From: Clostridia bacterium
GTDB lineage: Bacteria > Bacillota > Clostridia > Oscillospirales > CAG-272
NCBI GenBank assembly: GCA_017467085.1
Contig: JAFTSW010000062.1
Span: 4,669-68,668, forward strand
Direction: 5' to 3'
DNA: 64,000 bases
Notes under the pieces: generated by a model
Told to the model about the DNA's origin: nothing
Database searches by the model: none
What the model saw: only the letters and a program-made list of their open reading frames with translations
Translations under genes and position numbers: made by a program
Shown: positions 1 through 64,000 of the stretch, in pieces
Numbering within the stretch: position 1 is the stretch's first letter
How the letters are laid out: each line of letters begins with the position of its first letter

Positions 1-1
1 G

Positions 2-1237
2 GAGCTGCAAGGGGTGACGGATTTGCCCCTCCAGCTGGATTCCAACTCCCCCGCGGTCCTGGCGGAGGCAATGCGTGTCTACAACGGCAAGCCTCTTATC
101 AACTCGGTCAACGGGGAAGAGAAGAGTATGCGCGCCATTTTTCCCTTAGTGAAGCGCTATGGCGGCACCCTTATCGCCCTGACGATGGACGAGGGCGGTA
201 TTCCTCCCTCTGCCGAGGGACGGCTTGCCATTGCCGAGCGAATTGCCGAGAATGCTGCCGCCTACGGCATCGGCAAAAAGGATTTGGTGATAGACCCCCT
301 TTGTATGACCGTGTCCTCCGATACGGGCGCCGCCTTGACCACCCTGCGCGCGGTGGCGCTGTTGAAGGAAAGAGGCTTCCGCGTGAGCCTTGGGGTCTCC
401 AACGTGTCCTTCGGGCTTCCTGCCCGGGATAAGCTCAACGCCTGCTTCTTTGCCTCTGCCCTGGAGCGTGGCTTGGACTTTGCCATTATGAATCCCTTTT
501 CCCAGGGTATGATGGATACCTACTATGCCTTTTGCGCTTTGCACGGTCAGGATGAGGCGTGCCTTTCCTATATTGCCTACGCCGCGGGCGGCGAGGAGAA
601 GCAAGCCCAAGGCAAGCCCGCCCTTTCCTGTCGGGAGGCGGTTTTGCGCGGCTTGAAGGAGGAGGCAGTCAAGGAGGCGCTTTTGCGTGTGAAGGAGGTA
701 TCTCCTTTAACGGTGGTGGATGAGGATATCATCCCTGCCCTCAACGAGGTGGGAAAGCGCTTTGAGGAAAAGACCCTGTACCTGCCCCAGCTTCTGATGA
801 GCGCCGAGGCGGCAAGCGCCGTTTTCGATGCCTTGAAGACGTTTTTGCCCCAAAAGGGCAAGGACGAGGGACGGGGTGTTGTGCTTGCCACCGTCAAGGG
901 CGATATACACGATATCGGCAAAAACATCGTGAAGGTGCTATTAGAAAGCTACGGCTTTTCGGTTTATGACCTTGGCAAGGACGTTGCCGCCGAGGCGGTT
1001 CTCGCGGCGGTGGAAGAAACGGGGGCGACCCTTGTGGGGCTTTCTGCCCTGATGACCACCACCCTGCCCGCTATGGAGGAGGCGGTTGCCCTGTTGAAGG
1101 AAAGGCACGCCGCTGTTCGGATAATGGTAGGCGGCGCCGTTTTAACCGAGGAATACGCCGCCCGTATCGGGGCGGATGCCTACTGTCCCGACGCTATGGC
1201 GGCGGTGGCGTTTGCCAAGCGCTGCTACGAGGGCTAA
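2..1237 (+). CDS. metH: Cobalamin-dependent methionine synthase (MetH-type), 3' part; the 5' end lies outside the window
   Basis: The frame is open from the window edge. A pterin-binding (MeTr-like) region is followed by a B12-binding domain with the DxHxxG signature (GDIHDIGKN) and SALMTTT. Confidence 0.8.
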   Translation, partial: ELQGVTDLPLQLDSNSPAVLAEAMRVYNGKPLINSVNGEEKSMRAIFPLVKRYGGTLIALTMDEGGIPPSAEGRLAIAERIAENAAAYGIGKKDLVIDPLCMTVSSDTGAALTTLRAVALLKERGFRVSLGVSNVSFGLPARDKLNACFFASALERGLDFAIMNPFSQGMMDTYYAFCALHGQDEACLSYIAYAAGGEEKQAQGKPALSCREAVLRGLKEEAVKEALLRVKEVSPLTVVDEDIIPALNEVGKRFEEKTLYLPQLLMSAEAASAVFDALKTFLPQKGKDEGRGVVLATVKGDIHDIGKNIVKVLLESYGFSVYDLGKDVAAEAVLAAVEETGATLVGLSALMTTTLPAMEEAVALLKERHAAVRIMVGGAVLTEEYAARIGADAYCPDAMAAVAFAKRCYEG

Positions 1238-1263
1238 TATAAACGAATATAATTGAGGAAAGT

Positions 1264-2118
1264 ATGTATCAGATTATCAGAAAAAGATGCTTGAATCCCA
1301 CGGTGACGCAAATGGATATTGCCGCCCCCCTGGTAGCCCGCAAGGCAAAAGCAGGGCAGTTTATCATTCTGCGCGTGGATGAGGAGGGGGAGAGAATCCC
1401 CTTGACGGTGGCAGGCTATTCCCGTGAGGAGGGAACGGTCAGAATTATTTTTCAGACCGTCGGCGCCACCACCGCCCTTCTTGCCGCCAAGGAAGAGGGG
1501 GAATATATTGCCGACTTTGTAGGACCCTTGGGCGTCCCCACCGAAACGGAGGGACTCTCCCGTGTTTGCGTGGTGGGGGGCGGTGTAGGCTGTGCTATCG
1601 CTCTGCCTGTTGCCGAGGAGCTGCACCGCCTTGGTGCCTCGGTGAGCGCCATTATAGGCTTCCGCAGCAAGGATTTGCTGATTTTGGAGGAGGAATTCCG
1701 TGCCGCCTCGGATAGCCTGACGGTGGTGACGGACGACGGCAGCTACGGCGAAAAGGGCAACGTGACCCAGCCTTTGCAGGTGCTTTTGGAAAAGGGCGAG
1801 AAATTCGACCGCATTATTGCCATCGGACCCTTGGTGATGATGAAGTTCGTGGTGGCAACCGCCAAGCCCTACGGCATTCCCGTCACCGTTTCGATGAACC
1901 CCATTATGATTGACGGAACGGGTATGTGCGGCGGCTGTCGGCTGACCCTGTGGCAGGATGGCAAGCGCGTGACTAAATTTGCCTGTGTGGACGGCCCCGA
2001 CTTTGACGGCTACCAGGTGGATTTTGAGGACGCAATGTCCCGCGGCGCTATGTACCGCTCCTTCGAGCGGCACGCCTACGAGGCAACCTGCAACCTGCTT
2101 AAGAAGGGAGAGGAATGA
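1264..2118 (+). CDS. nfnA: Sulfide/dihydroorotate-dehydrogenase-like FAD/NAD-binding protein (NfnA-type small subunit)
   Basis: 284 aa. It has an FNR-like fold pattern, a GGGVG nucleotide loop and a C-terminal GMCGGCR Fe-S motif. It lies immediately upstream of the GltD-like partner. Confidence 0.75.
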   Translation: MYQIIRKRCLNPTVTQMDIAAPLVARKAKAGQFIILRVDEEGERIPLTVAGYSREEGTVRIIFQTVGATTALLAAKEEGEYIADFVGPLGVPTETEGLSRVCVVGGGVGCAIALPVAEELHRLGASVSAIIGFRSKDLLILEEEFRAASDSLTVVTDDGSYGEKGNVTQPLQVLLEKGEKFDRIIAIGPLVMMKFVVATAKPYGIPVTVSMNPIMIDGTGMCGGCRLTLWQDGKRVTKFACVDGPDFDGYQVDFEDAMSRGAMYRSFERHAYEATCNLLKKGEE

Positions 2119-2119
2119 C

Positions 2120-3535
2120 ATGGCCATTCAACCCAAACGCAACGAAATGCCCACCCAGGACCCTGCCCTTCGTGCCCATAATTTCGAGGAGGTGGCGTTA
2201 GGCTACTCCGAGAAGGCGGCGATTGCCGAGGCGTCCCGTTGTATTCATTGCAAGAATGCCCCCTGTGTGTCGGGGTGTCCTGTCAACGTAAAAATTCCCG
2301 ATTTTCTTTCCGCCGTGAAGGAGGGTAATTTTGAGGAGGCGTATCAGATTATCAGCCTTTCCTCCTCTCTGCCTGCCGTCTGCGGCCGTGTTTGCCCCCA
2401 GGAAACCCAATGCGAGGCAAAATGCACCCTGGGCATCAAGTTTGAGCCCCTCGCCATCGGTAGGGTAGAGCGCTTCGTTGCCGATAGACACAACGGGAGC
2501 GCCGCCCCCGCCCCCGAGCAGCCCCATCCAAACGGGCACCGTGTTGCCGTGGTGGGCTCGGGCCCCTCGGGTCTTGCCTGCGCGGGCGATTTGGCGCGGC
2601 TTGGCTATGCGGTGACGGTCTACGAGGCGCTCCATACCCCCGGGGGTGTTCTGGTGTACGGTATTCCCGAGTTCCGTCTGCCCAAGGCAATCGTTGCCAA
2701 GGAGGTAGAGGGATTGAAGGCGCTTGGGGTTTCTATCCAAACCAACGTGGTTATCGGCAAAACCCTTCTCATTGACGAGCTGTTTGAGATGGGCTTTGAG
2801 GCGGTCTTTATCGGCTCTGGCGCGGGACTGCCCAACTTTATGAATATCCCCGGTGAGTCCTATAAGGGCGTTTATTCCGCCAACGAGTTTTTAACCCGAA
2901 GCGATCTGATGAAGGCGTACCGCGATACCGCCGCCACCCCCATTATGAAGGGCGGACGGGTTGCGGTTGTGGGCGGTGGCAACGTGGCAATGGACGCCGC
3001 CAGAACCGCCCTGCGACTGGGCGCGGAGAAGGTATATATCGTTTACCGCCGCTCCATGGAGGAGCTTCCCGCCAGACGCGAGGAGGTAGAGCACGCTATG
3101 GAGGAGGGCATCGAGTTTCTTCTGCTCAACAACCCCGTTGAAATTCTCGGCTATCACAATCCCGACAACCCACGGGATGAGAAAAACGGCTTCGTAACGG
3201 GTATACGCTGTGTCAAGATGGAGCTTGGCGCCCCCGATGAAAGAGGCCGCCGCCGTCCCGTTGCCATTGAGGGCAGCGAATTTGAGCTGGCGGTGGATGC
3301 GGTGATTATGGCAATCGGCACCTCCCCCAACCCCTTGATTAAAAGCACCACCGAGGGCTTGGAAACCAAACCCTGGGGTGGCATCGTGGTGGAGGAGGCA
3401 ACGGGCTTGACCTCCCGTCCTGCCGTCTTTGCGGGCGGTGACGCTGTCACGGGCGCCGCCACCGTTATCTCCGCTATGGGCGCGGGCAAGCTTGCCGCCA
3501 AATCCATCGACGCTCTTTTGCGGAAAGAGAACTGA
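2120..3535 (+). CDS. nfnB: NADPH-dependent glutamate-synthase-beta-like oxidoreductase (NfnB / GltD family)
   Basis: ATG at 2120 directly follows the nfnA stop, and the ORF-track N-terminal extension is implausible. Two Cys clusters (CIHCKNAPC, CPQETQCEAKC) and two Rossmann GxGxxG motifs (VVGSGPSGL, VVGGGNVAMD) are present. Confidence 0.8.
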   Translation: MAIQPKRNEMPTQDPALRAHNFEEVALGYSEKAAIAEASRCIHCKNAPCVSGCPVNVKIPDFLSAVKEGNFEEAYQIISLSSSLPAVCGRVCPQETQCEAKCTLGIKFEPLAIGRVERFVADRHNGSAAPAPEQPHPNGHRVAVVGSGPSGLACAGDLARLGYAVTVYEALHTPGGVLVYGIPEFRLPKAIVAKEVEGLKALGVSIQTNVVIGKTLLIDELFEMGFEAVFIGSGAGLPNFMNIPGESYKGVYSANEFLTRSDLMKAYRDTAATPIMKGGRVAVVGGGNVAMDAARTALRLGAEKVYIVYRRSMEELPARREEVEHAMEEGIEFLLLNNPVEILGYHNPDNPRDEKNGFVTGIRCVKMELGAPDERGRRRPVAIEGSEFELAVDAVIMAIGTSPNPLIKSTTEGLETKPWGGIVVEEATGLTSRPAVFAGGDAVTGAATVISAMGAGKLAAKSIDALLRKEN

Positions 3536-3582
3536 TTGGCTAGCCAGCTTCAAAGAAACGCACAGAAAGGAAGGTCACGGTA

Positions 3583-3798
3583 GTGAAAAAGCAAAGCATA
3601 TATAAATTTTTTTACTTGGTAGCCGCCCTTTTGGTGTTGGGCTTTCTGATACGCTTCGGGGTGGACGTGTTCCTATACGATACCTATCTCACCTCGGCGC
3701 CCTTATATCTTTTTGCGCTTGTCAGAGCCTTCGCCTTTCTTTTGCCTGCCGCCTTGGTGTTTCTCGTGGGGCTTCTGCTCAAGAAAAAATTAAAATAA
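3583..3798 (+). CDS. Small two-TM membrane protein, function unknown
   Basis: 71 aa with a GTG start preceded by GAAAGGAAGG. It is hydrophobic and followed by a clean intrinsic terminator. Confidence 0.5.
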   Translation: MKKQSIYKFFYLVAALLVLGFLIRFGVDVFLYDTYLTSAPLYLFALVRAFAFLLPAALVFLVGLLLKKKLK

Positions 3799-3805
3799 GT
3801 CCAAA

Positions 3806-3833
3806 CAAATCCGCTTCGGCGGATTTGTTTTTT
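3806..3833 (+). terminator. Rho-independent terminator
   Basis: Stem CAAATCCGC / GCGGATTTG with a TTCG loop, followed by a T6 run. Confidence 0.8.
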
Positions 3834-4028
3834 AGGGAAATGAAAATGGGAATAGTGCCAAAAACGGAGGGGCTTAAATTGTGCAAACTGCCAAAAGTAG
3901 GAAGAAAAGCCGTTTTTTTAGTTTTTTGCATTGACTTTTCCAAAGGGGTGTGCTACATTAAAGGCGGCGATGGAAATCGCCTTCGCTGAAAAGTCAATGC
4001 GCTCTTTCGTTTGCAAAGGAGAAAAGCT

Positions 4029-5984
4029 ATGAGTAAGCAAGCAGAAGCAAAGGTACAGGACAAAACAGAAGCGGAAGCACCCCAAACCCATAAGCGCCCG
4101 AAAAAGAAAAAGATACCCTTTTGGTCCCTTCTTTGGCGGTTTGTAAAGCCCGAAAAGAAGCGCTTGACCGTGGCAATTGTCTTTTCCTTTTTGACGGGCA
4201 TTTTTGTTGCCATTCAGCCCCTGGTTGTCAAGTATATCATTGATACGGGCGTTGGCGGCGCCGCCATTGAGTTTTTCGGCAAGGTCTTTTACGAGGGACC
4301 CAAAACCGAGCAAGCCCAGCTGGTGTTCGTGGTGGCGGCGTGCTGTGTCTATATCTTTATTTGTCTGATGCGCCTTTTGCTTTGGACGATTGGCTACACC
4401 AACGCCCAAAAGGCATTGGCAAGCACCCTATTTAATCTGCGCTCTCAGTTCTTCGGTCACGTGCAGCACCTTTGTATGCACTTCCACGATAAGAACGCCT
4501 CGGGTGAGCTATACAACTATATTATGGGCTCCCCGATGAACAATATCAAGACCTTCTTGGGCTCTATGACCCAGACCTTCCCCTTCCAGGCGGTGGCGCT
4601 GGTTATTTCCCTTGTAGCCTTAACCTCCTACAGCATTAAGCTGACGGGGCTGATTTTGATTATCAGCATCATTATGGCGCTCTTTTACCGCTTCTCGCGG
4701 CAGAAAATGCGCAAGGCGGCAAAGGAATACCTTTCCTCGGAGAACAACGCCTCCCAGTATATTGCGGACGTTTTGCACGGCTCTGAGGCGGTGAAGATGT
4801 ACGCCATTGAGGAGGACACCATTCAGCAGTTCAACGAAAAGGTGGACGACCTGAAGGAAACCAGCCTGCGTTACACCATGCGCAACTATTTCGAGGCGGT
4901 CAAGCCCGAATATACCCATTATTTCGGCATTGGCGTGGTGTACCTTGTGGGCTCCATTCTCTGCATCAAGGGCGAAATCACCGTAGGCGTGTTTTACGCC
5001 TTCCTGTCCAGTATGTCAACCATTCTCTCCACCCTCAGCAGCTGGCTGAACGTGGCAATGACCCAGCCGATGGCGGCAGAGGCGCTGGAGCGTGTTACCC
5101 GTATTATTGACGAAAACAGCACCACCCCCGAGGTACGGGAGGAGGCAAGACGCTCCCTTGCCGTGGAGAGAGCCCACGCACAGAACGAGGGCGAGCCCTG
5201 TATCGCCTTTAACGACGTCACCTTTGCCTATGACGAGAAGCCCGTCTTTGAGAATTTCTCCTGCAAAATCGGCTATTGCGAGAGCATCGGCCTTGTGGGA
5301 AGCTCGGGCTCGGGTAAATCCACCTTTACTAAGCTCTTGATGCGTCTTTATGACGTACAGAAGGGAAGCGTCACCCTTCACGGCAGAAGCGTCAAGGATT
5401 ACGCCACCCACGAGCTGCGCGCCTCCTTTGGCGTGGTGCCGCAGAACCCCTTTATCTTTGCGGGCACCATCTGGGACAATATCCGCATTGCCGCCCCCGA
5501 GGCAAGCAACTATGAAATTATCCGCGCGATGGAGCTTGCCCGTGTGCACGAGTTTGTCAACGAGCTGCCTATGGGCTGGGCAATCGTGATAGGCGACGGC
5601 GCCTTGGCGCTGTCGGGGGGACAAAAGCAGAGAATTGCCATTGCCCGCGCCATTCTGAAAAAGCCCGACATCTTTATTTTCGACGAGGCAACCTCCGCTC
5701 TTGACAACATTTCCGAGCGACTGATTCAGCAGGCAATGGAGGAGCTGATGCAGAGCCATACGGTCATTTTCGTGGCGCACCGCCTCTCCACCATCCGCAA
5801 CGTCAACCGCATTATGGTATTTGACCGCGGACGGGTTATCCAGGAGGGCACCTACGATGAGCTGGCAGCTGAAAAGGGCGAGTTCCGACGCCTGTTGGAT
5901 GCGGCAGAGGCGAAGGACGATTATCTGCGCGCCGACAAGAGAACCATCGACGAGCGCCTGGGCAAGAAGCCCAAGAAGCAATAA
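4029..5984 (+). CDS. ABC transporter, fused permease/ATP-binding protein (exporter type)
   Basis: ATG at 4029 sits behind AAGGAG. An N-terminal 6-TM region is followed by Walker A GSSGSGKST, signature LSGGQKQR and Walker B IFIFDEATS. Confidence 0.85.
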   Translation: MSKQAEAKVQDKTEAEAPQTHKRPKKKKIPFWSLLWRFVKPEKKRLTVAIVFSFLTGIFVAIQPLVVKYIIDTGVGGAAIEFFGKVFYEGPKTEQAQLVFVVAACCVYIFICLMRLLLWTIGYTNAQKALASTLFNLRSQFFGHVQHLCMHFHDKNASGELYNYIMGSPMNNIKTFLGSMTQTFPFQAVALVISLVALTSYSIKLTGLILIISIIMALFYRFSRQKMRKAAKEYLSSENNASQYIADVLHGSEAVKMYAIEEDTIQQFNEKVDDLKETSLRYTMRNYFEAVKPEYTHYFGIGVVYLVGSILCIKGEITVGVFYAFLSSMSTILSTLSSWLNVAMTQPMAAEALERVTRIIDENSTTPEVREEARRSLAVERAHAQNEGEPCIAFNDVTFAYDEKPVFENFSCKIGYCESIGLVGSSGSGKSTFTKLLMRLYDVQKGSVTLHGRSVKDYATHELRASFGVVPQNPFIFAGTIWDNIRIAAPEASNYEIIRAMELARVHEFVNELPMGWAIVIGDGALALSGGQKQRIAIARAILKKPDIFIFDEATSALDNISERLIQQAMEELMQSHTVIFVAHRLSTIRNVNRIMVFDRGRVIQEGTYDELAAEKGEFRRLLDAAEAKDDYLRADKRTIDERLGKKPKKQ

Positions 5985-6007
5985 CCCCGAAAGGACAAAG
6001 AAAAAAC

Positions 6008-6670
6008 GTGGAAAAAACGAAGGTCTGTATATTTGATTTAGACGGTACCCTGCTTAACACCCTGCCTGCTATTGCCTATTTTTGCAATACCGCGCTTGCG
6101 CATTTTGGGCTTTCCACCTTCCCCGAGGACCGCTTCCGCTACTTTGCGGGCAACGGTGCCAAAAATCTGGTGAAGAATATGCTGGACGCCCAAGGGGCGG
6201 ACACCGAGGCGCTTTTCGAGCCCGTCTACACCTACTATAACGAGATTTATAATGCAAATCCCACCAAAAATACCGCTCCCTATCCCGAAATTCCCGCCCT
6301 GCTTGCCACCCTGCAAGAGAAGGGCATCGCCTTGGCGGTTTTGTCCAACAAGCCTCACTACGCCGTTTGCGAAGCGGTGAAGGGCTTTTTTCCCGATATT
6401 GCCTTCTCGGTGGTCCAAGGGCAAACGGAGGCGCTTCCCTTAAAGCCCTCCCCCGAGGGAATTTTCCGCATTTTGTCCGCCGTGGGCGCCAAGAGGGAGG
6501 AATGCCTCTATTCGGGCGATAGCGACGTGGATATGAAAACCGCCTTGGCGGCAGGGGTCTTTTCCGTTGGCGCCGCCTGGGGCTTCCGCGGCGAAAAGGA
6601 ATTGACGGAGGCAGGGGCGTCTGCCGTTGCCGCCAACCCCCTGGCGCTGTTGGATTGGGTTTGCGGCTGA
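6008..6670 (+). CDS. HAD-superfamily hydrolase (phosphoglycolate-phosphatase-like)
   Basis: GTG start. Motif I is FDLDGTLLNT, with later SNKP and GDSDVD motifs. Confidence 0.75.
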   Translation: MEKTKVCIFDLDGTLLNTLPAIAYFCNTALAHFGLSTFPEDRFRYFAGNGAKNLVKNMLDAQGADTEALFEPVYTYYNEIYNANPTKNTAPYPEIPALLATLQEKGIALAVLSNKPHYAVCEAVKGFFPDIAFSVVQGQTEALPLKPSPEGIFRILSAVGAKREECLYSGDSDVDMKTALAAGVFSVGAAWGFRGEKELTEAGASAVAANPLALLDWVCG

Positions 6671-6737
6671 AATAAAAATTTTACATATTTTCGCTTTACA
6701 AATGAAGGACCTTGATATACAATAGAATAGTAAACGA

Positions 6738-6773
6738 GGAGAGTCGCCTGTTTGCGGCTCTCCCTTTGATTTT
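6738..6773 (+). terminator. Terminator-like hairpin between the HAD gene and galT
   Basis: GGAGAGTCGC / GCGGCTCTCC (one mismatch) followed by CTTTGATTTT. Confidence 0.5.
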
Positions 6774-6797
6774 GAACAGAAAGAGGAACACGGGCAA

Positions 6798-8294
6798 ATG
6801 AAGGAAATCTACGGGAAAATTGCCGCCTTAGCGGCTTACGGTATCAGAGAGGGGCTTTGCGCCAAGGAGGATGAGGCGTACGTTATCAACGCGCTCCTTT
6901 CCGTTATGCGTCTTTCGGATTACGAGGCGCCCGAGGTTCTGCCCGAGCTGCCCCTGGAGGCGCTGCTCGGCGCCCTTTGCGACGATGCCTATGCGCGTGG
7001 CGTTATCGAGGCAAACACGGTTGCCTACCGTGACCTTTTCGATACTGCCTTAATGGGCTGTCTGATGCCCCGTCCCTCCGAGGTATGCAGCCGCTTCCGC
7101 GTCCTGCGAGAGGAGAGCCCCGAGGCGGCAACCGATTATTTTTACAGCTTGTGCCGCAAGGGGGATTACATACGCACCTATCGGGTGGCAAAGGATTTGA
7201 AATGGACCTACGCCTCTCCCTACGGTGAGCTTGATATCACCGTCAACCTCTCCAAGCCCGAAAAGGACGTAAAAGCGATTGCCGCCGCCAAGAAAATGGC
7301 GCAAAGCGGCTATCCCAAATGCGTACTGTGTCACGAAAACGAGGGGTATGAGGGCAGCCTGCGCTCCCCCGCCCGTCAGAATTTGCGGCAAATTCCCCTT
7401 GCCTTAGGGGATGGCACCTGGTATATGCAGTATTCTCCCTACGTATATTACAATGAGCATTGCATCGTCCTTTCCGACAGCCATACCCCTATGCGTATCA
7501 CCGAGGACACCTTCCGCCGCGCGTTGGATTTCGTAACCCTCCTGCCTCACTATTTCGTGGGCTCCAATGCGGACCTTCCCATTGTAGGCGGCTCCATTTT
7601 GTCCCACGACCATATGCAGGGCGGCCGCTACACCTTCGCCATGGAAAAGGCGCCCATTGAGCGCCCCGTTACCTTCCTTGGCTTTGAGGACGTGGAGGCG
7701 GGCATCGTCAAGTGGCCTATGTCGGTCATCCGTCTTTCCTCCTCGGATAAGGAGCGGCTTGTCGCCCTTGCCTCTAAAATTCTGTCGGCTTGGCGCGGCT
7801 ATACCGATGAGGCGGCGTTCATTTTTGCCGAAACAGACGGTGAAAAGCACAACACCGTTACCCCCATTGCCCGTCGCCGCGGCGCGCGCTACGAGCTTGA
7901 TTTGGTTTTGCGTAACAACATCACCACCGAGGAGCATCCCATCGGGCTTTACCACCCCCACGCGGAGTGGCATCATATCAAAAAGGAAAACATCGGCCTT
8001 ATCGAGGTGATGGGGCTGGCGGTTTTGCCTTCCCGTCTGAAGACGGAGATGAAGGCGGTAGAGGAGGCGCTGCTTACGGGGAAGGATTTGTATGCCGACC
8101 CTGCCACCGCCCTTCACGCGGACTGGGCGCTGGACATCAAGGCGCGCTATACCCTCACCGAGGAAAATACCGAGGGCATTCTGCGGCAGGAAATCGGCGC
8201 CGTATTCTCTCACGTATTGGAGGATGCGGGCGTCTATAAATGCACCGAGCAGGGCAGAGAAGCGATGATGCGCTTTATTGCCTCTGTGGTTTAA
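6798..8294 (+). CDS. galT: Galactose-1-phosphate uridylyltransferase, long Firmicutes type (family 2)
   Basis: 498 aa. It has the HDHMQGG active-site region and the overall length and pattern typical of Gram-positive GalT. Confidence 0.8.
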   Translation: MKEIYGKIAALAAYGIREGLCAKEDEAYVINALLSVMRLSDYEAPEVLPELPLEALLGALCDDAYARGVIEANTVAYRDLFDTALMGCLMPRPSEVCSRFRVLREESPEAATDYFYSLCRKGDYIRTYRVAKDLKWTYASPYGELDITVNLSKPEKDVKAIAAAKKMAQSGYPKCVLCHENEGYEGSLRSPARQNLRQIPLALGDGTWYMQYSPYVYYNEHCIVLSDSHTPMRITEDTFRRALDFVTLLPHYFVGSNADLPIVGGSILSHDHMQGGRYTFAMEKAPIERPVTFLGFEDVEAGIVKWPMSVIRLSSSDKERLVALASKILSAWRGYTDEAAFIFAETDGEKHNTVTPIARRRGARYELDLVLRNNITTEEHPIGLYHPHAEWHHIKKENIGLIEVMGLAVLPSRLKTEMKAVEEALLTGKDLYADPATALHADWALDIKARYTLTEENTEGILRQEIGAVFSHVLEDAGVYKCTEQGREAMMRFIASVV

Positions 8295-8317
8295 TTTTCT
8301 ATAAGAAAGGAAAAGAT

Positions 8318-9298
8318 ATGTTTTCAAAGCTGGAAACCCCTCTTTTTATACAGGAGGCGATTGCCCAAAAGAAGCCCAAGCCCCTATGGATGGAGCTTTT
8401 GCTCTTTGGCGCCGTCTTTTGGATTGCGGGCGTTATTGAGTCGGTGATACTGACCCCCTTGACCGTCATTGCGATGTTAGGACATTCCGAGGAGCTGATG
8501 GCGCTGGTGGAGGCAGGCGGCGACGCCGAGGCAATGATGGCGTTTGCCGAGAAGCTGTATGCCTCCCCCCTTCTGATAATCGGCTCTCTCTTTGCTACGG
8601 CAGGTATGATTGTCACGGTTATCGTCTTTTGCCGCCTTTTAGAGAAGCGGAGCTTCCGCTCTATGGGACTCTTTCGTCCCTTCGCTAAGGAGTATGCCAT
8701 CGGGGCAGGGCTGGGGCTTTTGCTCTTCGGGCTGTATCTTGTGTTCTCCATCGCCCTTGGACGGCTTTCCTTCCTTGGCGTCAGCCCTCGCTTTAACCTG
8801 CCATTGGTGCTTTGCCTGCTTGTGGGGTACCTGGTGCAGGGCTTTTCGGAGGAAATTCTCTGTCGCGGCTATTTTATGACCTCCCTCTGCCGCACCCTGC
8901 CCTTACCCGTGGCGCTGGTGGTCAGCTCCCTCTTTTTCTCCCTGCTACACGTGGGCAACCCCGGTGTGAATTTCCTTGCCCTGCTCAATATTTTCCTGTT
9001 TGGCATTCTGATGGGCATTTACGTGATTCGCCGCGGCAGCCTTTGGGGCGCTTGTGCCATTCATTCCCTTTGGAACTTCGCCGAGGGCGTCCTGACGGAC
9101 TTTTCCGTCAGCGGTCTGACGATGCCTGCCTCCGTCTTTTCCTTCGGAACGGAGGGCGCCTCCAGCTTTATTGTGGGCGGTGCCTTTGGGCCCGAGGGCG
9201 GCTTCGCCGTCACCTTCGTTTTGACGCTTTTCGTAGTTGTCTTGCTTATGATGGCTAACAAGGATGTAAAGAATTCTTCACAAAACGGCACCCTGTAA
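8318..9298 (+). CDS. CPBP-family intramembrane glutamic endopeptidase (CAAX protease-like)
   Basis: ATG at 8318. Multi-TM protein with motifs EEILCRGY, FSLLH and HSLWN. Confidence 0.75.
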   Translation: MFSKLETPLFIQEAIAQKKPKPLWMELLLFGAVFWIAGVIESVILTPLTVIAMLGHSEELMALVEAGGDAEAMMAFAEKLYASPLLIIGSLFATAGMIVTVIVFCRLLEKRSFRSMGLFRPFAKEYAIGAGLGLLLFGLYLVFSIALGRLSFLGVSPRFNLPLVLCLLVGYLVQGFSEEILCRGYFMTSLCRTLPLPVALVVSSLFFSLLHVGNPGVNFLALLNIFLFGILMGIYVIRRGSLWGACAIHSLWNFAEGVLTDFSVSGLTMPASVFSFGTEGASSFIVGGAFGPEGGFAVTFVLTLFVVVLLMMANKDVKNSSQNGTL

Positions 9299-9364
9299 CG
9301 GCTTTGGGGAAAGGGCATTTCAGCCTCTCCAAAAAGGAAAAAAGAGGCGCCCCTCATAAAAAAG

Positions 9365-9390
9365 AAAAAACCGCCAAAAGCGGTTTTTTC
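9365..9390 (+). terminator. Rho-independent terminator
   Basis: AAAAAACCGC-caaaa-GCGGTTTTTT. Confidence 0.75.
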
Positions 9391-9436
9391 TTATGAAAAA
9401 ATTGTAAACAATTCAATTTTCCGTTTTGCACAAAAA

Positions 9437-9452
9437 ACGCAATATATAGTAG
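9437..9452. promoter_or_regulatory. Putative NrdR box 1
   Basis: ACGCAATATATAGTAG matches about 12 of 16 positions of the remembered NrdR consensus acaCwAtATaTwGtgt. It lies upstream of the nrdG promoter. Confidence 0.4.
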
Positions 9453-9469
9453 TTAGAAATGACGAAAAA

Positions 9470-9485
9470 ACAAAATGTTGTGTTT
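9470..9485. promoter_or_regulatory. Putative NrdR box 2
   Basis: ACAAAATGTTGTGTTT matches about 11 of 16 positions. It is centred about 33 bp from box 1 and abuts the -35 element. Confidence 0.35.
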
Positions 9486-9490
9486 TGGTC

Positions 9491-9519
9491 TTGACAGGGA
9501 CTATATGTTGTGGTATAAT
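9491..9519 (+). promoter_or_regulatory. Sigma-A-type promoter for nrdG-nrdD
   Basis: TTGACA, a 17-nt spacer, then TGgTATAAT (extended -10). Confidence 0.75.
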
Positions 9520-9580
9520 GGCGAGGAACGATACCGCAAGGGAAATTTGCGCCCTTGCCGACCTATTTGGAGAGCAAAAA

Positions 9581-10267
9581 ATGGAGCTGAGAGGACTGCA
9601 AAAAACAACCCTTCTGGATTTTCCCGGGCGGGTCGCCTGCACCGTGTTTACGGGGGGCTGTAATTTCCGCTGTCCCTTCTGCCACAACGCCTCCCTTCTT
9701 CATAGCAAGGAAGCGGAGCTAACGGAGGAGAAGCTCTTTTCCTTCTTAGACAAGCGCCGCGGCATTTTAGACGGGGTGTGCATCACGGGGGGCGAGCCTC
9801 TTTTGCACCGTGATATGGCGCCCTTCATTTCCCGTATCAAGGAAATGGGCTTTTTGGTGAAGCTGGATACCAACGGCAGCTTTCCCTCCCGTCTTCGGGA
9901 GCTATGCGAGGCAGGGCTTTTGGACTACGTGGCAATGGACATCAAGAACTCTCCCGAAAAGTACCCCCTGACCACGGGGACGGGCACGGGCTTTTTAGCC
10001 GAGGTGCAGCAGAGCGTTTCCTTATTGATGAAGGGAAGCGTTCCGTACGAATTCCGCACCACCCTGGTGCGCGGCTTTCACACCGAGGAGGATATGCGGA
10101 AAATCGGCGCCTGGATACAGGGAGCGCCCCGTTACTATTTGCAGCAGTTCACCGATTCGGGGGACGTGCTGGAGGAGGGGCTTTCCGCCTTCGATAAGAA
10201 GGAGTCCGAGGCGTTGCTTGCGGCTGTCCTGCCCTTCGTACCCACCGCCGCCTTGCGCGGACTGTAA
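9581..10267 (+). CDS. nrdG: Anaerobic ribonucleoside-triphosphate reductase activating protein (radical SAM)
   Basis: ATG at 9581 behind GGAGAG. It has the CNFRCPFCHN radical-SAM cluster motif and lies directly upstream of nrdD. Confidence 0.85.
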   Translation: MELRGLQKTTLLDFPGRVACTVFTGGCNFRCPFCHNASLLHSKEAELTEEKLFSFLDKRRGILDGVCITGGEPLLHRDMAPFISRIKEMGFLVKLDTNGSFPSRLRELCEAGLLDYVAMDIKNSPEKYPLTTGTGTGFLAEVQQSVSLLMKGSVPYEFRTTLVRGFHTEEDMRKIGAWIQGAPRYYLQQFTDSGDVLEEGLSAFDKKESEALLAAVLPFVPTAALRGL

Positions 10268-10312
10268 TTTGTTATCATTTACGGCATTGACCGATAGAAT
10301 AAGGAGTAGAAT

Positions 10313-12718
10313 ATGTATCAGGTATTAAAGAGAGACGGTAAAATTGTAGACTTTACCCTGGACAAAATTTCTGCCGCCATCCGTATGGCGTTTGAAGCAC
10401 AGGAAAAGCAGTATCACCCCAGCGTGATTGATTTCCTTGCCTTGAAGGTAACCGCAGAATTTGAGCCCAAGGTGAAGGAGGGCTTGATTGCCGTCGAGGA
10501 CATCCAGGACTCCGTAGAGTCCGTTCTGGTGCAGGCTGGCTATGCAGACGTAGCAAAGGCATACATTCTGTACCGCCGTCAGCGCGAGAAGCTGCGTAAC
10601 GTAGAAAGCACCACGCTGGACTACAAGAAATTGGTAGACAGCTATCTGAAGGTAATGGACTGGCGCGTGAAGGAAAACTCCACCGTCACCTATTCCGTAG
10701 GCGGCTTGATTCTGTCCAACTCGGGCGCCATCACCGCAAACTACTGGCTTTCCGAGGTGTATGACGATGAAATCGCCAACGCCCACAGAAATGCCGACAT
10801 CCATCTGCACGACCTGTCTATGCTGACGGGCTATTGCGCAGGCTGGTCCTTGAAGCAGCTGATTAAGGAGGGTCTTGGCGGCGTTCCCGGTAAGATTACC
10901 TCGGCTCCCGCTTCCCACCTTGCCACCCTTTGCAACCAGATGGTTAACTTCTTGGGCATTATGCAGAACGAGTGGGCAGGCGCCCAGGCGTTCTCCTCCT
11001 TCGATACCTACCTTGCCCCCTTTGTCAAGGTGGACAACCTGAGCTATGACCAGGTAAAGAAGTGCATCGAGTCCTTCATTTACGGCGTGAACACCCCCTC
11101 CCGTTGGGGCACCCAGGCACCCTTCTCCAACATCACCTTGGACTGGACGGTGCCCGATGACTTGGCTGAGCTTCCCGCGATTGTAGGCGGCAAGGAAATG
11201 GACTTCAAGTACAAGGATTGTGCCGCTGAAATGAATATGGTTAACCGCGCCTTCATCGAAACGATGATTGAGGGCGACGCCAACGGCCGCGGCTTCCAGT
11301 ACCCCATTCCCACCTATTCCATCACCCGTGACTTCGACTGGTCCGAAACCGAGAACAACAAGCTTCTCTTCGAGATGACCGCCAAGTACGGTACCCCCTA
11401 TTTCTCCAACTACATCAATAGCGATATGGAGCCCTCCGACGTGCGCTCTATGTGCTGCCGTCTGCGCCTGGATTTGCGTGAGCTGCGCAAGAAGTCGGGC
11501 GGTTACTTCGGTAGCGGTGAGTCCACCGGCTCTATCGGCGTTGTAACCATCAATATGCCGAGAATCGCTTATCTCTCCAAGACCCCCGAGGAGTTCTACC
11601 GCCGCCTGGACCATATGATGGACATAGCGGCTCGCTCCCTGAAGGTAAAGAGAGGCGTTATCTCCAGACTCTTGGAGGAGGGACTCTATCCCTACACCCG
11701 TCGGTACCTCGGCGGCTTCGATAACCACTTCTCCACCATCGGTCTTGTGGGTATGAACGAGGTTGGTCTGAACGCTGCCTGGCTGAAGGCAGATATGACC
11801 AACGAGGCTGTGCAGGAATTCTCCAAGGAGGTTCTTGATCACATGAGAGAGCGCCTGTCCGACTACCAGGAAAAGTACGGCGACCTCTACAACCTGGAGG
11901 CAACTCCCGCAGAGTCCACCTCCTACCGCTTCGCAAAGCACGATAAGAAGCGCTTCCCCGACATCATCACCGCCTCCGAGGGCAAGACCCCCTATTACAC
12001 CAACTCCTCTCACCTGCCCGTTGGCTTTACCGAGGACGTGTTCGAGGCGCTGGACATCCAGGACGAGCTGCAGACCCGTTATACCTCGGGTACGGTATTC
12101 CACGCCTTCTTGGGCGAGAAGCTGCCTGACTGGAAGGCTGCCGCAACCCTGGTGAAGAAGATTGCCGAGAACTACAAGCTGCCCTACTACACCCTCTCTC
12201 CCACCTACTCCGTATGTAAGAACCACGGATACTTGGTCGGTGAGCAGTTCACCTGCCCCGAGTGCGGTGAAAAGACGGAGGTATACAGCCGTATCACGGG
12301 CTACTACCGTCCCGTTCAGAACTGGAATGACGGTAAGTCCCAGGAGTATAGAGATCGCCGTGTATACGACATCGCAGGCTCCTTCGGTAAGCACGCGGGC
12401 GACAAGGACTTTGATACGCCTCTGTGCGAAAGAACCCAGGATATTGGCGCTACTGCCGCTGAGGAGCAGGTTGCGGGCGAGGACCGCATTATCCTCTTCG
12501 GCACCAGAACCTGCCCCAACTGCAAAATGGCTATCACCTTCTTGAACAATGCGGGCATTGCCTTTGAGCACGTTATCGCGGACGAGAACAGAGAAATGAC
12601 CGAGCAGTTCGATATTCACCAGGCACCGACCCTGGTGGTTATCAAGAACGGCAAGATGGAGCAGTTCGTCAACCTTTCCAACATTCGCAAATACATTGAT
12701 TCTGCCGCCAAGGCGTAA
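10313..12718 (+). CDS. nrdD: Anaerobic (class III) ribonucleoside-triphosphate reductase with a C-terminal glutaredoxin/thioredoxin-like domain
   Basis: N-terminal ATP-cone-like region, CCRL finger-loop motif, CPEC zinc ribbon and glycyl-radical motif SRITGYYRP (about 12287-12313). About 135 further residues follow, ending in a CPNC thioredoxin-fold segment (12482-12715). Confidence 0.9.
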   Translation: MYQVLKRDGKIVDFTLDKISAAIRMAFEAQEKQYHPSVIDFLALKVTAEFEPKVKEGLIAVEDIQDSVESVLVQAGYADVAKAYILYRRQREKLRNVESTTLDYKKLVDSYLKVMDWRVKENSTVTYSVGGLILSNSGAITANYWLSEVYDDEIANAHRNADIHLHDLSMLTGYCAGWSLKQLIKEGLGGVPGKITSAPASHLATLCNQMVNFLGIMQNEWAGAQAFSSFDTYLAPFVKVDNLSYDQVKKCIESFIYGVNTPSRWGTQAPFSNITLDWTVPDDLAELPAIVGGKEMDFKYKDCAAEMNMVNRAFIETMIEGDANGRGFQYPIPTYSITRDFDWSETENNKLLFEMTAKYGTPYFSNYINSDMEPSDVRSMCCRLRLDLRELRKKSGGYFGSGESTGSIGVVTINMPRIAYLSKTPEEFYRRLDHMMDIAARSLKVKRGVISRLLEEGLYPYTRRYLGGFDNHFSTIGLVGMNEVGLNAAWLKADMTNEAVQEFSKEVLDHMRERLSDYQEKYGDLYNLEATPAESTSYRFAKHDKKRFPDIITASEGKTPYYTNSSHLPVGFTEDVFEALDIQDELQTRYTSGTVFHAFLGEKLPDWKAAATLVKKIAENYKLPYYTLSPTYSVCKNHGYLVGEQFTCPECGEKTEVYSRITGYYRPVQNWNDGKSQEYRDRRVYDIAGSFGKHAGDKDFDTPLCERTQDIGATAAEEQVAGEDRIILFGTRTCPNCKMAITFLNNAGIAFEHVIADENREMTEQFDIHQAPTLVVIKNGKMEQFVNLSNIRKYIDSAAKA

Positions 12719-12733
12719 AGCGGCGGCAAGCAA

Positions 12734-12770
12734 GGGGTGTCTTGCCTGGCAGGGCACCCCGCTTTTATTT
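12734..12770 (+). terminator. Rho-independent terminator after nrdD
   Basis: An 11-bp GC-rich stem (GGGGTGTCTTG / CAGGGCACCCC, including G-U pairs) followed by GCTTTTATTT. Confidence 0.7.
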
Positions 12771-12848
12771 CCCTCGGCGCCGTGGCCCTATGGGCTATAA
12801 AACGGTGGCTTTTCGGGAACAATACGGACAAACGAAAGGAAAAGACCT

Positions 12849-13757
12849 ATGGTATACGATATCGTTATTGTGGGCGCAGGCCCTGCAGGGCTCACCGCCG
12901 CTATCTATGCCTGTCGCGCGGACAAGCGTGTCCTGGTTTTGGAAAAGGCGACCTTCGGTGGGCAAATCACCTCCTCTCCCTGTGTGGAAAACTACCCCGG
13001 CTTTGTGAAAATGAGCGGCAACGAGTTTGCCGATAAGCTGTTGGAGCAGGCACTGGGCTTGGGCGCGGAGATTGAAATGGCAGAGGCAACCGCCATTAAA
13101 GAGCAGGATGGGCTCCGTGTGGTGAAGACCGACAGAGGCGACTTCACCGCCCGTGCCGTCATCCTGGCAACGGGTGCCAGACACCGCCCCTTGGGCATTG
13201 CCAACGAGGAAAAATTCGTCGGCCGTGGCATTTCCTACTGTGCGGTTTGCGACGGCGCCTTCTATCGGGACAAGGACGTTCTGATGATTGGCGGCGGCAA
13301 CTCCGCCTTGCAGGAAACCGTTCTCCTTTCCGATATGTGCAAGAGCGTCACCGTGGTGCAGAACCTGTCCTTCTTAACGGGTGAGCCCCGTCTTATCCGC
13401 AAGCTGGAGGAAAAGGAAAACGTCAAGATTATTCTTTCCCACGTGGTGGACGCCTTAGAGGGCGATACGGATTTGCGCCGCGTTGTCATTCGTCACGCCG
13501 AAACAGGGGAAAAGAAAATCCTCACCACCGACGGTATGTTCGTTTGTATCGGGCAGATGCCCGAAAACGCCGCCTTCGCCGACCGTGTGGCGGTCAATGA
13601 GGCTGGCTATATCGATGCGGGCGAGGACTGCCTGACCAAGGACAAGGCCATTTTCGTAGCAGGTGACTGCCGCACCAAGCGGGTGCGCCAGATTACCACC
13701 GCCTCGGCAGACGGTAGCGTCGCCGCCGTTGCGGCGTGCCGCTATTTGGACAATTAA
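12849..13757 (+). CDS. trxB: Thioredoxin-disulfide reductase
   Basis: 302 aa with GAGPAGLTAA FAD motif, redox-active CAVCDG and GGGNSA NADPH motif. Confidence 0.9.
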   Translation: MVYDIVIVGAGPAGLTAAIYACRADKRVLVLEKATFGGQITSSPCVENYPGFVKMSGNEFADKLLEQALGLGAEIEMAEATAIKEQDGLRVVKTDRGDFTARAVILATGARHRPLGIANEEKFVGRGISYCAVCDGAFYRDKDVLMIGGGNSALQETVLLSDMCKSVTVVQNLSFLTGEPRLIRKLEEKENVKIILSHVVDALEGDTDLRRVVIRHAETGEKKILTTDGMFVCIGQMPENAAFADRVAVNEAGYIDAGEDCLTKDKAIFVAGDCRTKRVRQITTASADGSVAAVAACRYLDN

Positions 13758-13779
13758 GGCAAAAGACGAAAAACAAAAC

Positions 13780-13809
13780 GGGCTGTCTCACGAAATAGTG
13801 AGACAGCCC
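13780..13809. terminator. Bidirectional terminator shared by trxB (+) and the phage-like cluster (-)
   Basis: Perfect 12-bp stem GGGCTGTCTCAC / GTGAGACAGCCC, with an A-rich flank on one side and a T-rich flank on the other. Confidence 0.8.
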
Positions 13810-13818
13810 CATTTTATG

Positions 13819-14730
13819 TTAAGCCTCCGCTGCCGAGGGCAAGGAGGCGGAATCAGGGAAGAGCCCCTCGGAGGGAGAGGCAGGGGCATCGCTTTTCAAG
13901 GAGGGAAGAAAATCCTTGAAATACTCCTCCAGCAAATCGCTTTGCTCCTCCAGGTAAACCGCCGTATCCTTGGCTACGTTGCAATAGCCCGCGCGGTAGC
14001 CCTTGATGCCGTTGAAAACCAGGGTGAACATCTTGGATACGTACCCCACCAGCAGGGCAGGGTTGGGGTTGACGATGATGTCGCACAGCACCGATACCGA
14101 GAAAAAGGCGGTAAAGAGAGAGGCAAAGAGATAGGGGAGAAAGCGGCGCCGCTTGGCGGCGGCAGGGGTCTTGGAAAGAGGAGGGCGGTAGCCGCCCTCC
14201 TCCCTGCTCCAAAGGAGCATAGACGGGGTAATGCGTACCTGGCGCATCCGCTTGACACGGATAAGCCCCCTTTTCTGGGCAGGGGAAAGGGTGGCGCTTG
14301 GCGCCTTTTCCGTCAAAGCCTCCTCGGATAACCCGTAAAGGGAGAGAAGGGCGCGGCGCGCCGATAGGGTTTCACGGTGGCTGACTCTCTCGCAAAAGAG
14401 CAGAAGAGAGCGCATATCTCCCTCCTCCCGAAAGCGCAGACGGAAGCGCCGCGCTCGCTCTGCCGCCTCGCAGTATTCCTTTTCCTGCTTGGCGCGGTCA
14501 GCGCCCGTTTCTGACAGGGAAAAATACATCACGTAGGAGGCAAATAACAGAATAAGAAATTGCAGGGAAAAGGAAAGCGAGGCTTGAAAGCTGACGGTGA
14601 TATCCGTAAAGAAAAGGGCAGACACCGCCAAAAAGGTAAAGACAGCGCAAACGATTCCAAGATTGGAAAGGACGCCGCGCAGCGTCCCACGCCCCTCGGC
14701 GGTGGGAAGCTCGGAAAATGGATTGGACAT
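13819..14730 (-). CDS. Membrane protein (about 4 TM with a basic cytoplasmic loop), unknown function; last gene of the phage-like cluster
   Basis: 303 aa with RBS CAGGAGG. Hydrophobic segments lie at both ends. Confidence 0.55.
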   Translation of the reverse strand: MSNPFSELPTAEGRGTLRGVLSNLGIVCAVFTFLAVSALFFTDITVSFQASLSFSLQFLILLFASYVMYFSLSETGADRAKQEKEYCEAAERARRFRLRFREEGDMRSLLLFCERVSHRETLSARRALLSLYGLSEEALTEKAPSATLSPAQKRGLIRVKRMRQVRITPSMLLWSREEGGYRPPLSKTPAAAKRRRFLPYLFASLFTAFFSVSVLCDIIVNPNPALLVGYVSKMFTLVFNGIKGYRAGYCNVAKDTAVYLEEQSDLLEEYFKDFLPSLKSDAPASPSEGLFPDSASLPSAAEA

Positions 14731-14805
14731 AAAACCTCCTGAAAGCTAAGAGAGAGGGGAGAGAGCAAGCCCCCTCCTCTCTTGCAGATGGGCTTGCCTT
14801 GGACG

Positions 14806-15147
14806 TTACGGCTTTTTCGCTTGGCGCCGCGCCAGATAAAAGCATAGGGCGCCAAGCATACTGGAGGGGAAGGCCACCAGCGCAACGGCAATCAAGCCGT
14901 CAATGATGTTGCGGAACAGGGACAGAAAGAGCCAAAGAAGGAACCAGACCATCCAGGCGGAGGGGCTTTTCAAGACCTGCTTGACCGTTTTCCAAAGGGG
15001 CAAGACCGCCAAAAGCAAAACCAGTACCCCAAAAAGAGAAAGGGCTTGGGCTCTGTCCGAGAGCCAGATGGGGAAATGCTCCAAGGAGGATACAAGGGCG
15101 GGGACGATGCAAAGCACGTAGCCCGCAATACGTAAACAAATAACCAT
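14806..15147 (-). CDS. Small polytopic membrane protein (holin-like by size and topology only)
   Basis: 113 aa with about 4 TM segments, a charged C-terminus (RRQAKKP) and RBS GGAGGA. Confidence 0.5.
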   Translation of the reverse strand: MVICLRIAGYVLCIVPALVSSLEHFPIWLSDRAQALSLFGVLVLLLAVLPLWKTVKQVLKSPSAWMVWFLLWLFLSLFRNIIDGLIAVALVAFPSSMLGALCFYLARRQAKKP

Positions 15148-15172
15148 TACAGTTGCTTATCCTCCAAGGGGA

Positions 15173-15943
15173 TTATTCGTTTTCTGCCAGGGTCCGCTCA
15201 AAGGCAAGGTAGCGCTCGGTCATCAAATCCTTCTGCGCTTGGGGCAGGTTGGCGCACTGTAACAGCCGAAACAAAAGCTCGGTTTCGGTTTGCAGGGCGG
15301 CAGAGGTCTTTTGCTTTTCCTTAACGCTGTCCGCAAGGGCGTCCTCCAAGGCGGCAAGCCGCTTTTCGGCTTCACGCAAAACGGAAAGCGCGTTCTCGGA
15401 GGCAAGGACGGCGGCGTCTGCCCCCGCCTTCAGGGTGGCGAGCTTTTCCTCTGCCACGGCGGAAAACTCCGCCGTTTTCTTGCCTGCCTTATCGGTGGCG
15501 TCGGACATAGCGGAAAGCCCTGCCCGTAAAAGGGGCAGAAGCCCCGTTTTGTAAAGTAAGGTTGGCACAATGGAGGCTAAACAAGCCAAGGCGCAGAAGA
15601 TTTTTTCGGCGTGCTCCTCCAAAAAGGCGCCAACGGCGTTCGAGAACACCGCCGAGGCTCCCTTTTCCGTGTCGGAGAGAAGGGGTGCGTCCTCTACGGG
15701 GGTGTTCCCAGCGGGCGCGTCCTCAACGGGGATATTCCCAACGGGCGCGTCCTCTACGGGGGTATTCTCCATAGAGCTTTCCGCCGCGTCCCCGTCAGCA
15801 GGGTCGCCGCCCGAGGGAAGCAAAGCCCCCTCGGCGCTATCTGTCGGGGTCAGCACGGGGGCATTCTCCTCGGCGGCAACGCCGAGGGAGAAAACCAGGG
15901 AAAAAAGCAAGAGGGTTGCCAAAAGGCATAGCGTTTTTTTCAT
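15173..15943 (-). CDS. Signal-peptide protein with a 10-aa tandem repeat, a central TM and a C-terminal coiled coil
   Basis: ATG at 15943 behind GGAGG. It starts MKKTLCLLATLLLFSLVFSLGVAA and carries the repeat PVEDAP(V/A)GN(I/T) three times. Confidence 0.6.
   Translation of the reverse strand: MKKTLCLLATLLLFSLVFSLGVAAEENAPVLTPTDSAEGALLPSGGDPADGDAAESSMENTPVEDAPVGNIPVEDAPAGNTPVEDAPLLSDTEKGASAVFSNAVGAFLEEHAEKIFCALACLASIVPTLLYKTGLLPLLRAGLSAMSDATDKAGKKTAEFSAVAEEKLATLKAGADAAVLASENALSVLREAEKRLAALEDALADSVKEKQKTSAALQTETELLFRLLQCANLPQAQKDLMTERYLAFERTLAENE
15683..15770. repeat. 30-bp coding tandem repeat, about 3 copies
   Basis: The unit GGGCGCGTCCTCNACGGGGNTNTTCCCANC is repeated head to tail. It encodes the 10-aa repeat of the 15173-15943 protein. 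Confidence 0.85.
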
Positions 15944-15969
15944 AAAATTCCTCCAAATGAGATAAAGTG

Positions 15970-16356
15970 TCAAAAAAGGGAGGCGCCAAGAAACCTGGTG
16001 GAGAGCGCCTCTATGGCTTGCTCCGCCTTTTCCAAGCGAAGCGTCAGCTCCTCCACACGGTTCAGAAGGGACAGCACCGTCTTTTCCGTAGGGAAGGAGA
16101 GGGGCTTGACTGTGGCGCCGTGGCGGTATAGACTCTGGCAGAGAAAGCGCTCTCCGCCTACACTCACCGCTACGGTGTTTTCTCCCTCCAGAAGGTCGGT
16201 GGGAGAGAGGCGAAAAACCAAGGCGCGCCTGCCCTCCTCTATGGGAGCGCCGTTCAGAAGCAGTCGCCCCTCCTTCTCCAAGCGAATATAAAAGGTGCCC
16301 CTTTGCTCCTTCTGGGAGGTGAAAATGGCAAAGCCGTCAAGCAGTTTGATATCCAT
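15970..16356 (-). CDS. Hypothetical phage-cluster protein
   Basis: ATG at 16356 lies 7 nt after AAGGAG. 128 aa with a C-terminal coiled-coil-like tail. Confidence 0.5.
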   Translation of the reverse strand: MDIKLLDGFAIFTSQKEQRGTFYIRLEKEGRLLLNGAPIEEGRRALVFRLSPTDLLEGENTVAVSVGGERFLCQSLYRHGATVKPLSFPTEKTVLSLLNRVEELTLRLEKAEQAIEALSTRFLGASLF

Positions 16357-16492
16357 TGGCATTCTCCTTTTCCTTGAGCAGCGCCTCTGCCTCTTTTTGG
16401 GTGATGGCGCCCTTGGCAACGGCATCCTTCACTCGCTTCTCGGACCAAAGCCCCGCGAGAAAATATTGGCGGATTTTTTCAAGCCTCGTCAT
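16337..16492 (-). CDS. XkdX-like small phage protein (51 aa). Not in the ORF track because it is under 60 aa.
   Basis: My own translation is MTRLEKIRQYFLAGLWSEKRVKDAVAKGAITQKEAEALLKEKENANGYQTA. It matches the remembered XkdX pattern (I..yY..GlyT...V...V.kG.IT.eEy). Its start is embedded in the end of the upstream ORF. Confidence 0.55.
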   Translation of the reverse strand: MTRLEKIRQYFLAGLWSEKRVKDAVAKGAITQKEAEALLKEKENANGYQTA

Positions 16493-16637
16493 CGTCGGCA
16501 TCCTCCTCCAAATCAATCTCTGCCATCATAGCAAGGTAATCAAGGTCTGCCGCAAGCTTAGCGTTTTGGGCGGCAAGAGCATTGTTTTTCTGCTCTGCCT
16601 CGTGTAAGGCGGCGCGTGTGTTTTTATAAATCAGCAT
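16479..16637 (-). CDS. Small coiled-coil acidic protein (52 aa)
   Basis: ATG at 16637 behind AAAGGAG. The sequence is MLIYKNTRAALHEAEQKNNALAAQNAKLAADLDYLAMMAEIDLEEDADDDEA. Confidence 0.45.
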   Translation of the reverse strand: MLIYKNTRAALHEAEQKNNALAAQNAKLAADLDYLAMMAEIDLEEDADDDEA

Positions 16638-16659
16638 AATAGCTCCTTTCTGTTGGGCG

Positions 16660-17832
16660 TCAGGCAATGACGCAAAGGGGGGCAATACCTGCCGCTACGT
16701 TGGCGGCAATGCCGGAAAGCTCGCCCTTGGCGCCCACCGCCTTGCAATGGGATAAGGTATCCACGTCCACCGAGCGCAAAAGCCAGGGAGTGGCGACGCC
16801 GTCCTTATACTTGATGCGCCCCTTGTCCTCTCCGTCGGCTGCCTGGGCGTTCTGGGAGAAAAGGCGGGAGTAGGGGTAGGGCGAGCCCTCGCTTTTCCCC
16901 TCGGCATCCTCCACCTCGGCAAAAACCTCTCCCTCGGAGGGTAAGAAGAAAAAGTCCTCGGTTTCGGTATAGGCGCCGCCAAAGAAGGGCTTGTTCTCGC
17001 GGCTGACCTTCTTAACGGGGCAAAGCACCGAGAGAAAGTCCCCGTCCAGACCGTACATAAAGCCGTTTACGTCGTAATTCCAGGCGGCGTAATGCTCAAA
17101 GGCGGTGGGACAGCCCTTGAAGATGCTGCCCTTGGCGGCGGCGCTGTTCAGGTAGGTGCGAATCAGGGAATAGCGCCAAAGGTTGTAGCCGTAGCGGATG
17201 CGCTCTGCCGAGGTGGTCTTGGAGGCAGGAATCAGGGTGCCGCTTTCCCCTGCGTATACCGACACCGTTTCAATGGGGGAGGTGGCAAAGGCAGAGGCGT
17301 AGCTGGAAAGGGGGGTATTCACTACCGTCCTTCCCACCGTCCAAGGCAGATAAAGGTGACCCCCTGCGGGGACGTCCTTGGTCAAGGTGAAGTGGTAGTA
17401 ATTCTCGCCGCCCTCCAGCAAATCCGTGGCGGAAAGGGCATTTTTACCAAAAAGGTAAAAATAATAGGTGCCTGCGGGCAGCGCGGAGGCGCAGAAATAG
17501 AGGGCGTGGGAGCAGGCAAAGGGCAAAAGCGCCAGAGGGTTATGCAGCTGCAGGGTCATAGAGTGACGGGGGGAGCCGTCGGCGTTGGAGAGCGCCTCGC
17601 TGTCAAAGCCCACCACGTCCCAAGCCAGATTTTTTCCCTCCTTCTGGCAAATCAGCTGGTCGCCGATAGACAGCACCTCCTTGGCAAGCCCCGTGCGGAC
17701 CAGCGCCTGCACGTCTGTCCAGGTGTGCAGCTCCATATACTCCTTGCGGGCTAAAATACGCAAAAGGGCGTTTTGCGTGTCCATCTTTTCCGCAAAGGTG
17801 GAGTCGGATAAAATGTTAATAAAGGTTGACAT
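16660..17832 (-). CDS. Putative receptor-binding or tail-accessory protein
   Basis: 390 aa located in the fibre region. The C-terminal PWLLRS segment recalls the DUF6273-type domains common in Firmicutes surface and phage proteins; this comes from memory only. Confidence 0.45.
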   Translation of the reverse strand: MSTFINILSDSTFAEKMDTQNALLRILARKEYMELHTWTDVQALVRTGLAKEVLSIGDQLICQKEGKNLAWDVVGFDSEALSNADGSPRHSMTLQLHNPLALLPFACSHALYFCASALPAGTYYFYLFGKNALSATDLLEGGENYYHFTLTKDVPAGGHLYLPWTVGRTVVNTPLSSYASAFATSPIETVSVYAGESGTLIPASKTTSAERIRYGYNLWRYSLIRTYLNSAAAKGSIFKGCPTAFEHYAAWNYDVNGFMYGLDGDFLSVLCPVKKVSRENKPFFGGAYTETEDFFFLPSEGEVFAEVEDAEGKSEGSPYPYSRLFSQNAQAADGEDKGRIKYKDGVATPWLLRSVDVDTLSHCKAVGAKGELSGIAANVAAGIAPLCVIA

Positions 17833-17855
17833 TCAAAAATCCTTTCTGTTGTGTG

Positions 17856-18956
17856 TTACACCTTCTCGGTGAGAAGAATACCGGGCTTACCCCCCTCTAT
17901 GGCAAGGGAGTAGGTGTAGACCCGTCCCGTTTCCTCGTCTACGAGGGTGTGGGGCGGCAGGTCAAGCAGGCGCTCCTCGATGGCCTTGACCCTTTCCGCC
18001 TTGGCAAGGGTAGCAGAGGACAGGGTCTTATGCAGGGTCAGGGTGTTGCCTGCCGAGGTAATGCCCGTGACAATGTCCCCATCTCCCTCGGCGTAGAGAA
18101 TGGTGGTCTTTACCAAATCTCCCACCCGAATGTAGATGTGGGCGGCGTCCTCCGTAGACAGGGTAAGGTCGATATACGCCTCGCCCACCCGGTAGGAGGC
18201 AACGGGAACCCCTGCCACCTCGCAGGTGCGAAGCTCCCCCTTCTTGACCACCAAGTCCTTGGGGATGTTGATGTCAAGGGAGTAGGGGGTGGGGGAGAAA
18301 TCCCCCTCTGAGGGGACGCCTTCGCCGTCATAGCATTCCAAGCGGTATACCTTGGCGTAGGCGTCCGAGGGCACCTCGGCAATGCGGAAGCGTGTGGGCA
18401 GGGACTTTCGCAGGGTGTCAAGCCCCGTTTTAGCCTCATTCTCCACCGCCAAGGTGTCGGCGGCTCTTTGGGCGTTGTCACTTTCCTGCTTTTGCGTCTG
18501 GGCGGCAAGCGCCGCCTCCTGGGCATCCAAGCGAAGGAAAAAATCCTTTTTGCCCTCCTGTAGGGCGGCAATCGTGTCGGCAAGGGCGTCAAGCTCGCTC
18601 TTGCAACGCGCAAAGAGGGAGGCAAGGGTGGTTTCTCCGTCCAAGGAGAGATAAGTGGCAAAGCGCCCTGAGGTGATGTCGGCAAAAAGCGCCTCCAAGG
18701 AATGACCCTCGATAATGCCCGTGGCAATAAGGGATGCCAGCGTTTCGCCGCTTTTCTCGTCGGTGTAAAGACCAAAGGCGTCAATCAGACGGTTGAAGCG
18801 CTCCGCTAAGAGGAAGGGGAGCTTGTCAAAGGCGGCGCGCAGCTCCTTGGCGGATAGCATCCGCCCTCCGTAGAGGGAGGGAGAGGAGGGACGGGTCGCC
18901 AAGGAAGAAACGGCGTTTTCCTCTAATTCGGCTTGTAAAATTTTGGATATACTCAT
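17856..18956 (-). CDS. Putative tail-fibre-like protein with a central coiled coil
   Basis: 366 aa with an Ala/Gln-rich heptad-like stretch (DAQEAALAAQTQKQESDNAQRAAD) and a beta-rich C-terminus. The call also rests on its position after the large tail-like gene. Confidence 0.45.
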   Translation of the reverse strand: MSISKILQAELEENAVSSLATRPSSPSLYGGRMLSAKELRAAFDKLPFLLAERFNRLIDAFGLYTDEKSGETLASLIATGIIEGHSLEALFADITSGRFATYLSLDGETTLASLFARCKSELDALADTIAALQEGKKDFFLRLDAQEAALAAQTQKQESDNAQRAADTLAVENEAKTGLDTLRKSLPTRFRIAEVPSDAYAKVYRLECYDGEGVPSEGDFSPTPYSLDINIPKDLVVKKGELRTCEVAGVPVASYRVGEAYIDLTLSTEDAAHIYIRVGDLVKTTILYAEGDGDIVTGITSAGNTLTLHKTLSSATLAKAERVKAIEERLLDLPPHTLVDEETGRVYTYSLAIEGGKPGILLTEKV

Positions 18957-18964
18957 AGTTCGTC

Positions 18965-18986
18965 GCCTTCGCCCCGGGGCGAAGGC
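18965..18986. repeat. Perfect 22-nt GC-rich palindrome between two cluster genes
   Basis: GCCTTCGCCCCGGGGCGAAGGC equals its own reverse complement. On the mRNA strand it lies between the GGAGG RBS and the ATG at 18956. Confidence 0.9.
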
Positions 18987-19001
18987 CTCCTTTTTGAATT
19001 T

Positions 19002-21932
19002 TTAGCGCCTGTGGTGTAGCTTGCCTGCCACTCCAAAGGAGTAGGAAAGCCCGTAAACACCAAAGGGAGAGCGAAACACCTCGCCAAAGATGGCAAGCTG
19101 CTTTTCGCACCAGCCCCGTTCCTTTTCCCTGATGGGAAGAGTAACGGCGGAATCCTCGGAGAAGGAAAAGGCGGAAAAGTCTGCCCCCTCAAAATCCGCC
19201 GCATCGGTGTGCGCGCGGTCAACGGGGTGCCAGGCGGCTCTGTCCGTGCGCGCTTCAACGCAAAGATGGGTAGGCGCCAGTACCTTCAAGCGAAGCGCCA
19301 CGGTGCCCGAGGCGGTATTTTTTCGCAGATTGGGAATACCGCCGTTGTCCTTGGCGGTGGCACAGCCAACGGGATATCGGTGGCCGTTAAAGGAGTAGAA
19401 GTAGGCGGGAATGCGTCCTGCCCGTCCCTCCTCCAATAGCGTAGCCAGGGTGTATACGTTGCCGTTTTGATAAACGGGATGCACCCCAACGGGGAGATAG
19501 ACCCCGTCCTTCTCCTCATAAAGGGGAAGGAAAAGCAAAGCACCTCGGCTTTGTATCTCGCCGCCCTCCCCTGCAAGAGAAAGGTAGCGTCCCTCCTTTT
19601 CGTAATACAGGGCAGAGGGAACGGTGCAATAGAGTGCCTCGCCTCGTTTGTCGGTGTTGAAGCAGCCAACGGCGCCGTTTTCGGTAGCAAAATAAAGGGC
19701 GTCTGCCCCCGCTACCAGAAAAACGGCAGGGGAAAGGGTACCGCCCGTCCGCTCTCCGTCGGTGTCGACTCCATAGCGCTTGCCGTCCTGCTCTACGTAG
19801 TATAGCAGCGCGCCGCTTTCTCCCACCAGGGAATAGACGGTGCCTTCTGCCTCCTCGCCGCCTCTTTCGTGTAAACAAATGTTTGCTTTTTCGGCGTCGG
19901 GCGGCAGCGCCTCGGCGTAGCGGTACAGGGGCGCATCTCCCACGAAATCTCCCACCCCCGTCAGATAGTAAAACTCGTATTGGGTGTCCCCTGCGGGGTG
20001 GCGGTAGCTCTCGCGGCTGTCTGCCAGGTACAGATTGCCTCTTGTCAGAATGAAAAGATATCCCTCGAACACCGCCATTTTGGCGGCGGCAAGGTCCTCG
20101 CGGCAAAGCCGTAGGTTTACCGAGGCAGAGCGCAGGGCAAGAGAGCGCTCTAAATTCACCGCCTGGCGCTCCACCGCCAAGAGCCCGTTACGGGTCAGAA
20201 AAACGGGGTCATCCCGAAAGTTGATGGCGCCGCCTACCGCACCGATGCCCGAGGCGCCCGATTTGGCAGGATAGATACGGGGGGCAAAGGCGTGGGCGGT
20301 GGACTCTGCCGTATGGTAGTACAGTCCCCCCTCCGAGGCGCCCTCCTCCTTGATGACCATCAGCATATCTCCCGTGCCTAAAAGGGCGCGGTTGGGGACG
20401 GAGGACAGCCCATCGTTAAAGTAGTTCAGGTTGCCGATGTAAAGGGGGTTATTGTAGCCCGTTTCATCGGGAGCGGAGAAAAAGACGGTGTTGGGTAAAC
20501 GGGGGTTGCCCGTAAAGAAAATGCGTCCGTCATACTGACCCACGGTGCGACAGCCCAAAACGGCGTCCCGACCCGACAGGGGCAGCCCCCCTTCGCCAAA
20601 CGCCTTGAAGCCCAAGGGCGTGGAAAAGCGGTCGGGGGAGGCGTCAAGACGGACGGTCACCGTCCGTCCCGATAAAACCGAGGCATCAGCCACCAGAATA
20701 CACACCGACTTGACCAAGCCGTCCTGCCATATAGGGGTGTAGGAGGCGTGTACCCCGTATACCAGCGAGCCGCCCTCCTTGATTTCCTCCTCCCCCAAAA
20801 GCACCTCGACAATGCCAAGGGCAGGGGTGTAAAGAGGACAAAGGAGCAGCTTCCGCTCACGGGGGGGCGGCGTTGCCTCTAAGCAGAGGGTTGCCTCCTT
20901 GGGGAAGGTGTCCTCGCCGTCGGTAAAGGTGATGTCCGCATACGCCGCGGCGTTGCCCGAAAAATAAACCGTCCGCAGGCTGTCAGCCCCCATAAACGCC
21001 TCCGCTCCAACGGTCAGAAGCCCCTCGTTCAGGGTCACGGAGGTGAGAAAGGGGCAAAAGGCAAAGGCATGATGCCAGATATAGAGAAGGGAGCTTGGCA
21101 GGGTTACCTCGGAAAGAGAGGCACAGCCCGCAAAGGCGTAGGCGCCAATCTCGGTTACCGTGTCGGGAAGGGAAACACCCACAAGGTTGGTAAAGCCCGT
21201 GAAGGCGCCCCCTGCCACGCCCGTGACGGTGTAGCGCGCCCCGTCAATCTCCGTCTCGGCGGGAATATGCAAAACGGTGGGGGCATTCATTGGGGCGCCT
21301 GCCTTGACGGCACAGCACCCGGGAAGGCTGGGCAGAGGGACAAAGACCAGGTCCGTATATTCCTCCGTTGCCTTTTCCTCTAAGGCGGCGGCGGTAGACG
21401 CCTCGCGGACCTCGTCGGTCAGAAGATTTCTTTGCTCGTAGTATTCGCCGTTGTAAAACACGATGGGGGCGTAGGGCAGGTCCCTTTCATCGGGTAGCCC
21501 CAGGCAGACGCCCTCCCCGTCTACCCGATACAGCGCCCCCTCCACCAGCAAATAGAAAAGCTCCCCCGACTGAAAGCCGCAGCCCTCCTTCTCGGGAAGG
21601 GCGGAAAAGATGGGGGCAAGGGAGGCAAGGGCGGCGGGCTGATGCCGCAGGGAGGTGGGAAAGCGAAAGAGCCTTTTGTCCGCGTGAACCAACAGATATT
21701 CTACCCCGCCTGCCCGTTGGGTATAAATGCCGTATATTTTGCTTCCGAAGGAGGCAAAAAGGCGATAGCCGGGGAACGCCTCCACGGCAGGGCCGTCATC
21801 GCTCTGCCAATCCTTCCACATGTTTTTCAGATTGGCAAAGCGGTCCAGCGAAAGAGAGGTATCGTCCACCGAGAAGTCCACCCCGCGAAAGCGAGAAAAG
21901 CTCCTGGTGTAAATGCTTGCGTCCGTTCTCAT
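19002..21932 (-). CDS. Large tail-like structural protein (976 aa) with an inserted BspA-type leucine-rich-repeat segment
   Basis: It overlaps the upstream gene by ATGA. Residues about 220-325 (nt 20958-21275) contain LRR units (TVTEIGAYAFAGCASLSEVTLPSSL..., LTSVTLNEGLLTVGAEAFMGADSLRTVYF). The remainder is beta-rich with recurring G.LY motifs. Confidence 0.55.
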   Translation of the reverse strand: MRTDASIYTRSFSRFRGVDFSVDDTSLSLDRFANLKNMWKDWQSDDGPAVEAFPGYRLFASFGSKIYGIYTQRAGGVEYLLVHADKRLFRFPTSLRHQPAALASLAPIFSALPEKEGCGFQSGELFYLLVEGALYRVDGEGVCLGLPDERDLPYAPIVFYNGEYYEQRNLLTDEVREASTAAALEEKATEEYTDLVFVPLPSLPGCCAVKAGAPMNAPTVLHIPAETEIDGARYTVTGVAGGAFTGFTNLVGVSLPDTVTEIGAYAFAGCASLSEVTLPSSLLYIWHHAFAFCPFLTSVTLNEGLLTVGAEAFMGADSLRTVYFSGNAAAYADITFTDGEDTFPKEATLCLEATPPPRERKLLLCPLYTPALGIVEVLLGEEEIKEGGSLVYGVHASYTPIWQDGLVKSVCILVADASVLSGRTVTVRLDASPDRFSTPLGFKAFGEGGLPLSGRDAVLGCRTVGQYDGRIFFTGNPRLPNTVFFSAPDETGYNNPLYIGNLNYFNDGLSSVPNRALLGTGDMLMVIKEEGASEGGLYYHTAESTAHAFAPRIYPAKSGASGIGAVGGAINFRDDPVFLTRNGLLAVERQAVNLERSLALRSASVNLRLCREDLAAAKMAVFEGYLFILTRGNLYLADSRESYRHPAGDTQYEFYYLTGVGDFVGDAPLYRYAEALPPDAEKANICLHERGGEEAEGTVYSLVGESGALLYYVEQDGKRYGVDTDGERTGGTLSPAVFLVAGADALYFATENGAVGCFNTDKRGEALYCTVPSALYYEKEGRYLSLAGEGGEIQSRGALLFLPLYEEKDGVYLPVGVHPVYQNGNVYTLATLLEEGRAGRIPAYFYSFNGHRYPVGCATAKDNGGIPNLRKNTASGTVALRLKVLAPTHLCVEARTDRAAWHPVDRAHTDAADFEGADFSAFSFSEDSAVTLPIREKERGWCEKQLAIFGEVFRSPFGVYGLSYSFGVAGKLHHRR

Positions 21933-22501
21933 ACGCTATCCCATCCGTTTCTGCTTTGGTAAGCGGCAAGGGTGTGCGCCAGGCGCTCCTTTTTCATCTC
22001 GGAAAGCTCGGAGCGAAAGAGCCCAAGATAATAGGAGGCAAGCTCCGCCCTGTCGTCTGCCCAGAGATAAGAGGCAACCAGAAGGGGGAGCAAATGCAGA
22101 GCCTCGGGGAGAATATCAAGCTCCTTGTCCATATTGTCGGCGTGCAGCTTTTTAGGGCGGCGCAGATAGCGGATTTCCAAAAGCCCCTCGTGCCCCCTGG
22201 CAAGACGGACGCGGCTCCCCTCTAACAGGAAGTCGCGCCCCTCCTGCAACAGGAGAGTGCCAAGGCGCAGAGGCTTTTCGGGAAAAGAACGGAAGTCGCC
22301 GCACAGGGCGCCGATATCGTACTCGGTGTAGTAGGAGGCGCCGTCCTTGTGGTGTAGCGTAACGGTTTCTATCAAGGGAAAATGACGGGAGATTTGCAAA
22401 AGAGAAAGGCTGGTGATTTGATAAAAATAGGGCTCGTTTTCGTCAAGGCTTCGGGAGAAGCCCATACGGGCGACCAAGCTCATCAGTTCTTTTCCTGTCA
22501 T
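21929..22501 (-). CDS. Putative head-tail adaptor/connector protein
   Basis: 190 aa lying immediately after the capsid gene. The LLPLLVASYLWADD-type segment recalls gp6-like connectors. The call is mainly positional. Confidence 0.4.
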   Translation of the reverse strand: MTGKELMSLVARMGFSRSLDENEPYFYQITSLSLLQISRHFPLIETVTLHHKDGASYYTEYDIGALCGDFRSFPEKPLRLGTLLLQEGRDFLLEGSRVRLARGHEGLLEIRYLRRPKKLHADNMDKELDILPEALHLLPLLVASYLWADDRAELASYYLGLFRSELSEMKKERLAHTLAAYQSRNGWDSV

Positions 22502-22514
22502 AGCGGCTCCTTTT

Positions 22515-23564
22515 TTACAGCGCGGTGCTGTTTTCTACCTCGGTAGCAGAATCCACTGCCAGCAGAATGTGCTTGTAGGAGCCGAAGCCGACGCCAAAGC
22601 GGCATCTGCCGTTCCAGATGTAGTTGCCCGTGTGGTTGTCCACCCAGTTGGAAACGGTCAGCGGCACACGGTTGAAGAACATATTGCCGCAAAGATTCTT
22701 GTTTGCCTCGGAGGACATAATCATCAAGCGGTCATCCTCGGTCTGCCAGTCGGGCATTACCACGATATTCCAGTTGCCGTACTGCAGGTTGATATCGTTG
22801 TAGCCGTTGCCCAGCGCTCCCTCGGAGCCGCAAACCTTCTTGGCGATTGCCTCGGCGGCAGGGCGGTTGCCGGGGAGAATGATGGTGTCGGCGGTGTAGC
22901 CCAGAATTTCACCGTTCTCGTCCTTCATATTACGGAGCTTGGAGGCAAGCTCGTTCAGCGCCTTCTCAAAGGCGGCGGTGGAATATTCCTCCCCCGACTT
23001 GAAGATGCTGCCGTAGAAGTAGTTGCTCTGCTCACCCGTGTTCTCGCCGCCGCCCCACTTGTGCGCGGTGTGGAACAGGGGCAGACCGTCAGGCGCGGTC
23101 AAATCCAAGGACGCGCGGGCAAATACACCCGACTCCTTGGTGCCGTTGGCAAGGGCGTACTCGCAAATCTTGTGCATCGTCTTGTAGTAGGCACGGGTGA
23201 AGTTCTCCGCACGGCGCTTGGCGTCTGCGGCAACGCCGTAGTTGGCGTCCTCCATCATCTGGGCGGTGATGGTAAACTCCTTCATAAACTGAATATGCTC
23301 GATGAACTTGCGATAGGTTTCGCGGATTTCATCGTTTTCGGCGCCTGCGCCCTCCTCGGTAGCGGCAAAAACGCCAAATTCGTTCTGTCCAACCACCGTT
23401 TCACCGAAGCGGGAGGAGCGCTCCACGTTAAAGAGCCAGTCACAAATGCCGCCCCGCTTGGTTTGCAGGTCGCTTTCGTGCTCGATAATCATTTTTAAGG
23501 GCGTTTCCAGCTTTCCGATGGCGGCGTTGTTCAGACCGCTGTTTTCAGAATAAATAATCGACAT
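22515..23564 (-). CDS. Putative major capsid protein
   Basis: 349 aa. Its position after the scaffold-like gene and its size fit a major capsid protein. The sequence pattern (E..Y.KFIEHIQFMKEFTIT.QMMED) recalls phage major head proteins. No HMM search was run. Confidence 0.55.
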   Translation of the reverse strand: MSIIYSENSGLNNAAIGKLETPLKMIIEHESDLQTKRGGICDWLFNVERSSRFGETVVGQNEFGVFAATEEGAGAENDEIRETYRKFIEHIQFMKEFTITAQMMEDANYGVAADAKRRAENFTRAYYKTMHKICEYALANGTKESGVFARASLDLTAPDGLPLFHTAHKWGGGENTGEQSNYFYGSIFKSGEEYSTAAFEKALNELASKLRNMKDENGEILGYTADTIILPGNRPAAEAIAKKVCGSEGALGNGYNDINLQYGNWNIVVMPDWQTEDDRLMIMSSEANKNLCGNMFFNRVPLTVSNWVDNHTGNYIWNGRCRFGVGFGSYKHILLAVDSATEVENSTAL

Positions 23565-23591
23565 AGTTGATTTCCTTTCGTTTTTAAGAAA

Positions 23592-24005
23592 TTATACGCG
23601 GGGAAAATGGACAAGCACGGGCTCGCCTTTCTTGCTTGCGCCGCATTTGTCCAACAGAATGACGCCACGGTGAGAGGCGGATGCCCTCGTGGCAGAGAGC
23701 TGCGTGCCGTCGGGCGACAGAAGGTACTCGCCGCCCTCCGTCATATCCTCGCACCCCTCGGCAAGAGGAATGGAGAAAACCATATCCTCGCTAACGGGAA
23801 AGAGAAGCGGAGAGAGGGTGGCAGGCTCCGTTGCCTTGGCAATATGGGTGGGCAGAAGGGAGGAGGTGGCGGTGAAGGGCAAAAGCACCTTGTCCTTGTA
23901 GATGTACGCCATTCCCGCCTCTACCGCCGTTGCCTCGGAGAGAGGCAGACGCTGGGGCTCGGGGACGTTGACGCCCCGTCCGATGATTTTGCGTAAGGTC
24001 AGCAT
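23592..24005 (-). CDS. Hypothetical head-module protein (decoration- or assembly-type by position)
   Basis: 137 aa with RBS AAAGGA, located between the scaffold-like and capsid genes. Confidence 0.4.
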   Translation of the reverse strand: MLTLRKIIGRGVNVPEPQRLPLSEATAVEAGMAYIYKDKVLLPFTATSSLLPTHIAKATEPATLSPLLFPVSEDMVFSIPLAEGCEDMTEGGEYLLSPDGTQLSATRASASHRGVILLDKCGASKKGEPVLVHFPRV

Positions 24006-24026
24006 AAAAAATCCTTTCGTTCATGG

Positions 24027-24533
24027 TTAAGTCGACTTGACACGGCGGTAAAGACGCTGAATCTCTCCGTCGCTCAAATCCGAAAAAAGCTCCTTGGCGC
24101 GGCGCATTTCCTCGCCCGACAAAGCGCCGCGGGGAGAGGCGGCGCCCCTGTCCATGCTGGGGCGCAGGTGCGCCTTTCCGTTTTCTCTCGGAAAACGGGG
24201 ATTGGAGGCGGCAAGTGCCTCTGCCACGGAAAGCCCTAAGTCACGCAGGGCGGCAAACCGACGGGCAGAGGGCAGCTGGCTCAGATGGGAAAGGGAACGG
24301 TAGGCAGGGTCAAGGCGCTTGATTTCCTCTAAGTCCTCCTCAGCCTGTCGGGCGTAGTCCCGTTCCTCGGCGGGTGCCTCGGGCTCCTCGGGCGCCTCGG
24401 GAAGCGCCGCTTCCTCGATGGGCGTTTCCTCCTTTCGAGGAGCCGCTTCCACGCTGTCTATTGCCTTGTCGGTGGGCGCCTCTACGGGCGAGGAGAGGGC
24501 GTCCGTTTCCTGTACAGTGGTTTCTTGTTCCAT
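24027..24533 (-). CDS. Putative scaffolding protein
   Basis: 168 aa. The N-terminus is acidic and Pro/Glu/Ala-rich and the C-terminus is helical. It lies between the portal and capsid genes, and no prohead protease is present. Confidence 0.5.
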   Translation of the reverse strand: MEQETTVQETDALSSPVEAPTDKAIDSVEAAPRKEETPIEEAALPEAPEEPEAPAEERDYARQAEEDLEEIKRLDPAYRSLSHLSQLPSARRFAALRDLGLSVAEALAASNPRFPRENGKAHLRPSMDRGAASPRGALSGEEMRRAKELFSDLSDGEIQRLYRRVKST

Positions 24534-24554
24534 GGTTTTTCCTTTCCTTTCGGC

Positions 24555-24698
24555 TTACTTGCTCTTTCTGCCTGCTCTCAGGTCCTCGCCCTTATGCACG
24601 GTACCCTTGGGCTCGTTTTCGGGCTTGCGGGGCGCGGCAATGGGAGCGATGCTGTTGGTGGCATAGGGATTAGAGGGCGTGTTTTGCTTTTTCATCAT
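24555..24698 (-). CDS. Possible small basic protein (47 aa). Not in the ORF track.
   Basis: My own translation is MMKKQNTPSNPYATNSIAPIAAPRKPENEPKGTVHKGEDLRAGRKSK, with RBS GAAAGGA. It fills an otherwise empty 180-nt gap. Confidence 0.35.
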   Translation of the reverse strand: MMKKQNTPSNPYATNSIAPIAAPRKPENEPKGTVHKGEDLRAGRKSK

Positions 24699-24713
24699 TG
24701 AAATCCTTTCGTA

Positions 24714-25418
24714 TTAAAAATAATCGTTTGGGTCAAAGGTGGCGTTGATAACGGCGGCGGTGGCACGGGCAATTTCCTCGGCAACCGCAGGGGATAAACC
24801 GTAGGAAATGGCGTATTCATAGGCGTCCTGGTAGGATAAGTATTTCCGCAAGGCGGTTTCCAGCACCTCGCGCTTGACGGTGGAGGAGTTCTTCACCATC
24901 GATACGCTCAGCGAGGCTAAGCGCCTTGCCGTTTCGCTGTCCAGCCCGTTTTCGCCCAAAAAGGCGAAGGCGCTTTCCTCGTCCTCCACGTTCTGGGACA
25001 AAAGACGGAGAAAAAGACTGCTTCTTTTTTCCGTTTCTGCCTGTGCCGCCTTCTTGGCGTTTTCCGTTTCACCGTCTAAGTAAGCGGTGTAGGCGCTTTT
25101 GTTCTTCGCCTCCCCCTCTGCCATAGCGGCACGGGCGCGGTCAACCGATTTTTGTCGCTCGGCGTAGGCAACGCCGTCTAAATATTCGCCGTAGCCGCTT
25201 CCCGTCAGACCGCGGGAAAGCAATGCGGAGGCGCGCGTGCCGTAGGTAGACTTAGCGGCAGCCATCGTGGTGTCTGCGGATCGCACGGCGTCCTTATACG
25301 CCGCCTCGGTGTCCTGTCCGTACTTGGAAAGCCAGCTCTCGTAGTCCTCGATTTTCTTGTTTTCCAGATACTGTTTGATAAAATCCTCAAGCGTTGGCAT
25401 AGGGTAGCTCTTCTTCAC
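24714..25418 (-). CDS. Hypothetical head-module protein following the portal gene
   Basis: 234 aa, Ala/Glu/Lys-rich and helical. An alternative start exists at 25400. It overlaps the portal 3' end. Confidence 0.45.
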   Translation of the reverse strand: MKKSYPMPTLEDFIKQYLENKKIEDYESWLSKYGQDTEAAYKDAVRSADTTMAAAKSTYGTRASALLSRGLTGSGYGEYLDGVAYAERQKSVDRARAAMAEGEAKNKSAYTAYLDGETENAKKAAQAETEKRSSLFLRLLSQNVEDEESAFAFLGENGLDSETARRLASLSVSMVKNSSTVKREVLETALRKYLSYQDAYEYAISYGLSPAVAEEIARATAAVINATFDPNDYF

Positions 25419-27183
25419 TCCTTTCGGGGGCTATGGGGGGTGTGGGCGTTTCCCTTTCCGTGATGGCGCGGAAATATTCCACGTTCTCTCTGGCGTAGGG
25501 GTAATGGGCGCGCTCCTGGCATTGCCAGTAGTGCAAAAGGGTGGCAGGGTCCCCGGGGTCCCCCAGCGTGCCTGCCTGCAGGTTCTCTAAATTCTTCTGC
25601 CAAAGGGCATCTCTTTGCTGCTCCAAGGCGCCGTTCTGGTCCACCGAGAACAAAAAGCCGTCGTCATAGGTATACCGACCGCTTTCCTCATCGTAGAGAA
25701 GGAAATCGTAGCGGTTGAAGGCGGTGTGATGGGGCTTGCCAAAGGCGTCACGGTAGGAAAGGGGACGGGGCTCGTCTGCGTAGGCTAAGAAAAATTCAAA
25801 GAGGATGCGGTCTAAATCCGCATACGCCGCCTGCTTCATCTTGCGCTTGGAGTCCAAGCGCCCTGCCGCCTGCTGCACCTGGATTTGCTTGGCGTAGCCC
25901 GATTGCGCGGTGGAGTCCGACATACCGAGATAGGAGTCGGTGATGCCGATAATGCGCTTGGCGTGCTGATAGAGGCGCTCGGATTGCTCAATGTCCTGGG
26001 CGATAGCGGGGGTGGTGTCCAAAACGCCGTAGCGCTCCCGCTCGTCCCCCGTGCGCAGCTTGATGACCTGACCGAAGATGGAGTTGTCTAAGGTCAGCTC
26101 CGCATCGTCGGGCAAAATCGGGGTGATGCCCGAGCGCATCAGCTTTTGCAGAATGCGGCTTTCGATTTTGTTGATTTGCTGCTGCTGTGGGCGAATAAAC
26201 TCGCAGTCCGATTGCCCGAAAAGGGATTTTTCCTCCGAGGTGTTCTTGCGGATGACGATGGGAAAGCGGCGGGGTCTGTAATAGGGCAGACGGGTGGGCG
26301 AAAGCTGCTCACCGCATTCTCCGTTTTGCACCGTGGGCGAGTAGGCAGGAATGACTCTTCCGTCGGAAAGAAGGATATCCTCCGACAGCATTTCCTCCTC
26401 CTCGTTTGCCCAGTAGAGGGAGGGCGCCTCGCAGGTGCAAAGCAGCCGTTTTTTCTCACAGCGCCGACATTTTTGGGTCTTGCGCGCGTAATAGTCCTCC
26501 AAATCCGACAGCACCGTGTCGCCGCTATACACGAATTGAGAGATGTACCCGTCATCGTTGCGCCAGAAGCAGACCACCATCTCCAGAACGTCCTCGTCAT
26601 CTCCGTCAGAGGACAGACCTGCCGCCTCCTCCTCGTCCAAGGAGAAGCGGCGGATGATGGCGTTCTTGGTGGTGTCAAAGCGCAAAAAGCAGTATTCCAT
26701 ATCCTCAATATCGTACACCTCTGCCTCGGGGACGAAGTCCATCGGGTTGAGGCAGCTGACGCGCACCCCACCCGTGACACCGCGGTAAAGAAGGGAGTTA
26801 TCCCATTCCACAAGCCAGACGCTTCCGCCGTAAATATAGGTGTAGCGCTCGTCCAAATCGTTGAGCTTTTCAAAGGGAAGCTCGTTGCGAAGCTGTAAGC
26901 AAAGGCGCTCGATGGCCTTGGCGTTTCGGTCGTTCTGCTCGGTGTAGTGCTTCGCCTCGGCGCAGGGGGCGGGAATCTGGGTGGACACCTGGGACTCTAT
27001 CAGCTCATAGGTGATGTTTCGTACCACGGACGCCGCCTCAGCAGAGCCGTCGATTTCCTTGGCGCCCTTGTACTGGGCAAGATGCCGTTCCAATCGCAGG
27101 AAAAGGGCCGCCTGCTTGTCGCGGTTTTTTCGGTACAGCTCCTTAAAAAAGGAGAGCCTGTCCGCAACGTGGGAAAGATTCAT
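25387..27183 (-). CDS. Putative portal protein
   Basis: 598 aa from the ATG at 27183, which overlaps the terL stop as ATGA. The longer ORF-track N-terminus is an Arg/Pro-rich artefact lying inside terL. Size and position after terL fit a portal. Confidence 0.65.
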   Translation of the reverse strand: MNLSHVADRLSFFKELYRKNRDKQAALFLRLERHLAQYKGAKEIDGSAEAASVVRNITYELIESQVSTQIPAPCAEAKHYTEQNDRNAKAIERLCLQLRNELPFEKLNDLDERYTYIYGGSVWLVEWDNSLLYRGVTGGVRVSCLNPMDFVPEAEVYDIEDMEYCFLRFDTTKNAIIRRFSLDEEEAAGLSSDGDDEDVLEMVVCFWRNDDGYISQFVYSGDTVLSDLEDYYARKTQKCRRCEKKRLLCTCEAPSLYWANEEEEMLSEDILLSDGRVIPAYSPTVQNGECGEQLSPTRLPYYRPRRFPIVIRKNTSEEKSLFGQSDCEFIRPQQQQINKIESRILQKLMRSGITPILPDDAELTLDNSIFGQVIKLRTGDERERYGVLDTTPAIAQDIEQSERLYQHAKRIIGITDSYLGMSDSTAQSGYAKQIQVQQAAGRLDSKRKMKQAAYADLDRILFEFFLAYADEPRPLSYRDAFGKPHHTAFNRYDFLLYDEESGRYTYDDGFLFSVDQNGALEQQRDALWQKNLENLQAGTLGDPGDPATLLHYWQCQERAHYPYARENVEYFRAITERETPTPPIAPERSEEELPYANA

Positions 27184-28547
27184 AGTGGTTCTCCATATTT
27201 CTGTTTTAGGTATCGCTTTTGCTCGTCGGAGGCGTGGCGGTAATCCTCCCACAAGTCCTTGTGCCAGACCCGACGCTCCACGGCGCGCTCCTCTCTTGCG
27301 GCGTGGGTGAAGGTAATGGCGAAGCCCCGCAGGGCGTCGGGTGCGTGTGTGATGGCGTGGGGCTCGGTCAACACGTCTGTGGGGGCGTCGGGGTTGATTT
27401 GGAGCATAGGCAGACAGCGACAAAGCTCTCGGCATTGTCGGAAGATGCGAAGGCGCGGTGTTCCGTCCTCACGAATTTTAAGCAATTCCTTCACGGCAAG
27501 CCAACCGGCCTCGCGGTTGTTGCCCGAACGGGTGAAGCTAACACCGTTCTCCGCAAATAAAATCGCCTTGCTCTTTCCCGTTTCCTGGGAGCGGCTCCAT
27601 AAATCGGGGGGCGCTAAGGTGGCGTAGATTTTGTCCTCGCCGTTGCGCCGCCCGATGGCGGCCGCCGCCTCGGAAATAATCAGATTGGACTCGCAAAGCT
27701 CCTTGTAAACGTATACGTCCTCATTGGGCGCAATGGCAATCCAAAGGCAGGCTAAGCGGTCAAGCCCGTAGTCAACCGTGCGGTAGCGCCGCCAGTCGGG
27801 TGGAATGACAAAGGGGTCCACCACGTGCAGCGCCTCGGAAAATTCGGGAAAATACTGTCCCTCGAAAATGTTCCAATCCCCGTATAAGAGCGCCTTTCTC
27901 TGGCTTTCGGGCAGCTCCAAAAGGCGCTTCTTGTAATCGGGGTCCCCCTCTGTTAAAAAGAGGTTATCGTCTATAAAGGAGGGGAGAAAAATGCGGCTTC
28001 CGCCGCCCTCGCAAAAGACGGTGTTGGGGGGAGATGGGTCAATAAAGCGCTCCTTCACCCAGGCGTGACCGATGCCGCCGGGGTTGGTGGAGGACTTTAC
28101 CTGCTTGGGATAGCCGTTTGCGCCGCGCAAACGGGAAATGAGGTACAGGTACTGAAATTCGGTGAAATGGGTCAGCTCGTCAAAGCGTATCACGTCATAT
28201 TCTGCGGATTGGTACTGAAAAACGTCGTTCTCGACGGCACAGTAGCCAAAATCAATGACACTGCCATTCTTGAATTTCCCCGTGTGTGAGGAAGAATTAT
28301 AACGGTAGATATCCCGTGGGAAAAGACCCAAGGATACACGGATAAGGGACTTTTCCAGCTCCGCATAGGTGCGGCGTAGAATCAGCTGCTTGGAGGCAGG
28401 ATAGCGCAAGGCGTATACCAAGGCATCCACCAGCTGACCGTAGGATTTTCCGCCGCCTGCCGCTCCGCCAAACAGAACCTCTGTCGCGTCGGCGGTAAGA
28501 AAATCGTACTGGCGTCTTGTAACCGAAAGAGAAAGACTCGCCTCCAT
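27180..28547 (-). CDS. terL: Terminase large subunit
   Basis: 455 aa with Walker A GGAAGGGKSY, a Walker B-like VIRFDELTHF, and a C-terminal nuclease-type region. Confidence 0.8.
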   Translation of the reverse strand: MEASLSLSVTRRQYDFLTADATEVLFGGAAGGGKSYGQLVDALVYALRYPASKQLILRRTYAELEKSLIRVSLGLFPRDIYRYNSSSHTGKFKNGSVIDFGYCAVENDVFQYQSAEYDVIRFDELTHFTEFQYLYLISRLRGANGYPKQVKSSTNPGGIGHAWVKERFIDPSPPNTVFCEGGGSRIFLPSFIDDNLFLTEGDPDYKKRLLELPESQRKALLYGDWNIFEGQYFPEFSEALHVVDPFVIPPDWRRYRTVDYGLDRLACLWIAIAPNEDVYVYKELCESNLIISEAAAAIGRRNGEDKIYATLAPPDLWSRSQETGKSKAILFAENGVSFTRSGNNREAGWLAVKELLKIREDGTPRLRIFRQCRELCRCLPMLQINPDAPTDVLTEPHAITHAPDALRGFAITFTHAAREERAVERRVWHKDLWEDYRHASDEQKRYLKQKYGEPL

Positions 28548-28927
28548 TATTCCTTCGGCTCCTTTACCGTTACCGACAGGGAGAAGGCATCAGCGCCCCC
28601 GTCCTCCTCTCTGTCGGAATAGCCGTAGCGCGCCGCCAGAAGAAATTTGGAGAAGGAGGAGTCGAAGCGCTTGCAAAGAGCGCCCTCGGTGATGCGGTCC
28701 TTCAGAATTTCCTCACATTCCCCGTATGCCTCGCGAAAGACCTCCTCCCGCTCACGCAAGCAAAGCAGCGCCTTGACCGTCAGATTTTCTCTGTGGGCAA
28801 AGCGCACGAAGGAGGGAAGCGCTTCCTTATATTCACTGCCCTCGCACCCTGCCGTTTCAAAATAGCGAACCATTTTTTTGGCAAGTCGGGTGGGGGTGTT
28901 CTCGTCAAGCGTGTGGGCTTCTTCCAT
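28547..28927 (-). CDS. terS: Terminase small subunit
   Basis: 126 aa. An HTH-like segment is followed by ...ITEGALCKRFDSSFSKFLLAARYGY, typical of small terminases. Its stop overlaps the terL start (TAATG). Confidence 0.6.
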   Translation of the reverse strand: MEEAHTLDENTPTRLAKKMVRYFETAGCEGSEYKEALPSFVRFAHRENLTVKALLCLREREEVFREAYGECEEILKDRITEGALCKRFDSSFSKFLLAARYGYSDREEDGGADAFSLSVTVKEPKE

Positions 28928-29098
28928 AAAAGGCTTCCTTCCTTTCTACTTTTTTCGTGAGCGGGAAAAGATGCCATTCTCGTGCATACAGGTGGCGGCT
29001 TTTCTTCCTCGCTTGTATTGTAGAGCATTTCCAACTTGAAAGGGGGTCAGTAAAAGGGGCGTTTTTTTGACCCTTTTGGGGATTTTTTGTTTTTCGCC

Positions 29099-29127
29099 TT
29101 GCAATTGCCCCCAAACTGTGGTAGAAT
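29099..29127 (+). promoter_or_regulatory. Promoter for the DUF554 gene
   Basis: TTGCAA, a 17-nt spacer, then TGgTAGAAT. Confidence 0.6.
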
Positions 29128-29154
29128 AGGAAGAAAAAATGGAAAGAAGCGAAA

Positions 29155-29946
29155 ATGATGTTTTTGCTTGGCAGTATCGTAAACTTTTTTACCGTGTTGA
29201 TAGGCGGCTCTCTTGGCGCGCTTTTGCGTAAAGGAATGCCCGAGCGCATCAGTAAATCCGTTTTACAGGCGGTGGGGCTGTGCGTGGTGTATTTAGGGCT
29301 GTCGGATTTAATCTCCTACGCCACCGTGTATTCCAAAACCGAGGGGCTCTCCTCCTACCATATTTTAATTCCCATTCTCTCTATGGCAATCGGCACCGCC
29401 CTTGGCGAGTGGATTGATATTGAGCGCCGTATGCAGAGCCTGGGAGATTGGGTGCAGAAAAGGCTGGCGCCCAGAAGAGAGGAGAATGCCGAGGACAAGC
29501 CCGCGCCCCGCTTGGCGGAGGGTTTCGTTACCGCCTCGATTATCTTCTGCGTGGGAGCGATGTCCATTATCGGCTCTTTGCGGGCAGGGCTTTTCGGGGA
29601 TTCGCAAATCCTTATTGCCAAGGCCGTTTTAGACGGTATCACGGGCTTCGTCCTTGCCTCCTCCTTGGGAATTGGGGTGACCCTTGCCGCCTTTACCGCT
29701 CTTATCTACCAAGGGCTTTTAAGCACCGCCGCCTTTTTCGTCGGCAAGCTGCTTGCAGGGAGCGTCGGCACCGCCGCCGAGGTGACGGCACTTCTCTCCG
29801 CTATGCCCGCTATGAACGAGATGACCTGTGTGGGCGCCTTGATGATTATCGCCATTGGGCTCAACCTCATCGGCTGCACCAAAATCCGTGTTGCCAATAT
29901 GCTTCCCGCCCTGGCTGTCCCTTTTTTGCTGTGTCTGTTGCTTTGA
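29155..29946 (+). CDS. DUF554-family membrane protein
   Basis: 263 aa. The N-terminus GSIVNFFTVLIGGSLGALL and the polytopic pattern are typical of the YdfK/DUF554 family. Confidence 0.65.
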   Translation: MMFLLGSIVNFFTVLIGGSLGALLRKGMPERISKSVLQAVGLCVVYLGLSDLISYATVYSKTEGLSSYHILIPILSMAIGTALGEWIDIERRMQSLGDWVQKRLAPRREENAEDKPAPRLAEGFVTASIIFCVGAMSIIGSLRAGLFGDSQILIAKAVLDGITGFVLASSLGIGVTLAAFTALIYQGLLSTAAFFVGKLLAGSVGTAAEVTALLSAMPAMNEMTCVGALMIIAIGLNLIGCTKIRVANMLPALAVPFLLCLLL

Positions 29947-29965
29947 AAAATCTACAATAAAAAAG

Positions 29966-29999
29966 AAAAAGCCGATATGGAAAACCATATCGGCTTTTT
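29966..29999 (+). terminator. Rho-independent terminator
   Basis: AAAAAGCCGATATGG-aaaa-CCATATCGGCTTTTT. Confidence 0.85.
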
Positions 30000-30065
30000 G
30001 AATAAAACGGGCTGTCTTATTGGAGGCAGCCCACATCATTTTGTGCCAACAAAGGCACAAAGAGC

Positions 30066-30093
30066 AAAAAAGGAGCCGTTGCGGCTCCTTTTT
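30066..30093. terminator. Bidirectional terminator downstream of pgsA
   Basis: AAAAAAGGAGCCG-ttg-CGGCTCCTTTTT. Confidence 0.75.
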
Positions 30094-30122
30094 GGTGACT
30101 CGCGAACAGCGAGGCAGCTCTT

Positions 30123-30716
30123 TTATTGATTGGTATCAATAGAGGGCCAAAGGGCGATAGCGTAGTCGATGCCCGAAAAAACGGTGGTCAGCGTCATAAG
30201 CGCCATCGCAATATAGGAAATCACGCGGTTTTGCAGGAAGGGGAAGAGGGAGCCTAAAATAGGGTCGATGAAAATCAGAAGAAAGCCTACAATTTGGGAC
30301 ACCGTCTTCAGCTTGCCAAAGAAGGAGGCGGCAACCACCGTGCCGCTTTTGCCTGCTACCACCAGGCGCAGGGAGGTGACCGCCAGCTCACGGAGCATAA
30401 TAATAGCGGCAACCCAAACCAGAACAGGGGCGATTTTGACGTCGGTGACCAAGAGGGCAATCAAGGCGCCGAACACCATAAATTTATCTGCCAAGGGGTC
30501 GATAAATTTGCCGAAATCCGTGACGAGTCCCCGTTTTCTGGCAATGTGTCCGTCTAAAAAATCCGTAAAGGAGGCAATAGCGAACAGCGCCATCGGCACG
30601 AGTCTGCCCCAGACGGGAATCTGCTGCATATAGAGAAGGGTCGCCATAAAGGCAGGTACCAGCCCGACACGGATAAGGGAAAGAATATTGGGAAGATTCA
30701 AGTGCTTGTTTTTCAT
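30123..30716 (-). CDS. pgsA: CDP-diacylglycerol--glycerol-3-phosphate 3-phosphatidyltransferase
   Basis: CDP-alcohol phosphatidyltransferase motif DGHIARKRGLVTDFGKFIDPLADK. Confidence 0.85.
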   Translation of the reverse strand: MKNKHLNLPNILSLIRVGLVPAFMATLLYMQQIPVWGRLVPMALFAIASFTDFLDGHIARKRGLVTDFGKFIDPLADKFMVFGALIALLVTDVKIAPVLVWVAAIIMLRELAVTSLRLVVAGKSGTVVAASFFGKLKTVSQIVGFLLIFIDPILGSLFPFLQNRVISYIAMALMTLTTVFSGIDYAIALWPSIDTNQ

Positions 30717-30717
30717 A

Positions 30718-32058
30718 TCAATTCTCCTCGGCTGTGTCTACGGCAAAGCCAATTAAATCATAATCTAATGCCTCGGTAATTTCTACCGCCACACAGTCGC
30801 CCTCGGCGAGTTTCTTCTTGGAGGAAAAATAGATTTTTCCGTCCACGTCGGGGGCGTCTGCCTGAGAGCGCCCGAAGTATACCTTGGCAACGGCGTCGTA
30901 GCCCTCGCAAAGAACGGGAACAATCTCTCCCAGCTTTTCCTCCAAAAGGGAGGCGGAAATGTCCATTTGCAGCTGCATCAGGGCATCAAAGCGCCGCTGC
31001 TTGACGTCCTCGTCAATCTGCCCCTCCATCGTTTCGGCCTCCGTGCCCTCCTCGGGAGAGAAGGTAAAGGCGCCAAAGCGGTCAAAGCGGGTGTCCTTAA
31101 TAAAGGTAGCGAGAGCCTCAAAATCCTCCTCGGTTTCTCCGGGGAAGCCCACCATAGCGGTGGTACGCAGGGTGATGTCGGGAACGGCATCCCGCAGGCG
31201 CTTCACCGTTTCGGCAATCAGCGCCCCGTTTCCGTGGCGGTTCATCGCCTTCAAAATGGGGTCGGAGAAGTGCTGAATGGGAATATCCATATATTTGACG
31301 AGGCGCGGATTGTCACGCAGCTCCGCTATCAGCTCATCGGTGATTTTGTCGGGATAGCAGTAGAGAAGCCGAATCCAGGGAATGCTGGTTTCGGCGCAAA
31401 TGGCGCGGACTAAGCGCGCCAAGGCGTACTCCCCGTAAATATCAAGACCGTATCGGGTGGTGTCTTGGGCAATCAGATTCAGCTCCTTGACGCCAAGCGC
31501 CTCTAAGTCCTTTGCCTCCTTGACGATGTCCTCCACGGTACGGGAGCGGAAGCCGCCGCGAATGAGGGGAATGGCGCAATAAGTACAGCGGTTGTCACAG
31601 CCCTCCGCCACCTTCAAATAGGCGGTGTAGGGGGGCGTGGTCAATACACGCTCGCCGCCCAAAGGGGCGCTTTCCTTGTCGAGGAATACGGAAACGTTCC
31701 GTTCTCCCCGCTCCAAGCGAGCAACGGCATCCACGATTTCCGAAAGAGAGCCAACGCCCAAAATGCCGTCCACCTCGGGCAGCTGCTCTAAAATCTCTTG
31801 GCGGTAGCGCTCAGCAAGACAGCCCGTGCAAAGGATGGCCTTCAAGTTGCCCTCCTTTTTCAGCTCCGCCATTTCAAAAACGGTGTCAATGGACTCCTGC
31901 TTGGCGGTGCCGATAAAGCCGCAGGTGTTGATAATCAGAATGTCTGCCTCCGTTTCGTCGGGGGTAATTTCATAGCCCGCCTCTACCAGGTGATGGAGCA
32001 TAACCTCCGTGTCCACCAGGTTTTTGGAGCAGCCGAGGGAAATAAAACCGATTTTCAT
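30718..32058 (-). CDS. rimO: Ribosomal protein S12 methylthiotransferase
   Basis: 446 aa with an N-terminal UPF0004 Cys triad (LGCSKN..., NTCGF, TGCL), radical SAM motif CDNRCTYCAIP and a C-terminal TRAM domain. Confidence 0.85.
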   Translation of the reverse strand: MKIGFISLGCSKNLVDTEVMLHHLVEAGYEITPDETEADILIINTCGFIGTAKQESIDTVFEMAELKKEGNLKAILCTGCLAERYRQEILEQLPEVDGILGVGSLSEIVDAVARLERGERNVSVFLDKESAPLGGERVLTTPPYTAYLKVAEGCDNRCTYCAIPLIRGGFRSRTVEDIVKEAKDLEALGVKELNLIAQDTTRYGLDIYGEYALARLVRAICAETSIPWIRLLYCYPDKITDELIAELRDNPRLVKYMDIPIQHFSDPILKAMNRHGNGALIAETVKRLRDAVPDITLRTTAMVGFPGETEEDFEALATFIKDTRFDRFGAFTFSPEEGTEAETMEGQIDEDVKQRRFDALMQLQMDISASLLEEKLGEIVPVLCEGYDAVAKVYFGRSQADAPDVDGKIYFSSKKKLAEGDCVAVEITEALDYDLIGFAVDTAEEN

Positions 32059-32091
32059 AGTTCGTTCCTTATGTGGGAGAATTGTAATGGA

Positions 32092-32616
32092 TTAACGCAA
32101 AAATTTCGCAAGCCTTGGGCGCAGGCGGAAGGCGTACAGCCGAATTAAACGGGAAAGAGCGATATCGTACAGGACGAATACCAGCATCACGGCGCCGTTT
32201 GCCGCCCAAAAGAGCCAGGCGCTTGGCAAAAGAAGGTCCGTCATCATAAAGAGGAAGGAGCCAAGGAGAAAATATAACCAGAACGCCGCCTGGCAAACCA
32301 AAAGCTTCAAGAGCCATTCCAAAACACGGGGAAGGCCCTCCAAGGCGGTTTTGATAATGGGATAAAAGCCAAAGAACAGGGCGTATAAGAGGGGCGCCAC
32401 CTTGGGGCTCACCAAAAGCAGGGATAAAAGGGAGGTTACCGCCCATAAAAGCCAGGGATAGGATTTACGGAACTCTAAGTGCGCAAACAGCACGAAGAGG
32501 GAGGCAAGCGCCGCCATAGACAAATCCAAAACCTCCAGTAGCGCGCCAAGGGCAAGCAGCACCACCGAGAGGGCGGCAAGCATAGCGCAAACGGTTATCT
32601 TTTTGGTTTTCTTCAT
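32092..32616 (-). CDS. Polytopic membrane protein, unknown function
   Basis: 174 aa with about 5 TM segments. It is co-oriented with and adjacent to the J-domain gene. Confidence 0.5.
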   Translation of the reverse strand: MKKTKKITVCAMLAALSVVLLALGALLEVLDLSMAALASLFVLFAHLEFRKSYPWLLWAVTSLLSLLLVSPKVAPLLYALFFGFYPIIKTALEGLPRVLEWLLKLLVCQAAFWLYFLLGSFLFMMTDLLLPSAWLFWAANGAVMLVFVLYDIALSRLIRLYAFRLRPRLAKFLR

Positions 32617-32620
32617 CGTC

Positions 32621-33232
32621 TTAGCAGCAGGGAATCAGGTCGCCGCCCATACATTCGCAGCAGCAGTCTGCCCACAAAAGACCCATACACATATCACAGC
32701 CGTCTGCCTGGCGACGGGGACGGTAGTTGGTTTGCCCGTAGTAGTCCTGTCCAAAGCCTGCGCTTTGCTGGTTGAACATCTGCTTTGCCTGCTGGTATTC
32801 CTGGTTGTCGGGCTCCATATTGCAGGCAATCTCTAATTCACGGGCGGCGTCATTGACAAAGCCCCGTTGCATCAGCACGATGCTTTGCAGGTAATGCCAA
32901 TCGGCCACTCTTTCCTCCACGGGAATGGCGGCAAGGGCGGCGCCCGCCTCACGGAAGCGACGGTTCTGGACCATTGCGCGAATGTCGGCATAGGTATAGC
33001 TTTTTCCTCTGCCGCCCGTAGAGCGCGATTGAGAGGCGGCGGCACGCTCGCGCTGAATCTGCTCGTATGCCTCGTTGATTTCCTTCATCTTTTCGGTGGC
33101 AAGGTCGGCAAGCGGATTGTCAGCGGCGTAGTTGTCGGGATGGTACTTTCTCGCCAGCGCACGGTAGGCGTTCTTCACCTCGGTGTCGGTGGCGTTGGGA
33201 GAAATACCCAAAACCTTATAGGGATTGTTCAT
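32621..33232 (-). CDS. J-domain protein with a TPR-like middle region and a Cys-rich C-terminal tail
   Basis: It has [29 protein letters not shown] (HPD motif) and the tail [25 protein letters not shown]. Confidence 0.8.
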
Positions 33233-34094
33233 ATGCGGTTCCTTTCTCCTGGTGGGGCTCTAAAAAGCGAATACGCGCGGGGAGCCCGAGATAGACGGTA
33301 TTTTTAATAATATGCTCTGCCGCCGTTTTGTTCTCGAAGGGTAGCTTCTCTATATTGTCTGCCAGCCGTTGCAATTCGTATAGCAGGGCAGAGTGAATGT
33401 TTTTGTCGGTGTCCTCGGTATTATATGCGTCCCCGTATAACAAAAGAAAGGGGTTGTAGCTTTTTTGCTTTTTATCCTTTTCTCTGTCCTCGGCGGCGTC
33501 CGCAATATAAATATAGCGACCAAGGTGAAAGCCGATGTCGGCGTAAATCTCCTGCCAGGGCTCATCGACGCCCTCCCTGAATATAGCGGCAAGCAGGTTG
33601 CCGAAGGACTCCGCAGGCATATCCACCGAGGCGGTCTTTTCCTTTTCAAGGGCGGCAAGCGTATCTAAATGCAGGCGGATTTCCTTGGCAAGAGCGGGGA
33701 GCTTCGCGCGGCGGCGCGCCAAACGGAAATAGGGCAGCCAGAAGAGCGCAAAGCATTTTTTGAAGAAGCCGCCGTCACGGAGAGTGTCCCGCAGCTTTTC
33801 ATAGGATAAGACGGCGTAGACCCTGGCGGCGTAGGAAATATCCCTGTCCTTTACCAGGCACGCGCGCTTGCGGAAGGGGTGGGCGATGCACGCCTTTTTT
33901 TGACAGTTCAAGGCGCCGTCCTTGAGTAGCATACGGCAAAGCGCCAGGAAAACCGCATCGTAGGAAAGAAGCATAGAGGAGAAAACCCCCGTTTCCTTTC
34001 TCAGCGAACGGCAAACACCGCAGTATACCGCGCGGTACAGCTCGTACTCACGCACGAGAAGCTCGCTTTCCAAGGGCTTTACGTATCCGAACAA
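33216..34094 (-). CDS. DUF5685-family protein
   Basis: TTG start. The N-terminus MFGYVKP...[15 protein letters not shown] is characteristic of DUF5685 as I remember it. Confidence 0.6.
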
Positions 34095-34128
34095 GGCGCC
34101 GCCTCCTTCCTATAAAAACAATAGAAAT

Positions 34129-34157
34129 ATTGTAGCACGAATGTATGAAGAAATCAA
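34129..34157 (-). promoter_or_regulatory. Promoter for the DUF5685 / J-domain / membrane-protein operon
   Basis: On the minus strand: TTGATT, a 17-nt spacer, then TGcTACAAT. Confidence 0.55.
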
Positions 34158-34196
34158 GAAAAGCAGGTGATTTCTGTGGGATTTCGAAAAATCCGC

Positions 34197-35669
34197 TTAT
34201 TTTTTCCGCTTGAGCTTGCCTCCCAGCTTTTGCAAAAGGTCATATGCCAGGGAGTCGCGCAGGATAAGGATGACAATCCCGTACACCGCAACGCCCACCG
34301 CCACCAAAAGCAGGGTGTGCAGAATGGAGGGGGTCAGCATTTTCTCCAGGGGAGAGGCAACCAGAAGCATAATACCCGACGCCAGAAGAGGCTTCCAGAG
34401 CGAGCCGAAGATTTGGCGGAAGGAAAGCTCCCGACGGACGAAGAACAACATCACCGCCGTCACAACGCCCTCCGAAATCAAGGAGGCGATAACGGCGCCC
34501 GTTGCCTTGTAAAAATAAATCAGGGGGATATTCAGTACCAGATTGGTAACGGCGCCAGACAGAATGGAGAGGGTAAAGAGCTTATCCTTCTTGCAGGGCA
34601 CCAGATATTGCAGACCGAACACGTTGCTTAGCCCGATGATACACACTAAGGGGGCAAACAGACGCATCAGATGGATGCTTTCGGTGTAGGCGGCCCCCAA
34701 AAACCAGGGAATGAGGTTGCCTGCCACCAAAACGAAGCCGGCAGCCAAGGGAATGCCCAAAAGGAAAACGAAGTGGGTGGATTTGTAAACATTTCTTTCC
34801 ACCGCCTCGGTATTGCCAAGGGCAAACTCACGGGAGTTACGGGGAATCATCACGGTGCCAAGGGCGGTAACCACGGTCATAGCGCACTTGACAATCTTTT
34901 CCGCCTCCTCGTAATAGCCGTTCTGGGCGCTGTCCTGGGTGATAACACCGATAAGGGTCTTGTCGAGAATGGTATAAAGGCTGATGGCAATATTGGGGAT
35001 AAAGAGGCGCAGGGAGGGAAGCAAATGGGTCAAGGGGCGCAGGTGCGTCCTTTCTCCCTCGGGGGCTTCCTTTTCCGCCCTTCGTAGACGGGCGATGGCA
35101 AAGGGCCAAAGCGCCAGATTGCTCACAATCAGCACGAGAGAGTTGAGTAGGGTATATAACCATACGTCCTCTGGGGTCTTGACGAAAAGAAATATTCCCG
35201 TGACACCCAAGAGCTTGACGGCAATATTGATAAGCGTCGTCTTGCCAAACTCCTCGTTTCCCTGGAAAAAGAAAACGATGTCTAGTGCCGTTGCGATAAT
35301 ATTGATGTTGAGAAAGCCCATCAAGGGGGCAATATCGCCGTAAAAGCCGATATGAATGAGAAGGTTATTGAGAATAAGGCTTGCCGCGGTGGGAATCAGG
35401 CGGCAAAGGATAACCTCCCAGAAAACCCGCGCCTGCTCCTTGGGGGAATCCTGCCATTTGGCAATCTCTCTTTGGGCGTAATAGCCGAAGCCCAAAGAGG
35501 CAAGCAGGGTGAAGTAGGTGATAAAGGAGAAGGCAAGGCTGTAATCTCCAACCCCCGCAGGGAGCAACGCACGGGACACGTAGGGTGCTGTGACGATAGG
35601 CAGGAGAATTAACAGTATCTGGTAGGATAAATTGTAAATATAGTTGAGCTTAGCGCTTTTATTTTTCAT
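34197..35669 (-). CDS. Polysaccharide flippase (Wzx / MOP superfamily)
   Basis: 490 aa with about 12-14 TM segments, located in a glycosyltransferase cluster. Confidence 0.75.
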   Translation of the reverse strand: MKNKSAKLNYIYNLSYQILLILLPIVTAPYVSRALLPAGVGDYSLAFSFITYFTLLASLGFGYYAQREIAKWQDSPKEQARVFWEVILCRLIPTAASLILNNLLIHIGFYGDIAPLMGFLNINIIATALDIVFFFQGNEEFGKTTLINIAVKLLGVTGIFLFVKTPEDVWLYTLLNSLVLIVSNLALWPFAIARLRRAEKEAPEGERTHLRPLTHLLPSLRLFIPNIAISLYTILDKTLIGVITQDSAQNGYYEEAEKIVKCAMTVVTALGTVMIPRNSREFALGNTEAVERNVYKSTHFVFLLGIPLAAGFVLVAGNLIPWFLGAAYTESIHLMRLFAPLVCIIGLSNVFGLQYLVPCKKDKLFTLSILSGAVTNLVLNIPLIYFYKATGAVIASLISEGVVTAVMLFFVRRELSFRQIFGSLWKPLLASGIMLLVASPLEKMLTPSILHTLLLVAVGVAVYGIVILILRDSLAYDLLQKLGGKLKRKK

Positions 35670-36768
35670 TGGTCAATGCCGCTACCGTTTTCAGCGCCTC
35701 CGCAATCACCACGTGCATATCGTAGTATTTGTAAGCGCCAAGACGGCCACCGAAAACAACCCGTTTTTCGGCGTCTGCCAGGGTCTTGTACTTTTCGTAC
35801 AGCAGGGTGTTTTTGGCATCGTTGACAGGGTAGTAGGGCTCCTCCCCCAGTACCCACTCGGAGGAATACTCGCGGCTGATAACCGTTTTCTTCTGGGTGC
35901 CGAATTCAAAATGCTTATGCTCAATAATACGGGTGTAGGGAACTGCCGCCTCGGTGTAGTTCACAACGGCGTTGCCCTGGTAGGATTCCATATCCAGAAT
36001 CTCGGTTTCAAAGCGCACGCTTCTGTATTCCAAGGCGCCAAAGGCAAAGTTGAAATAGCGGTCAATGGGACCCGTATAAATGATGCGCTCTGCCAAGGCG
36101 TCAAGCTCCTCCTTGCAATCGAAATAATCGCAGTCGGTGCGCACCTCGGCGCCCTCTAACATCTTTTCGATGATGGGGGTATAGCCGCCAATGGGAATAC
36201 CCTGGTAGCGGTCGTTAAAGTAGTTGTTGTCAAAGGTGAAGCGGACGGGCAGGCGCTTGATGATAAAGGCGGGAAGCTCCTCGCATTTTTTGCCCCATTG
36301 CTTTTCGGTATAGCCCTCAATCAGCTTCTTGTAAATGGTTTCACCAATCAGGGAAATAGCCTGCTCCTTCAGATTGGAGGGCTTTTCACAGAAGCCCTTC
36401 TTCTTTTCCTCGTCAATGCGGCGCTTGGCGTCCTCGGGGGTAAATACGTCAGGCCAGAGCTTGGTAAAGGTGTTCATATTGAAGGGCAGGTTGTACAGCT
36501 CGTTGCGGTAACGGGCAACGGGGGAGTTGATATAGTTGTTAAACTCCGCAAAGCCGTTGATATAGTCCCAGATTTTCTTGTCCGAGGTGTGGAAAATATG
36601 GGCGCCGTACTTATGCACGTTGATGCCCTCAATCTCCTCGGTGTAGACGTTGCCGCCCACGTGGCTTCTCTTTTCCACCACCAGGCAACGGAAGCCTCGC
36701 TTGGTCAGCTCGTGGGCGCAAACGGCGCCGTACAGACCCGAGCCGACAATCAAATAATCGTATTTCAT
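35659..36768 (-). CDS. glf: UDP-galactopyranose mutase
   Basis: 369 aa with YDYLIVGSGLYGAV FAD motif and the conserved HKYGAHIFHT and RLGAYKYYDM segments. Confidence 0.9.
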   Translation of the reverse strand: MKYDYLIVGSGLYGAVCAHELTKRGFRCLVVEKRSHVGGNVYTEEIEGINVHKYGAHIFHTSDKKIWDYINGFAEFNNYINSPVARYRNELYNLPFNMNTFTKLWPDVFTPEDAKRRIDEEKKKGFCEKPSNLKEQAISLIGETIYKKLIEGYTEKQWGKKCEELPAFIIKRLPVRFTFDNNYFNDRYQGIPIGGYTPIIEKMLEGAEVRTDCDYFDCKEELDALAERIIYTGPIDRYFNFAFGALEYRSVRFETEILDMESYQGNAVVNYTEAAVPYTRIIEHKHFEFGTQKKTVISREYSSEWVLGEEPYYPVNDAKNTLLYEKYKTLADAEKRVVFGGRLGAYKYYDMHVVIAEALKTVAALTNEK

Positions 36769-36823
36769 CGTTAGTACCCGTAGCCAACGCAGGGCGTTGG
36801 CGTCCTTTCGTTATTGAGAGGGT

Positions 36824-37810
36824 TTAAGAGATGGTTTTCAGATACAGCTTGCGTGCCAGGGGGTAGAGGATAAAGGCGGAATAGCGGAGGAGCTTGCATT
36901 TCTTGCCCTCCATAAAGCGTTCGTATACCTCCCCGTCGCTTTCCTTGATGAAGGCGAAAAATTCCTTCACCCGTGCCTTTGCCTCGCGGCTTCTGTCAAA
37001 GCTCAGAAGCACCCCAAGCTCCACGTCCGCCATTACGGCAATACGCTTTGCCATAAAGCGGCGCTGTCCGTCTGCAAGACCGTCCTTTTTCTCCTTGAAA
37101 AGGGAGAGCAAGCGCAACAGCACCCGATGATGCTGGGGCAGGTTTTTCCGCATGCTGGCAGGGTTGACGCTTTGGGTCGCCTGCGCCACACGGTACATAT
37201 ATACCGTCTTGTCAAAGTAGGCAAGGGTCTTGACCGCGGGAATGGGGAAAAGGGTATATTCCGTGTCGGTATAGAAGCAGTTGTCCAGGGTTTCTGCCGC
37301 CTTAAAGAGGGCGGTTTTGTAGGTCAAAGCGTGCATCTGGTAGGGTACGTGGGGGAACATCTCCTCGAAAAAGAGAAGCTCTCTTGCGGGAAGGGCGGTG
37401 GTTTCAACCCCGATTACCTTCTTTTCGCTATTATCGTATACCTCGTAGTCGGATACTACAAGGTCGGCGTCCGTATTCTCCAAAAAGGCGATAAAGTCGG
37501 CTATATTCTCGGTTTTGACCCAGTCATCCCCGTCCACCATTCTGAAATACTTTCCCGTGGCGTTGGCAATACCGCAGTTGACGGTAGAGCCGGGACCCTC
37601 GTTTTCCTTGCGAATCAGCTTGACCGTGTCGGGATAGAGGGCGGCGTACTTCTCCACGATGTCGGGGGTATCGTCGTGGCTTCCGTCGTCGGTGACGATA
37701 ACCTCGATTTTGTCCCTGGCTTCGCTGTTACAGAAGGAGGTCAGGTTCTCTAAAATCATTTCTCCCAAATTGTAGGAGGCAACGCTGACGCTTAAAATTT
37801 TCTCATTCAT
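36824..37810 (-). CDS. Family 2 glycosyltransferase
   Basis: N-terminal SVSVASYN...VTDDGSHDDT and a DGDD motif. Confidence 0.75.
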   Translation of the reverse strand: MNEKILSVSVASYNLGEMILENLTSFCNSEARDKIEVIVTDDGSHDDTPDIVEKYAALYPDTVKLIRKENEGPGSTVNCGIANATGKYFRMVDGDDWVKTENIADFIAFLENTDADLVVSDYEVYDNSEKKVIGVETTALPARELLFFEEMFPHVPYQMHALTYKTALFKAAETLDNCFYTDTEYTLFPIPAVKTLAYFDKTVYMYRVAQATQSVNPASMRKNLPQHHRVLLRLLSLFKEKKDGLADGQRRFMAKRIAVMADVELGVLLSFDRSREAKARVKEFFAFIKESDGEVYERFMEGKKCKLLRYSAFILYPLARKLYLKTIS

Positions 37811-39839
37811 AATCCACCTGTCCTGTCAGATAAATTTTTTCCAAGAGAGCCGCGGACTCCTTGGCATCATAGTGGGCGCCAAGAAGCGCCTTGGCGTATT
37901 CCTCACGGGGCAGGGGCGCAACTCTTGCCTGCAAAACGGCGTCTGCCCAAAGGGCAGGGCTTGCAATATCCACGAAGGAAACAAGGTCGGTGAACGCCGC
38001 CTCACGGGGAATAGCGGGGGAGCAAAGGGTGGGAAGCCCCGTTCCCTGGGCTTCAATGGCAACGATGCCCAAGCCCTCAAAGAGAGAGGGGAAGAGGAAA
38101 ACGTCGCTTGCCATCAGCAAGGCAGGAATATCGTCCCGAAGCCCTAAGAAGGATACGGCGTCTGACAGCCCCGCACGGGCTACCTTTTCCGTCATTTCCT
38201 CCTTTAAGGGACCGTCCCCGATAAGGAGCAGACGGAAGCGCTTGCCCTTTTCGGCAAGAAGCTTGGCGGTTTCAATCAAAAAGCCGTGATTCTTTTCGGG
38301 AGCAAAGCGCCCGATGTGACAAAGGGTTAGCTCATCCTCCCCGATGCCCAGCTTGCGTCTGTATTCCTCACGCACCGCCGAGGAAAACACGTAGCGCTGG
38401 CTGTCAATGCCGTTGTTGATAACGGCGTACCGCTTCTTTTCTATCACCGAGGCAGGGAACTTTCTTTGAGCCGCCTTCACCGAGCAGGCTAAAAAGCCGT
38501 CGGCGTATTTTTCGATGCCTCTGTCGGAATGCGCCTTAATCAGCTTGTACTTGAAGGAGGAGGCGCTTCCCGCGGCGTGGGAATGCACGTATACGCGCTT
38601 GACGCCGTGCCGCTTGGCAATACGGGCGGCGTGATACAGCGCGTAGAGGCTGCCCGACTGAATGTGAATGACGTCAAAGGCGTCCGTCTTGAGAATGCGC
38701 TTGAGTCCACGGGTGGTGTAAATCTTGCGCAGGGGGGTCTGGAAGGGATAATCCAAATAAACCAAGCTATAACCGCGCTCCCGTATCAGGGAGAGAAGTG
38801 CCTCGTTGTCGGCATTGTAGGGGGTGGCAAAGGTGTAGGCGATAGCATCGCTTTCAAAATCCCTTGCCATATTCAGCATAAACGCCTCCTGTCCGCCGTA
38901 GGAAAGAGGCTCACAGAAGAATTCCAGCACCTTGACCTTGGAGCTGGGACGGAACACGAATTCCTTGGTGGGGGTAAAGGTCTTGGCTGCCTTGGCGCCC
39001 TGGCGCAAAATCGCCAGCTTTTCCTTCTTCATCGGGGTACCCGAGAAGCGGATTTTAATACGGTGGTACAGCTTCTTGGCAAAATAATACAGCTTGCCGC
39101 GAAGCCCCTCCTTGGCGTAGAAATAGCCCTCGTTGCGGTAGGCGTAGAAATAGCGGTCCAGCCTGTCGCCCGTGTCGGATACGATGTCCGCGCCAATGTT
39201 GTTCTTGGATTTATGCACGGCAACGCTGTCGGACACCAGATAGCAGGGGTAGCTTTTGGAGATACGGGCGGTGTATTCCCAGTCATCTCCCCAGATGAAG
39301 AATTCACGGTAGGGAAGACCCACCTCCTCTATCACCTTGGCGGTTAAAAACAGGGATACGAAGGAGGCAAGCTTCACCCGTGTATGACGGGAGAAGTCGG
39401 AAATCTCGTGGAACAGGGTGGTGCGCTGGACGTTCATCTTGCAGATGCTGCCGTCCGTCCAACGGACAACGCCGGACAAAAAGCCAAACTCGTCCTTTGC
39501 CTTGTCCGCAAAGCGCAAGAAGCCGTCAAGAGCGGTGGGGGTCACGATGCAGTCATCGTCCATCAGCCAGACGTAGTAGGCGCCAAGGGACACCGCGCGG
39601 CGAATGCCGTAGGCAAAGCCGCCCGCGCCGCCTAAGTTCTTTCCCGTGTTCTCGTAAATGATAGCGGGGTTCTCCAAAAGGTCGGCAATATAGTCCTTGG
39701 TGCCGTCGGTGCCTGCGTTGTCCACCACCAAAATCCGCAGATTTTCGTTATCGGATGCCAAAAGGGCAAGAATGCCCTCCCGCAGTAGCACCTTGCGGTT
39801 GTAGGTGACCACAACGGCATAAATCAATTTCTCGTTCAA
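37803..39839 (-). CDS. Two-domain glycosyltransferase (N-terminal GT2, C-terminal GT4-like)
   Basis: 678 aa. The GT2 part has VVVTYNR...VVDNAGTDGT and LMDDDC. The GT4 part has the EGLGIVAIEAQGTGLP motif. Confidence 0.75.
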   Translation of the reverse strand: MNEKLIYAVVVTYNRKVLLREGILALLASDNENLRILVVDNAGTDGTKDYIADLLENPAIIYENTGKNLGGAGGFAYGIRRAVSLGAYYVWLMDDDCIVTPTALDGFLRFADKAKDEFGFLSGVVRWTDGSICKMNVQRTTLFHEISDFSRHTRVKLASFVSLFLTAKVIEEVGLPYREFFIWGDDWEYTARISKSYPCYLVSDSVAVHKSKNNIGADIVSDTGDRLDRYFYAYRNEGYFYAKEGLRGKLYYFAKKLYHRIKIRFSGTPMKKEKLAILRQGAKAAKTFTPTKEFVFRPSSKVKVLEFFCEPLSYGGQEAFMLNMARDFESDAIAYTFATPYNADNEALLSLIRERGYSLVYLDYPFQTPLRKIYTTRGLKRILKTDAFDVIHIQSGSLYALYHAARIAKRHGVKRVYVHSHAAGSASSFKYKLIKAHSDRGIEKYADGFLACSVKAAQRKFPASVIEKKRYAVINNGIDSQRYVFSSAVREEYRRKLGIGEDELTLCHIGRFAPEKNHGFLIETAKLLAEKGKRFRLLLIGDGPLKEEMTEKVARAGLSDAVSFLGLRDDIPALLMASDVFLFPSLFEGLGIVAIEAQGTGLPTLCSPAIPREAAFTDLVSFVDIASPALWADAVLQARVAPLPREEYAKALLGAHYDAKESAALLEKIYLTGQVDYE

Positions 39840-41059
39840 AGCGGACTCTCCTCGTTTTCTTTTTTTCGCTTGGGAAGGGGGAAAAGGGACTTTCCGTCGG
39901 CGATAAACGCCAGGGAAAGCACGAAAATATTATAGCGAACGTCGCATAAATACGCTTCAAAAATGCCGTCCGCAAAGCAAATCAAAAGGGCAAAGACAAG
40001 CCAGAGGTTGCGGGTCTTTAAGGCGTGCCGCAGGGCAAAAATATCTGCCGCCATCACCATTAAAAAGCCGAACACACCCATATTGAAGAGGTAAAAATAC
40101 CAGGAGGAGTCCACCCCGATATAAATGTCCCCGTCCATCCAGTCTACCGCCTGCCCGAAAAGGGTCAGCCCGGGAGAGGAGAAGGCGTTGGCGGTCAGCG
40201 CCAGGCGGTTGGAGAAAAAGCCGTTCAGCTCCACCGCCAAGGGATTGCCCCCGGCATAGAGAAGCACCAACAGCCCAAAGCCGAAAAAGAGCAAAAGGGG
40301 CAAAAAGCAAAGGGTGTTGTATACCCACCTCTTCTCCGTAAAGGCAAAGAAACGGGAAATTTTCTCCTCCTTCTTCGCCAGCAGCTTGTGCGCCAGCGTC
40401 GCCGTCACCACCGCAAGGGTCAAGCCGAGCCCTGTTCTGGTGTCAGTCTGGGTATAGATGAAAACGGAAAGCGCCGCCTCGGCCACCAGGAGCCAATAGG
40501 GCGTCCTTTTCTGCAAGGCGTAGTTTAGGGAGAGAGCGGAGAAAAGCATCAGCGATTGGGACATCGTGGCGTAGGTGAAGCCTAAGGTGTACCGCTCCGT
40601 TTCTCCACGGTAGGAAAATACCTCGTTGGGCAAAGCCCCGATAAGGGCAAGGAAAATCACCAGAACCAATCCCACCCCAAGCAGGGCGCCTGCGGCAAAG
40701 GCAACGCGCTTGAAGTCGGAGCGGCGCAGCGCCATCAGCAACAGGGGCAAAAGGATAAAAAGGGTGCGCCAGCCGCCGCCGCCCGTGGCGATATAAATGC
40801 CAACGCCTAAGAGAAAGCAGACAAGCAGTAGCAAAACCCCAAAAGAGGGGGCGAGCTTGCCGCAAGCAATATCCACGAAAAGGGAAAGCCCTATTAAGGC
40901 AAACAGCACGAGCTTAATGCCCGACAAAAGGTTGGCAAGCAGAAGAATATGCAGCATCTCGGAGGTTAAGAATACCTCCAACATACAGGTGGCGCCCAAG
41001 AGCCAGGGCAGGGAGCGCCGCAAAAGGGCAAAGACCTTAAGGTTAAAAACTCTTTCCAT
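39836..41059 (-). CDS. O-antigen ligase/polymerase-like membrane protein (Wzy-type)
   Basis: 407 aa with at least 10 TM segments, inside the polysaccharide locus. It overlaps both neighbouring genes. Confidence 0.6.
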   Translation of the reverse strand: MERVFNLKVFALLRRSLPWLLGATCMLEVFLTSEMLHILLLANLLSGIKLVLFALIGLSLFVDIACGKLAPSFGVLLLLVCFLLGVGIYIATGGGGWRTLFILLPLLLMALRRSDFKRVAFAAGALLGVGLVLVIFLALIGALPNEVFSYRGETERYTLGFTYATMSQSLMLFSALSLNYALQKRTPYWLLVAEAALSVFIYTQTDTRTGLGLTLAVVTATLAHKLLAKKEEKISRFFAFTEKRWVYNTLCFLPLLLFFGFGLLVLLYAGGNPLAVELNGFFSNRLALTANAFSSPGLTLFGQAVDWMDGDIYIGVDSSWYFYLFNMGVFGFLMVMAADIFALRHALKTRNLWLVFALLICFADGIFEAYLCDVRYNIFVLSLAFIADGKSLFPLPKRKKENEESPL

Positions 41060-41825
41060 ACTTTTCCTTCTTGAACTTGGCCTTCAGAAAGCTCGTCCCC
41101 TTTTTCCACCAGTTGACGGGCTCAATGTTTTCCAAGCCAACCTCCGTATAAGAAATACCGTTGGTTATGATATATACGTCCAAGAGAAGCTCGCTGACGC
41201 GCCCAAAGAAGCGGGCGTGAAAGGGGGTGTACTGTGAGGTGTCAATCCTCTTCTCTAATTCGAAGAGAATGGGGAAGAGCCAGGCGCAATAAGCGTCTGC
41301 CGCCGCCTTTTTTGCCACAAACATATTGAACATATGGGCGCTTCTGCGCTTTTTCAGCTGCTCAAAGGCAGGAGAATAGAGAGGGCAAAGCTCGGCAATG
41401 ATTTTTCCTGCCTCGTCCAAGGGCTCCACGTACATCGTGTGGGCGTAGTGGGAATAGAGGGTTTCAATATAGTAGTTGCGCTTCTTGGGGAGAATAAAAT
41501 CGTGCTTTTCCAAGAGCGCTTCCGCCTCCTCTGCGGTCAGCACGCGGTTTTTGCGCTTGCCTACGGGGAAGGGTGCCTTGCCGTGCAAATGGCGTCTGTA
41601 ATGCACAAGACCCAGGTTGTCCGCCTCTACGTTTTTCCAGGCGTAATATAAAGCGGTCAGCTCGCAAAAGAAGGGATTTTTAGCGGCAATGTTGTCGCCC
41701 GTGTTGTCCCGAATATACCCCTCGGGCAGATGCTCCTGCCCACCCACCAGAATGGGGGTGTAGGCGCCCTCCTCGGGCATAGGATATTCCTTATGGGTGA
41801 CCACCAAAATTTTCGTTTGCGCCAT
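41043..41825 (-). CDS. DUF4422-domain protein (putative glycosyltransferase)
   Basis: ATG at 41825. The N-terminus KILVVTHKEYPMPEEGAYTPILVG is typical of DUF4422. Confidence 0.65.
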   Translation of the reverse strand: MAQTKILVVTHKEYPMPEEGAYTPILVGGQEHLPEGYIRDNTGDNIAAKNPFFCELTALYYAWKNVEADNLGLVHYRRHLHGKAPFPVGKRKNRVLTAEEAEALLEKHDFILPKKRNYYIETLYSHYAHTMYVEPLDEAGKIIAELCPLYSPAFEQLKKRRSAHMFNMFVAKKAAADAYCAWLFPILFELEKRIDTSQYTPFHARFFGRVSELLLDVYIITNGISYTEVGLENIEPVNWWKKGTSFLKAKFKKEKYGKSF

Positions 41826-42039
41826 ACAGCAGCCTCCGTCCTTGACTATATTTATATTAAGGAAAAATAGATAAAACCATACATCATATATCATAACACA
41901 TTTCTTGGAAAAAATCAAGGAAATTATTGCCGTTTGTGAAAGAAAGGAAAAAATGCCGAAAAAAGAAGAAAAAAGCAGTATTTTTTAGGCAAGTGGCACT
42001 GTACGGAGGGCCACCGCAAAAGCCCCGGAAAGGGGGAGA

Positions 42040-42063
42040 ACACAAAAGGGAGCGGCAGCTCCC
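42040..42063 (-). terminator. Rho-independent terminator downstream of the DUF4037 gene
   Basis: On the minus strand: GGGAGC-tgcc-GCTCCC followed by TTTTGTG. Confidence 0.6.
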
Positions 42064-42178
42064 AAGAAGATGGAGGGCGCAAAGACCGTCCGCAAAAAAG
42101 AAAAGCGAGGGCTTCCTTTTGGTAAGAAAAGTCTTCGCTTTTGGTGGTTAATATTTGTTTACAAAACAAGTGTTTATG

Positions 42179-43123
42179 CTATATTTCAGATATTCCGTCC
42201 AGGATATGCAGCTGGCGCAGGGTGCGGTCCTTGATGCCGTTTTGCACCGAGTAGGCGTGGGCGGAAAGGGGCTGCTCCCCTGCCTCCGATAGCCCGTCCT
42301 CGCAAAGCGCCTTGGCAAAAAGGGCGCAAATCGCCTCCACGGTTTCTGCCTTGCCCTCTGCCACGGCAGGGGCGTTTCCTAACTCGCAAAGACCCGTTAG
42401 GGTGTCTGCCAAATCCGCAAAGCGGGGAAGGGAACGCATACCGCGGAACGCCCATTTATAAAAGGGCTCGTATGCGTTATTCAGAAGATACACCGTGGAA
42501 ATGGCGTGACGGACGAAGGAAAAAACGGCAAGCTGGGCGGCGCCTCGCTCACCGCGCTTGACAAGTCTTGGATAGTTATACAGTCCGCTTTGGGTCATAG
42601 CAAGGGCGTGAGCAGCCAAGAGCTTTCTTCTGACGTCAAGGGGATAGCCTGCCTGCAAGAGGGTACGGGTTTTTGAAAAGGCGCCGTCCCCATCATAAAA
42701 CACCTCGCCGTTGGTGGCGGCGCGCAGGGCGTAGGAGGGAATATACAGCCACTCCCTTGGCTCTGTGGGTGGGGTGTCGCTTCCTAAAAAGCGGCGGTAA
42801 AATTCCTCTCGGACAAAAATGCCGTGCCGCCTGCCGTCGGCAGGAACGGGCTGACGGGAGAAGCCCTTGTATTCCTTAGGGAGCTTGGCGTAGGCACGCT
42901 CCAAGGGAAAGCCGAAATCCTCGTAATCGGAGGCGGAAAGCCAGATGCAGAAGCCCGGCTCAAAATCGTGGTCCGTGGAAAGCCCGTCGTCAAAGCCCTC
43001 GCACTCGGAGCCCTCCCCTACAAGCCCCACCGCCAGACGGGAAAGCTTGTCCCCGAATTGGGATAGGAGCATATCCCTTCCGTATGCCTCGTAATAGGAA
43101 CGGGCAAGGTCAAGTCCCTTCAT
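42179..43123 (-). CDS. DUF4037-domain protein (nucleotidyltransferase-like N-terminus)
   Basis: 314 aa. GLVGEGSECEGFDDGLSTDHDFEPGFCIW is typical of this family. It ends in TAG. Confidence 0.6.
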   Translation of the reverse strand: MKGLDLARSYYEAYGRDMLLSQFGDKLSRLAVGLVGEGSECEGFDDGLSTDHDFEPGFCIWLSASDYEDFGFPLERAYAKLPKEYKGFSRQPVPADGRRHGIFVREEFYRRFLGSDTPPTEPREWLYIPSYALRAATNGEVFYDGDGAFSKTRTLLQAGYPLDVRRKLLAAHALAMTQSGLYNYPRLVKRGERGAAQLAVFSFVRHAISTVYLLNNAYEPFYKWAFRGMRSLPRFADLADTLTGLCELGNAPAVAEGKAETVEAICALFAKALCEDGLSEAGEQPLSAHAYSVQNGIKDRTLRQLHILDGISEI

Positions 43124-43125
43124 CG

Positions 43126-43938
43126 TTATGCTTCCTTTCCCATCATCGCGCGAAGCGCCGCCTCCTCCTCAAAAAGCCCGAAATGGCGGAAGGAGGGGAT
43201 ACATTTGCTCAGCGTGAAGCGAAAATAGCCGTCGTGCCTGATGGAGGGGGCGCATAAAAGCCCGTAGGCGGCGCAAAGGGCGGGATAGATTTTTTCATCC
43301 TGCCAAAGCTCGTAAAGGTGCGCCAGGTTCAGATAGGTAACGGCGGCCTCCAAAAGCCCCTTTCCCTTGCCCTCCATAATGTCCAAGGCGTTCTGATAGG
43401 CTGCCTCTGCCTCGCTCTTGCGTCCAAGGTCGGCAAGGGCAAGCCCGTAGTTGTTGTAAAAGCCGCCAAGGCGCGGGTCATCCGCAGGCAGGCTCTCACG
43501 GTAAACGGCAAGGGCGTCCTCGTAGTGGGGAAGCGCCTCTTCTGCCTTGCCAAACGCCTTTAAGGTGGTGGCGGCGTTCAGCAGCACCGTTGCCGCCGAT
43601 ACGGTGGATTTGTTGTCTAATGCCTCAATCAGCGCAAGGGCATCCCCGACGGCGGCAAGCGCCTTGTCCTTGTTTCCCGTTTTGCGGTAAAGTCCCAACG
43701 CCTCGCTGACAACGGCAAGCTCCCCTCGCATATCTCCAAGGGAACGTGCCTCGGCGCGCCAGTATTCCAAAACCCGCTCTGCCTCTGCCAAATCGTTTTC
43801 CTCAAAGCAGGCGTCAAGCCGCGCTATCATACGGGAGGCGTCTATGCGTCCTCGTGAATTGTCCTCTCCCTTGTAATTGCCGCAAACGGCACAGCCGTCA
43901 TAGAGGGACAGCTCCTCAAAAAAATCGTCGTTTCTCAT
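43126..43938 (-). CDS. Tetratricopeptide-repeat protein
   Basis: 270 aa with several TPR-like A..Y..AL units. Its start overlaps the upstream stop (ATGA). Confidence 0.65.
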   Translation of the reverse strand: MRNDDFFEELSLYDGCAVCGNYKGEDNSRGRIDASRMIARLDACFEENDLAEAERVLEYWRAEARSLGDMRGELAVVSEALGLYRKTGNKDKALAAVGDALALIEALDNKSTVSAATVLLNAATTLKAFGKAEEALPHYEDALAVYRESLPADDPRLGGFYNNYGLALADLGRKSEAEAAYQNALDIMEGKGKGLLEAAVTYLNLAHLYELWQDEKIYPALCAAYGLLCAPSIRHDGYFRFTLSKCIPSFRHFGLFEEEAALRAMMGKEA

Positions 43939-45728
43939 GCGATAGGCTCAAAGTCGGCAGCGCCGTGCTTGCAAAGGGGACAGATAAAGTCCTCGGGCCG
44001 CTCGTCGCCCTCGTACACATAGCCGCAAATCTTGCAAACGTAGCCGCGCTTGCCCTCGGTCTGGGGCTTGGGCTTCACGTTTTCCTGGTAATAGGTGTAG
44101 GTCATGGTTTCCTTGTCGGAAATCACGCGCGCCTCGGTAATGCCGCAAACGAACATACCGTGGGTACCCAAATCCACGTACTGCTCCACCTCCAAGGACA
44201 TAAAGGCGTTGATATAACGGGAGAGGAATACCAGCCCGTTATCCGAGCGAAGCTGGGGCTCGCCTCCGAACTTGTCAACGCTTCTGCCGCTTTGGAAGCC
44301 GAAGGTTTCAAATACCGAGAAGGGCGCCTCTACCGAGAGACAGTTGACGTTCATCTTCTTGGTCTGCAAAATCACGTGATGAGAATAGTTGTCCTTGTTG
44401 ATAACCACAGCCACACGGTTGGGGGTGTTGGTTACCTGGGTCACGGTGTTGACAATCAAGCCGTTGTCCTTCTTGCCATCGTTGGAGGTAACCACGTAAA
44501 GACCGTAGCCAATCTTGAAAAGAGCGGAAAGGTCATTCTTGTTGGCGGTTTCATCCCGCTGCGCAAGATAGGCGCGGCAAAGCTCGCCCGCTACCTCCTC
44601 TATCTGTGCCTTGGAGTCCTCGCTGAGGGCGGACTTGACGGTCACGGTGGGAGAAAGCAGGGTGATATTCTTGGAGGCGGCAAGCATTTCCTTCATAACC
44701 TTGGCAGCCAAGGGCGCCCAAGAGCCGTTCTCGATTAAGGCAACCGTTCTGTTCTGGAAGCCTCTTTCGGTAAGATGCTCGATGAATTGGCGCATAAAGG
44801 GGAAAACATCCGCGTTGTAGGTGGTGGTGGCAAGCACCAGCTTGCTGTAACGGAACGCCTTGGCAACGGCAGAGGAAATGGGCTCTCTTGCCAGGTCGCA
44901 AAGCACAACCTCGGGGCAGCCCATTGCCTTGCATTTTTCTCCCAGCAGCTCGGCGGCGCGACGGGTGTTGCCGTAAATAGAGGCGTAGGCAATCAGAATG
45001 CCGTCCGTTTCGGGCTGGTAGGAGGACCAGATATTATAATAATGGAGATAATACCCCAGGTTTTCCTTCAGAACGGGGCCGTGCAGAGGGCAGATGATGG
45101 AAATATCCAAGGCACTTGCCTTCTTTAAGAGCGCCTGCACCTGGGCGCCGTATTTGCCAACGATGCCGATATAATAGCGGCGCGCCTCGTCAAGCCAATC
45201 CTCTTCACGGTCAAGCGCTCCGAATTTGCCAAAGCCGTCTGCCGAGAACAGCACCTTGTCGGTGCTATCGTAGGTCACCATTACCTCGGGCCAGTGAACC
45301 ATAGGTGCAAAAACGAAGGTGAGGGTGTGCTTGCCCAAGGAAAGGGTAGCGCCGTTTTCTGCCACAATACGGTTCTAGGCAAAGCCCGTGCCAAAGAACT
45401 GCTCCATCATCACGAACGCCTTGGCGGTTGCCACCACGGTGGCATCGGGATACACCTTCAAGAAGCTGCCGATGTTGGCGGAGTGGTCGGGCTCCATATG
45501 CTGGACAATCAGATAGTCGGGGGCTCTGCCACCCAAGGCGGCTTGCAGGTTGTCAAGCCATTCGTGGGTGAAGCCAATGTCCACCGTATCGAAAACGGCA
45601 ACCTTTTCGTCAAGCAACAGGTAGGAATTGTAGGACATTCCGTTCTTCACGGGGTACTGTCCCTCAAACAAATCCACCTTGTGGTCGTTAACACCAATGT
45701 ATACGATATCTTCGGTAATTTTCATCAT
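43935..45728 (-). pseudogene. Multidomain flavodiiron protein (metallo-beta-lactamase diiron, flavodoxin, flavin-reductase-like and rubredoxin domains) interrupted by one in-frame TAG
   Basis: ORFs 45375-45728 and 43935-45365 are in the same frame and separated only by TAG (45375-45377) plus 3 sense codons. The stop falls inside the conserved MBL domain (...GTGFA*NRIVAENGATLSLGKHTLTFVFAPMVHWPE). The C-terminus carries the rubredoxin motifs CKICGY...CPLC. Confidence 0.7.
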
Positions 45729-45756
45729 ATCCTCCGAAATTTTTTATTCTACGGCT

Positions 45757-45785
45757 ATTGTAGCATATTCCGATTGATTTTGCAA
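45757..45785 (-). promoter_or_regulatory. Promoter for the flavodiiron operon
   Basis: On the minus strand: TTGCAA, a 17-nt spacer, then TGcTACAAT. Confidence 0.65.
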
Positions 45786-45833
45786 CGGTTTTTTACGGTG
45801 TAAGGATATTCTATCCCCATTTTACCCCATCTC

Positions 45834-45868
45834 AAACAAAAAAGCCGCATAGACAGCGTCTATGCGGC
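45834..45868 (-). terminator. Rho-independent terminator after the PqqD-like gene
   Basis: GCCGCATAGAC-gct-GTCTATGCGGC followed by a T6 run on the minus strand. Confidence 0.85.
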
Positions 45869-45891
45869 AAAGAGAGGAAGGAGGGGGGCTA

Positions 45892-46155
45892 TCAGTCCTC
45901 CAAGACCTCGATTCTCTCTAAATGGGCAATAAAGTCGGCAACGTCCGCCTTGGCGGTTGCCTCGTCGACCTCGTAAGCCTCCAAAAGCGCCGCTATCAGC
46001 GCCGCCTCGTCAGCCCCCGCCGTCAAGCGCTCCCACAGGAGCTTGCCCGTGGCGTTGAGCTTCATCATCCCTTGAAAGGATGCCTTGGCGCCTAATGGCA
46101 CCACCAGGAAAAAGCCTGCCACCTCGCGGAGCATAAAGCCTTCTTTGATTTTCAT
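45892..46155 (-). CDS. PqqD-family protein (RiPP recognition element-like)
   Basis: 87 aa. The pattern ...LNATGKLLWERL....DEAALIAALLEAYEVDEATAKADVADFIAHLE is typical of PqqD/RRE domains. Confidence 0.7.
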   Translation of the reverse strand: MKIKEGFMLREVAGFFLVVPLGAKASFQGMMKLNATGKLLWERLTAGADEAALIAALLEAYEVDEATAKADVADFIAHLERIEVLED

Positions 46156-46193
46156 AGCGTCAACCGTCCCTCCCGTAGGAGAGCCTTTCTTTT

Positions 46194-46898
46194 TTATGCG
46201 TGCGTCAGCGTATCATAGGAGAGGCGCGCCGCCTCCTCGGATATGTTGCAGGAAAGCAAAAACATCGGAACGGCGGAAAGAAGCCCGTCTACCGTAGACA
46301 AAAGCCCGTCAATCCCAAGGGCACCCGAGGGCTTCAGAAGCTGCTCGAAAATCCGCCCCAGCGCCTCCTCCTTGGAGAGCCGCCGTATGGCGTTCTTCTC
46401 CCCTCGCTCCAAAAAGCAAATAGCGGAAAGGGGCGCCTTATCGTTTTTGTTCCAGCCCTCCTTGCCGCACCAGGGGGTACCGTAGACGGTAAAGCTCTCG
46501 CCCTCGCGGCGAAGCAGGGGCTTATCCCCGTTCAAGACCGTTACCCTGTCGGGAAACAGGGACAGCCAAAGGCGGATATGAGTGGTTTTTCCCGTTCCGC
46601 TGGGGGCGCAAAAGGCGTAAGCCCTGCCGCCCGTCTTGACGGTGGCGCCGTGAAGCAGTATCACGCCGCGGGGCGCCAACAGGTCGCAGATTTTGCGGTA
46701 TACAATCAGCGCCTCAGAGTAGGCAAGGGTGGTGGGGGTCAGCGCCCGCGCCGCCTCCGCCTCGCATTCGGCAAGGGTGGCGCAAACGGAAAAATCCGCC
46801 GCCTCGCCCGTTACCTCGTAGTCCTTGCAAAGGGAGAGGGTGTAATCGTATAGCGGCTCGATGTCAAAAACAAAATCGGCAATGCGGTATAAGGGCAT
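46194..46898 (-). CDS. HPr-kinase-like P-loop protein (HprK-related kinase family)
   Basis: 234 aa. LLHGATVKTGGRAYAFCAPSGTGKTT resembles the HPrK C-terminal P-loop core. Confidence 0.55.
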   Translation of the reverse strand: MPLYRIADFVFDIEPLYDYTLSLCKDYEVTGEAADFSVCATLAECEAEAARALTPTTLAYSEALIVYRKICDLLAPRGVILLHGATVKTGGRAYAFCAPSGTGKTTHIRLWLSLFPDRVTVLNGDKPLLRREGESFTVYGTPWCGKEGWNKNDKAPLSAICFLERGEKNAIRRLSKEEALGRIFEQLLKPSGALGIDGLLSTVDGLLSAVPMFLLSCNISEEAARLSYDTLTHA

Positions 46899-46925
46899 TT
46901 TGCCTTCCTCCCTGGGTGTTGGTGT

Positions 46926-46963
46926 GGAAAAAGCAAGGGGTTAGCCCCGATGAGCTAACCCCC
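46926..46963 (-). terminator. Rho-independent terminator after the msmX-like gene
   Basis: GGGGTTAGC / GCTAACCCC stem followed by TTGCTTTTT on the minus strand. Confidence 0.65.
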
Positions 46964-46981
46964 AGTTTTATGCCGAAGGCA

Positions 46982-48115
46982 TTAGTGAACAATGCATCTT
47001 TCGGTGTCTTTGTCGAAAATGTGGATTCTTTCCGCGTCAATTGCAACCTTAATCTGGTCGCCTGCGCGGGACTGAGAACGGGAGGATACACGGGCAATAA
47101 TGGTCTTGCCGTTGGTGGCGTCCTCCTGGCCCTCGAATGCCAGGTACAGATAAATCTCTGCGCCCATCAGCTCGGTGATGTCAACCGTTGCTTCCATCAG
47201 GCTGTCGGGCATATTGGCGATATACATAGGCTCATCGTGGATATGCTCGGGACGGATACCCATAACAATCTCCTGGCCGATGTATTCCTTCAGCGCGGGG
47301 TTGGATGCTTTGTCAGCAGGAAGCTTGATGGAGGTGGTGCCGAATTCGATGAACAGGTCCTCACCCTTCTTTACCAGGGTGCCCGTTACGAAGTTCATCT
47401 GGGGGGTACCGATAAAGCCGGCAACGAAGAGGTTGCAGGGGAAATCGTACAGATTCTGAGGGGTATCAACCTGCTGAATCAAGCCGTCCTTCATAACAAC
47501 GATACGGGTTGCCATGGTCATAGCCTCGGTCTGGTCGTGGGTAACGTAGATAAAGGTGGTTCCCACTCTCTTATGAAGCTTGGTCAGCTCGGTTCTCATG
47601 GATGCACGGAGCTTAGCGTCCAGGTTGGAGAGAGGCTCGTCAAGCAAGAAGACCTTAGGGTCACGCACGATGGCACGTCCCAAAGCAACACGCTGCTTCT
47701 GACCGCCGGACAAAGCCTTAGGCTTACGGTCAAGCAGGTGGTTGATGTCCAGAATCTTAGCGGCTTCCTCAACGCGGCGCTTGATTTCCTCCTTGGAAAC
47801 CTTGCGGAGCTTCAAGCCGAATGCCATGTTCTCGAACACGGTCATATGGGGATACAGAGCGTAGTTCTGGAACACCATCGCAATGTCACGGTCCTTGGGG
47901 GCTACGTCGTTTACCAGTCTGTCACCGATGAACAGCTCGCCCTCGGTGATTTCCTCCAGACCTGCAATCATACGCAGGGTGGTGGACTTACCGCATCCGG
48001 AGGGACCTACGAAAACCAAAAATTCCTTGTCCTTAATCTCAAGGTTGAAGTCAGATACGGCAGTAACGCCGCCGGGGTACTTCTTAAAGATGTGCTTCAA
48101 AGAAAGACTTGCCAT
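46982..48115 (-). CDS. msmX: Sugar ABC transporter ATP-binding protein (MsmX/MalK/UgpC type)
   Basis: 377 aa with [23 protein letters not shown] and [10 protein letters not shown] motifs plus a C-terminal TOBE-like domain. Confidence 0.85.
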
Positions 48116-48180
48116 AATGGAATAACCTCCTGAATTTTTCGCAATAAATTTTGTCGCTAACCGACTTTTTTAACAGTAAT

Positions 48181-48209
48181 ATTATAGCAGAGAAAAGTCC
48201 ATTTGAAAA
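48181..48209 (-). promoter_or_regulatory. Promoter for the msmX-like gene
   Basis: On the minus strand: TTTTCA, a 17-nt spacer, then TGcTATAAT. Confidence 0.45.
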
Positions 48210-48321
48210 GAGTTCTTTTTCCCAAAAAACAGATATGATATTTGTGAAACTTGCACAAAACGGCAGACTCTTCTCTCCAAAACCGACCAATCGCTCGAAA
48301 AACGGTTCTAATAAATTAGAA

Positions 48322-50481
48322 TTATTTTTCCATACCCTTGCGCGTCAGGGAGATTCTCTTGCGCGCTAAGTCCACGCTCTTGATTTTTACCTCAATTACG
48401 TCGCCAACCGACAAAACGTCAGCAGGGCGCTTGACGAATTTGTCCGACATCTCGGATACGTGCAAAAGACCGTCCTCGTGCACACCGATGTCCACGAAGG
48501 CGCCGAAATCAACCACGTTGCGTACCGTGCCCTTCAGAATCATATCGGGAACTAAGTCCTTCATTTCCAATACGTCCGTCCGCAGAATGGGGGCAGGGGC
48601 ATCGTCGCGGCTGTCGCGACCGGGCTTCTCCAACTCGCCGATGATGTCAAGCAGAGTAGGTTCGCCGCAGCCAAGGGCGGCAGCCACCTTGGCAACGCCC
48701 TCCTTCTCGGTCTTGAAGCGGAGAAGGGAAAGGTTGTTTTCTCTGACGTCCTTTTCCGTATAGCCGAAGCGGGAAAGCAATGCCGAGGCAACGGGATAGG
48801 ATTCGGGGTGAACGCCCGTGTTGTCTAAAATTTCATCCGAGCCCGATACACGCAAAAAGCCCGCGCATTGCTCGTATGCCTTGGCGCCAAGCTTTGGCAC
48901 CTTGAGAATCTGGGCGCGCTTGGTGAACTCGCCGTTCTCCTCGCGGTATGCCACGATGTTCTTGGCAATGGTCTTGTTGATGCCCGCAATGTAGGAAAGC
49001 AGGGAATAGGAGGCGGTGTTCACGTCAACGCCCACGCTGTTTACGCAGTCCTCCACAACGCCGCCCAGGGTTTCGGACAGGCGCTTGGGGTTCATATCGT
49101 GCTGATACTGTCCCACGCCGATTGCCTTGGGGTCTACCTTGACAAGCTCTGCCAAGGGGTCCTGCAGGCGACGGGCGATAGAAACGGCACTGCGCTCGTT
49201 CACGTCAAGCTCAGGGAACTCCTCTGCCGCCAAGGGGGTGGCGGAATACACCGAGGCGCCCGACTCGGACACGATGGTGTAGGAGATTTTCAGACCTCTC
49301 TCGTGGATAAAGTCGGCAACGAATTTTTCGCTCTCACGGGAGGCGGTGCCGTTGCCGATGGCAATGATTTCAACCTTGTATTTCTTGACCAAATCCTCTA
49401 AAACACGGGCAGCGCGTACCGTGTCCTCACGGGGCTTGGTGGGGTAGATAACGGTAGAGGTCATGTACTTGCCCGTCTTGTCCACCACCGCCAGCTTACA
49501 GCCGTGGGCGTAGCCGGGGTCAAAGCCCAGAACCGTCTTGCCCTTCACGGGGGCAATCAGAAGCAGGTTCTTCAGGTTCTCGGAAAAGACCTGCAAAGCA
49601 CCCTCAGCCGCATCGTCGAAAAGGGTGTTGCGGATTTCTCTCTCAATGGCAGGGAAAATCAAGCGCTCAAAGCTGTCTGCCACAGCGGCAGAAAGATGAG
49701 GGGCGGCAGGGGAGGTGGGGTTGGTGAGTACGGCGCTTGTCAGCTTGGCAATCGCCTCCTCGGCGTTGATGTCCACCGACACCTTCAAAAATCCCTCCTT
49801 CTCGCCGCGGTTAATGGCTAACACACGGTGCGGACGGATTTTGGCAATAGGCTCGGAAAAATCGTAATAGTCGGCGTAAACCGAGTCCTCCTCCTTGGCG
49901 GCCTTGGAGGAAAGGGAGCCGCTTTCGGTCACGTAGGCGCGGAGCATTTTGCGGTAGTCCGCTGTGTCCGATACGTCCTCGGCGATAATGTCCAAGGCAC
50001 CTGCCAAGGCGGCCTTGGCGTCCTCAACGCCCTTCTCGGCGTCAACGAAGTCGGCAGCCAGCGCCTCAATCTCGGCACCGTACTCTGCCCTTTGCTCCAT
50101 CAGAAGAGCGGAAAGAGGCTCAAGCCCCTTCTCTCTTGCCACGGAGGCGCGGGTCTTTCTCTTGGGACGGTAGGGAAGATATAAATCTTCCAGCTCCACC
50201 AGGGTCGACGCCTTGGCAATGGCGGCAGCCAGCTCCTCGGTCATCTTCTCCTGGGCGGTGATAGAGGCGGAAATCTCCTCGCGGCGCTCGTCTAAATGCC
50301 GCAGATAGTTGAGTCTGTCCTCCAGCTTGCGGAGCATCTCATCGCTCATGCTTCCCGTAACCTCCTTGCGGTAACGGGCGATAAAGGGAACGGTGTTGCC
50401 CTCGTCTAACATCTCCACCGTTTTTTGGATTTGCTCCTTGTCCCAGTTAAATTCTTCCGCTAATGCTTCAATGATATTCAT
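48322..50481 (-). CDS. tex: Tex-like transcription accessory protein with a C-terminal S1 domain
   Basis: 719 aa with the N-terminal VPFIARYRKE motif, YqgF-like and HhH regions, and an S1 domain (GTVRNVVDFGAFVDIG). Confidence 0.85.
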   Translation of the reverse strand: MNIIEALAEEFNWDKEQIQKTVEMLDEGNTVPFIARYRKEVTGSMSDEMLRKLEDRLNYLRHLDERREEISASITAQEKMTEELAAAIAKASTLVELEDLYLPYRPKRKTRASVAREKGLEPLSALLMEQRAEYGAEIEALAADFVDAEKGVEDAKAALAGALDIIAEDVSDTADYRKMLRAYVTESGSLSSKAAKEEDSVYADYYDFSEPIAKIRPHRVLAINRGEKEGFLKVSVDINAEEAIAKLTSAVLTNPTSPAAPHLSAAVADSFERLIFPAIEREIRNTLFDDAAEGALQVFSENLKNLLLIAPVKGKTVLGFDPGYAHGCKLAVVDKTGKYMTSTVIYPTKPREDTVRAARVLEDLVKKYKVEIIAIGNGTASRESEKFVADFIHERGLKISYTIVSESGASVYSATPLAAEEFPELDVNERSAVSIARRLQDPLAELVKVDPKAIGVGQYQHDMNPKRLSETLGGVVEDCVNSVGVDVNTASYSLLSYIAGINKTIAKNIVAYREENGEFTKRAQILKVPKLGAKAYEQCAGFLRVSGSDEILDNTGVHPESYPVASALLSRFGYTEKDVRENNLSLLRFKTEKEGVAKVAAALGCGEPTLLDIIGELEKPGRDSRDDAPAPILRTDVLEMKDLVPDMILKGTVRNVVDFGAFVDIGVHEDGLLHVSEMSDKFVKRPADVLSVGDVIEVKIKSVDLARKRISLTRKGMEK

Positions 50482-50496
50482 AGTGTATGCCTTTCT

Positions 50497-51228
50497 TTAC
50501 TGTGTTTCTTCTGTTTTGCCTTGCTTTGCCGCCTGACGCAGGGTGTTGATTTCCTCCTCGGTCAGCCGCCGCCATTCGCCCCTTGCAAGGGTAGGGTCCA
50601 GTGTAAGCCCTCCGAAGGAGAGCCGCTCTAAGTATATCACCTCGCTGCCCTCGTGCTGCATCATCCTTTTAATCTGATGATACCTGCCCTCGGTCAGCAC
50701 AATCTCCCCCGACAGCCTGTCCGCCGAAAGGGTAAGACGCGCGCTTTTGGTAACCCCCTCCTTCAAGGGAATGCCCGAGAGAAACCGCGCCTCCGCCCCT
50801 GCCTTTAAGGGAAGGGAGAGGGAAAAGGCGTACGCCTTCTCCACGTGCCGCTTGGGGGAAAGCAGTAGATGCGCCAGAGCCCCGTCATCCGTCAGGAGCA
50901 TAAAGCCTAAGGTGTCCTTGTCTAAGCGCCCCGCGGGGAAAAGCCCCCGTCTTTGGAGCTGCTCGGGTAAAAGGGAGGTTACAACGGGAAAATTTCCGTC
51001 CTCCGTGGCGCTGATGTAGCCCGCTGGCTTGTTCAGCATCACGTAAACAAAGGGCTCGTAGCAGACAGGCTCTCCGTTTACGCAAACGGTATCCGTTTCG
51101 GGAGAAACGGCAGCATCCGCCCGCTTGACGGCGACGCCGTTGACGGTCAAGGCACCCCGCGAAGCAAGCCTTGCGGCGTCCTTGCGGGAGCAAACGCCGC
51201 AACCGGTGAGAAATTTATCTAACCGCAT
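50497..51228 (-). CDS. rsuA: Pseudouridine synthase, RsuA/RluB family, with an S4 domain
   Basis: ATG at 51228 behind AGGAG. It begins MRLDKFL, has the catalytic GRLDKDTLG motif, and contains YHQIKRM. Confidence 0.8.
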   Translation of the reverse strand: MRLDKFLTGCGVCSRKDAARLASRGALTVNGVAVKRADAAVSPETDTVCVNGEPVCYEPFVYVMLNKPAGYISATEDGNFPVVTSLLPEQLQRRGLFPAGRLDKDTLGFMLLTDDGALAHLLLSPKRHVEKAYAFSLSLPLKAGAEARFLSGIPLKEGVTKSARLTLSADRLSGEIVLTEGRYHQIKRMMQHEGSEVIYLERLSFGGLTLDPTLARGEWRRLTEEEINTLRQAAKQGKTEETQ

Positions 51229-51359
51229 CGGGTGGCTCCTTTCTCCTTTTGAAATGCTGAAACAGGGATAGCACCCTCTTATTATTATACCAAAAAAGCG
51301 AAAAAAAGTAAAGAGCAAAACAAATAATTTCTATTTTTTCATATTTTTTCCCAAAGCCC

Positions 51360-51388
51360 TTGCAAAATGAAAAGCTTTGTGCTATGAT
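51360..51388 (+). promoter_or_regulatory. Promoter for the THF riboswitch and folT
   Basis: TTGCAA, a 17-nt spacer, then TGcTATGAT. Confidence 0.7.
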
Positions 51389-51394
51389 AGGGAC

Positions 51395-51495
51395 AAATCA
51401 GAGTAAGCCTTGTCGCGTTAAGTGCCGAAGGAACGGGGAGTTGTCCGTCGGACGAAGGGAAACCGCGGTGATGGGGCTGCATCCCGCTGTGCCAT
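51395..51495 (+). promoter_or_regulatory. THF (tetrahydrofolate) riboswitch aptamer
   Basis: CAGAGUAAG..CGCGUUAAGUG..GGGGAGUUGUC..ACGAAGGGAAACCGCGGUGA..GCAUCCCGCUG aligns block by block with the remembered Eubacterium siraeum THF riboswitch. It lies upstream of an ECF S-component gene. Confidence 0.85.
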
Positions 51496-51562
51496 CAAAT
51501 GAGTTGCCTCTTTTGCGTGGGACAAACAGGAATGTTTATCTGACGAAAAGGAGGATTTTTTT

Positions 51563-52153
51563 ATGAGTGAAATGCAAAAAAGAAGCGAAAGAATCAAGCG
51601 CCTGGTTATCGACGCTATGCTGGTGGGCATCTTCGTGGTGCTGTCCCTGTATGCCTCGGTGGACGTCTGGGTGATGAAGTTTACCTTTAACGGTATCGCC
51701 ATCATTCTGGCGGCGCTGCTGTTCGGCTTGAAGGACGCCTGCGCCGTTGCCATTCTCGGCGCCTTCTTGGAGCAGCTTCTGACCTACGGTCTGTCGGTGA
51801 CAACGCCCCTGTGGATTTTGCCTGCCCTTTGCCGCGCCCTTCTGGTGGGAGGCTACGCCCAGCTTGTCCGCTTCCGCTATCGCCCCCTCGTCATGATGGC
51901 GGTGGTTGTTGCCTCCTCGGTGCTTGTCACCGTGGTGAATACGGGCGTTATGTGGGCAGATAGCGTCATTATGGGCTACTATTCCTTTGCCTACGTGTTC
52001 GGCAAAATCTTGCCCCGCTTCGGCGCGGGTATCATTACCGCCCTGTTGTACGGCGGCTTGACCATGGCGCTTTTGCCCCGTGTGTCCGCCCTTGGCAGTC
52101 GCGCTGTTCTCTTGCTCCCCGAGAAAAAGAGCGCAGACACCGAGAACGAATAA
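51563..52153 (+). CDS. folT: ECF-transporter substrate-binding (S) component, folate family by riboswitch context
   Basis: 196 aa with about 6 TM segments, directly downstream of the THF riboswitch. Confidence 0.7.
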   Translation: MSEMQKRSERIKRLVIDAMLVGIFVVLSLYASVDVWVMKFTFNGIAIILAALLFGLKDACAVAILGAFLEQLLTYGLSVTTPLWILPALCRALLVGGYAQLVRFRYRPLVMMAVVVASSVLVTVVNTGVMWADSVIMGYYSFAYVFGKILPRFGAGIITALLYGGLTMALLPRVSALGSRAVLLLPEKKSADTENE

Positions 52154-52155
52154 AA

Positions 52156-52192
52156 CAAAAAATCCTTGCGCCTCAGCGCAAGGATTTTTTTA
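52156..52192. terminator. Bidirectional terminator between the convergent folT and PHP-phosphatase genes
   Basis: AAAAAATCCTTGCGC-ctca-GCGCAAGGATTTTTTT. Confidence 0.85.
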
Positions 52193-52206
52193 TGCTTTTT
52201 CAAAAT

Positions 52207-53013
52207 TTAATGCTTTTTCAAAAAAGAGGTGTCGGTAATCAGCGTTTTCTCCACGTCCTTCCAGAAGGAGAGGTGAGTGACTGCCTCGAAGGAATGGTCC
52301 AGGTTTTCCTTTTGGTGACAGTCGGAGGTAAGCAAAAAGCGGTTGCCTGCCTTGGCAATCTGCGCGATTTGGGTAGCGGAGGGGTAGGGTAGCGTGCGGT
52401 AGCCGCGGGCAATAGCCCCCGTGTTGATTTCAAAAATACAGTCGGTTTTCAAAAGTCGCTCCAAGCAAGCAGACGCCGCCGCTTGGTAACGGGGGTGGTT
52501 TTCATCGAAAAACTCGCCGTTCTCGTTGAACTTGGAAATTAAGTCAAAATGCCCGATAATGTCGGCGCCCAAGCGCTCCACCGTTTGGGAAAGCAGGGCG
52601 AAATAGTCCTCCGCCATGGTGTAAGCGTCCCCCTCGTAGGCGGCAAGGAGCTTTTTGAAATGCCCAAGGCTGCCGTCAATGGAGTAGCGCTCCCCGTTCT
52701 TTTCCAGATAGTGCAGGGAGCCAATGACGTAATCAAAGCCCTCGGTGTCTGTTTGTCCCAGTAAATCCGCTTCAATGCCGCAGTATATTTCAATCTGCCC
52801 CCCGTAGACCTGCTTCAAGCGGGCAATTTCCTTTTTGTATGCCTCTGTCCCCTCGCGGCTCATACAGTAGCGGGAATCAAAGGGGGTATTGCCGTGCCCC
52901 GAAAAGCCGATGGCAATAAAGCCCCGCGCTATTGCCTCCTTTACCAGCTCCTCAGGGGTGTTTTCCCCGTCGCAGTAGGTGGTGTGGGTGTGAAAATTCA
53001 TTAAAGGATACAT
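52207..53013 (-). CDS. Histidinol-phosphatase, PHP family (HisJ/HisK type)
   Basis: 268 aa with the N-terminal NFHTHTTYCDG metal-binding motif and later GHFD and SDCH motifs. Confidence 0.75.
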   Translation of the reverse strand: MYPLMNFHTHTTYCDGENTPEELVKEAIARGFIAIGFSGHGNTPFDSRYCMSREGTEAYKKEIARLKQVYGGQIEIYCGIEADLLGQTDTEGFDYVIGSLHYLEKNGERYSIDGSLGHFKKLLAAYEGDAYTMAEDYFALLSQTVERLGADIIGHFDLISKFNENGEFFDENHPRYQAAASACLERLLKTDCIFEINTGAIARGYRTLPYPSATQIAQIAKAGNRFLLTSDCHQKENLDHSFEAVTHLSFWKDVEKTLITDTSFLKKH

Positions 53014-53048
53014 AAAAAGCCTTCTCTCTATCGTTGCTTGTTTTTCTC

Positions 53049-53077
53049 ATTGTAGCATAAGAAAAAGAATTTTGCAA
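53049..53077 (-). promoter_or_regulatory. Promoter for the PHP phosphatase gene
   Basis: On the minus strand: TTGCAA, a 17-nt spacer, then TGcTACAAT. Confidence 0.55.
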
Positions 53078-53094
53078 GAGCAAGACGCCCACTC

Positions 53095-53123
53095 TTGCAA
53101 AAAGAAAAAGACTGTGGTATGAT
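53095..53123 (+). promoter_or_regulatory. Promoter for the Cof-type hydrolase gene
   Basis: TTGCAA, a 17-nt spacer, then TGgTATGAT. Confidence 0.6.
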
Positions 53124-53161
53124 AGTGGTATCAAAAGAAGAAAACCGGAAAAGAGAGTAAA

Positions 53162-53983
53162 ATGAAGCGCTTTGAGGGAATTTTGATTTGCACCGACCTT
53201 GACGGTACCCTGCTACGGGAGGATGGGACGGTATCCAAGGAAAATATGGACGCCATCGCCTATTTTCAGAAGAGAGGCGGTCTTTTTACCTTTATTACGG
53301 GCAGAATGCCCTATTTTGCCGCCGATATTTACGAAATGATACAGCCCAACGCCCCCTTCGGATGCATCAACGGCGGCGGTATATATGACCACCGCAAGAG
53401 GGAGTATCTTTGGCGGCGGCCCATTTCCCGTGATTGCCTGGATTTGGTGGACCTGGCGTATGAGAAGGTTCCCGGCATCGGCATCCAGGTCAACGGCTTC
53501 GAGCATCTGTATTTTGCCACGGAAAACAGCGCTATGGTGTCCTTCCGTGAAAAAACGGGCGTGCCCAACTTGGTCTGCCCCTATCGGGAGGTGCAGGAGG
53601 ATTTTGGAAAAATCCTCTTCGGAGATGAGAGAGAGGAGGCAATCCAAGCCCTCGCCCATCTGCTTCCCACCCACCCCAAGGCAGGGCAGTTCGATTTTAT
53701 CCGTTCGGAGCAAACCCTTTATGAAATTCTCCCCAAGGGCACCAATAAGGGCAGCCTTCTGCCCCGTCTTGCCGCCTTGCTTGGCATCGATATGAAGCGC
53801 ACCGTTGCCTTTGGCGATTACAACAATGACGTGCAGATGCTAAAGGTAGCAGGCCTTGGCGTTGCCGTTGCCAACGCCGTTCCCGAAGCCAAGGCGGCGG
53901 CAGACCTTGTCACCGTCAGCAACGAGGAAAACGCCATAGCCGCGGTGATTGACGGGCTGGATAAAGGCACTGTCAGGCTTTGA
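53162..53983 (+). CDS. Cof-type HAD-IIB phosphatase
   Basis: 273 aa with CTDLDGTLL, a cap domain and a C-terminal GDYNNDVQML motif. Confidence 0.8.
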   Translation: MKRFEGILICTDLDGTLLREDGTVSKENMDAIAYFQKRGGLFTFITGRMPYFAADIYEMIQPNAPFGCINGGGIYDHRKREYLWRRPISRDCLDLVDLAYEKVPGIGIQVNGFEHLYFATENSAMVSFREKTGVPNLVCPYREVQEDFGKILFGDEREEAIQALAHLLPTHPKAGQFDFIRSEQTLYEILPKGTNKGSLLPRLAALLGIDMKRTVAFGDYNNDVQMLKVAGLGVAVANAVPEAKAAADLVTVSNEENAIAAVIDGLDKGTVRL

Positions 53984-53991
53984 ATATGGAT

Positions 53992-54021
53992 AAAAAAACC
54001 GCTCCTCGGAGCGGTTTTTTT
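53992..54021. terminator. Bidirectional terminator
   Basis: AAAAAAACCGCTCC-tcg-GAGCGGTTTTTTT. Confidence 0.85.
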
Positions 54022-54613
54022 ATTGTCCTGCGGCGCGCCGGGTTAGTCGGGTTAAAAGAGTGGAAAGGGGCAAAATCAATAGCCCCGCGCAAAAATTACT
54101 GACGGCGTGGGTCACGTCAAAGGGAAAGCCGGCGGCAATCCAAAGAAGGGTTTCCTCAAAATTCAGCCCAAACAGCAGTGCCTGCCCCGGGGCGTAAAGC
54201 GCGCCGAAGGCAAGCCCGTACAGGGCGCATACCAAAGGATACAGAACGGCGGCAAGCCGTCGGGGCAGATGCTTGGGCAACAGCATCGTGACGCCCCAAA
54301 GGATTGTCCAGATGTATAAATACGGCACCCACCAGGTGGCAAAGCCTGCATACAGTCCGTTCATAAATACATAGATATAAAGGGGAAACAGCGCCTTTTT
54401 GCGGAAAACGATGGTGTAAACCATAGTTAACATTCCAAGAAGATGGATGTTTGGCAACGCCTCCATAATCACCTTGGAGCAAAACATTAAGGAGCCGAGC
54501 ATCGCAAAAATGGCGATTTCCCGGATGCGGGAATGGGGGCGACGGGCGCCGCCCTCCTTATTTGGAGCGGACAAGGGAGTATACGCCTCCGTCCGTGACG
54601 GGGGTAGTGTCAA
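54020..54613 (-). CDS. Polytopic membrane protein, probable ECF S-component-like vitamin (cobalamin?) transporter; start uncertain
   Basis: About 5-6 TM segments. The TTG at 54613 overlaps the upstream gene by 56 nt, and the next in-frame ATG (54502) would remove part of TM1. It is co-transcribed with the DUF4430 gene behind a B12-type riboswitch. Confidence 0.55.
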   Translation of the reverse strand: MTLPPSRTEAYTPLSAPNKEGGARRPHSRIREIAIFAMLGSLMFCSKVIMEALPNIHLLGMLTMVYTIVFRKKALFPLYIYVFMNGLYAGFATWWVPYLYIWTILWGVTMLLPKHLPRRLAAVLYPLVCALYGLAFGALYAPGQALLFGLNFEETLLWIAAGFPFDVTHAVSNFCAGLLILPLSTLLTRLTRRAAGQ

Positions 54614-55001
54614 CGCCCGTCAAGGCGTAGTCCTCGCCGATATAAAGCGCCCAATAGGTCTTGTCCACGTCATAGTCTGCCAGAATGCCGTTGACCCTCT
54701 TCACGTAAAGACCGAAGTCCCCCATATCGCCCTCCAGGAGTCCGTGTGCCATTAAAGCGTCGCCCAGCATATCGCTGTCGGTTTTCAGGGTGAAGACGAT
54801 GGATTTTTCCCCTGCCGTTACCGTGACTGTAACGGTCTTGGCGCCTTCACCGAAAGAGGTGTCCTCGGTGTACTTGGCGTCCTTCCAGAGCGCCTCGGTG
54901 TCGGTCATCGAAAAGCAACCGACAAGAGAGAAAAGAAGCAGAAGAGAAAGCGAAAGAAGCGCCACTCTTTGCCAAAGCCTTGGGGTGTTTGTTTGTGTCA
55001 T
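54558..55001 (-). CDS. DUF4430-domain lipoprotein (transcobalamin-like binding domain)
   Basis: ATG at 55001 behind AAGGAG. It has the lipobox LVGC, and the C-terminal WALYIGEDYALTGVD pattern is typical of DUF4430. Confidence 0.65.
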   Translation of the reverse strand: MTQTNTPRLWQRVALLSLSLLLLFSLVGCFSMTDTEALWKDAKYTEDTSFGEGAKTVTVTVTAGEKSIVFTLKTDSDMLGDALMAHGLLEGDMGDFGLYVKRVNGILADYDVDKTYWALYIGEDYALTGVDTTPVTDGGVYSLVRSK

Positions 55002-55029
55002 AGTAGATTCTCCTTTTGAATAAAATGGA

Positions 55030-55305
55030 CAAAAGGATAGATAAAGGCGCCCTCCCAAGAGGACGCCCCAAAACGCAAAGGAGGCGATAAGCCCTTCCTT
55101 TGTCCTTCTGCCGCGTCTCTCCGTTTGCCCGAGAGCTCTTTATCGGTCACGGCTCGATAAGCATTCCGACTTTGCTTGCCCAAAGCATCACGGTAATGGC
55201 TGTTGCTGCGGATTTGCACCGCATTTCCTTATCCCCGCAGAAGATACTCTCCTGCGATTCCAAAAGCGAGAGCTCGCTTCCGGTGAGTCGCGTATTCTTT
55301 TGTAC
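55030..55305 (-). promoter_or_regulatory. Probable cobalamin riboswitch with its own terminator
   Basis: The minus strand reads ...GGAUAAGGAAAUGCGGUGCAAAUCCGCAGCAACAGCC...AAGUCGGAAUGC..., containing the conserved GGUGcAAAUCC core. The B12 box is degenerate. A terminator hairpin GGCGUCCUC / GAGGGCGCC plus a U-rich tract lies at 55030-55067. Confidence 0.55.
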
Positions 55306-55309
55306 CCTT

Positions 55310-55338
55310 ACTGTACCACAAAATTTGCTCCAAGTCAA
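55310..55338 (-). promoter_or_regulatory. Promoter for the cobalamin-riboswitch operon
   Basis: On the minus strand: TTGACT, a 17-nt spacer, then TGgTACAGT. Confidence 0.5.
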
Positions 55339-55363
55339 GACGTAAAAAGAAAAAACCTTTCTA

Positions 55364-55392
55364 TTGACAGAAGGAGAGCGCTATGGTATAAT
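55364..55392 (+). promoter_or_regulatory. Promoter for the MATE transporter gene
   Basis: TTGACA, a 17-nt spacer, then TGgTATAAT. Confidence 0.7.
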
Positions 55393-55432
55393 TTTGCATA
55401 GAAATCCTGTGTGAAAGCTCTTGGAGAACTCT

Positions 55433-56827
55433 ATGAAGCGCGATACCGAAAAAATGTACGCCACGATGAGCCCCTGGCGACTCTTTTTTATCGTGGCTTT
55501 GCCCGGCATGGTCAGTATGTTTGCCATGTCTATATACAGCATCATTGAAGGAATTTTCATCGGACAGCGGCTGGGCGAGAGCGCCTTTGCCGCCATCAAT
55601 ATTGCCATGCCTCTGGTGATGATTAATTTTTCCTTAGCGGACCTTATTGGCGTTGGTGCCTCGGCGCCCATTTCTATCGCCTTGGGACGGCAGGACCGCA
55701 AGGCGGCGAACAATATCTTCTCCTGCTCGGTGATTATGATATTTATCGCCTCGGTAGTGATGGGGTGCGTGATGTTCTTTGCGGCAACGCCCCTTTGTCG
55801 GATGATGGGAGCGGACGCCTCGCTTTTGGATACCTCGGTGCGCTACCTGCGTACCTTTGCCCTTTGCAGTCCCCTGTCTACCATATTCTTTGCGATGGAT
55901 AACTATCTGCGTATCAGCGGCTACGTCAAAACCAGTATGGTGATAAACATCTGCTCCAACCTTGCCACCGTAGGGCTTCTGAGTCTATTTCTGCTGGTTT
56001 TTGAAATGGACGTGGTGGGCTCCGCCCTTGCCACCTCGGTTGCAATGGCGCTTTCCTCCTTCGTGGCAATGATACCCTTTCTGCGCGGCAAAACGCTCTT
56101 GCGCTTTACCAAGCCCGTGTTTCGCCTGGCGATGGTCAAGGAGATTGCCGCCTGCGGCTCTCCCATCTTTCTCAACAATATCGCGGGGCGTGTCACCTCC
56201 ATTTTGATGAACGTGTCCTTAATGGCGCTGGGCGCGGAGGCTTTCGGGCATAACGGTGGCACCACCGCCGTAGCGGTATACGCCGTTCTGATGTATTCCA
56301 GCGACCTCTGCTGGCCCCTGCTTTACGGCATCAGCGACTCTCTTTCTCCTGCCATCGGCTACAACTGGGGCGCTGAAAGCTACGGTAGAGTCAAGCGGCT
56401 TGCCCGTTGCGCCTATATCGGGACGGCGACGGTGGGGCTGGTGTCCACCTCCATTCTCTTTTTCTTTTCGGGAACGGTGGCGTCCCTCTTCGTCAACGGC
56501 ACCGACACGCTTCTCTTGGCGGAGTCTACCCGTGCCATCAAGCTTTTCTGCTTCGCCTACCTCTTCCGTTGGTTTGTCGTCACTACCCAGGGCTTCTTCA
56601 GCGCCATCGAAAAGCCCCCTTTAGCAACCGCTATGTCGGTTTCCACCGCTCTTATTTTCCCCGTTCTGCTGCTTGGTGCCCTTTGGAGCCTGGGGCTTAA
56701 CGGTATCTGGGCGAACTTTGTTGGCGTCAATCTCCTTTCGGCGCTTCTGGGCATTGCGCTCCTCTTCGTGGTTGCCAAGGAAATCAGACGCCGCCGCGCC
56801 GCCAAAGCACGTGCGGAGGAAAATTAA
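55433..56827 (+). CDS. MATE-family efflux transporter
   Basis: ATG at 55433. About 12 TM segments, with the N-terminal pattern LFFIVALPGMVSMFAMSIYSIIEGIFIG typical of MATE pumps. Confidence 0.8.
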   Translation: MKRDTEKMYATMSPWRLFFIVALPGMVSMFAMSIYSIIEGIFIGQRLGESAFAAINIAMPLVMINFSLADLIGVGASAPISIALGRQDRKAANNIFSCSVIMIFIASVVMGCVMFFAATPLCRMMGADASLLDTSVRYLRTFALCSPLSTIFFAMDNYLRISGYVKTSMVINICSNLATVGLLSLFLLVFEMDVVGSALATSVAMALSSFVAMIPFLRGKTLLRFTKPVFRLAMVKEIAACGSPIFLNNIAGRVTSILMNVSLMALGAEAFGHNGGTTAVAVYAVLMYSSDLCWPLLYGISDSLSPAIGYNWGAESYGRVKRLARCAYIGTATVGLVSTSILFFFSGTVASLFVNGTDTLLLAESTRAIKLFCFAYLFRWFVVTTQGFFSAIEKPPLATAMSVSTALIFPVLLLGALWSLGLNGIWANFVGVNLLSALLGIALLFVVAKEIRRRRAAKARAEEN

Positions 56828-56889
56828 AGAAAGCTATCCCTGTTCCTTGCAGACTCTTGAGCAATTTCTATGAGAAAGGAAAACAGAGT

Positions 56890-58173
56890 ATGAAAATCAA
56901 AGTGCGTGCGCTCCCCTACAGCGAGGTTTTGCGTCTGCCGCGGCTGCAGCGCAAAAAGCCCTTGAAGCCCAGCCGCCTTCTTGCCGCCGTTGTGCGCCTG
57001 GTGTCCGGCGGCACGCTGCGGAAAACGCGGTTTTCGTACACCACGGAGCGAATGGAGCTGGTGGGGAAAAAGCCCTGCCTGATTTTGATGAACCATTCCA
57101 GCTTTACGGATATGAAGCTCGCTTTCGGTATCTTTTATCCCAGAAGAATGGGTATTGTCACCTCCGTTGACGCGATGTCGGGCTTTTTGGGCAAGCTGAT
57201 GCGGTGGCTGGGCTGTACGCCGACGCACAAGTACGTGGCGGACATTTCCTTGCTCCACGATATCAAATATATGCTGAAGGAAAACAAAACCAGCGTTCTG
57301 ATGTACCCCGAGGCAGGCTATTCCTTTGACGGACGAACCACCACCCTGCCCAGAGGCCTTGGCGGCTTGATGAAGCGGCTGGGCGTTCCCGTGGTAACGG
57401 TCATCACCAAAGGTGCCTTTCACCGTGACCCCCTCTACAATATGCTGCAAATACGGGATGTGAAGCTCAGCGCCCACGTGAAATGCATCGCCACGGAGGA
57501 GGAGCTGCGGGAAAAATCCGTTGCGGAGCTTGACGCGCTCCTGGACGAGGCGTTTTCCTTTGATAATTTTGCCTGGCAACGGGACGAGAAAATTTCGGTT
57601 GACGAGCCCTTCCGTGCGGACGGCTTGCATAGAATTTTGTACAAGTGCCCCCATTGCGGCGAGGAAAACCAAATGGAGGGCAAGGGCACACAGCTGACCT
57701 GTCACGCCTGCGGCAAGCGCTGGGAAATGGATGAATTCGGGCAGCTCGCCGCCCAAAACGGCGAAACGGAGTATCCGCATATACCCGATTGGTATTCCTG
57801 GCAGAGAGCCTGCGTGCGTGAGGAGCTGGAAAAGGGCACCTACCTTCTGGATACGGAGGTGGATATCGCGGTGCAGGTGAACCTGGACGGCGTTTGCAGC
57901 ATCGGCACGGGACGCCTGGTGCATAATCTGGACGGCTTCCACCTGACGGGTGCGGACGGAGAATTGGACTACAAGCAGTCCGCCGTGTTCTCCCATACCC
58001 TGTACGCCGATTATTATTGGTATGAAATCGGCGACGTTATCGGAATCGGCAATAACGAATTCTCGTATTTCTGCTTCCCCAAAAGCGCCGTTTCTGTCAC
58101 CAAGGCGCGCCTCGCCACCGAGGAGCTGTATAAAATGAAAAAGGCTGCCCTTCGCGCCCATAGCATGGCGTAA
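56890..58173 (+). CDS. Lysophospholipid/glycerol-phosphate acyltransferase-family protein with a C-terminal zinc-ribbon region
   Basis: ATG at 56890. It has the HxxxxD motif (NHSSFTD), PEAGYS, and CPHCG...CHACG. Confidence 0.7.
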   Translation: MKIKVRALPYSEVLRLPRLQRKKPLKPSRLLAAVVRLVSGGTLRKTRFSYTTERMELVGKKPCLILMNHSSFTDMKLAFGIFYPRRMGIVTSVDAMSGFLGKLMRWLGCTPTHKYVADISLLHDIKYMLKENKTSVLMYPEAGYSFDGRTTTLPRGLGGLMKRLGVPVVTVITKGAFHRDPLYNMLQIRDVKLSAHVKCIATEEELREKSVAELDALLDEAFSFDNFAWQRDEKISVDEPFRADGLHRILYKCPHCGEENQMEGKGTQLTCHACGKRWEMDEFGQLAAQNGETEYPHIPDWYSWQRACVREELEKGTYLLDTEVDIAVQVNLDGVCSIGTGRLVHNLDGFHLTGADGELDYKQSAVFSHTLYADYYWYEIGDVIGIGNNEFSYFCFPKSAVSVTKARLATEELYKMKKAALRAHSMA

Positions 58174-58207
58174 CGGGAACGGCTGAATTCAAAAAAGGAG
58201 AATACGT

Positions 58208-59428
58208 ATGAGTAGAGCAAAGCATGTAACAACGCTGATAATGAAGCTGGTATTCCTGGTGCTTGTGTGTGTCGCGACGATGGTGATGTCGGCAATGCAG
58301 ACGCATTCCACCGACGAGATACCGATTGCAAAGGATTTTGATGAGAACAACATCGACGTTCTAACAGAAAACGGTGCCGAAGTCACCTGGGAGGTTGTAG
58401 ACGGCGAGCTGGTGTTTGATATCAAGCAGTCGGGTGATAATTACGATGATATTACGGTATTTTTAACCTTTGAGAACGTAGGATATGATTCCACCTTTAT
58501 TCGCTCTATGCTCGGTGATGATGCCGGAGAACACGAGGAATTTATCTCCGAGATGGAGAACGGCCCTTGGCTTGCCCATTGCAATTTCTCTCTGAAGGGT
58601 GAGAGCTTTTTCACCACGAGCGGAGGAAAATACACCTTTGTTGACGACGGGATGACTGAATACGTACATGGTATTTTGTCCTCCGGCGCAAATACCTCCG
58701 AACAGACGGAGGAGTTTACCGTTGATAAGGAAGACGGGTCTGTTATGGTGTTGCTGATCTTCGGCTCTGAGGAGTCAGGCGCGCTTGAGAACGGCAAGTA
58801 TACGCTCAAGGCGGATCTGAAGCTCGGACACCCCGAGGGAAAGCAGCTTAATCTCAACCTTTTGAAGCAAGCGGGAATCGTGCTTAAGCTTGGCGGACAG
58901 GCGGTGGCAGATGCCGGATGGGGCATCTTCAACGTTACCAGCTGGCTGACGTTCTACGGTGCTATGATCATCCTCGGATGGTTTATTTATCTATGGCGCG
59001 ATCTCAGAACTATGGTAAAGATATTCTTTGCGCTACTGGAGGGCGACGGCACCAGAGTTATTATCAGAACATATATAAACGGTGTTATTGCCGAAGAGCG
59101 TGAGGAGTACGCGAACGGGAGCAATATATTTATCGCGCTGATGCTGACGGTACTGTGCTACGTTGTATTCCTTGTGACCATACCTATTCGTATCCTGATC
59201 CACATAATCCGCGATATCATCTATCTTTTCAAGGAGGATGACGACATTGAGGCGTTCTCGTTCGTTGGCAATATCCTTGGAAGCGTGGGCATCTACGTTC
59301 TGATTGCAGGTGTTGTGGGGCTTATGAGCGCAAGCCTTGTGATGGGCGGAATTTGTACCGCTATCGGCATCGCTGCGTGTATCGCCGCTCGCTTCATATG
59401 CAAGAGACGCGAGGAGGATTACGGCTAA
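58208..59428 (+). CDS. Membrane-anchored protein of unknown function (N-terminal extracytoplasmic domain, C-terminal multi-TM region)
   Basis: 406 aa with RBS AAGGAG and a signal/anchor MKLVFLVLVCVATMVMSA. It is the first gene after a visible drop in GC. Confidence 0.55.
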   Translation: MSRAKHVTTLIMKLVFLVLVCVATMVMSAMQTHSTDEIPIAKDFDENNIDVLTENGAEVTWEVVDGELVFDIKQSGDNYDDITVFLTFENVGYDSTFIRSMLGDDAGEHEEFISEMENGPWLAHCNFSLKGESFFTTSGGKYTFVDDGMTEYVHGILSSGANTSEQTEEFTVDKEDGSVMVLLIFGSEESGALENGKYTLKADLKLGHPEGKQLNLNLLKQAGIVLKLGGQAVADAGWGIFNVTSWLTFYGAMIILGWFIYLWRDLRTMVKIFFALLEGDGTRVIIRTYINGVIAEEREEYANGSNIFIALMLTVLCYVVFLVTIPIRILIHIIRDIIYLFKEDDDIEAFSFVGNILGSVGIYVLIAGVVGLMSASLVMGGICTAIGIAACIAARFICKRREEDYG

Positions 59429-59471
59429 GGCGTAAGGGCTCACTGCTCAACCTACAAGCAATTAAAAAAAC

Positions 59472-59499
59472 AAAAGCAGTCCGAATGGACTGCTTTTTA
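59472..59499 (+). terminator. Rho-independent terminator
   Basis: AAAAGCAGTCC-gaat-GGACTGCTTTTT. Confidence 0.85.
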
Positions 59500-59666
59500 T
59501 TCGTAAGGCATAAAAGTGTTTTGCTGTCTGTTCGCAAGGGTAGCTGTAACGGATTGTTATTTGCTTTTTGCGGTGTTGATGGAAGCAACGAGCATTGCTC
59601 TTAAAGATTTGCACCTGGCTTCACGAATGTTTGCGCCAATAGATGTGCCGCTCCCGCAAAAAGGTG

Positions 59667-59695
59667 TTGACAAAACGCGCAAGACGTGCTATAAT
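59667..59695 (+). promoter_or_regulatory. Promoter for the V-type ATPase operon
   Basis: TTGACA, a 17-nt spacer, then TGcTATAAT. Confidence 0.7.
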
Positions 59696-59773
59696 GCTTG
59701 TAAGCGGCAGGGGCGACGAGAGCAAACAAGGCGCGCGACCTGCATAATACGATGAAAAAAACGAATATTTAAT

Positions 59774-59813
59774 AAAGGAACCAGCTGACTGCAGAGGACG
59801 TTGGTTTCTTTTT
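59774..59813 (+). terminator. Terminator-like hairpin inside the V-ATPase leader (possible attenuator)
   Basis: AAAGGAACCAGC pairs with GTTGGTTTCTTT (two G-U pairs, 14-nt loop) and runs into TTTTT. It lies about 80 nt after the promoter and about 75 nt before the first ATG. Confidence 0.4.
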
Positions 59814-59886
59814 GCTTTCTGGGGCTTTTCCCGTTTTTTATGAATGCGAAGATAACGATACGACAAAATTACGAAGGAGAAAACGC

Positions 59887-60495
59887 ATGGAAATACAACT
59901 GAAGGAGCTTATCGACCAAATTAAAAAGGATGGAGTGGATGCTGCGGAGGCAGAGGCAGAGGCAATCCTTTCCGCCGCAAATGATGAGGCAGAAAAAATT
60001 ATTTCACGCGCCAAGGCAGAAGCGGAAAAAATGGTGCAAGACGCAAAAAGGGAGAATGAGCGCCTGGTAAAAGCAAGCGAGGACGCTATTCGTCAAGCGG
60101 GGCGCAATCTGCTGATTTCGTTTAGAGAAAGCGTAGCGAGAGAGCTTAAGGCTATCGTTAGCGAAAACGTCAATACCGTTTATACGTCAGATGCGCTCAT
60201 AGGATTGCTTGTCAGTGCCGTTGAGAGCTGGGTAAATCATCCCGGCGCGGAGGATCTTGCGGTGATTTTGAACACGCAGGAGCTTAGCAAATTGGAGGAA
60301 GCCCTGCTGGCGGCTCTCAAGGAAAGAATGCTGACGGGAGTCACGCTTAAGGCAAACGACAATTTTGACGGCGGCTTCCGCATTGCCGTCAACAACGGAA
60401 GCGCGTATTACGATTATTCGGCAGAAGCGGTTGTGGATATGCTTTCAAATTATCTCAGCCCGAGGGTTATCGAGCTTTTGAAAGAGGCAAGGTAA
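59887..60495 (+). CDS. ntpE: V-type ATP synthase subunit E
   Basis: ATG at 59887 behind GAAGGAG. 202 aa with an N-terminal Ala/Glu/Lys coiled coil (AEAEAEAILSAANDEAEKIISRAKAEAEKM) typical of subunit E. Confidence 0.75.
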   Translation: MEIQLKELIDQIKKDGVDAAEAEAEAILSAANDEAEKIISRAKAEAEKMVQDAKRENERLVKASEDAIRQAGRNLLISFRESVARELKAIVSENVNTVYTSDALIGLLVSAVESWVNHPGAEDLAVILNTQELSKLEEALLAALKERMLTGVTLKANDNFDGGFRIAVNNGSAYYDYSAEAVVDMLSNYLSPRVIELLKEAR

Positions 60496-60500
60496 TCGCT

Positions 60501-61058
60501 ATGGCTGAATATTATCTGATATCGCAGCTGCCATCCTTGGATGGGCTGAGCGAGTCCGCGCCGCTTCCGATTACAGAAGAGCGATTTGCGGAGCTTTGCG
60601 GTCGCTTTTTGAGTAAAAGGGCGCGGGCAATTATGGAAAAACTCACCCTGTCGCCCTCAAGGACCGTTGAAAAGACGGGCTCTGCCCTGGTTGACGCTTG
60701 GAATGAGGGAGAGCAAAATCTTCGCTTCGCTCTCGGAAAGGCTCGGGCGGAGAAAATGAAAAAAGCGTTTGACACGGAGAGCAGAATTTTTCCTGTGGAA
60801 CACGTGAAGGCGGCAAGCGCGGCAATGGAAACGGAAAATCCGATGGAAGCGGAAAAGCTCTTAAATCTTTACCGCCTGCAAAGATTGGAGGCACTCAGAC
60901 CGACGGATAGCTTTTCGGAGGAATACGTTTTTTATTACGGGCTCAAATTAAAGCTGCTTCTCCGCATAAGGCAGTTTGATACAGCCATAGGAGAAAAGGC
61001 ATACAAGAGCATTTATAACGCCATATTAAATGGCGATAGGTTGGAGGCAATACAATGA
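60501..61058 (+). CDS. DUF2764-family protein (V-ATPase operon accessory, subunit-C position)
   Basis: 185 aa beginning YYLISQLPSL.... It sits between the E and A subunit genes, as in Bacteroidetes-type V-ATPase operons. Confidence 0.55.
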   Translation: MAEYYLISQLPSLDGLSESAPLPITEERFAELCGRFLSKRARAIMEKLTLSPSRTVEKTGSALVDAWNEGEQNLRFALGKARAEKMKKAFDTESRIFPVEHVKAASAAMETENPMEAEKLLNLYRLQRLEALRPTDSFSEEYVFYYGLKLKLLLRIRQFDTAIGEKAYKSIYNAILNGDRLEAIQ

Positions 61059-62824
61059 CCCAAAGCAAAGGAAAGGTAGTAAGCATAAACGGAAATCTGG
61101 TGTCGGTGGAATTCGACGGCAATGTTTCCATGAATGAAATATGCTATGTTTTTGTAGGTGATACCGCCCTGAAAAGCGAGGTTATTCGTATAAAGGGCAA
61201 TGTAGCGCAGGTGCAGGTTTATGAAATGACCGACGGTATTCAATGCGGGGACGCTGTGGAATTTACAGGAGATATGCTCTCGGCAGAGCTCGGCCCCGGG
61301 CTGCTCGGTCAGATATATGACGGACTGCAGAATCCGCTTCCCGTCTTAGCGGAACAGGCAGGCTGGTTTTTGGAGAGAGGTATTTACGCGGACGGACTGA
61401 ATACCGAAAGGAAATGGGCGTTTACGCCGACTGCCCAGGTTGGCGATATTGTTCGAGCGGGTGAATACGTCGGCACGGTTCCGGAGGGCGCCTTTACCCA
61501 TAAAATTTTTATCCCCTTTTATCTGCTCGGAAATTATACGGTAAAATCTATTGCTGATAAGGGGGAATACACCGTAAAAGAGCCCATTGCGGTTATAGTT
61601 GATGAACGGGGACGTGAAATTCCTGTGGCTATGTCGTTCAAGTGGCCTGTTAAGCGTGCGGTAAAATGTTATAGCGAGAGGCTGGCGCCTGTTGAAACGA
61701 TGGAAACCAAGGTGCGACTTATTGATACCTTCTTTCCGGTGGCAAAGGGAGGAACCTATTGCACTCCCGGACCCTTTGGCGCGGGCAAAACCGTGCTGCA
61801 GCATACCACGTCAAAATATGCGGATGTAGATATTGTTATTATTGCCGCTTGCGGTGAGCGCGCGGGTGAGGTTGTTGAGACGCTGACGGAATTTCCCGAG
61901 CTGACGGACCCTAAAACAGGACGCTCCCTTATGGAACGCACCATTATTATATGCAACACCTCCTCTATGCCCGTTGCCTCCCGTGAGGCTTCGGTTTATA
62001 CCGCGGTAACGCTTGCCGAATACTATCGGCAAATGGGGCTTCACGTTCTTATGCTGGCAGATTCAACCTCGCGTTGGGCGCAGGCAATGCGTGAGATGTC
62101 GGGAAGATTGGAGGAAATCCCCGGTGAGGAGGCTTTCCCTGCATACCTTGAGTCGTACATTGCGGCGTTTTACGAAAGAGCGGGTTACGTGCGCTTGCCC
62201 GACGGAGGCTACGGCTCCGTTACGATAGGCGGCACCGTTTCACCCGCGGGCGGTAACTTCGAGGAGCCCGTAACGCAGGCAACCTTGAAGGTTGTCGGCG
62301 CCTTCCACGGTCTTTCGCGTGAGCGCTCGGACGCAAGAAAATATCCTGCTATTGACCCGCTTATTTCCTGGTCGAAGTATAATAGCGTCATTGACAGCGA
62401 CAAGCTGGAATTTTGCAAAGCCATTCTGCGTCAAGGAGATGAGATTGGCTCTATGATGAAGGTTATCGGAGAAGAGGGCACCACCCTTTTGGATTACGTT
62501 ACGTACTTGAAATCCGAAATGCTCGATGCCGTTTATCTGCAACAGAACTCCTTTGATTTGGTTGAGGCGAATTGCGGGAAAACGCGTCAGCGGTACGTGA
62601 CGGATAAATTGGTATGCGTTTTGGGTAGTAGCTATTCGTTACAGAGTAAGGATGACGCGCGTAGCTTCTTTAACCGTATGCGTCAGAAGTTTATTGACTG
62701 GAACTATACTGAGTTTGAGAGCGAGGCGTTTAAGAATGCGGAAGCCGAGATTGATGCGCTGTATCGGGAGAGGGAAGGAAAGCTATCCCCATCCGCGGCG
62801 GCTTTGTTAAAGGACGGTAACTGA
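61055..62824 (+). CDS. ntpA: V-type ATP synthase catalytic subunit A
   Basis: 589 aa with Walker [10 protein letters not shown] and conserved [16 protein letters not shown] and [10 protein letters not shown] motifs. Confidence 0.9.
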
Positions 62825-62826
62825 GG

Positions 62827-64000
62827 ATGAATAAAGTATATAATCGAATAGAATCCATTAACGGTAACGTTATAACCGTCCGCGCAAACGGTGTTAAGTA
62901 TAAGGAGCTGGCACAAATCAATACGCGCTTTGGCAAATCGTTGGCGCAGGTAAATAAAATTGACGGGGACATTGTGTCCTTGCAGGTTTTTGCCGGCGGT
63001 CAAGGCGTTTCTACGGGCGATGAGGTACGCTTTCTCGGGCGCGAAATGCGTGTATCCTTCAGCGAGGATTTGTTGGGACGAATATTTAACGGCTCGGGTG
63101 AGCCGAGAGATAAGGGCCCCGCGCTTACGGAAAATATGAAGCCTATTGGCGGACCCTCCGTTAATCCTACCAAGCGTATTCTTGCCAATCGAATGATGAG
63201 AACCAACATCCCTATGATTGATATGTTCAATACGCTGGTTGTTTCCCAAAAATTGCCGATTTTTTCGATTTCGGGAGAGCCGTACAACCAGCTTCTTGCC
63301 CGTATCGCGATGCAAGCGGAGGCAGACGTAATCGTTCTTGGCGGTATGGGGCTTAAATATGACGACTTCCTGTATTTCAAGGATGCGCTTTCCAAGGGCG
63401 GGGCTTTGAGCAAAACCGTTATGTTTATTCATACCGCCTCCGATCCTACCGTTGAGTGTATGATGATTCCCGATATGGTGCTGGCGGTTGCGGAACAATT
63501 TGCGCTTCAGAATAAGGACGTATTGGTGCTTCTTACCGATATGACGAACTTTGCCGACGCGATGAAGGAAATTGCCATTACGCAGGAGCAGGTGCCGTCT
63601 AACCGCGGGTATCCCGGCGATTTGTATTCTCAGCTTGCCTCCCGTTATGAAAAGGCGGTTGACTTTGCCGATTCGGGCTCCGTTACCGTTTTGGCGGTTA
63701 CCACTATGCCGGGGGATGATGTGACACATCCCGTGCCCGATAATACGGGATATATCACCGAAGGGCAGTATTACCTTAAGGGAGGACGCATAGAGCCCTT
63801 TGGCTCTCTTTCCCGACTCAAGCAGAACGTAAACGGCAAAACCCGAAAGGACCACCGCGCGCTGATGGACGGTATGATTCGTCTGTATTCGTCTTACAAG
63901 GAAACGCTTGAAAAGAGGAATATGGGCTTCTCTATGAGCCGTTGGGATGAAAAATTGCTGAAATACGGTGACCTTTTTGAGAGTCGGATGATGTCCCTCT
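62827..64000 (+). CDS. ntpB: V-type ATP synthase subunit B; the 3' end lies outside the window
   Basis: ATG at 62827. My own translation contains ...[14 protein letters not shown]..., [14 protein letters not shown]..., [15 protein letters not shown] and [21 protein letters not shown]. It is not in the ORF track because no stop occurs before the window end. Confidence 0.85.

Follow-up and report, generated by a model that had tools for sequence, protein, structure and literature searches.

Background

Detailed knowledge of gene transfer agents (GTAs) is limited to a few lineages, of which only one comes from gut Firmicutes: FpGTA, a podovirus-like GTA-like element of Faecalibacterium prausnitzii (Borodovich et al., Nat Commun 2026, PMC12946183; preprint 2024). 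FpGTA particles have been observed, and GTA-like packaging of 4.6-8.9-kb host fragments was reported for Ruminococcaceae, Oscillospiraceae, and Christensenellaceae (the paper's names), with the loci outside Faecalibacterium not identified (PMC12946183). Long-read particle sequencing indicates that host DNA is commonly packaged in a GTA-like manner among gut Clostridia, and no firm link to a gene cluster has been made except in Faecalibacterium.

The locus and its comparison with described systems

The window (the whole 64-kb stretch of DNA that was analysed) contains 18 co-oriented genes on the minus strand at 13819-28927 (~15 kb), encoding the small and large terminases (TerS, TerL), portal, scaffold, capsid, adaptor, tail nozzle, fibres, and three membrane proteins. 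The cluster lies between trxB and DUF554/pgsA, flanked by nrdG-nrdD-trxB on one side and by DUF554, pgsA, a MiaB-like gene, DnaJ, and DUF5685 on the other. The features, in order of transcription, are:

29017-29047, minus: putative late-type promoter; box ACCCCC (29047-29042), a 19-nt spacer beginning TTTCAAGT, and -10 TACAAT (29022-29017)
28547-28927, minus: small terminase (terS), 126 aa; phrog_3064 1e-6, GP3_package 2e-4
27180-28547, minus: large terminase (terL), 455 aa; phrog_979 2e-44, Terminase_6N 1e-11
25387-27183, minus: portal, 598 aa; phrog_156 5e-34, P22_portal, SU10_portal
24714-25418, minus: g04, 234 aa, remnant of a MuF-like post-portal head protein; family HMM alignment
24555-24698, minus: g05, 47-aa basic peptide of the NPYATN...GNDLR type; position kept in relatives and phage-type loci
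24027-24533, minus: scaffold-like acidic protein, 168 aa; position and composition
23592-24005, minus: g07, 137 aa, fast-evolving, head-associated; phrog_24113 2e-4
22515-23564, minus: major capsid protein, 349 aa; phrog_371 4e-9
21929-22501, minus: head-to-tail adaptor, 190 aa, between the capsid and nozzle genes; SU10_adaptor 1.4e-4, phrog_13046
19002-21932, minus: predicted tail nozzle, 976 aa; AlphaFold model and Foldseek, LRR_5 9e-18
17856-18956, minus: g11, fibre or spike protein, 366 aa; conserved N-terminal anchor, variable C-terminus
16660-17832, minus: g12, DUF6273 receptor-binding-type protein, 390 aa; DUF6273 1e-9, phrog_19280 2e-25
16337-16637, minus: two tiny ORFs, a 52-aa coiled coil (16479-16637) and an XkdX-like protein (16337-16516; Phage_XkdX PF09693 7e-7)
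15970-16425, minus: g14, 128-151 aa, C-terminal coiled coil; conserved in close relatives
15173-15973, minus: g15, membrane protein; N-terminal membrane anchor, acidic proline-rich repeats, Ala/Glu/Lys coiled coil
14806-15147, minus: g16, 113 aa, about four membrane helices and a basic C-terminus; sequence features
13819-14730, minus: g17, 303 aa, 2+2 membrane helices around a basic helical domain; alignment
13780-13809, no strand: bidirectional intrinsic terminator common to the cluster and trxB; 12-bp stem, T runs on both strands

As in FpGTA, this is a chromosomal, structural-only, podovirus-type cluster (TerS, TerL, portal, capsid, nozzle) in a gut Clostridia host, with no replication or integration genes, and P22 gp10 (8eap), reported as a match of the FpGTA nozzle, was likewise matched by the window nozzle. 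The last gene of the FpGTA operon encodes an Ala/Glu/Lys-rich 'TolA-like' protein, and may possibly parallel g15. However, the FpGTA capsid is annotated as 'N4-gp56 family', whereas the window capsid had no NCBIfam match at E ≤ 0.01 and its orthologues match Phage_capsid_4. FpGTA has one Prp-like gene between portal and capsid where the window cluster has four genes, and its genes are divided between two operons that lie 125 kb from each other, the second of which encodes the fibres, holin, and endolysin, whereas here one 15-kb operon includes the tail and fibres and no endolysin was seen. Membership of the FpGTA family is thus not supported on capsid family and gene order, although a distant common origin is not excluded in the absence of a direct sequence comparison. 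No published description of the window cluster's family was found in the literature searched.

RcGTA of the Alphaproteobacteria shares with our locus a ~15-kb head-to-tail structural cluster, vertical descent throughout a large host clade, purifying selection under which the capsid is best conserved, and regulation and lysis outside the cluster (general background and PMC9662315), but it is siphovirus-like, with tail tube, tape measure, and prohead protease, it belongs to Gram-negative hosts, and it has no sequence relationship to the window cluster. The cf-PICIs are likewise chromosomal, with their own capsid, portal, and terminases, but they are mobile, carry integrase, replication, and regulatory modules, and lack tail genes, and the window cluster is the opposite on each of these points.

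Boundaries and composition

An earlier sequence-only reading had proposed the 18 ORFs with these coordinates and this orientation, their overlapping stops and starts, and the bidirectional terminator shared with trxB, and all of these held; the overlaps are 1 nt for terS/terL and 4 nt each for terL/portal and adaptor/nozzle. Its terminase, portal, and capsid calls likewise held in HMM searches. The absences that it had noted were also confirmed: in family searches of all cluster proteins there were no matches to integrase, replication, repressor, protease, or lysin families, no tRNA was present in the 64-kb window, and neither direct repeats of at least 10 nt between the two flanks nor att-like repeats were found. 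The cluster proteins gave no family match to tail tube, tape measure, or baseplate, and no endolysin or regulator was found in the window. Its impression of host-like GC held only in part, given that GC3 of the cluster (0.66-0.76) is host-like but total GC (0.574) is above that of the flanks (0.537-0.553). The lower-GC region after 58.2 kb, with which it had contrasted the cluster, is a V-type ATPase operon and not foreign DNA.

Head, tail, and membrane proteins

The window TerS lacks the 45-60-aa basic N-terminal arm found in TerS of the phage relatives. The HTH-like motif LPSFxxFA is still present, and the sequence therefore does not imply non-specific packaging. The family HMM of g04 aligns with an internal stretch of 540-820-aa post-portal proteins in phage relatives, and in one phage contig (L170) a giant protein with MuF_C and ART-PolyVal domains is encoded upstream of the scaffold gene. 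The scaffold family is present in all loci, with a median length of 165 aa versus 294 aa in the phage relatives (~130 aa shorter), and g07 is also present in these phages.

The AlphaFold model of the 976-aa protein (pLDDT 87.7) matched the nozzles of cyanophage A4, T7 gp12, SU10, and P22 gp10 in Foldseek (E 4e-18 to 1e-9, probability 1.0), identifying it at the level of the predicted fold as a podovirus tail nozzle of the T7/SU10 type. The protein carries an inserted BspA-type LRR domain, spanning approximately residues 200-340. An LRR_5 match was missing from seven of the eight phage-relative nozzles tested and weak in the eighth (E 9e-4), indicating that the domain was gained relative to the phages. 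The SU10_adaptor match of the preceding protein is weak and below Pfam's cut-off, and the order of adaptor followed by a T7 gp12/SU10/P22 gp10-type nozzle meets the criterion for podovirus tail architecture.

The receptor-binding region is more variable. The N-terminal ~100 aa of g11 are common to proteins at the same position that range from 128 to ~1120 aa in chromosomal loci and reach 1160 aa in phage relatives, and g12 is clade-specific, being found only in L001 and L009-L011, with different genes at that place in other clades. The XkdX match is above Pfam's cut-off, and both tiny ORFs are called in the L001 orthologue; outside the close relatives, a ~135-aa protein of family F15 takes the position of g14.

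Both the family and the phage relatives conserve the three terminal membrane proteins, g16 being present in all 47 of the loci scored. Neither a family match for g15 nor an informative PDB match for g17 was obtained. The sequence features of g16 suggest a holin-like role, an inference that amends the earlier annotation of it as a membrane protein only.

Putative late promoter and candidate regulators

The putative promoter is followed by a ~85-nt leader with a hairpin, extending to the terS ATG, and its motif occurs only once in the 64 kb. A homologous box, (G)TAC[TC][TCA]A-N19-(-10), lies upstream of terS in relatives, and ACTTAC-N18/19-TAnA[AC]T occurred 30 times in 1.39 Mb, 29 of these at terS. 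The phage relatives have the same promoter architecture, with the same box type and spacing; the function of this box as a promoter is inferred. A leader terminator box precedes terS in the phages and is absent from the chromosomal form.

Directly upstream of the late promoter, the phages encode a ~111-aa protein with a weak match to phrog_248 'transcriptional activator', of which no homologue was found in the window. A copy of this candidate activator is kept in one subclade (L006, L008, L042, and L070), and a CI-like S24 repressor, not present in the window, lies beside the cluster in L008, L042, and L070; one or both of these genes thus adjoin the cluster in some subclades only.

Distribution, selection, and vertical history

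The capsid gene was detected in at least 197 species-level genomes, all of them uncultured Clostridia, Eubacteriales, or Oscillospiraceae MAGs, and portal homologues of the family number in the thousands in metagenomes (more than 2870); the window portal has the same sequence as NCBI MBQ8908180.1, which comes from a MAG labelled Clostridia bacterium. Among the best 80 loci, which were inspected, those with enough sequence had the colinear cluster. The terminases, portal, scaffold, capsid, nozzle, and three terminal membrane proteins were intact in 47 of the 47 genomes in which the whole cluster span was visible.

Relative to three orthologous loci, the 17 genes tested had dN/dS of 0.05-0.46, indicating purifying selection. 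The terminases, portal, and capsid were the most conserved (0.05-0.11; ~0.05 for terL and 0.06-0.07 for the capsid, which has 74-95% identity across the family), and g07 reached 0.34-0.46. These values are approximate because dS was near saturation; cluster dS was similar to that of the flanking host genes. The element diverged in step with the ABC-F gene beside it (Mantel r 0.78-0.88, p ≤ 0.0005), and in the portal tree 76 chromosomal portals formed one pure clade with the phage portals basal.

In the closest relatives (L009 and L010), the trxB-DUF554 interval contains the same structural-only cluster and not a full prophage. Elsewhere the cluster is flanked by housekeeping genes, which vary from clade to clade, and integrase was not among the 25 most frequent flank families in a Pfam scan of 121 flanking proteins from ~55 loci. 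The operon is circularly permuted in three species. A few loci (L037, L047, and probably L222) have the giant protein and a long scaffold, yet their capsids fall inside the conserved clade, and for two of these loci the same MAG additionally contains a canonical cluster; therefore, either phage and domesticated forms are not cleanly separated, or recombination takes place. With these few phage-type loci, the approximate dS, and neighbour-joining trees without support values as reservations, the cluster can be regarded as having been inherited vertically with its host over the long term, under purifying selection.

The sequence-only reading had named as grounds for its own rejection a full-length prophage in the trxB-DUF554 interval of relatives, hidden frameshifts or relaxed selection, and mistaken capsid, portal, or terminase calls. 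The relatives had only the structural cluster, and neither frameshifts in cluster genes nor relaxed selection was seen, such that every outcome that could be checked on sequence favours that reading.

Phage relatives and remodelling

Contigs of 40-48 kb in IMG/VR and ENA (for example, IMG/VR UViG_3300045988_080477 and the ENA contig L170) have terS to g17 in common with the cluster, and also encode a replication initiator, SSB, methylases, and many small early genes. These podophages have the same order of terS, terL, portal, g05, scaffold, g07, capsid, adaptor, nozzle, fibre anchor, g15, g16, and g17, but they encode a 2200-2760-aa MuF/ART-PolyVal protein whose counterpart in the window is reduced to the 234 aa of g04, as well as a ~294-aa scaffold, the basic TerS arm, and the leader terminator box, none of which is retained at full extent in the chromosomal form. 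Some of them have reverse transcriptases beside the fibre genes. The conserved capsid type was present in only 17 IMG/VR contigs, all ≤21 kb.

The cluster descends from a phage late operon, with a single origin and specific losses and gains. The losses comprise the early genes, the giant MuF-polyvalent protein, ~130 aa of scaffold, the TerS basic arm, and the leader terminator; the gain is the nozzle LRR, and the putative phage-type late promoter was retained.

A putative GTA-like element

The locus is likely (probability ~0.65) a late operon domesticated from a ~45-kb short-tailed phage and kept as a GTA-like element (viriform). The criterion of phage-derived structural genes without replication, integration, or excision functions is met, and because the late operon is intact and vertically inherited in at least dozens of species, it is a strong candidate for a new family of GTA-like particles. 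The domesticated, GTA-like locus proposed by the sequence-only reading is supported to this extent, with particle production, the nature of the packaged DNA, and transfer remaining inferences; its statement that no such system was characterised in Clostridia is out of date given FpGTA (PMC12946183).

In this view, the host lineage would keep a single chromosomal operon that builds DNA-filled podovirus-like particles. A factor encoded elsewhere would switch on the phage-type late promoter upstream of terS, and TerS/TerL would then load DNA into procapsids composed of the portal, the shortened scaffold, and the very conserved capsid protein. The adaptor, LRR-bearing nozzle, and exchangeable fibres would form a short tail binding related cells, and release or DNA delivery may fall to the three membrane proteins at the end of the operon, including the holin-like g16. 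Without replication, integration, or excision genes, the element cannot propagate itself, which means that most of the particle DNA should come from the host. That particles are produced, have smaller heads, package host DNA, and transfer it to recipients is inferred, as is the activating factor, and the hints on packaging (the shorter scaffold and the armless TerS) are only indirect.

A bolder reading, to which we would give a little less than even odds, is that the cluster is at once an independently domesticated, clade-wide GTA of uncultured gut Clostridia and the genetic basis of short-fragment packaging outside Faecalibacterium, accounting for at least part of the packaging seen in human gut particle fractions. 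In that reading, the steps of domestication would be directly readable because complete phage relatives survive; the giant MuF-polyvalent protein that was lost would have been an injected one, and the LRR domain gained in the nozzle would be an adhesin domain. If the GTA-like interpretation is correct, a family present in at least ~200 species-level genomes would be a major route of gene flow in the human and ruminant gut, and the existence of living phage relatives would make the transition from virus to cellular, organelle-like device testable gene by gene.

Alternative explanations

One alternative, an unlikely one, is a phage-responsive element that remains silent until the late activator of a related phage fires the shared promoter, after which its capsids and terminase would compete with the phage (interference or defence, as in capsid-forming satellites) or be used by it. 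The promoter box and spacing common to cluster and phages would be consistent with this, as would the candidate activator directly upstream of the phage promoter, its absence from the window, and the two MAGs with both a canonical cluster and a phage-type copy. However, known satellites are mobile, with integrase and replication genes, whereas the cluster has neither and co-diverges with its host. It also encodes a complete tail and therefore has no structural need of a helper phage, and the activator copy and CI-like repressor of some subclades suggest self-contained control.

Also unlikely is a killer or other non-transfer particle (PBSX-like or bacteriocin-like), released to kill or bind competitors and not to deliver DNA. 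The rapid exchange of the receptor-binding region and the gain of an LRR domain, typical of surface binding, would fit such a role, and the FpGTA authors leave the same option open for FpGTA (PMC12946183). Against it, the terminases, portal, and capsid are the best conserved genes, which argues for selection on DNA packaging, and short-tailed particles are not known to have contractile or membrane-puncturing killing machinery.

An autonomous phage is excluded because integrase, repressor, and replication genes were not found, nor were att repeats, and for an intact temperate prophage these and a lysis enzyme are absent from both the cluster and the window flanks. A functionless prophage remnant or small temperate phage, although in keeping with the phage-derived gene content and the existence of closely related complete phages, is very unlikely given that the same terS-to-g17 boundaries recur in dozens of species, with 47 of 47 clusters intact, purifying selection, and host-like composition.

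Gene content of the cluster

The 18-gene cluster is best explained as a domesticated, GTA-like particle locus, a likely reading to which we assign a probability of about 0.65; that it packages and transfers host DNA remains an inference, made by analogy and from the lack of means of self-propagation. The 18 ORFs share one orientation (minus strand, 28927 to 13819) and overlap slightly in several places, and family searches assigned several of their products.

Family matches of cluster proteins
terS, minus strand: phrog_3064 (1e-6)
terL, minus strand: phrog_979 (2e-44), Terminase_6N
portal, minus strand: phrog_156 (5e-34), P22/SU10 portal models
major capsid protein, minus strand: phrog_371 (4e-9)
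adaptor, minus strand: SU10_adaptor (1e-4, under the Pfam cut-off)
fibre-type protein, minus strand: DUF6273
XkdX-like tiny ORF, minus strand: PF09693 (7e-7)

The 976-aa protein is the nozzle. Its structure model (pLDDT 87.7), built on an alignment of 33 homologues from the database, matched the nozzles of cyanophage A4, HRP29, Kp9, T7 (gp12), SU10 and P22 (gp10) in Foldseek (E 4e-18 to 1e-9), and an inserted domain at about residues 200-340 matched BspA-type LRR structures. The encoded particle is therefore of the short-tailed type, made up of portal, adaptor, nozzle and fibres. Ten cluster proteins, including the capsid protein, had no NCBIfam match, and a PDB profile search with the terminal membrane protein g17 returned only chance-level transporter matches. 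The preceding membrane protein, g16, is putatively holin-like, a role inferred from its small size, about four membrane helices and basic tail; no endolysin was found.

Family searches of the cluster proteins gave no match to integrase, repressor, replication, protease or lysin families, the 64-kb window contained no tRNA, and no repeat of at least 10 nt was common to both cluster flanks. At its 3' end the cluster shares a bidirectional terminator with trxB, beyond which lie nrdD and nrdG (nrdG-nrdD-trxB), and its start is 228 bp from a divergent DUF554 gene, followed on that side by pgsA, a MiaB-like gene, DnaJ and DUF5685. The sequence-only reading, which had proposed a domesticated or GTA-like locus, was upheld on the 18 co-oriented ORFs, their structural-only content and overlaps, both boundaries, the absences listed here, and, under HMM check, the terminase, portal and capsid calls. 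Its impression of host-like GC held in part: GC3 is host-like, and the cluster GC of 0.574 exceeds the 0.54-0.55 of the flanks.

Vertical maintenance by the host

Domestication and vertical maintenance of the cluster are well supported. The cluster is flanked by housekeeping genes that vary by clade. The window's clade has trxB and DUF554-pgsA; in the largest clade, an amino-acid ABC transporter and ABC-F ATPase lie upstream, with a DinG-type helicase, Pfs, MFS transporter or CysK on the downstream side; and other loci have MutS2 or recA-recX. A Pfam scan of 121 immediate flank proteins from about 55 loci recovered transporters, helicases and metabolic enzymes; of the 112 flank families, the 25 most frequent included no integrase or recombinase, which leaves room for one or two loci to carry one.

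Relaxed selection or hidden frame breaks, either of which would have counted against the initial proposal, were not borne out. None of the 17 genes tested contained a stop codon, and their dN/dS values against the three closest orthologous loci were 0.05-0.46, with the capsid (0.06-0.07) and terL (0.05) in the range of trxB (0.05) and the MiaB-like gene (0.09-0.12). Synonymous divergence was near saturation in this comparison, and the cluster genes (dS 0.6-3.0, mostly 0.6-1.8) overlapped with the flank genes (dS 0.6-3.4). Pairwise identities of terL, portal, nozzle, capsid and g17 across 20-25 species correlated with those of the neighbouring ABC-F gene (Mantel r 0.78-0.88, p <= 0.0005).

Distribution and conservation across species

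More than 2870 portal homologues were found in a large protein collection, many of them 54-85% identical and on contigs of up to 477 kb. The window portal falls in a 90%-identity cluster with NCBI MBQ8908180.1 from a MAG named 'Clostridia bacterium', and the members of ten portal clusters included no cultured species, only generically named MAGs. An annotated phage collection yielded just two unannotated faecal fragments (35% portal identity). In a scan of one genome per species, the capsid gene was present in at least 197 species-level genomes; each of the best 80 carriers is an uncultured MAG of human or ruminant gut origin, under the name Eubacteriales, Clostridia, Oscillospiraceae or 'Ruminococcus sp.'.

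When all window proteins were compared, the relatives' loci had the same arrangement of genes between terS and the final membrane protein wherever sequence sufficed, with identities that differed by gene.

Identity of relatives' proteins to those of the window
capsid: 74-93%
terL: 61-93%
portal: 50-85%
most other cluster proteins: 25-50%

In the 47 genomes with the whole span (11.7-15.9 kb) inside the fetched DNA, terS, terL, portal, scaffold, capsid, nozzle and the membrane proteins g15, g16 and g17 were full length without exception (47/47). The segment from the fibre anchor (g11) to the coiled-coil protein g14 or to g15 has been exchanged between clades, as expected for receptor-binding genes.

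Phage relatives and remodelling of the cluster

IMG/VR held 365 portal relatives, among which short contigs carry the same cluster and contigs of 30-48 kb are real phages with small early-gene arrays, a replication initiator, SSB and DNA methyltransferases. In these phages the early genes are followed by terS-terL-portal, a long MuF-like protein and, in many, a giant protein of 2200-2760 aa; then come g05, scaffold, g07, capsid, adaptor, nozzle, fibre anchor, g15, g16 and g17, as in the window (g05 and g07 being small genes between portal and capsid). The giant gene, located between portal and scaffold, is the first ORF in six phage-type loci (L170, at 1-5943, L172, L190, L193, L227 and L230), and MuF_C and ART-PolyVal domains were recognised in the product encoded by ENA contig L170. 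Since the phages keep g15, g16 and g17 in the window order, these three terminal membrane proteins are ancestral late genes. An unrelated head in the IMG/VR phages L108-L164 was considered and rejected, as HMM searches and capsid-centred loci placed their head and tail genes past the 8-kb giant gene.

A neighbour-joining tree of the portals placed 76 chromosomal loci in one pure clade, with 35 phage-type loci basal to it. Compared with the phages, the chromosomal form has lost all early genes. Its post-portal MuF-like protein is reduced to the 234-aa g04, whose HMM aligns to the interior of the phage counterparts; its scaffold has a median of 165 aa, against 294 aa in phages, from which a head smaller than that of the 45-kb phages would be predicted; and its TerS retains an HTH-like motif without the 45-60-aa basic N-terminal arm of phage TerS. 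The chromosomal nozzle carries an LRR_5 domain, for which seven of eight phage nozzles gave no match and the eighth a weak one, and capsid identity to the window is 34-57% in phages versus at least 74% in chromosomal loci.

Reverse transcriptase genes (phrog_1423) adjoin the fibre genes of two phages, L190 (18333-19427; E 5e-133) and L203 (17840-18883; E 2e-87). They may belong to diversity-generating retroelements acting on receptor-binding proteins, an inference from sequence alone.

Exceptional loci

Two loci, L037 and L047 (probably also L222/L243 and L025), encode a giant protein and a long scaffold, yet their capsids fall inside the conserved clade. Both occur in MAGs that also hold a canonical cluster: JAZRQS01 (canonical L018, phage-type L037) and JAZNDG01 (L063 and L047, respectively). 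In capsid protein, L037 shares 83% identity with L018, and L037 and L047 both share about 80-82% with the window; the L047/L063 pair differs in GC (0.54 vs 0.61). Such loci might be closely related active phages, recombinants, less reduced copies or binning artefacts; each remains possible, as the upstream DNA is not visible, and a homologue search for DNA upstream of L037 gave no match. The conserved capsid type was present in only 17 IMG/VR contigs, the longest of 20.9 kb.

The operon is circularly permuted in three species (L023, L026 and L032). In L026 (9200-21030) and L032 the order is g05-scaffold-capsid through g17-terS-terL-portal, with a family-type promoter (TTACCA-N19-TAGAGT) in front of g05; ahead of the L023 scaffold gene, neither g05 nor a promoter could be identified.

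Promoter, leader and regulation

An exact match to the motif ACTTAC-N18/19-TAnA[AC]T was found upstream of terS in 28 of 54 loci, and 29 of its 30 occurrences in 1.39 Mb (both strands) were at terS. Other clades, including that of the window, have TACCCA, ACCCCC or TCCCCC separated by 19 nt from a TACAAT-like -10 box, and the late-type promoter motif of the window (29047-29017, minus strand) occurs once in 64 kb. The phage relatives share this layout (e.g., GGTACTA-N19-TATACT, in some with TTTCAAGT at the spacer start), and the late promoter was therefore inherited from phage. The upstream box does not resemble TTGACA, from which a dedicated activator or sigma-like factor may be inferred.

Between promoter and terS, 53 phage loci and no chromosomal locus carry a leader element, TGCCnATACCC...GAGGTTAGAGCCC, followed by a hairpin and T run. 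Judged only from sequence, the hairpin and T run would be an intrinsic terminator, and the leader as a whole resembles a late-operon antitermination site. With its box TGCCnATACCCnnnGAGGTTAGAGCCC, this leader is strongly conserved in IMG/VR phages (L108-L164, L171-L242; e.g., L125 at about 7700-7890). Chromosomal terS leaders (L009-L088, e.g., L038, L044, L045, L062, L073 and L086; window 29012-28928, minus strand) mostly begin with a hairpin that directly follows the -10 box and often opens with TTGC or TTGT; the stem sequences vary between loci, with pairing apparently maintained. Their mean folding-energy z-score was -1.35. Rfam had no family for the window terS leader or the conserved phage leader.

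Directly upstream of the phage late promoter lies a gene for a protein of about 111 aa, with a weak match to phrog_248 'transcriptional activator' (E 0.004) in L162, one of two phage copies tested. In one chromosomal subclade (L006, L008, L042 and L070), homologues are encoded immediately downstream of the cluster; an XRE-HTH/Peptidase_S24 (CI-like) repressor gene is nearby in L008, L042 and L070, and a DUF6291 gene was additionally called for L006 and L008. In L011, which is closely related to the window, an S24 gene 0.9 kb from the cluster was the sole module gene seen.

Regulatory module at the cluster 3' end
L008: 20443-21785
L042: 16793-18546
L070: 16973-18701
L006: 20876-21184
L011: 20621-20998

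These genes might indicate a repressor-controlled, perhaps SOS-linked switch in parts of the family; neither the activator homologue nor the S24 repressor was present in the 64-kb window.

Comparison with known gene transfer agents

Such a system had been thought uncharacterised in Clostridia, which failed in part: GTAs are a known kind of system, and FpGTA of Faecalibacterium prausnitzii is a podovirus-like form in gut Clostridia. FpGTA, listed under RCH50844-RCH50853 (CP030777 2536737-2546346), makes capsids of about 40 nm containing about 9 kb of random host DNA; its ten-gene operon I includes TerS, TerL, portal, a Prp-like protein, an 'N4-gp56 family' capsid, nozzle and a TolA-like protein, and operon II, 125 kb away, encodes fibres, holin and endolysin (Borodovich et al., PMC12946183). 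GTA-like packaging of 4.6-8.9-kb fragments was also reported, without identified loci, in Gemmiger, Ruminococcus callidus, CAG-115, Onthomonas and Christensenellaceae (PMC12946183). A 2026 preprint proposed further candidates in mouse gut Clostridia, none with the gene order of this cluster.

The FpGTA capsid bears the N4-gp56 family name, whereas the window capsid has no NCBIfam match; the portal-to-capsid gene content differs; and tail and fibre genes here share one operon, unlike the FpGTA fibres in their second operon. On these three grounds we treat the cluster as a separate lineage, which by analogy probably works like FpGTA. A distant common origin cannot be excluded, as no sequence comparison with FpGTA proteins was made. 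No description of this cluster family was found in the literature searched, and the family seems to represent a variant not described before, which is widespread, has an organisation of its own and descends from phages that can be identified.

Other features of the window

The lower-GC region at 58208-64000 (GC 0.49, strong GC skew) was considered as foreign DNA or a mobile element and rejected, as it encodes a V/A-type ATPase operon (DUF2764, ATP-synt_ab). A THF riboswitch (RF01831, 77 bits; 51397-51491, plus strand) lies upstream of a 196-aa ORF (51563-52153). The nrdG and nrdD genes adjoining trxB (9485-13757) include an 801-aa NrdD with a C-terminal glutaredoxin/thioredoxin-like domain (residues 719-784), suggestive, from sequence alone, of a redoxin-dependent class III ribonucleotide reductase.
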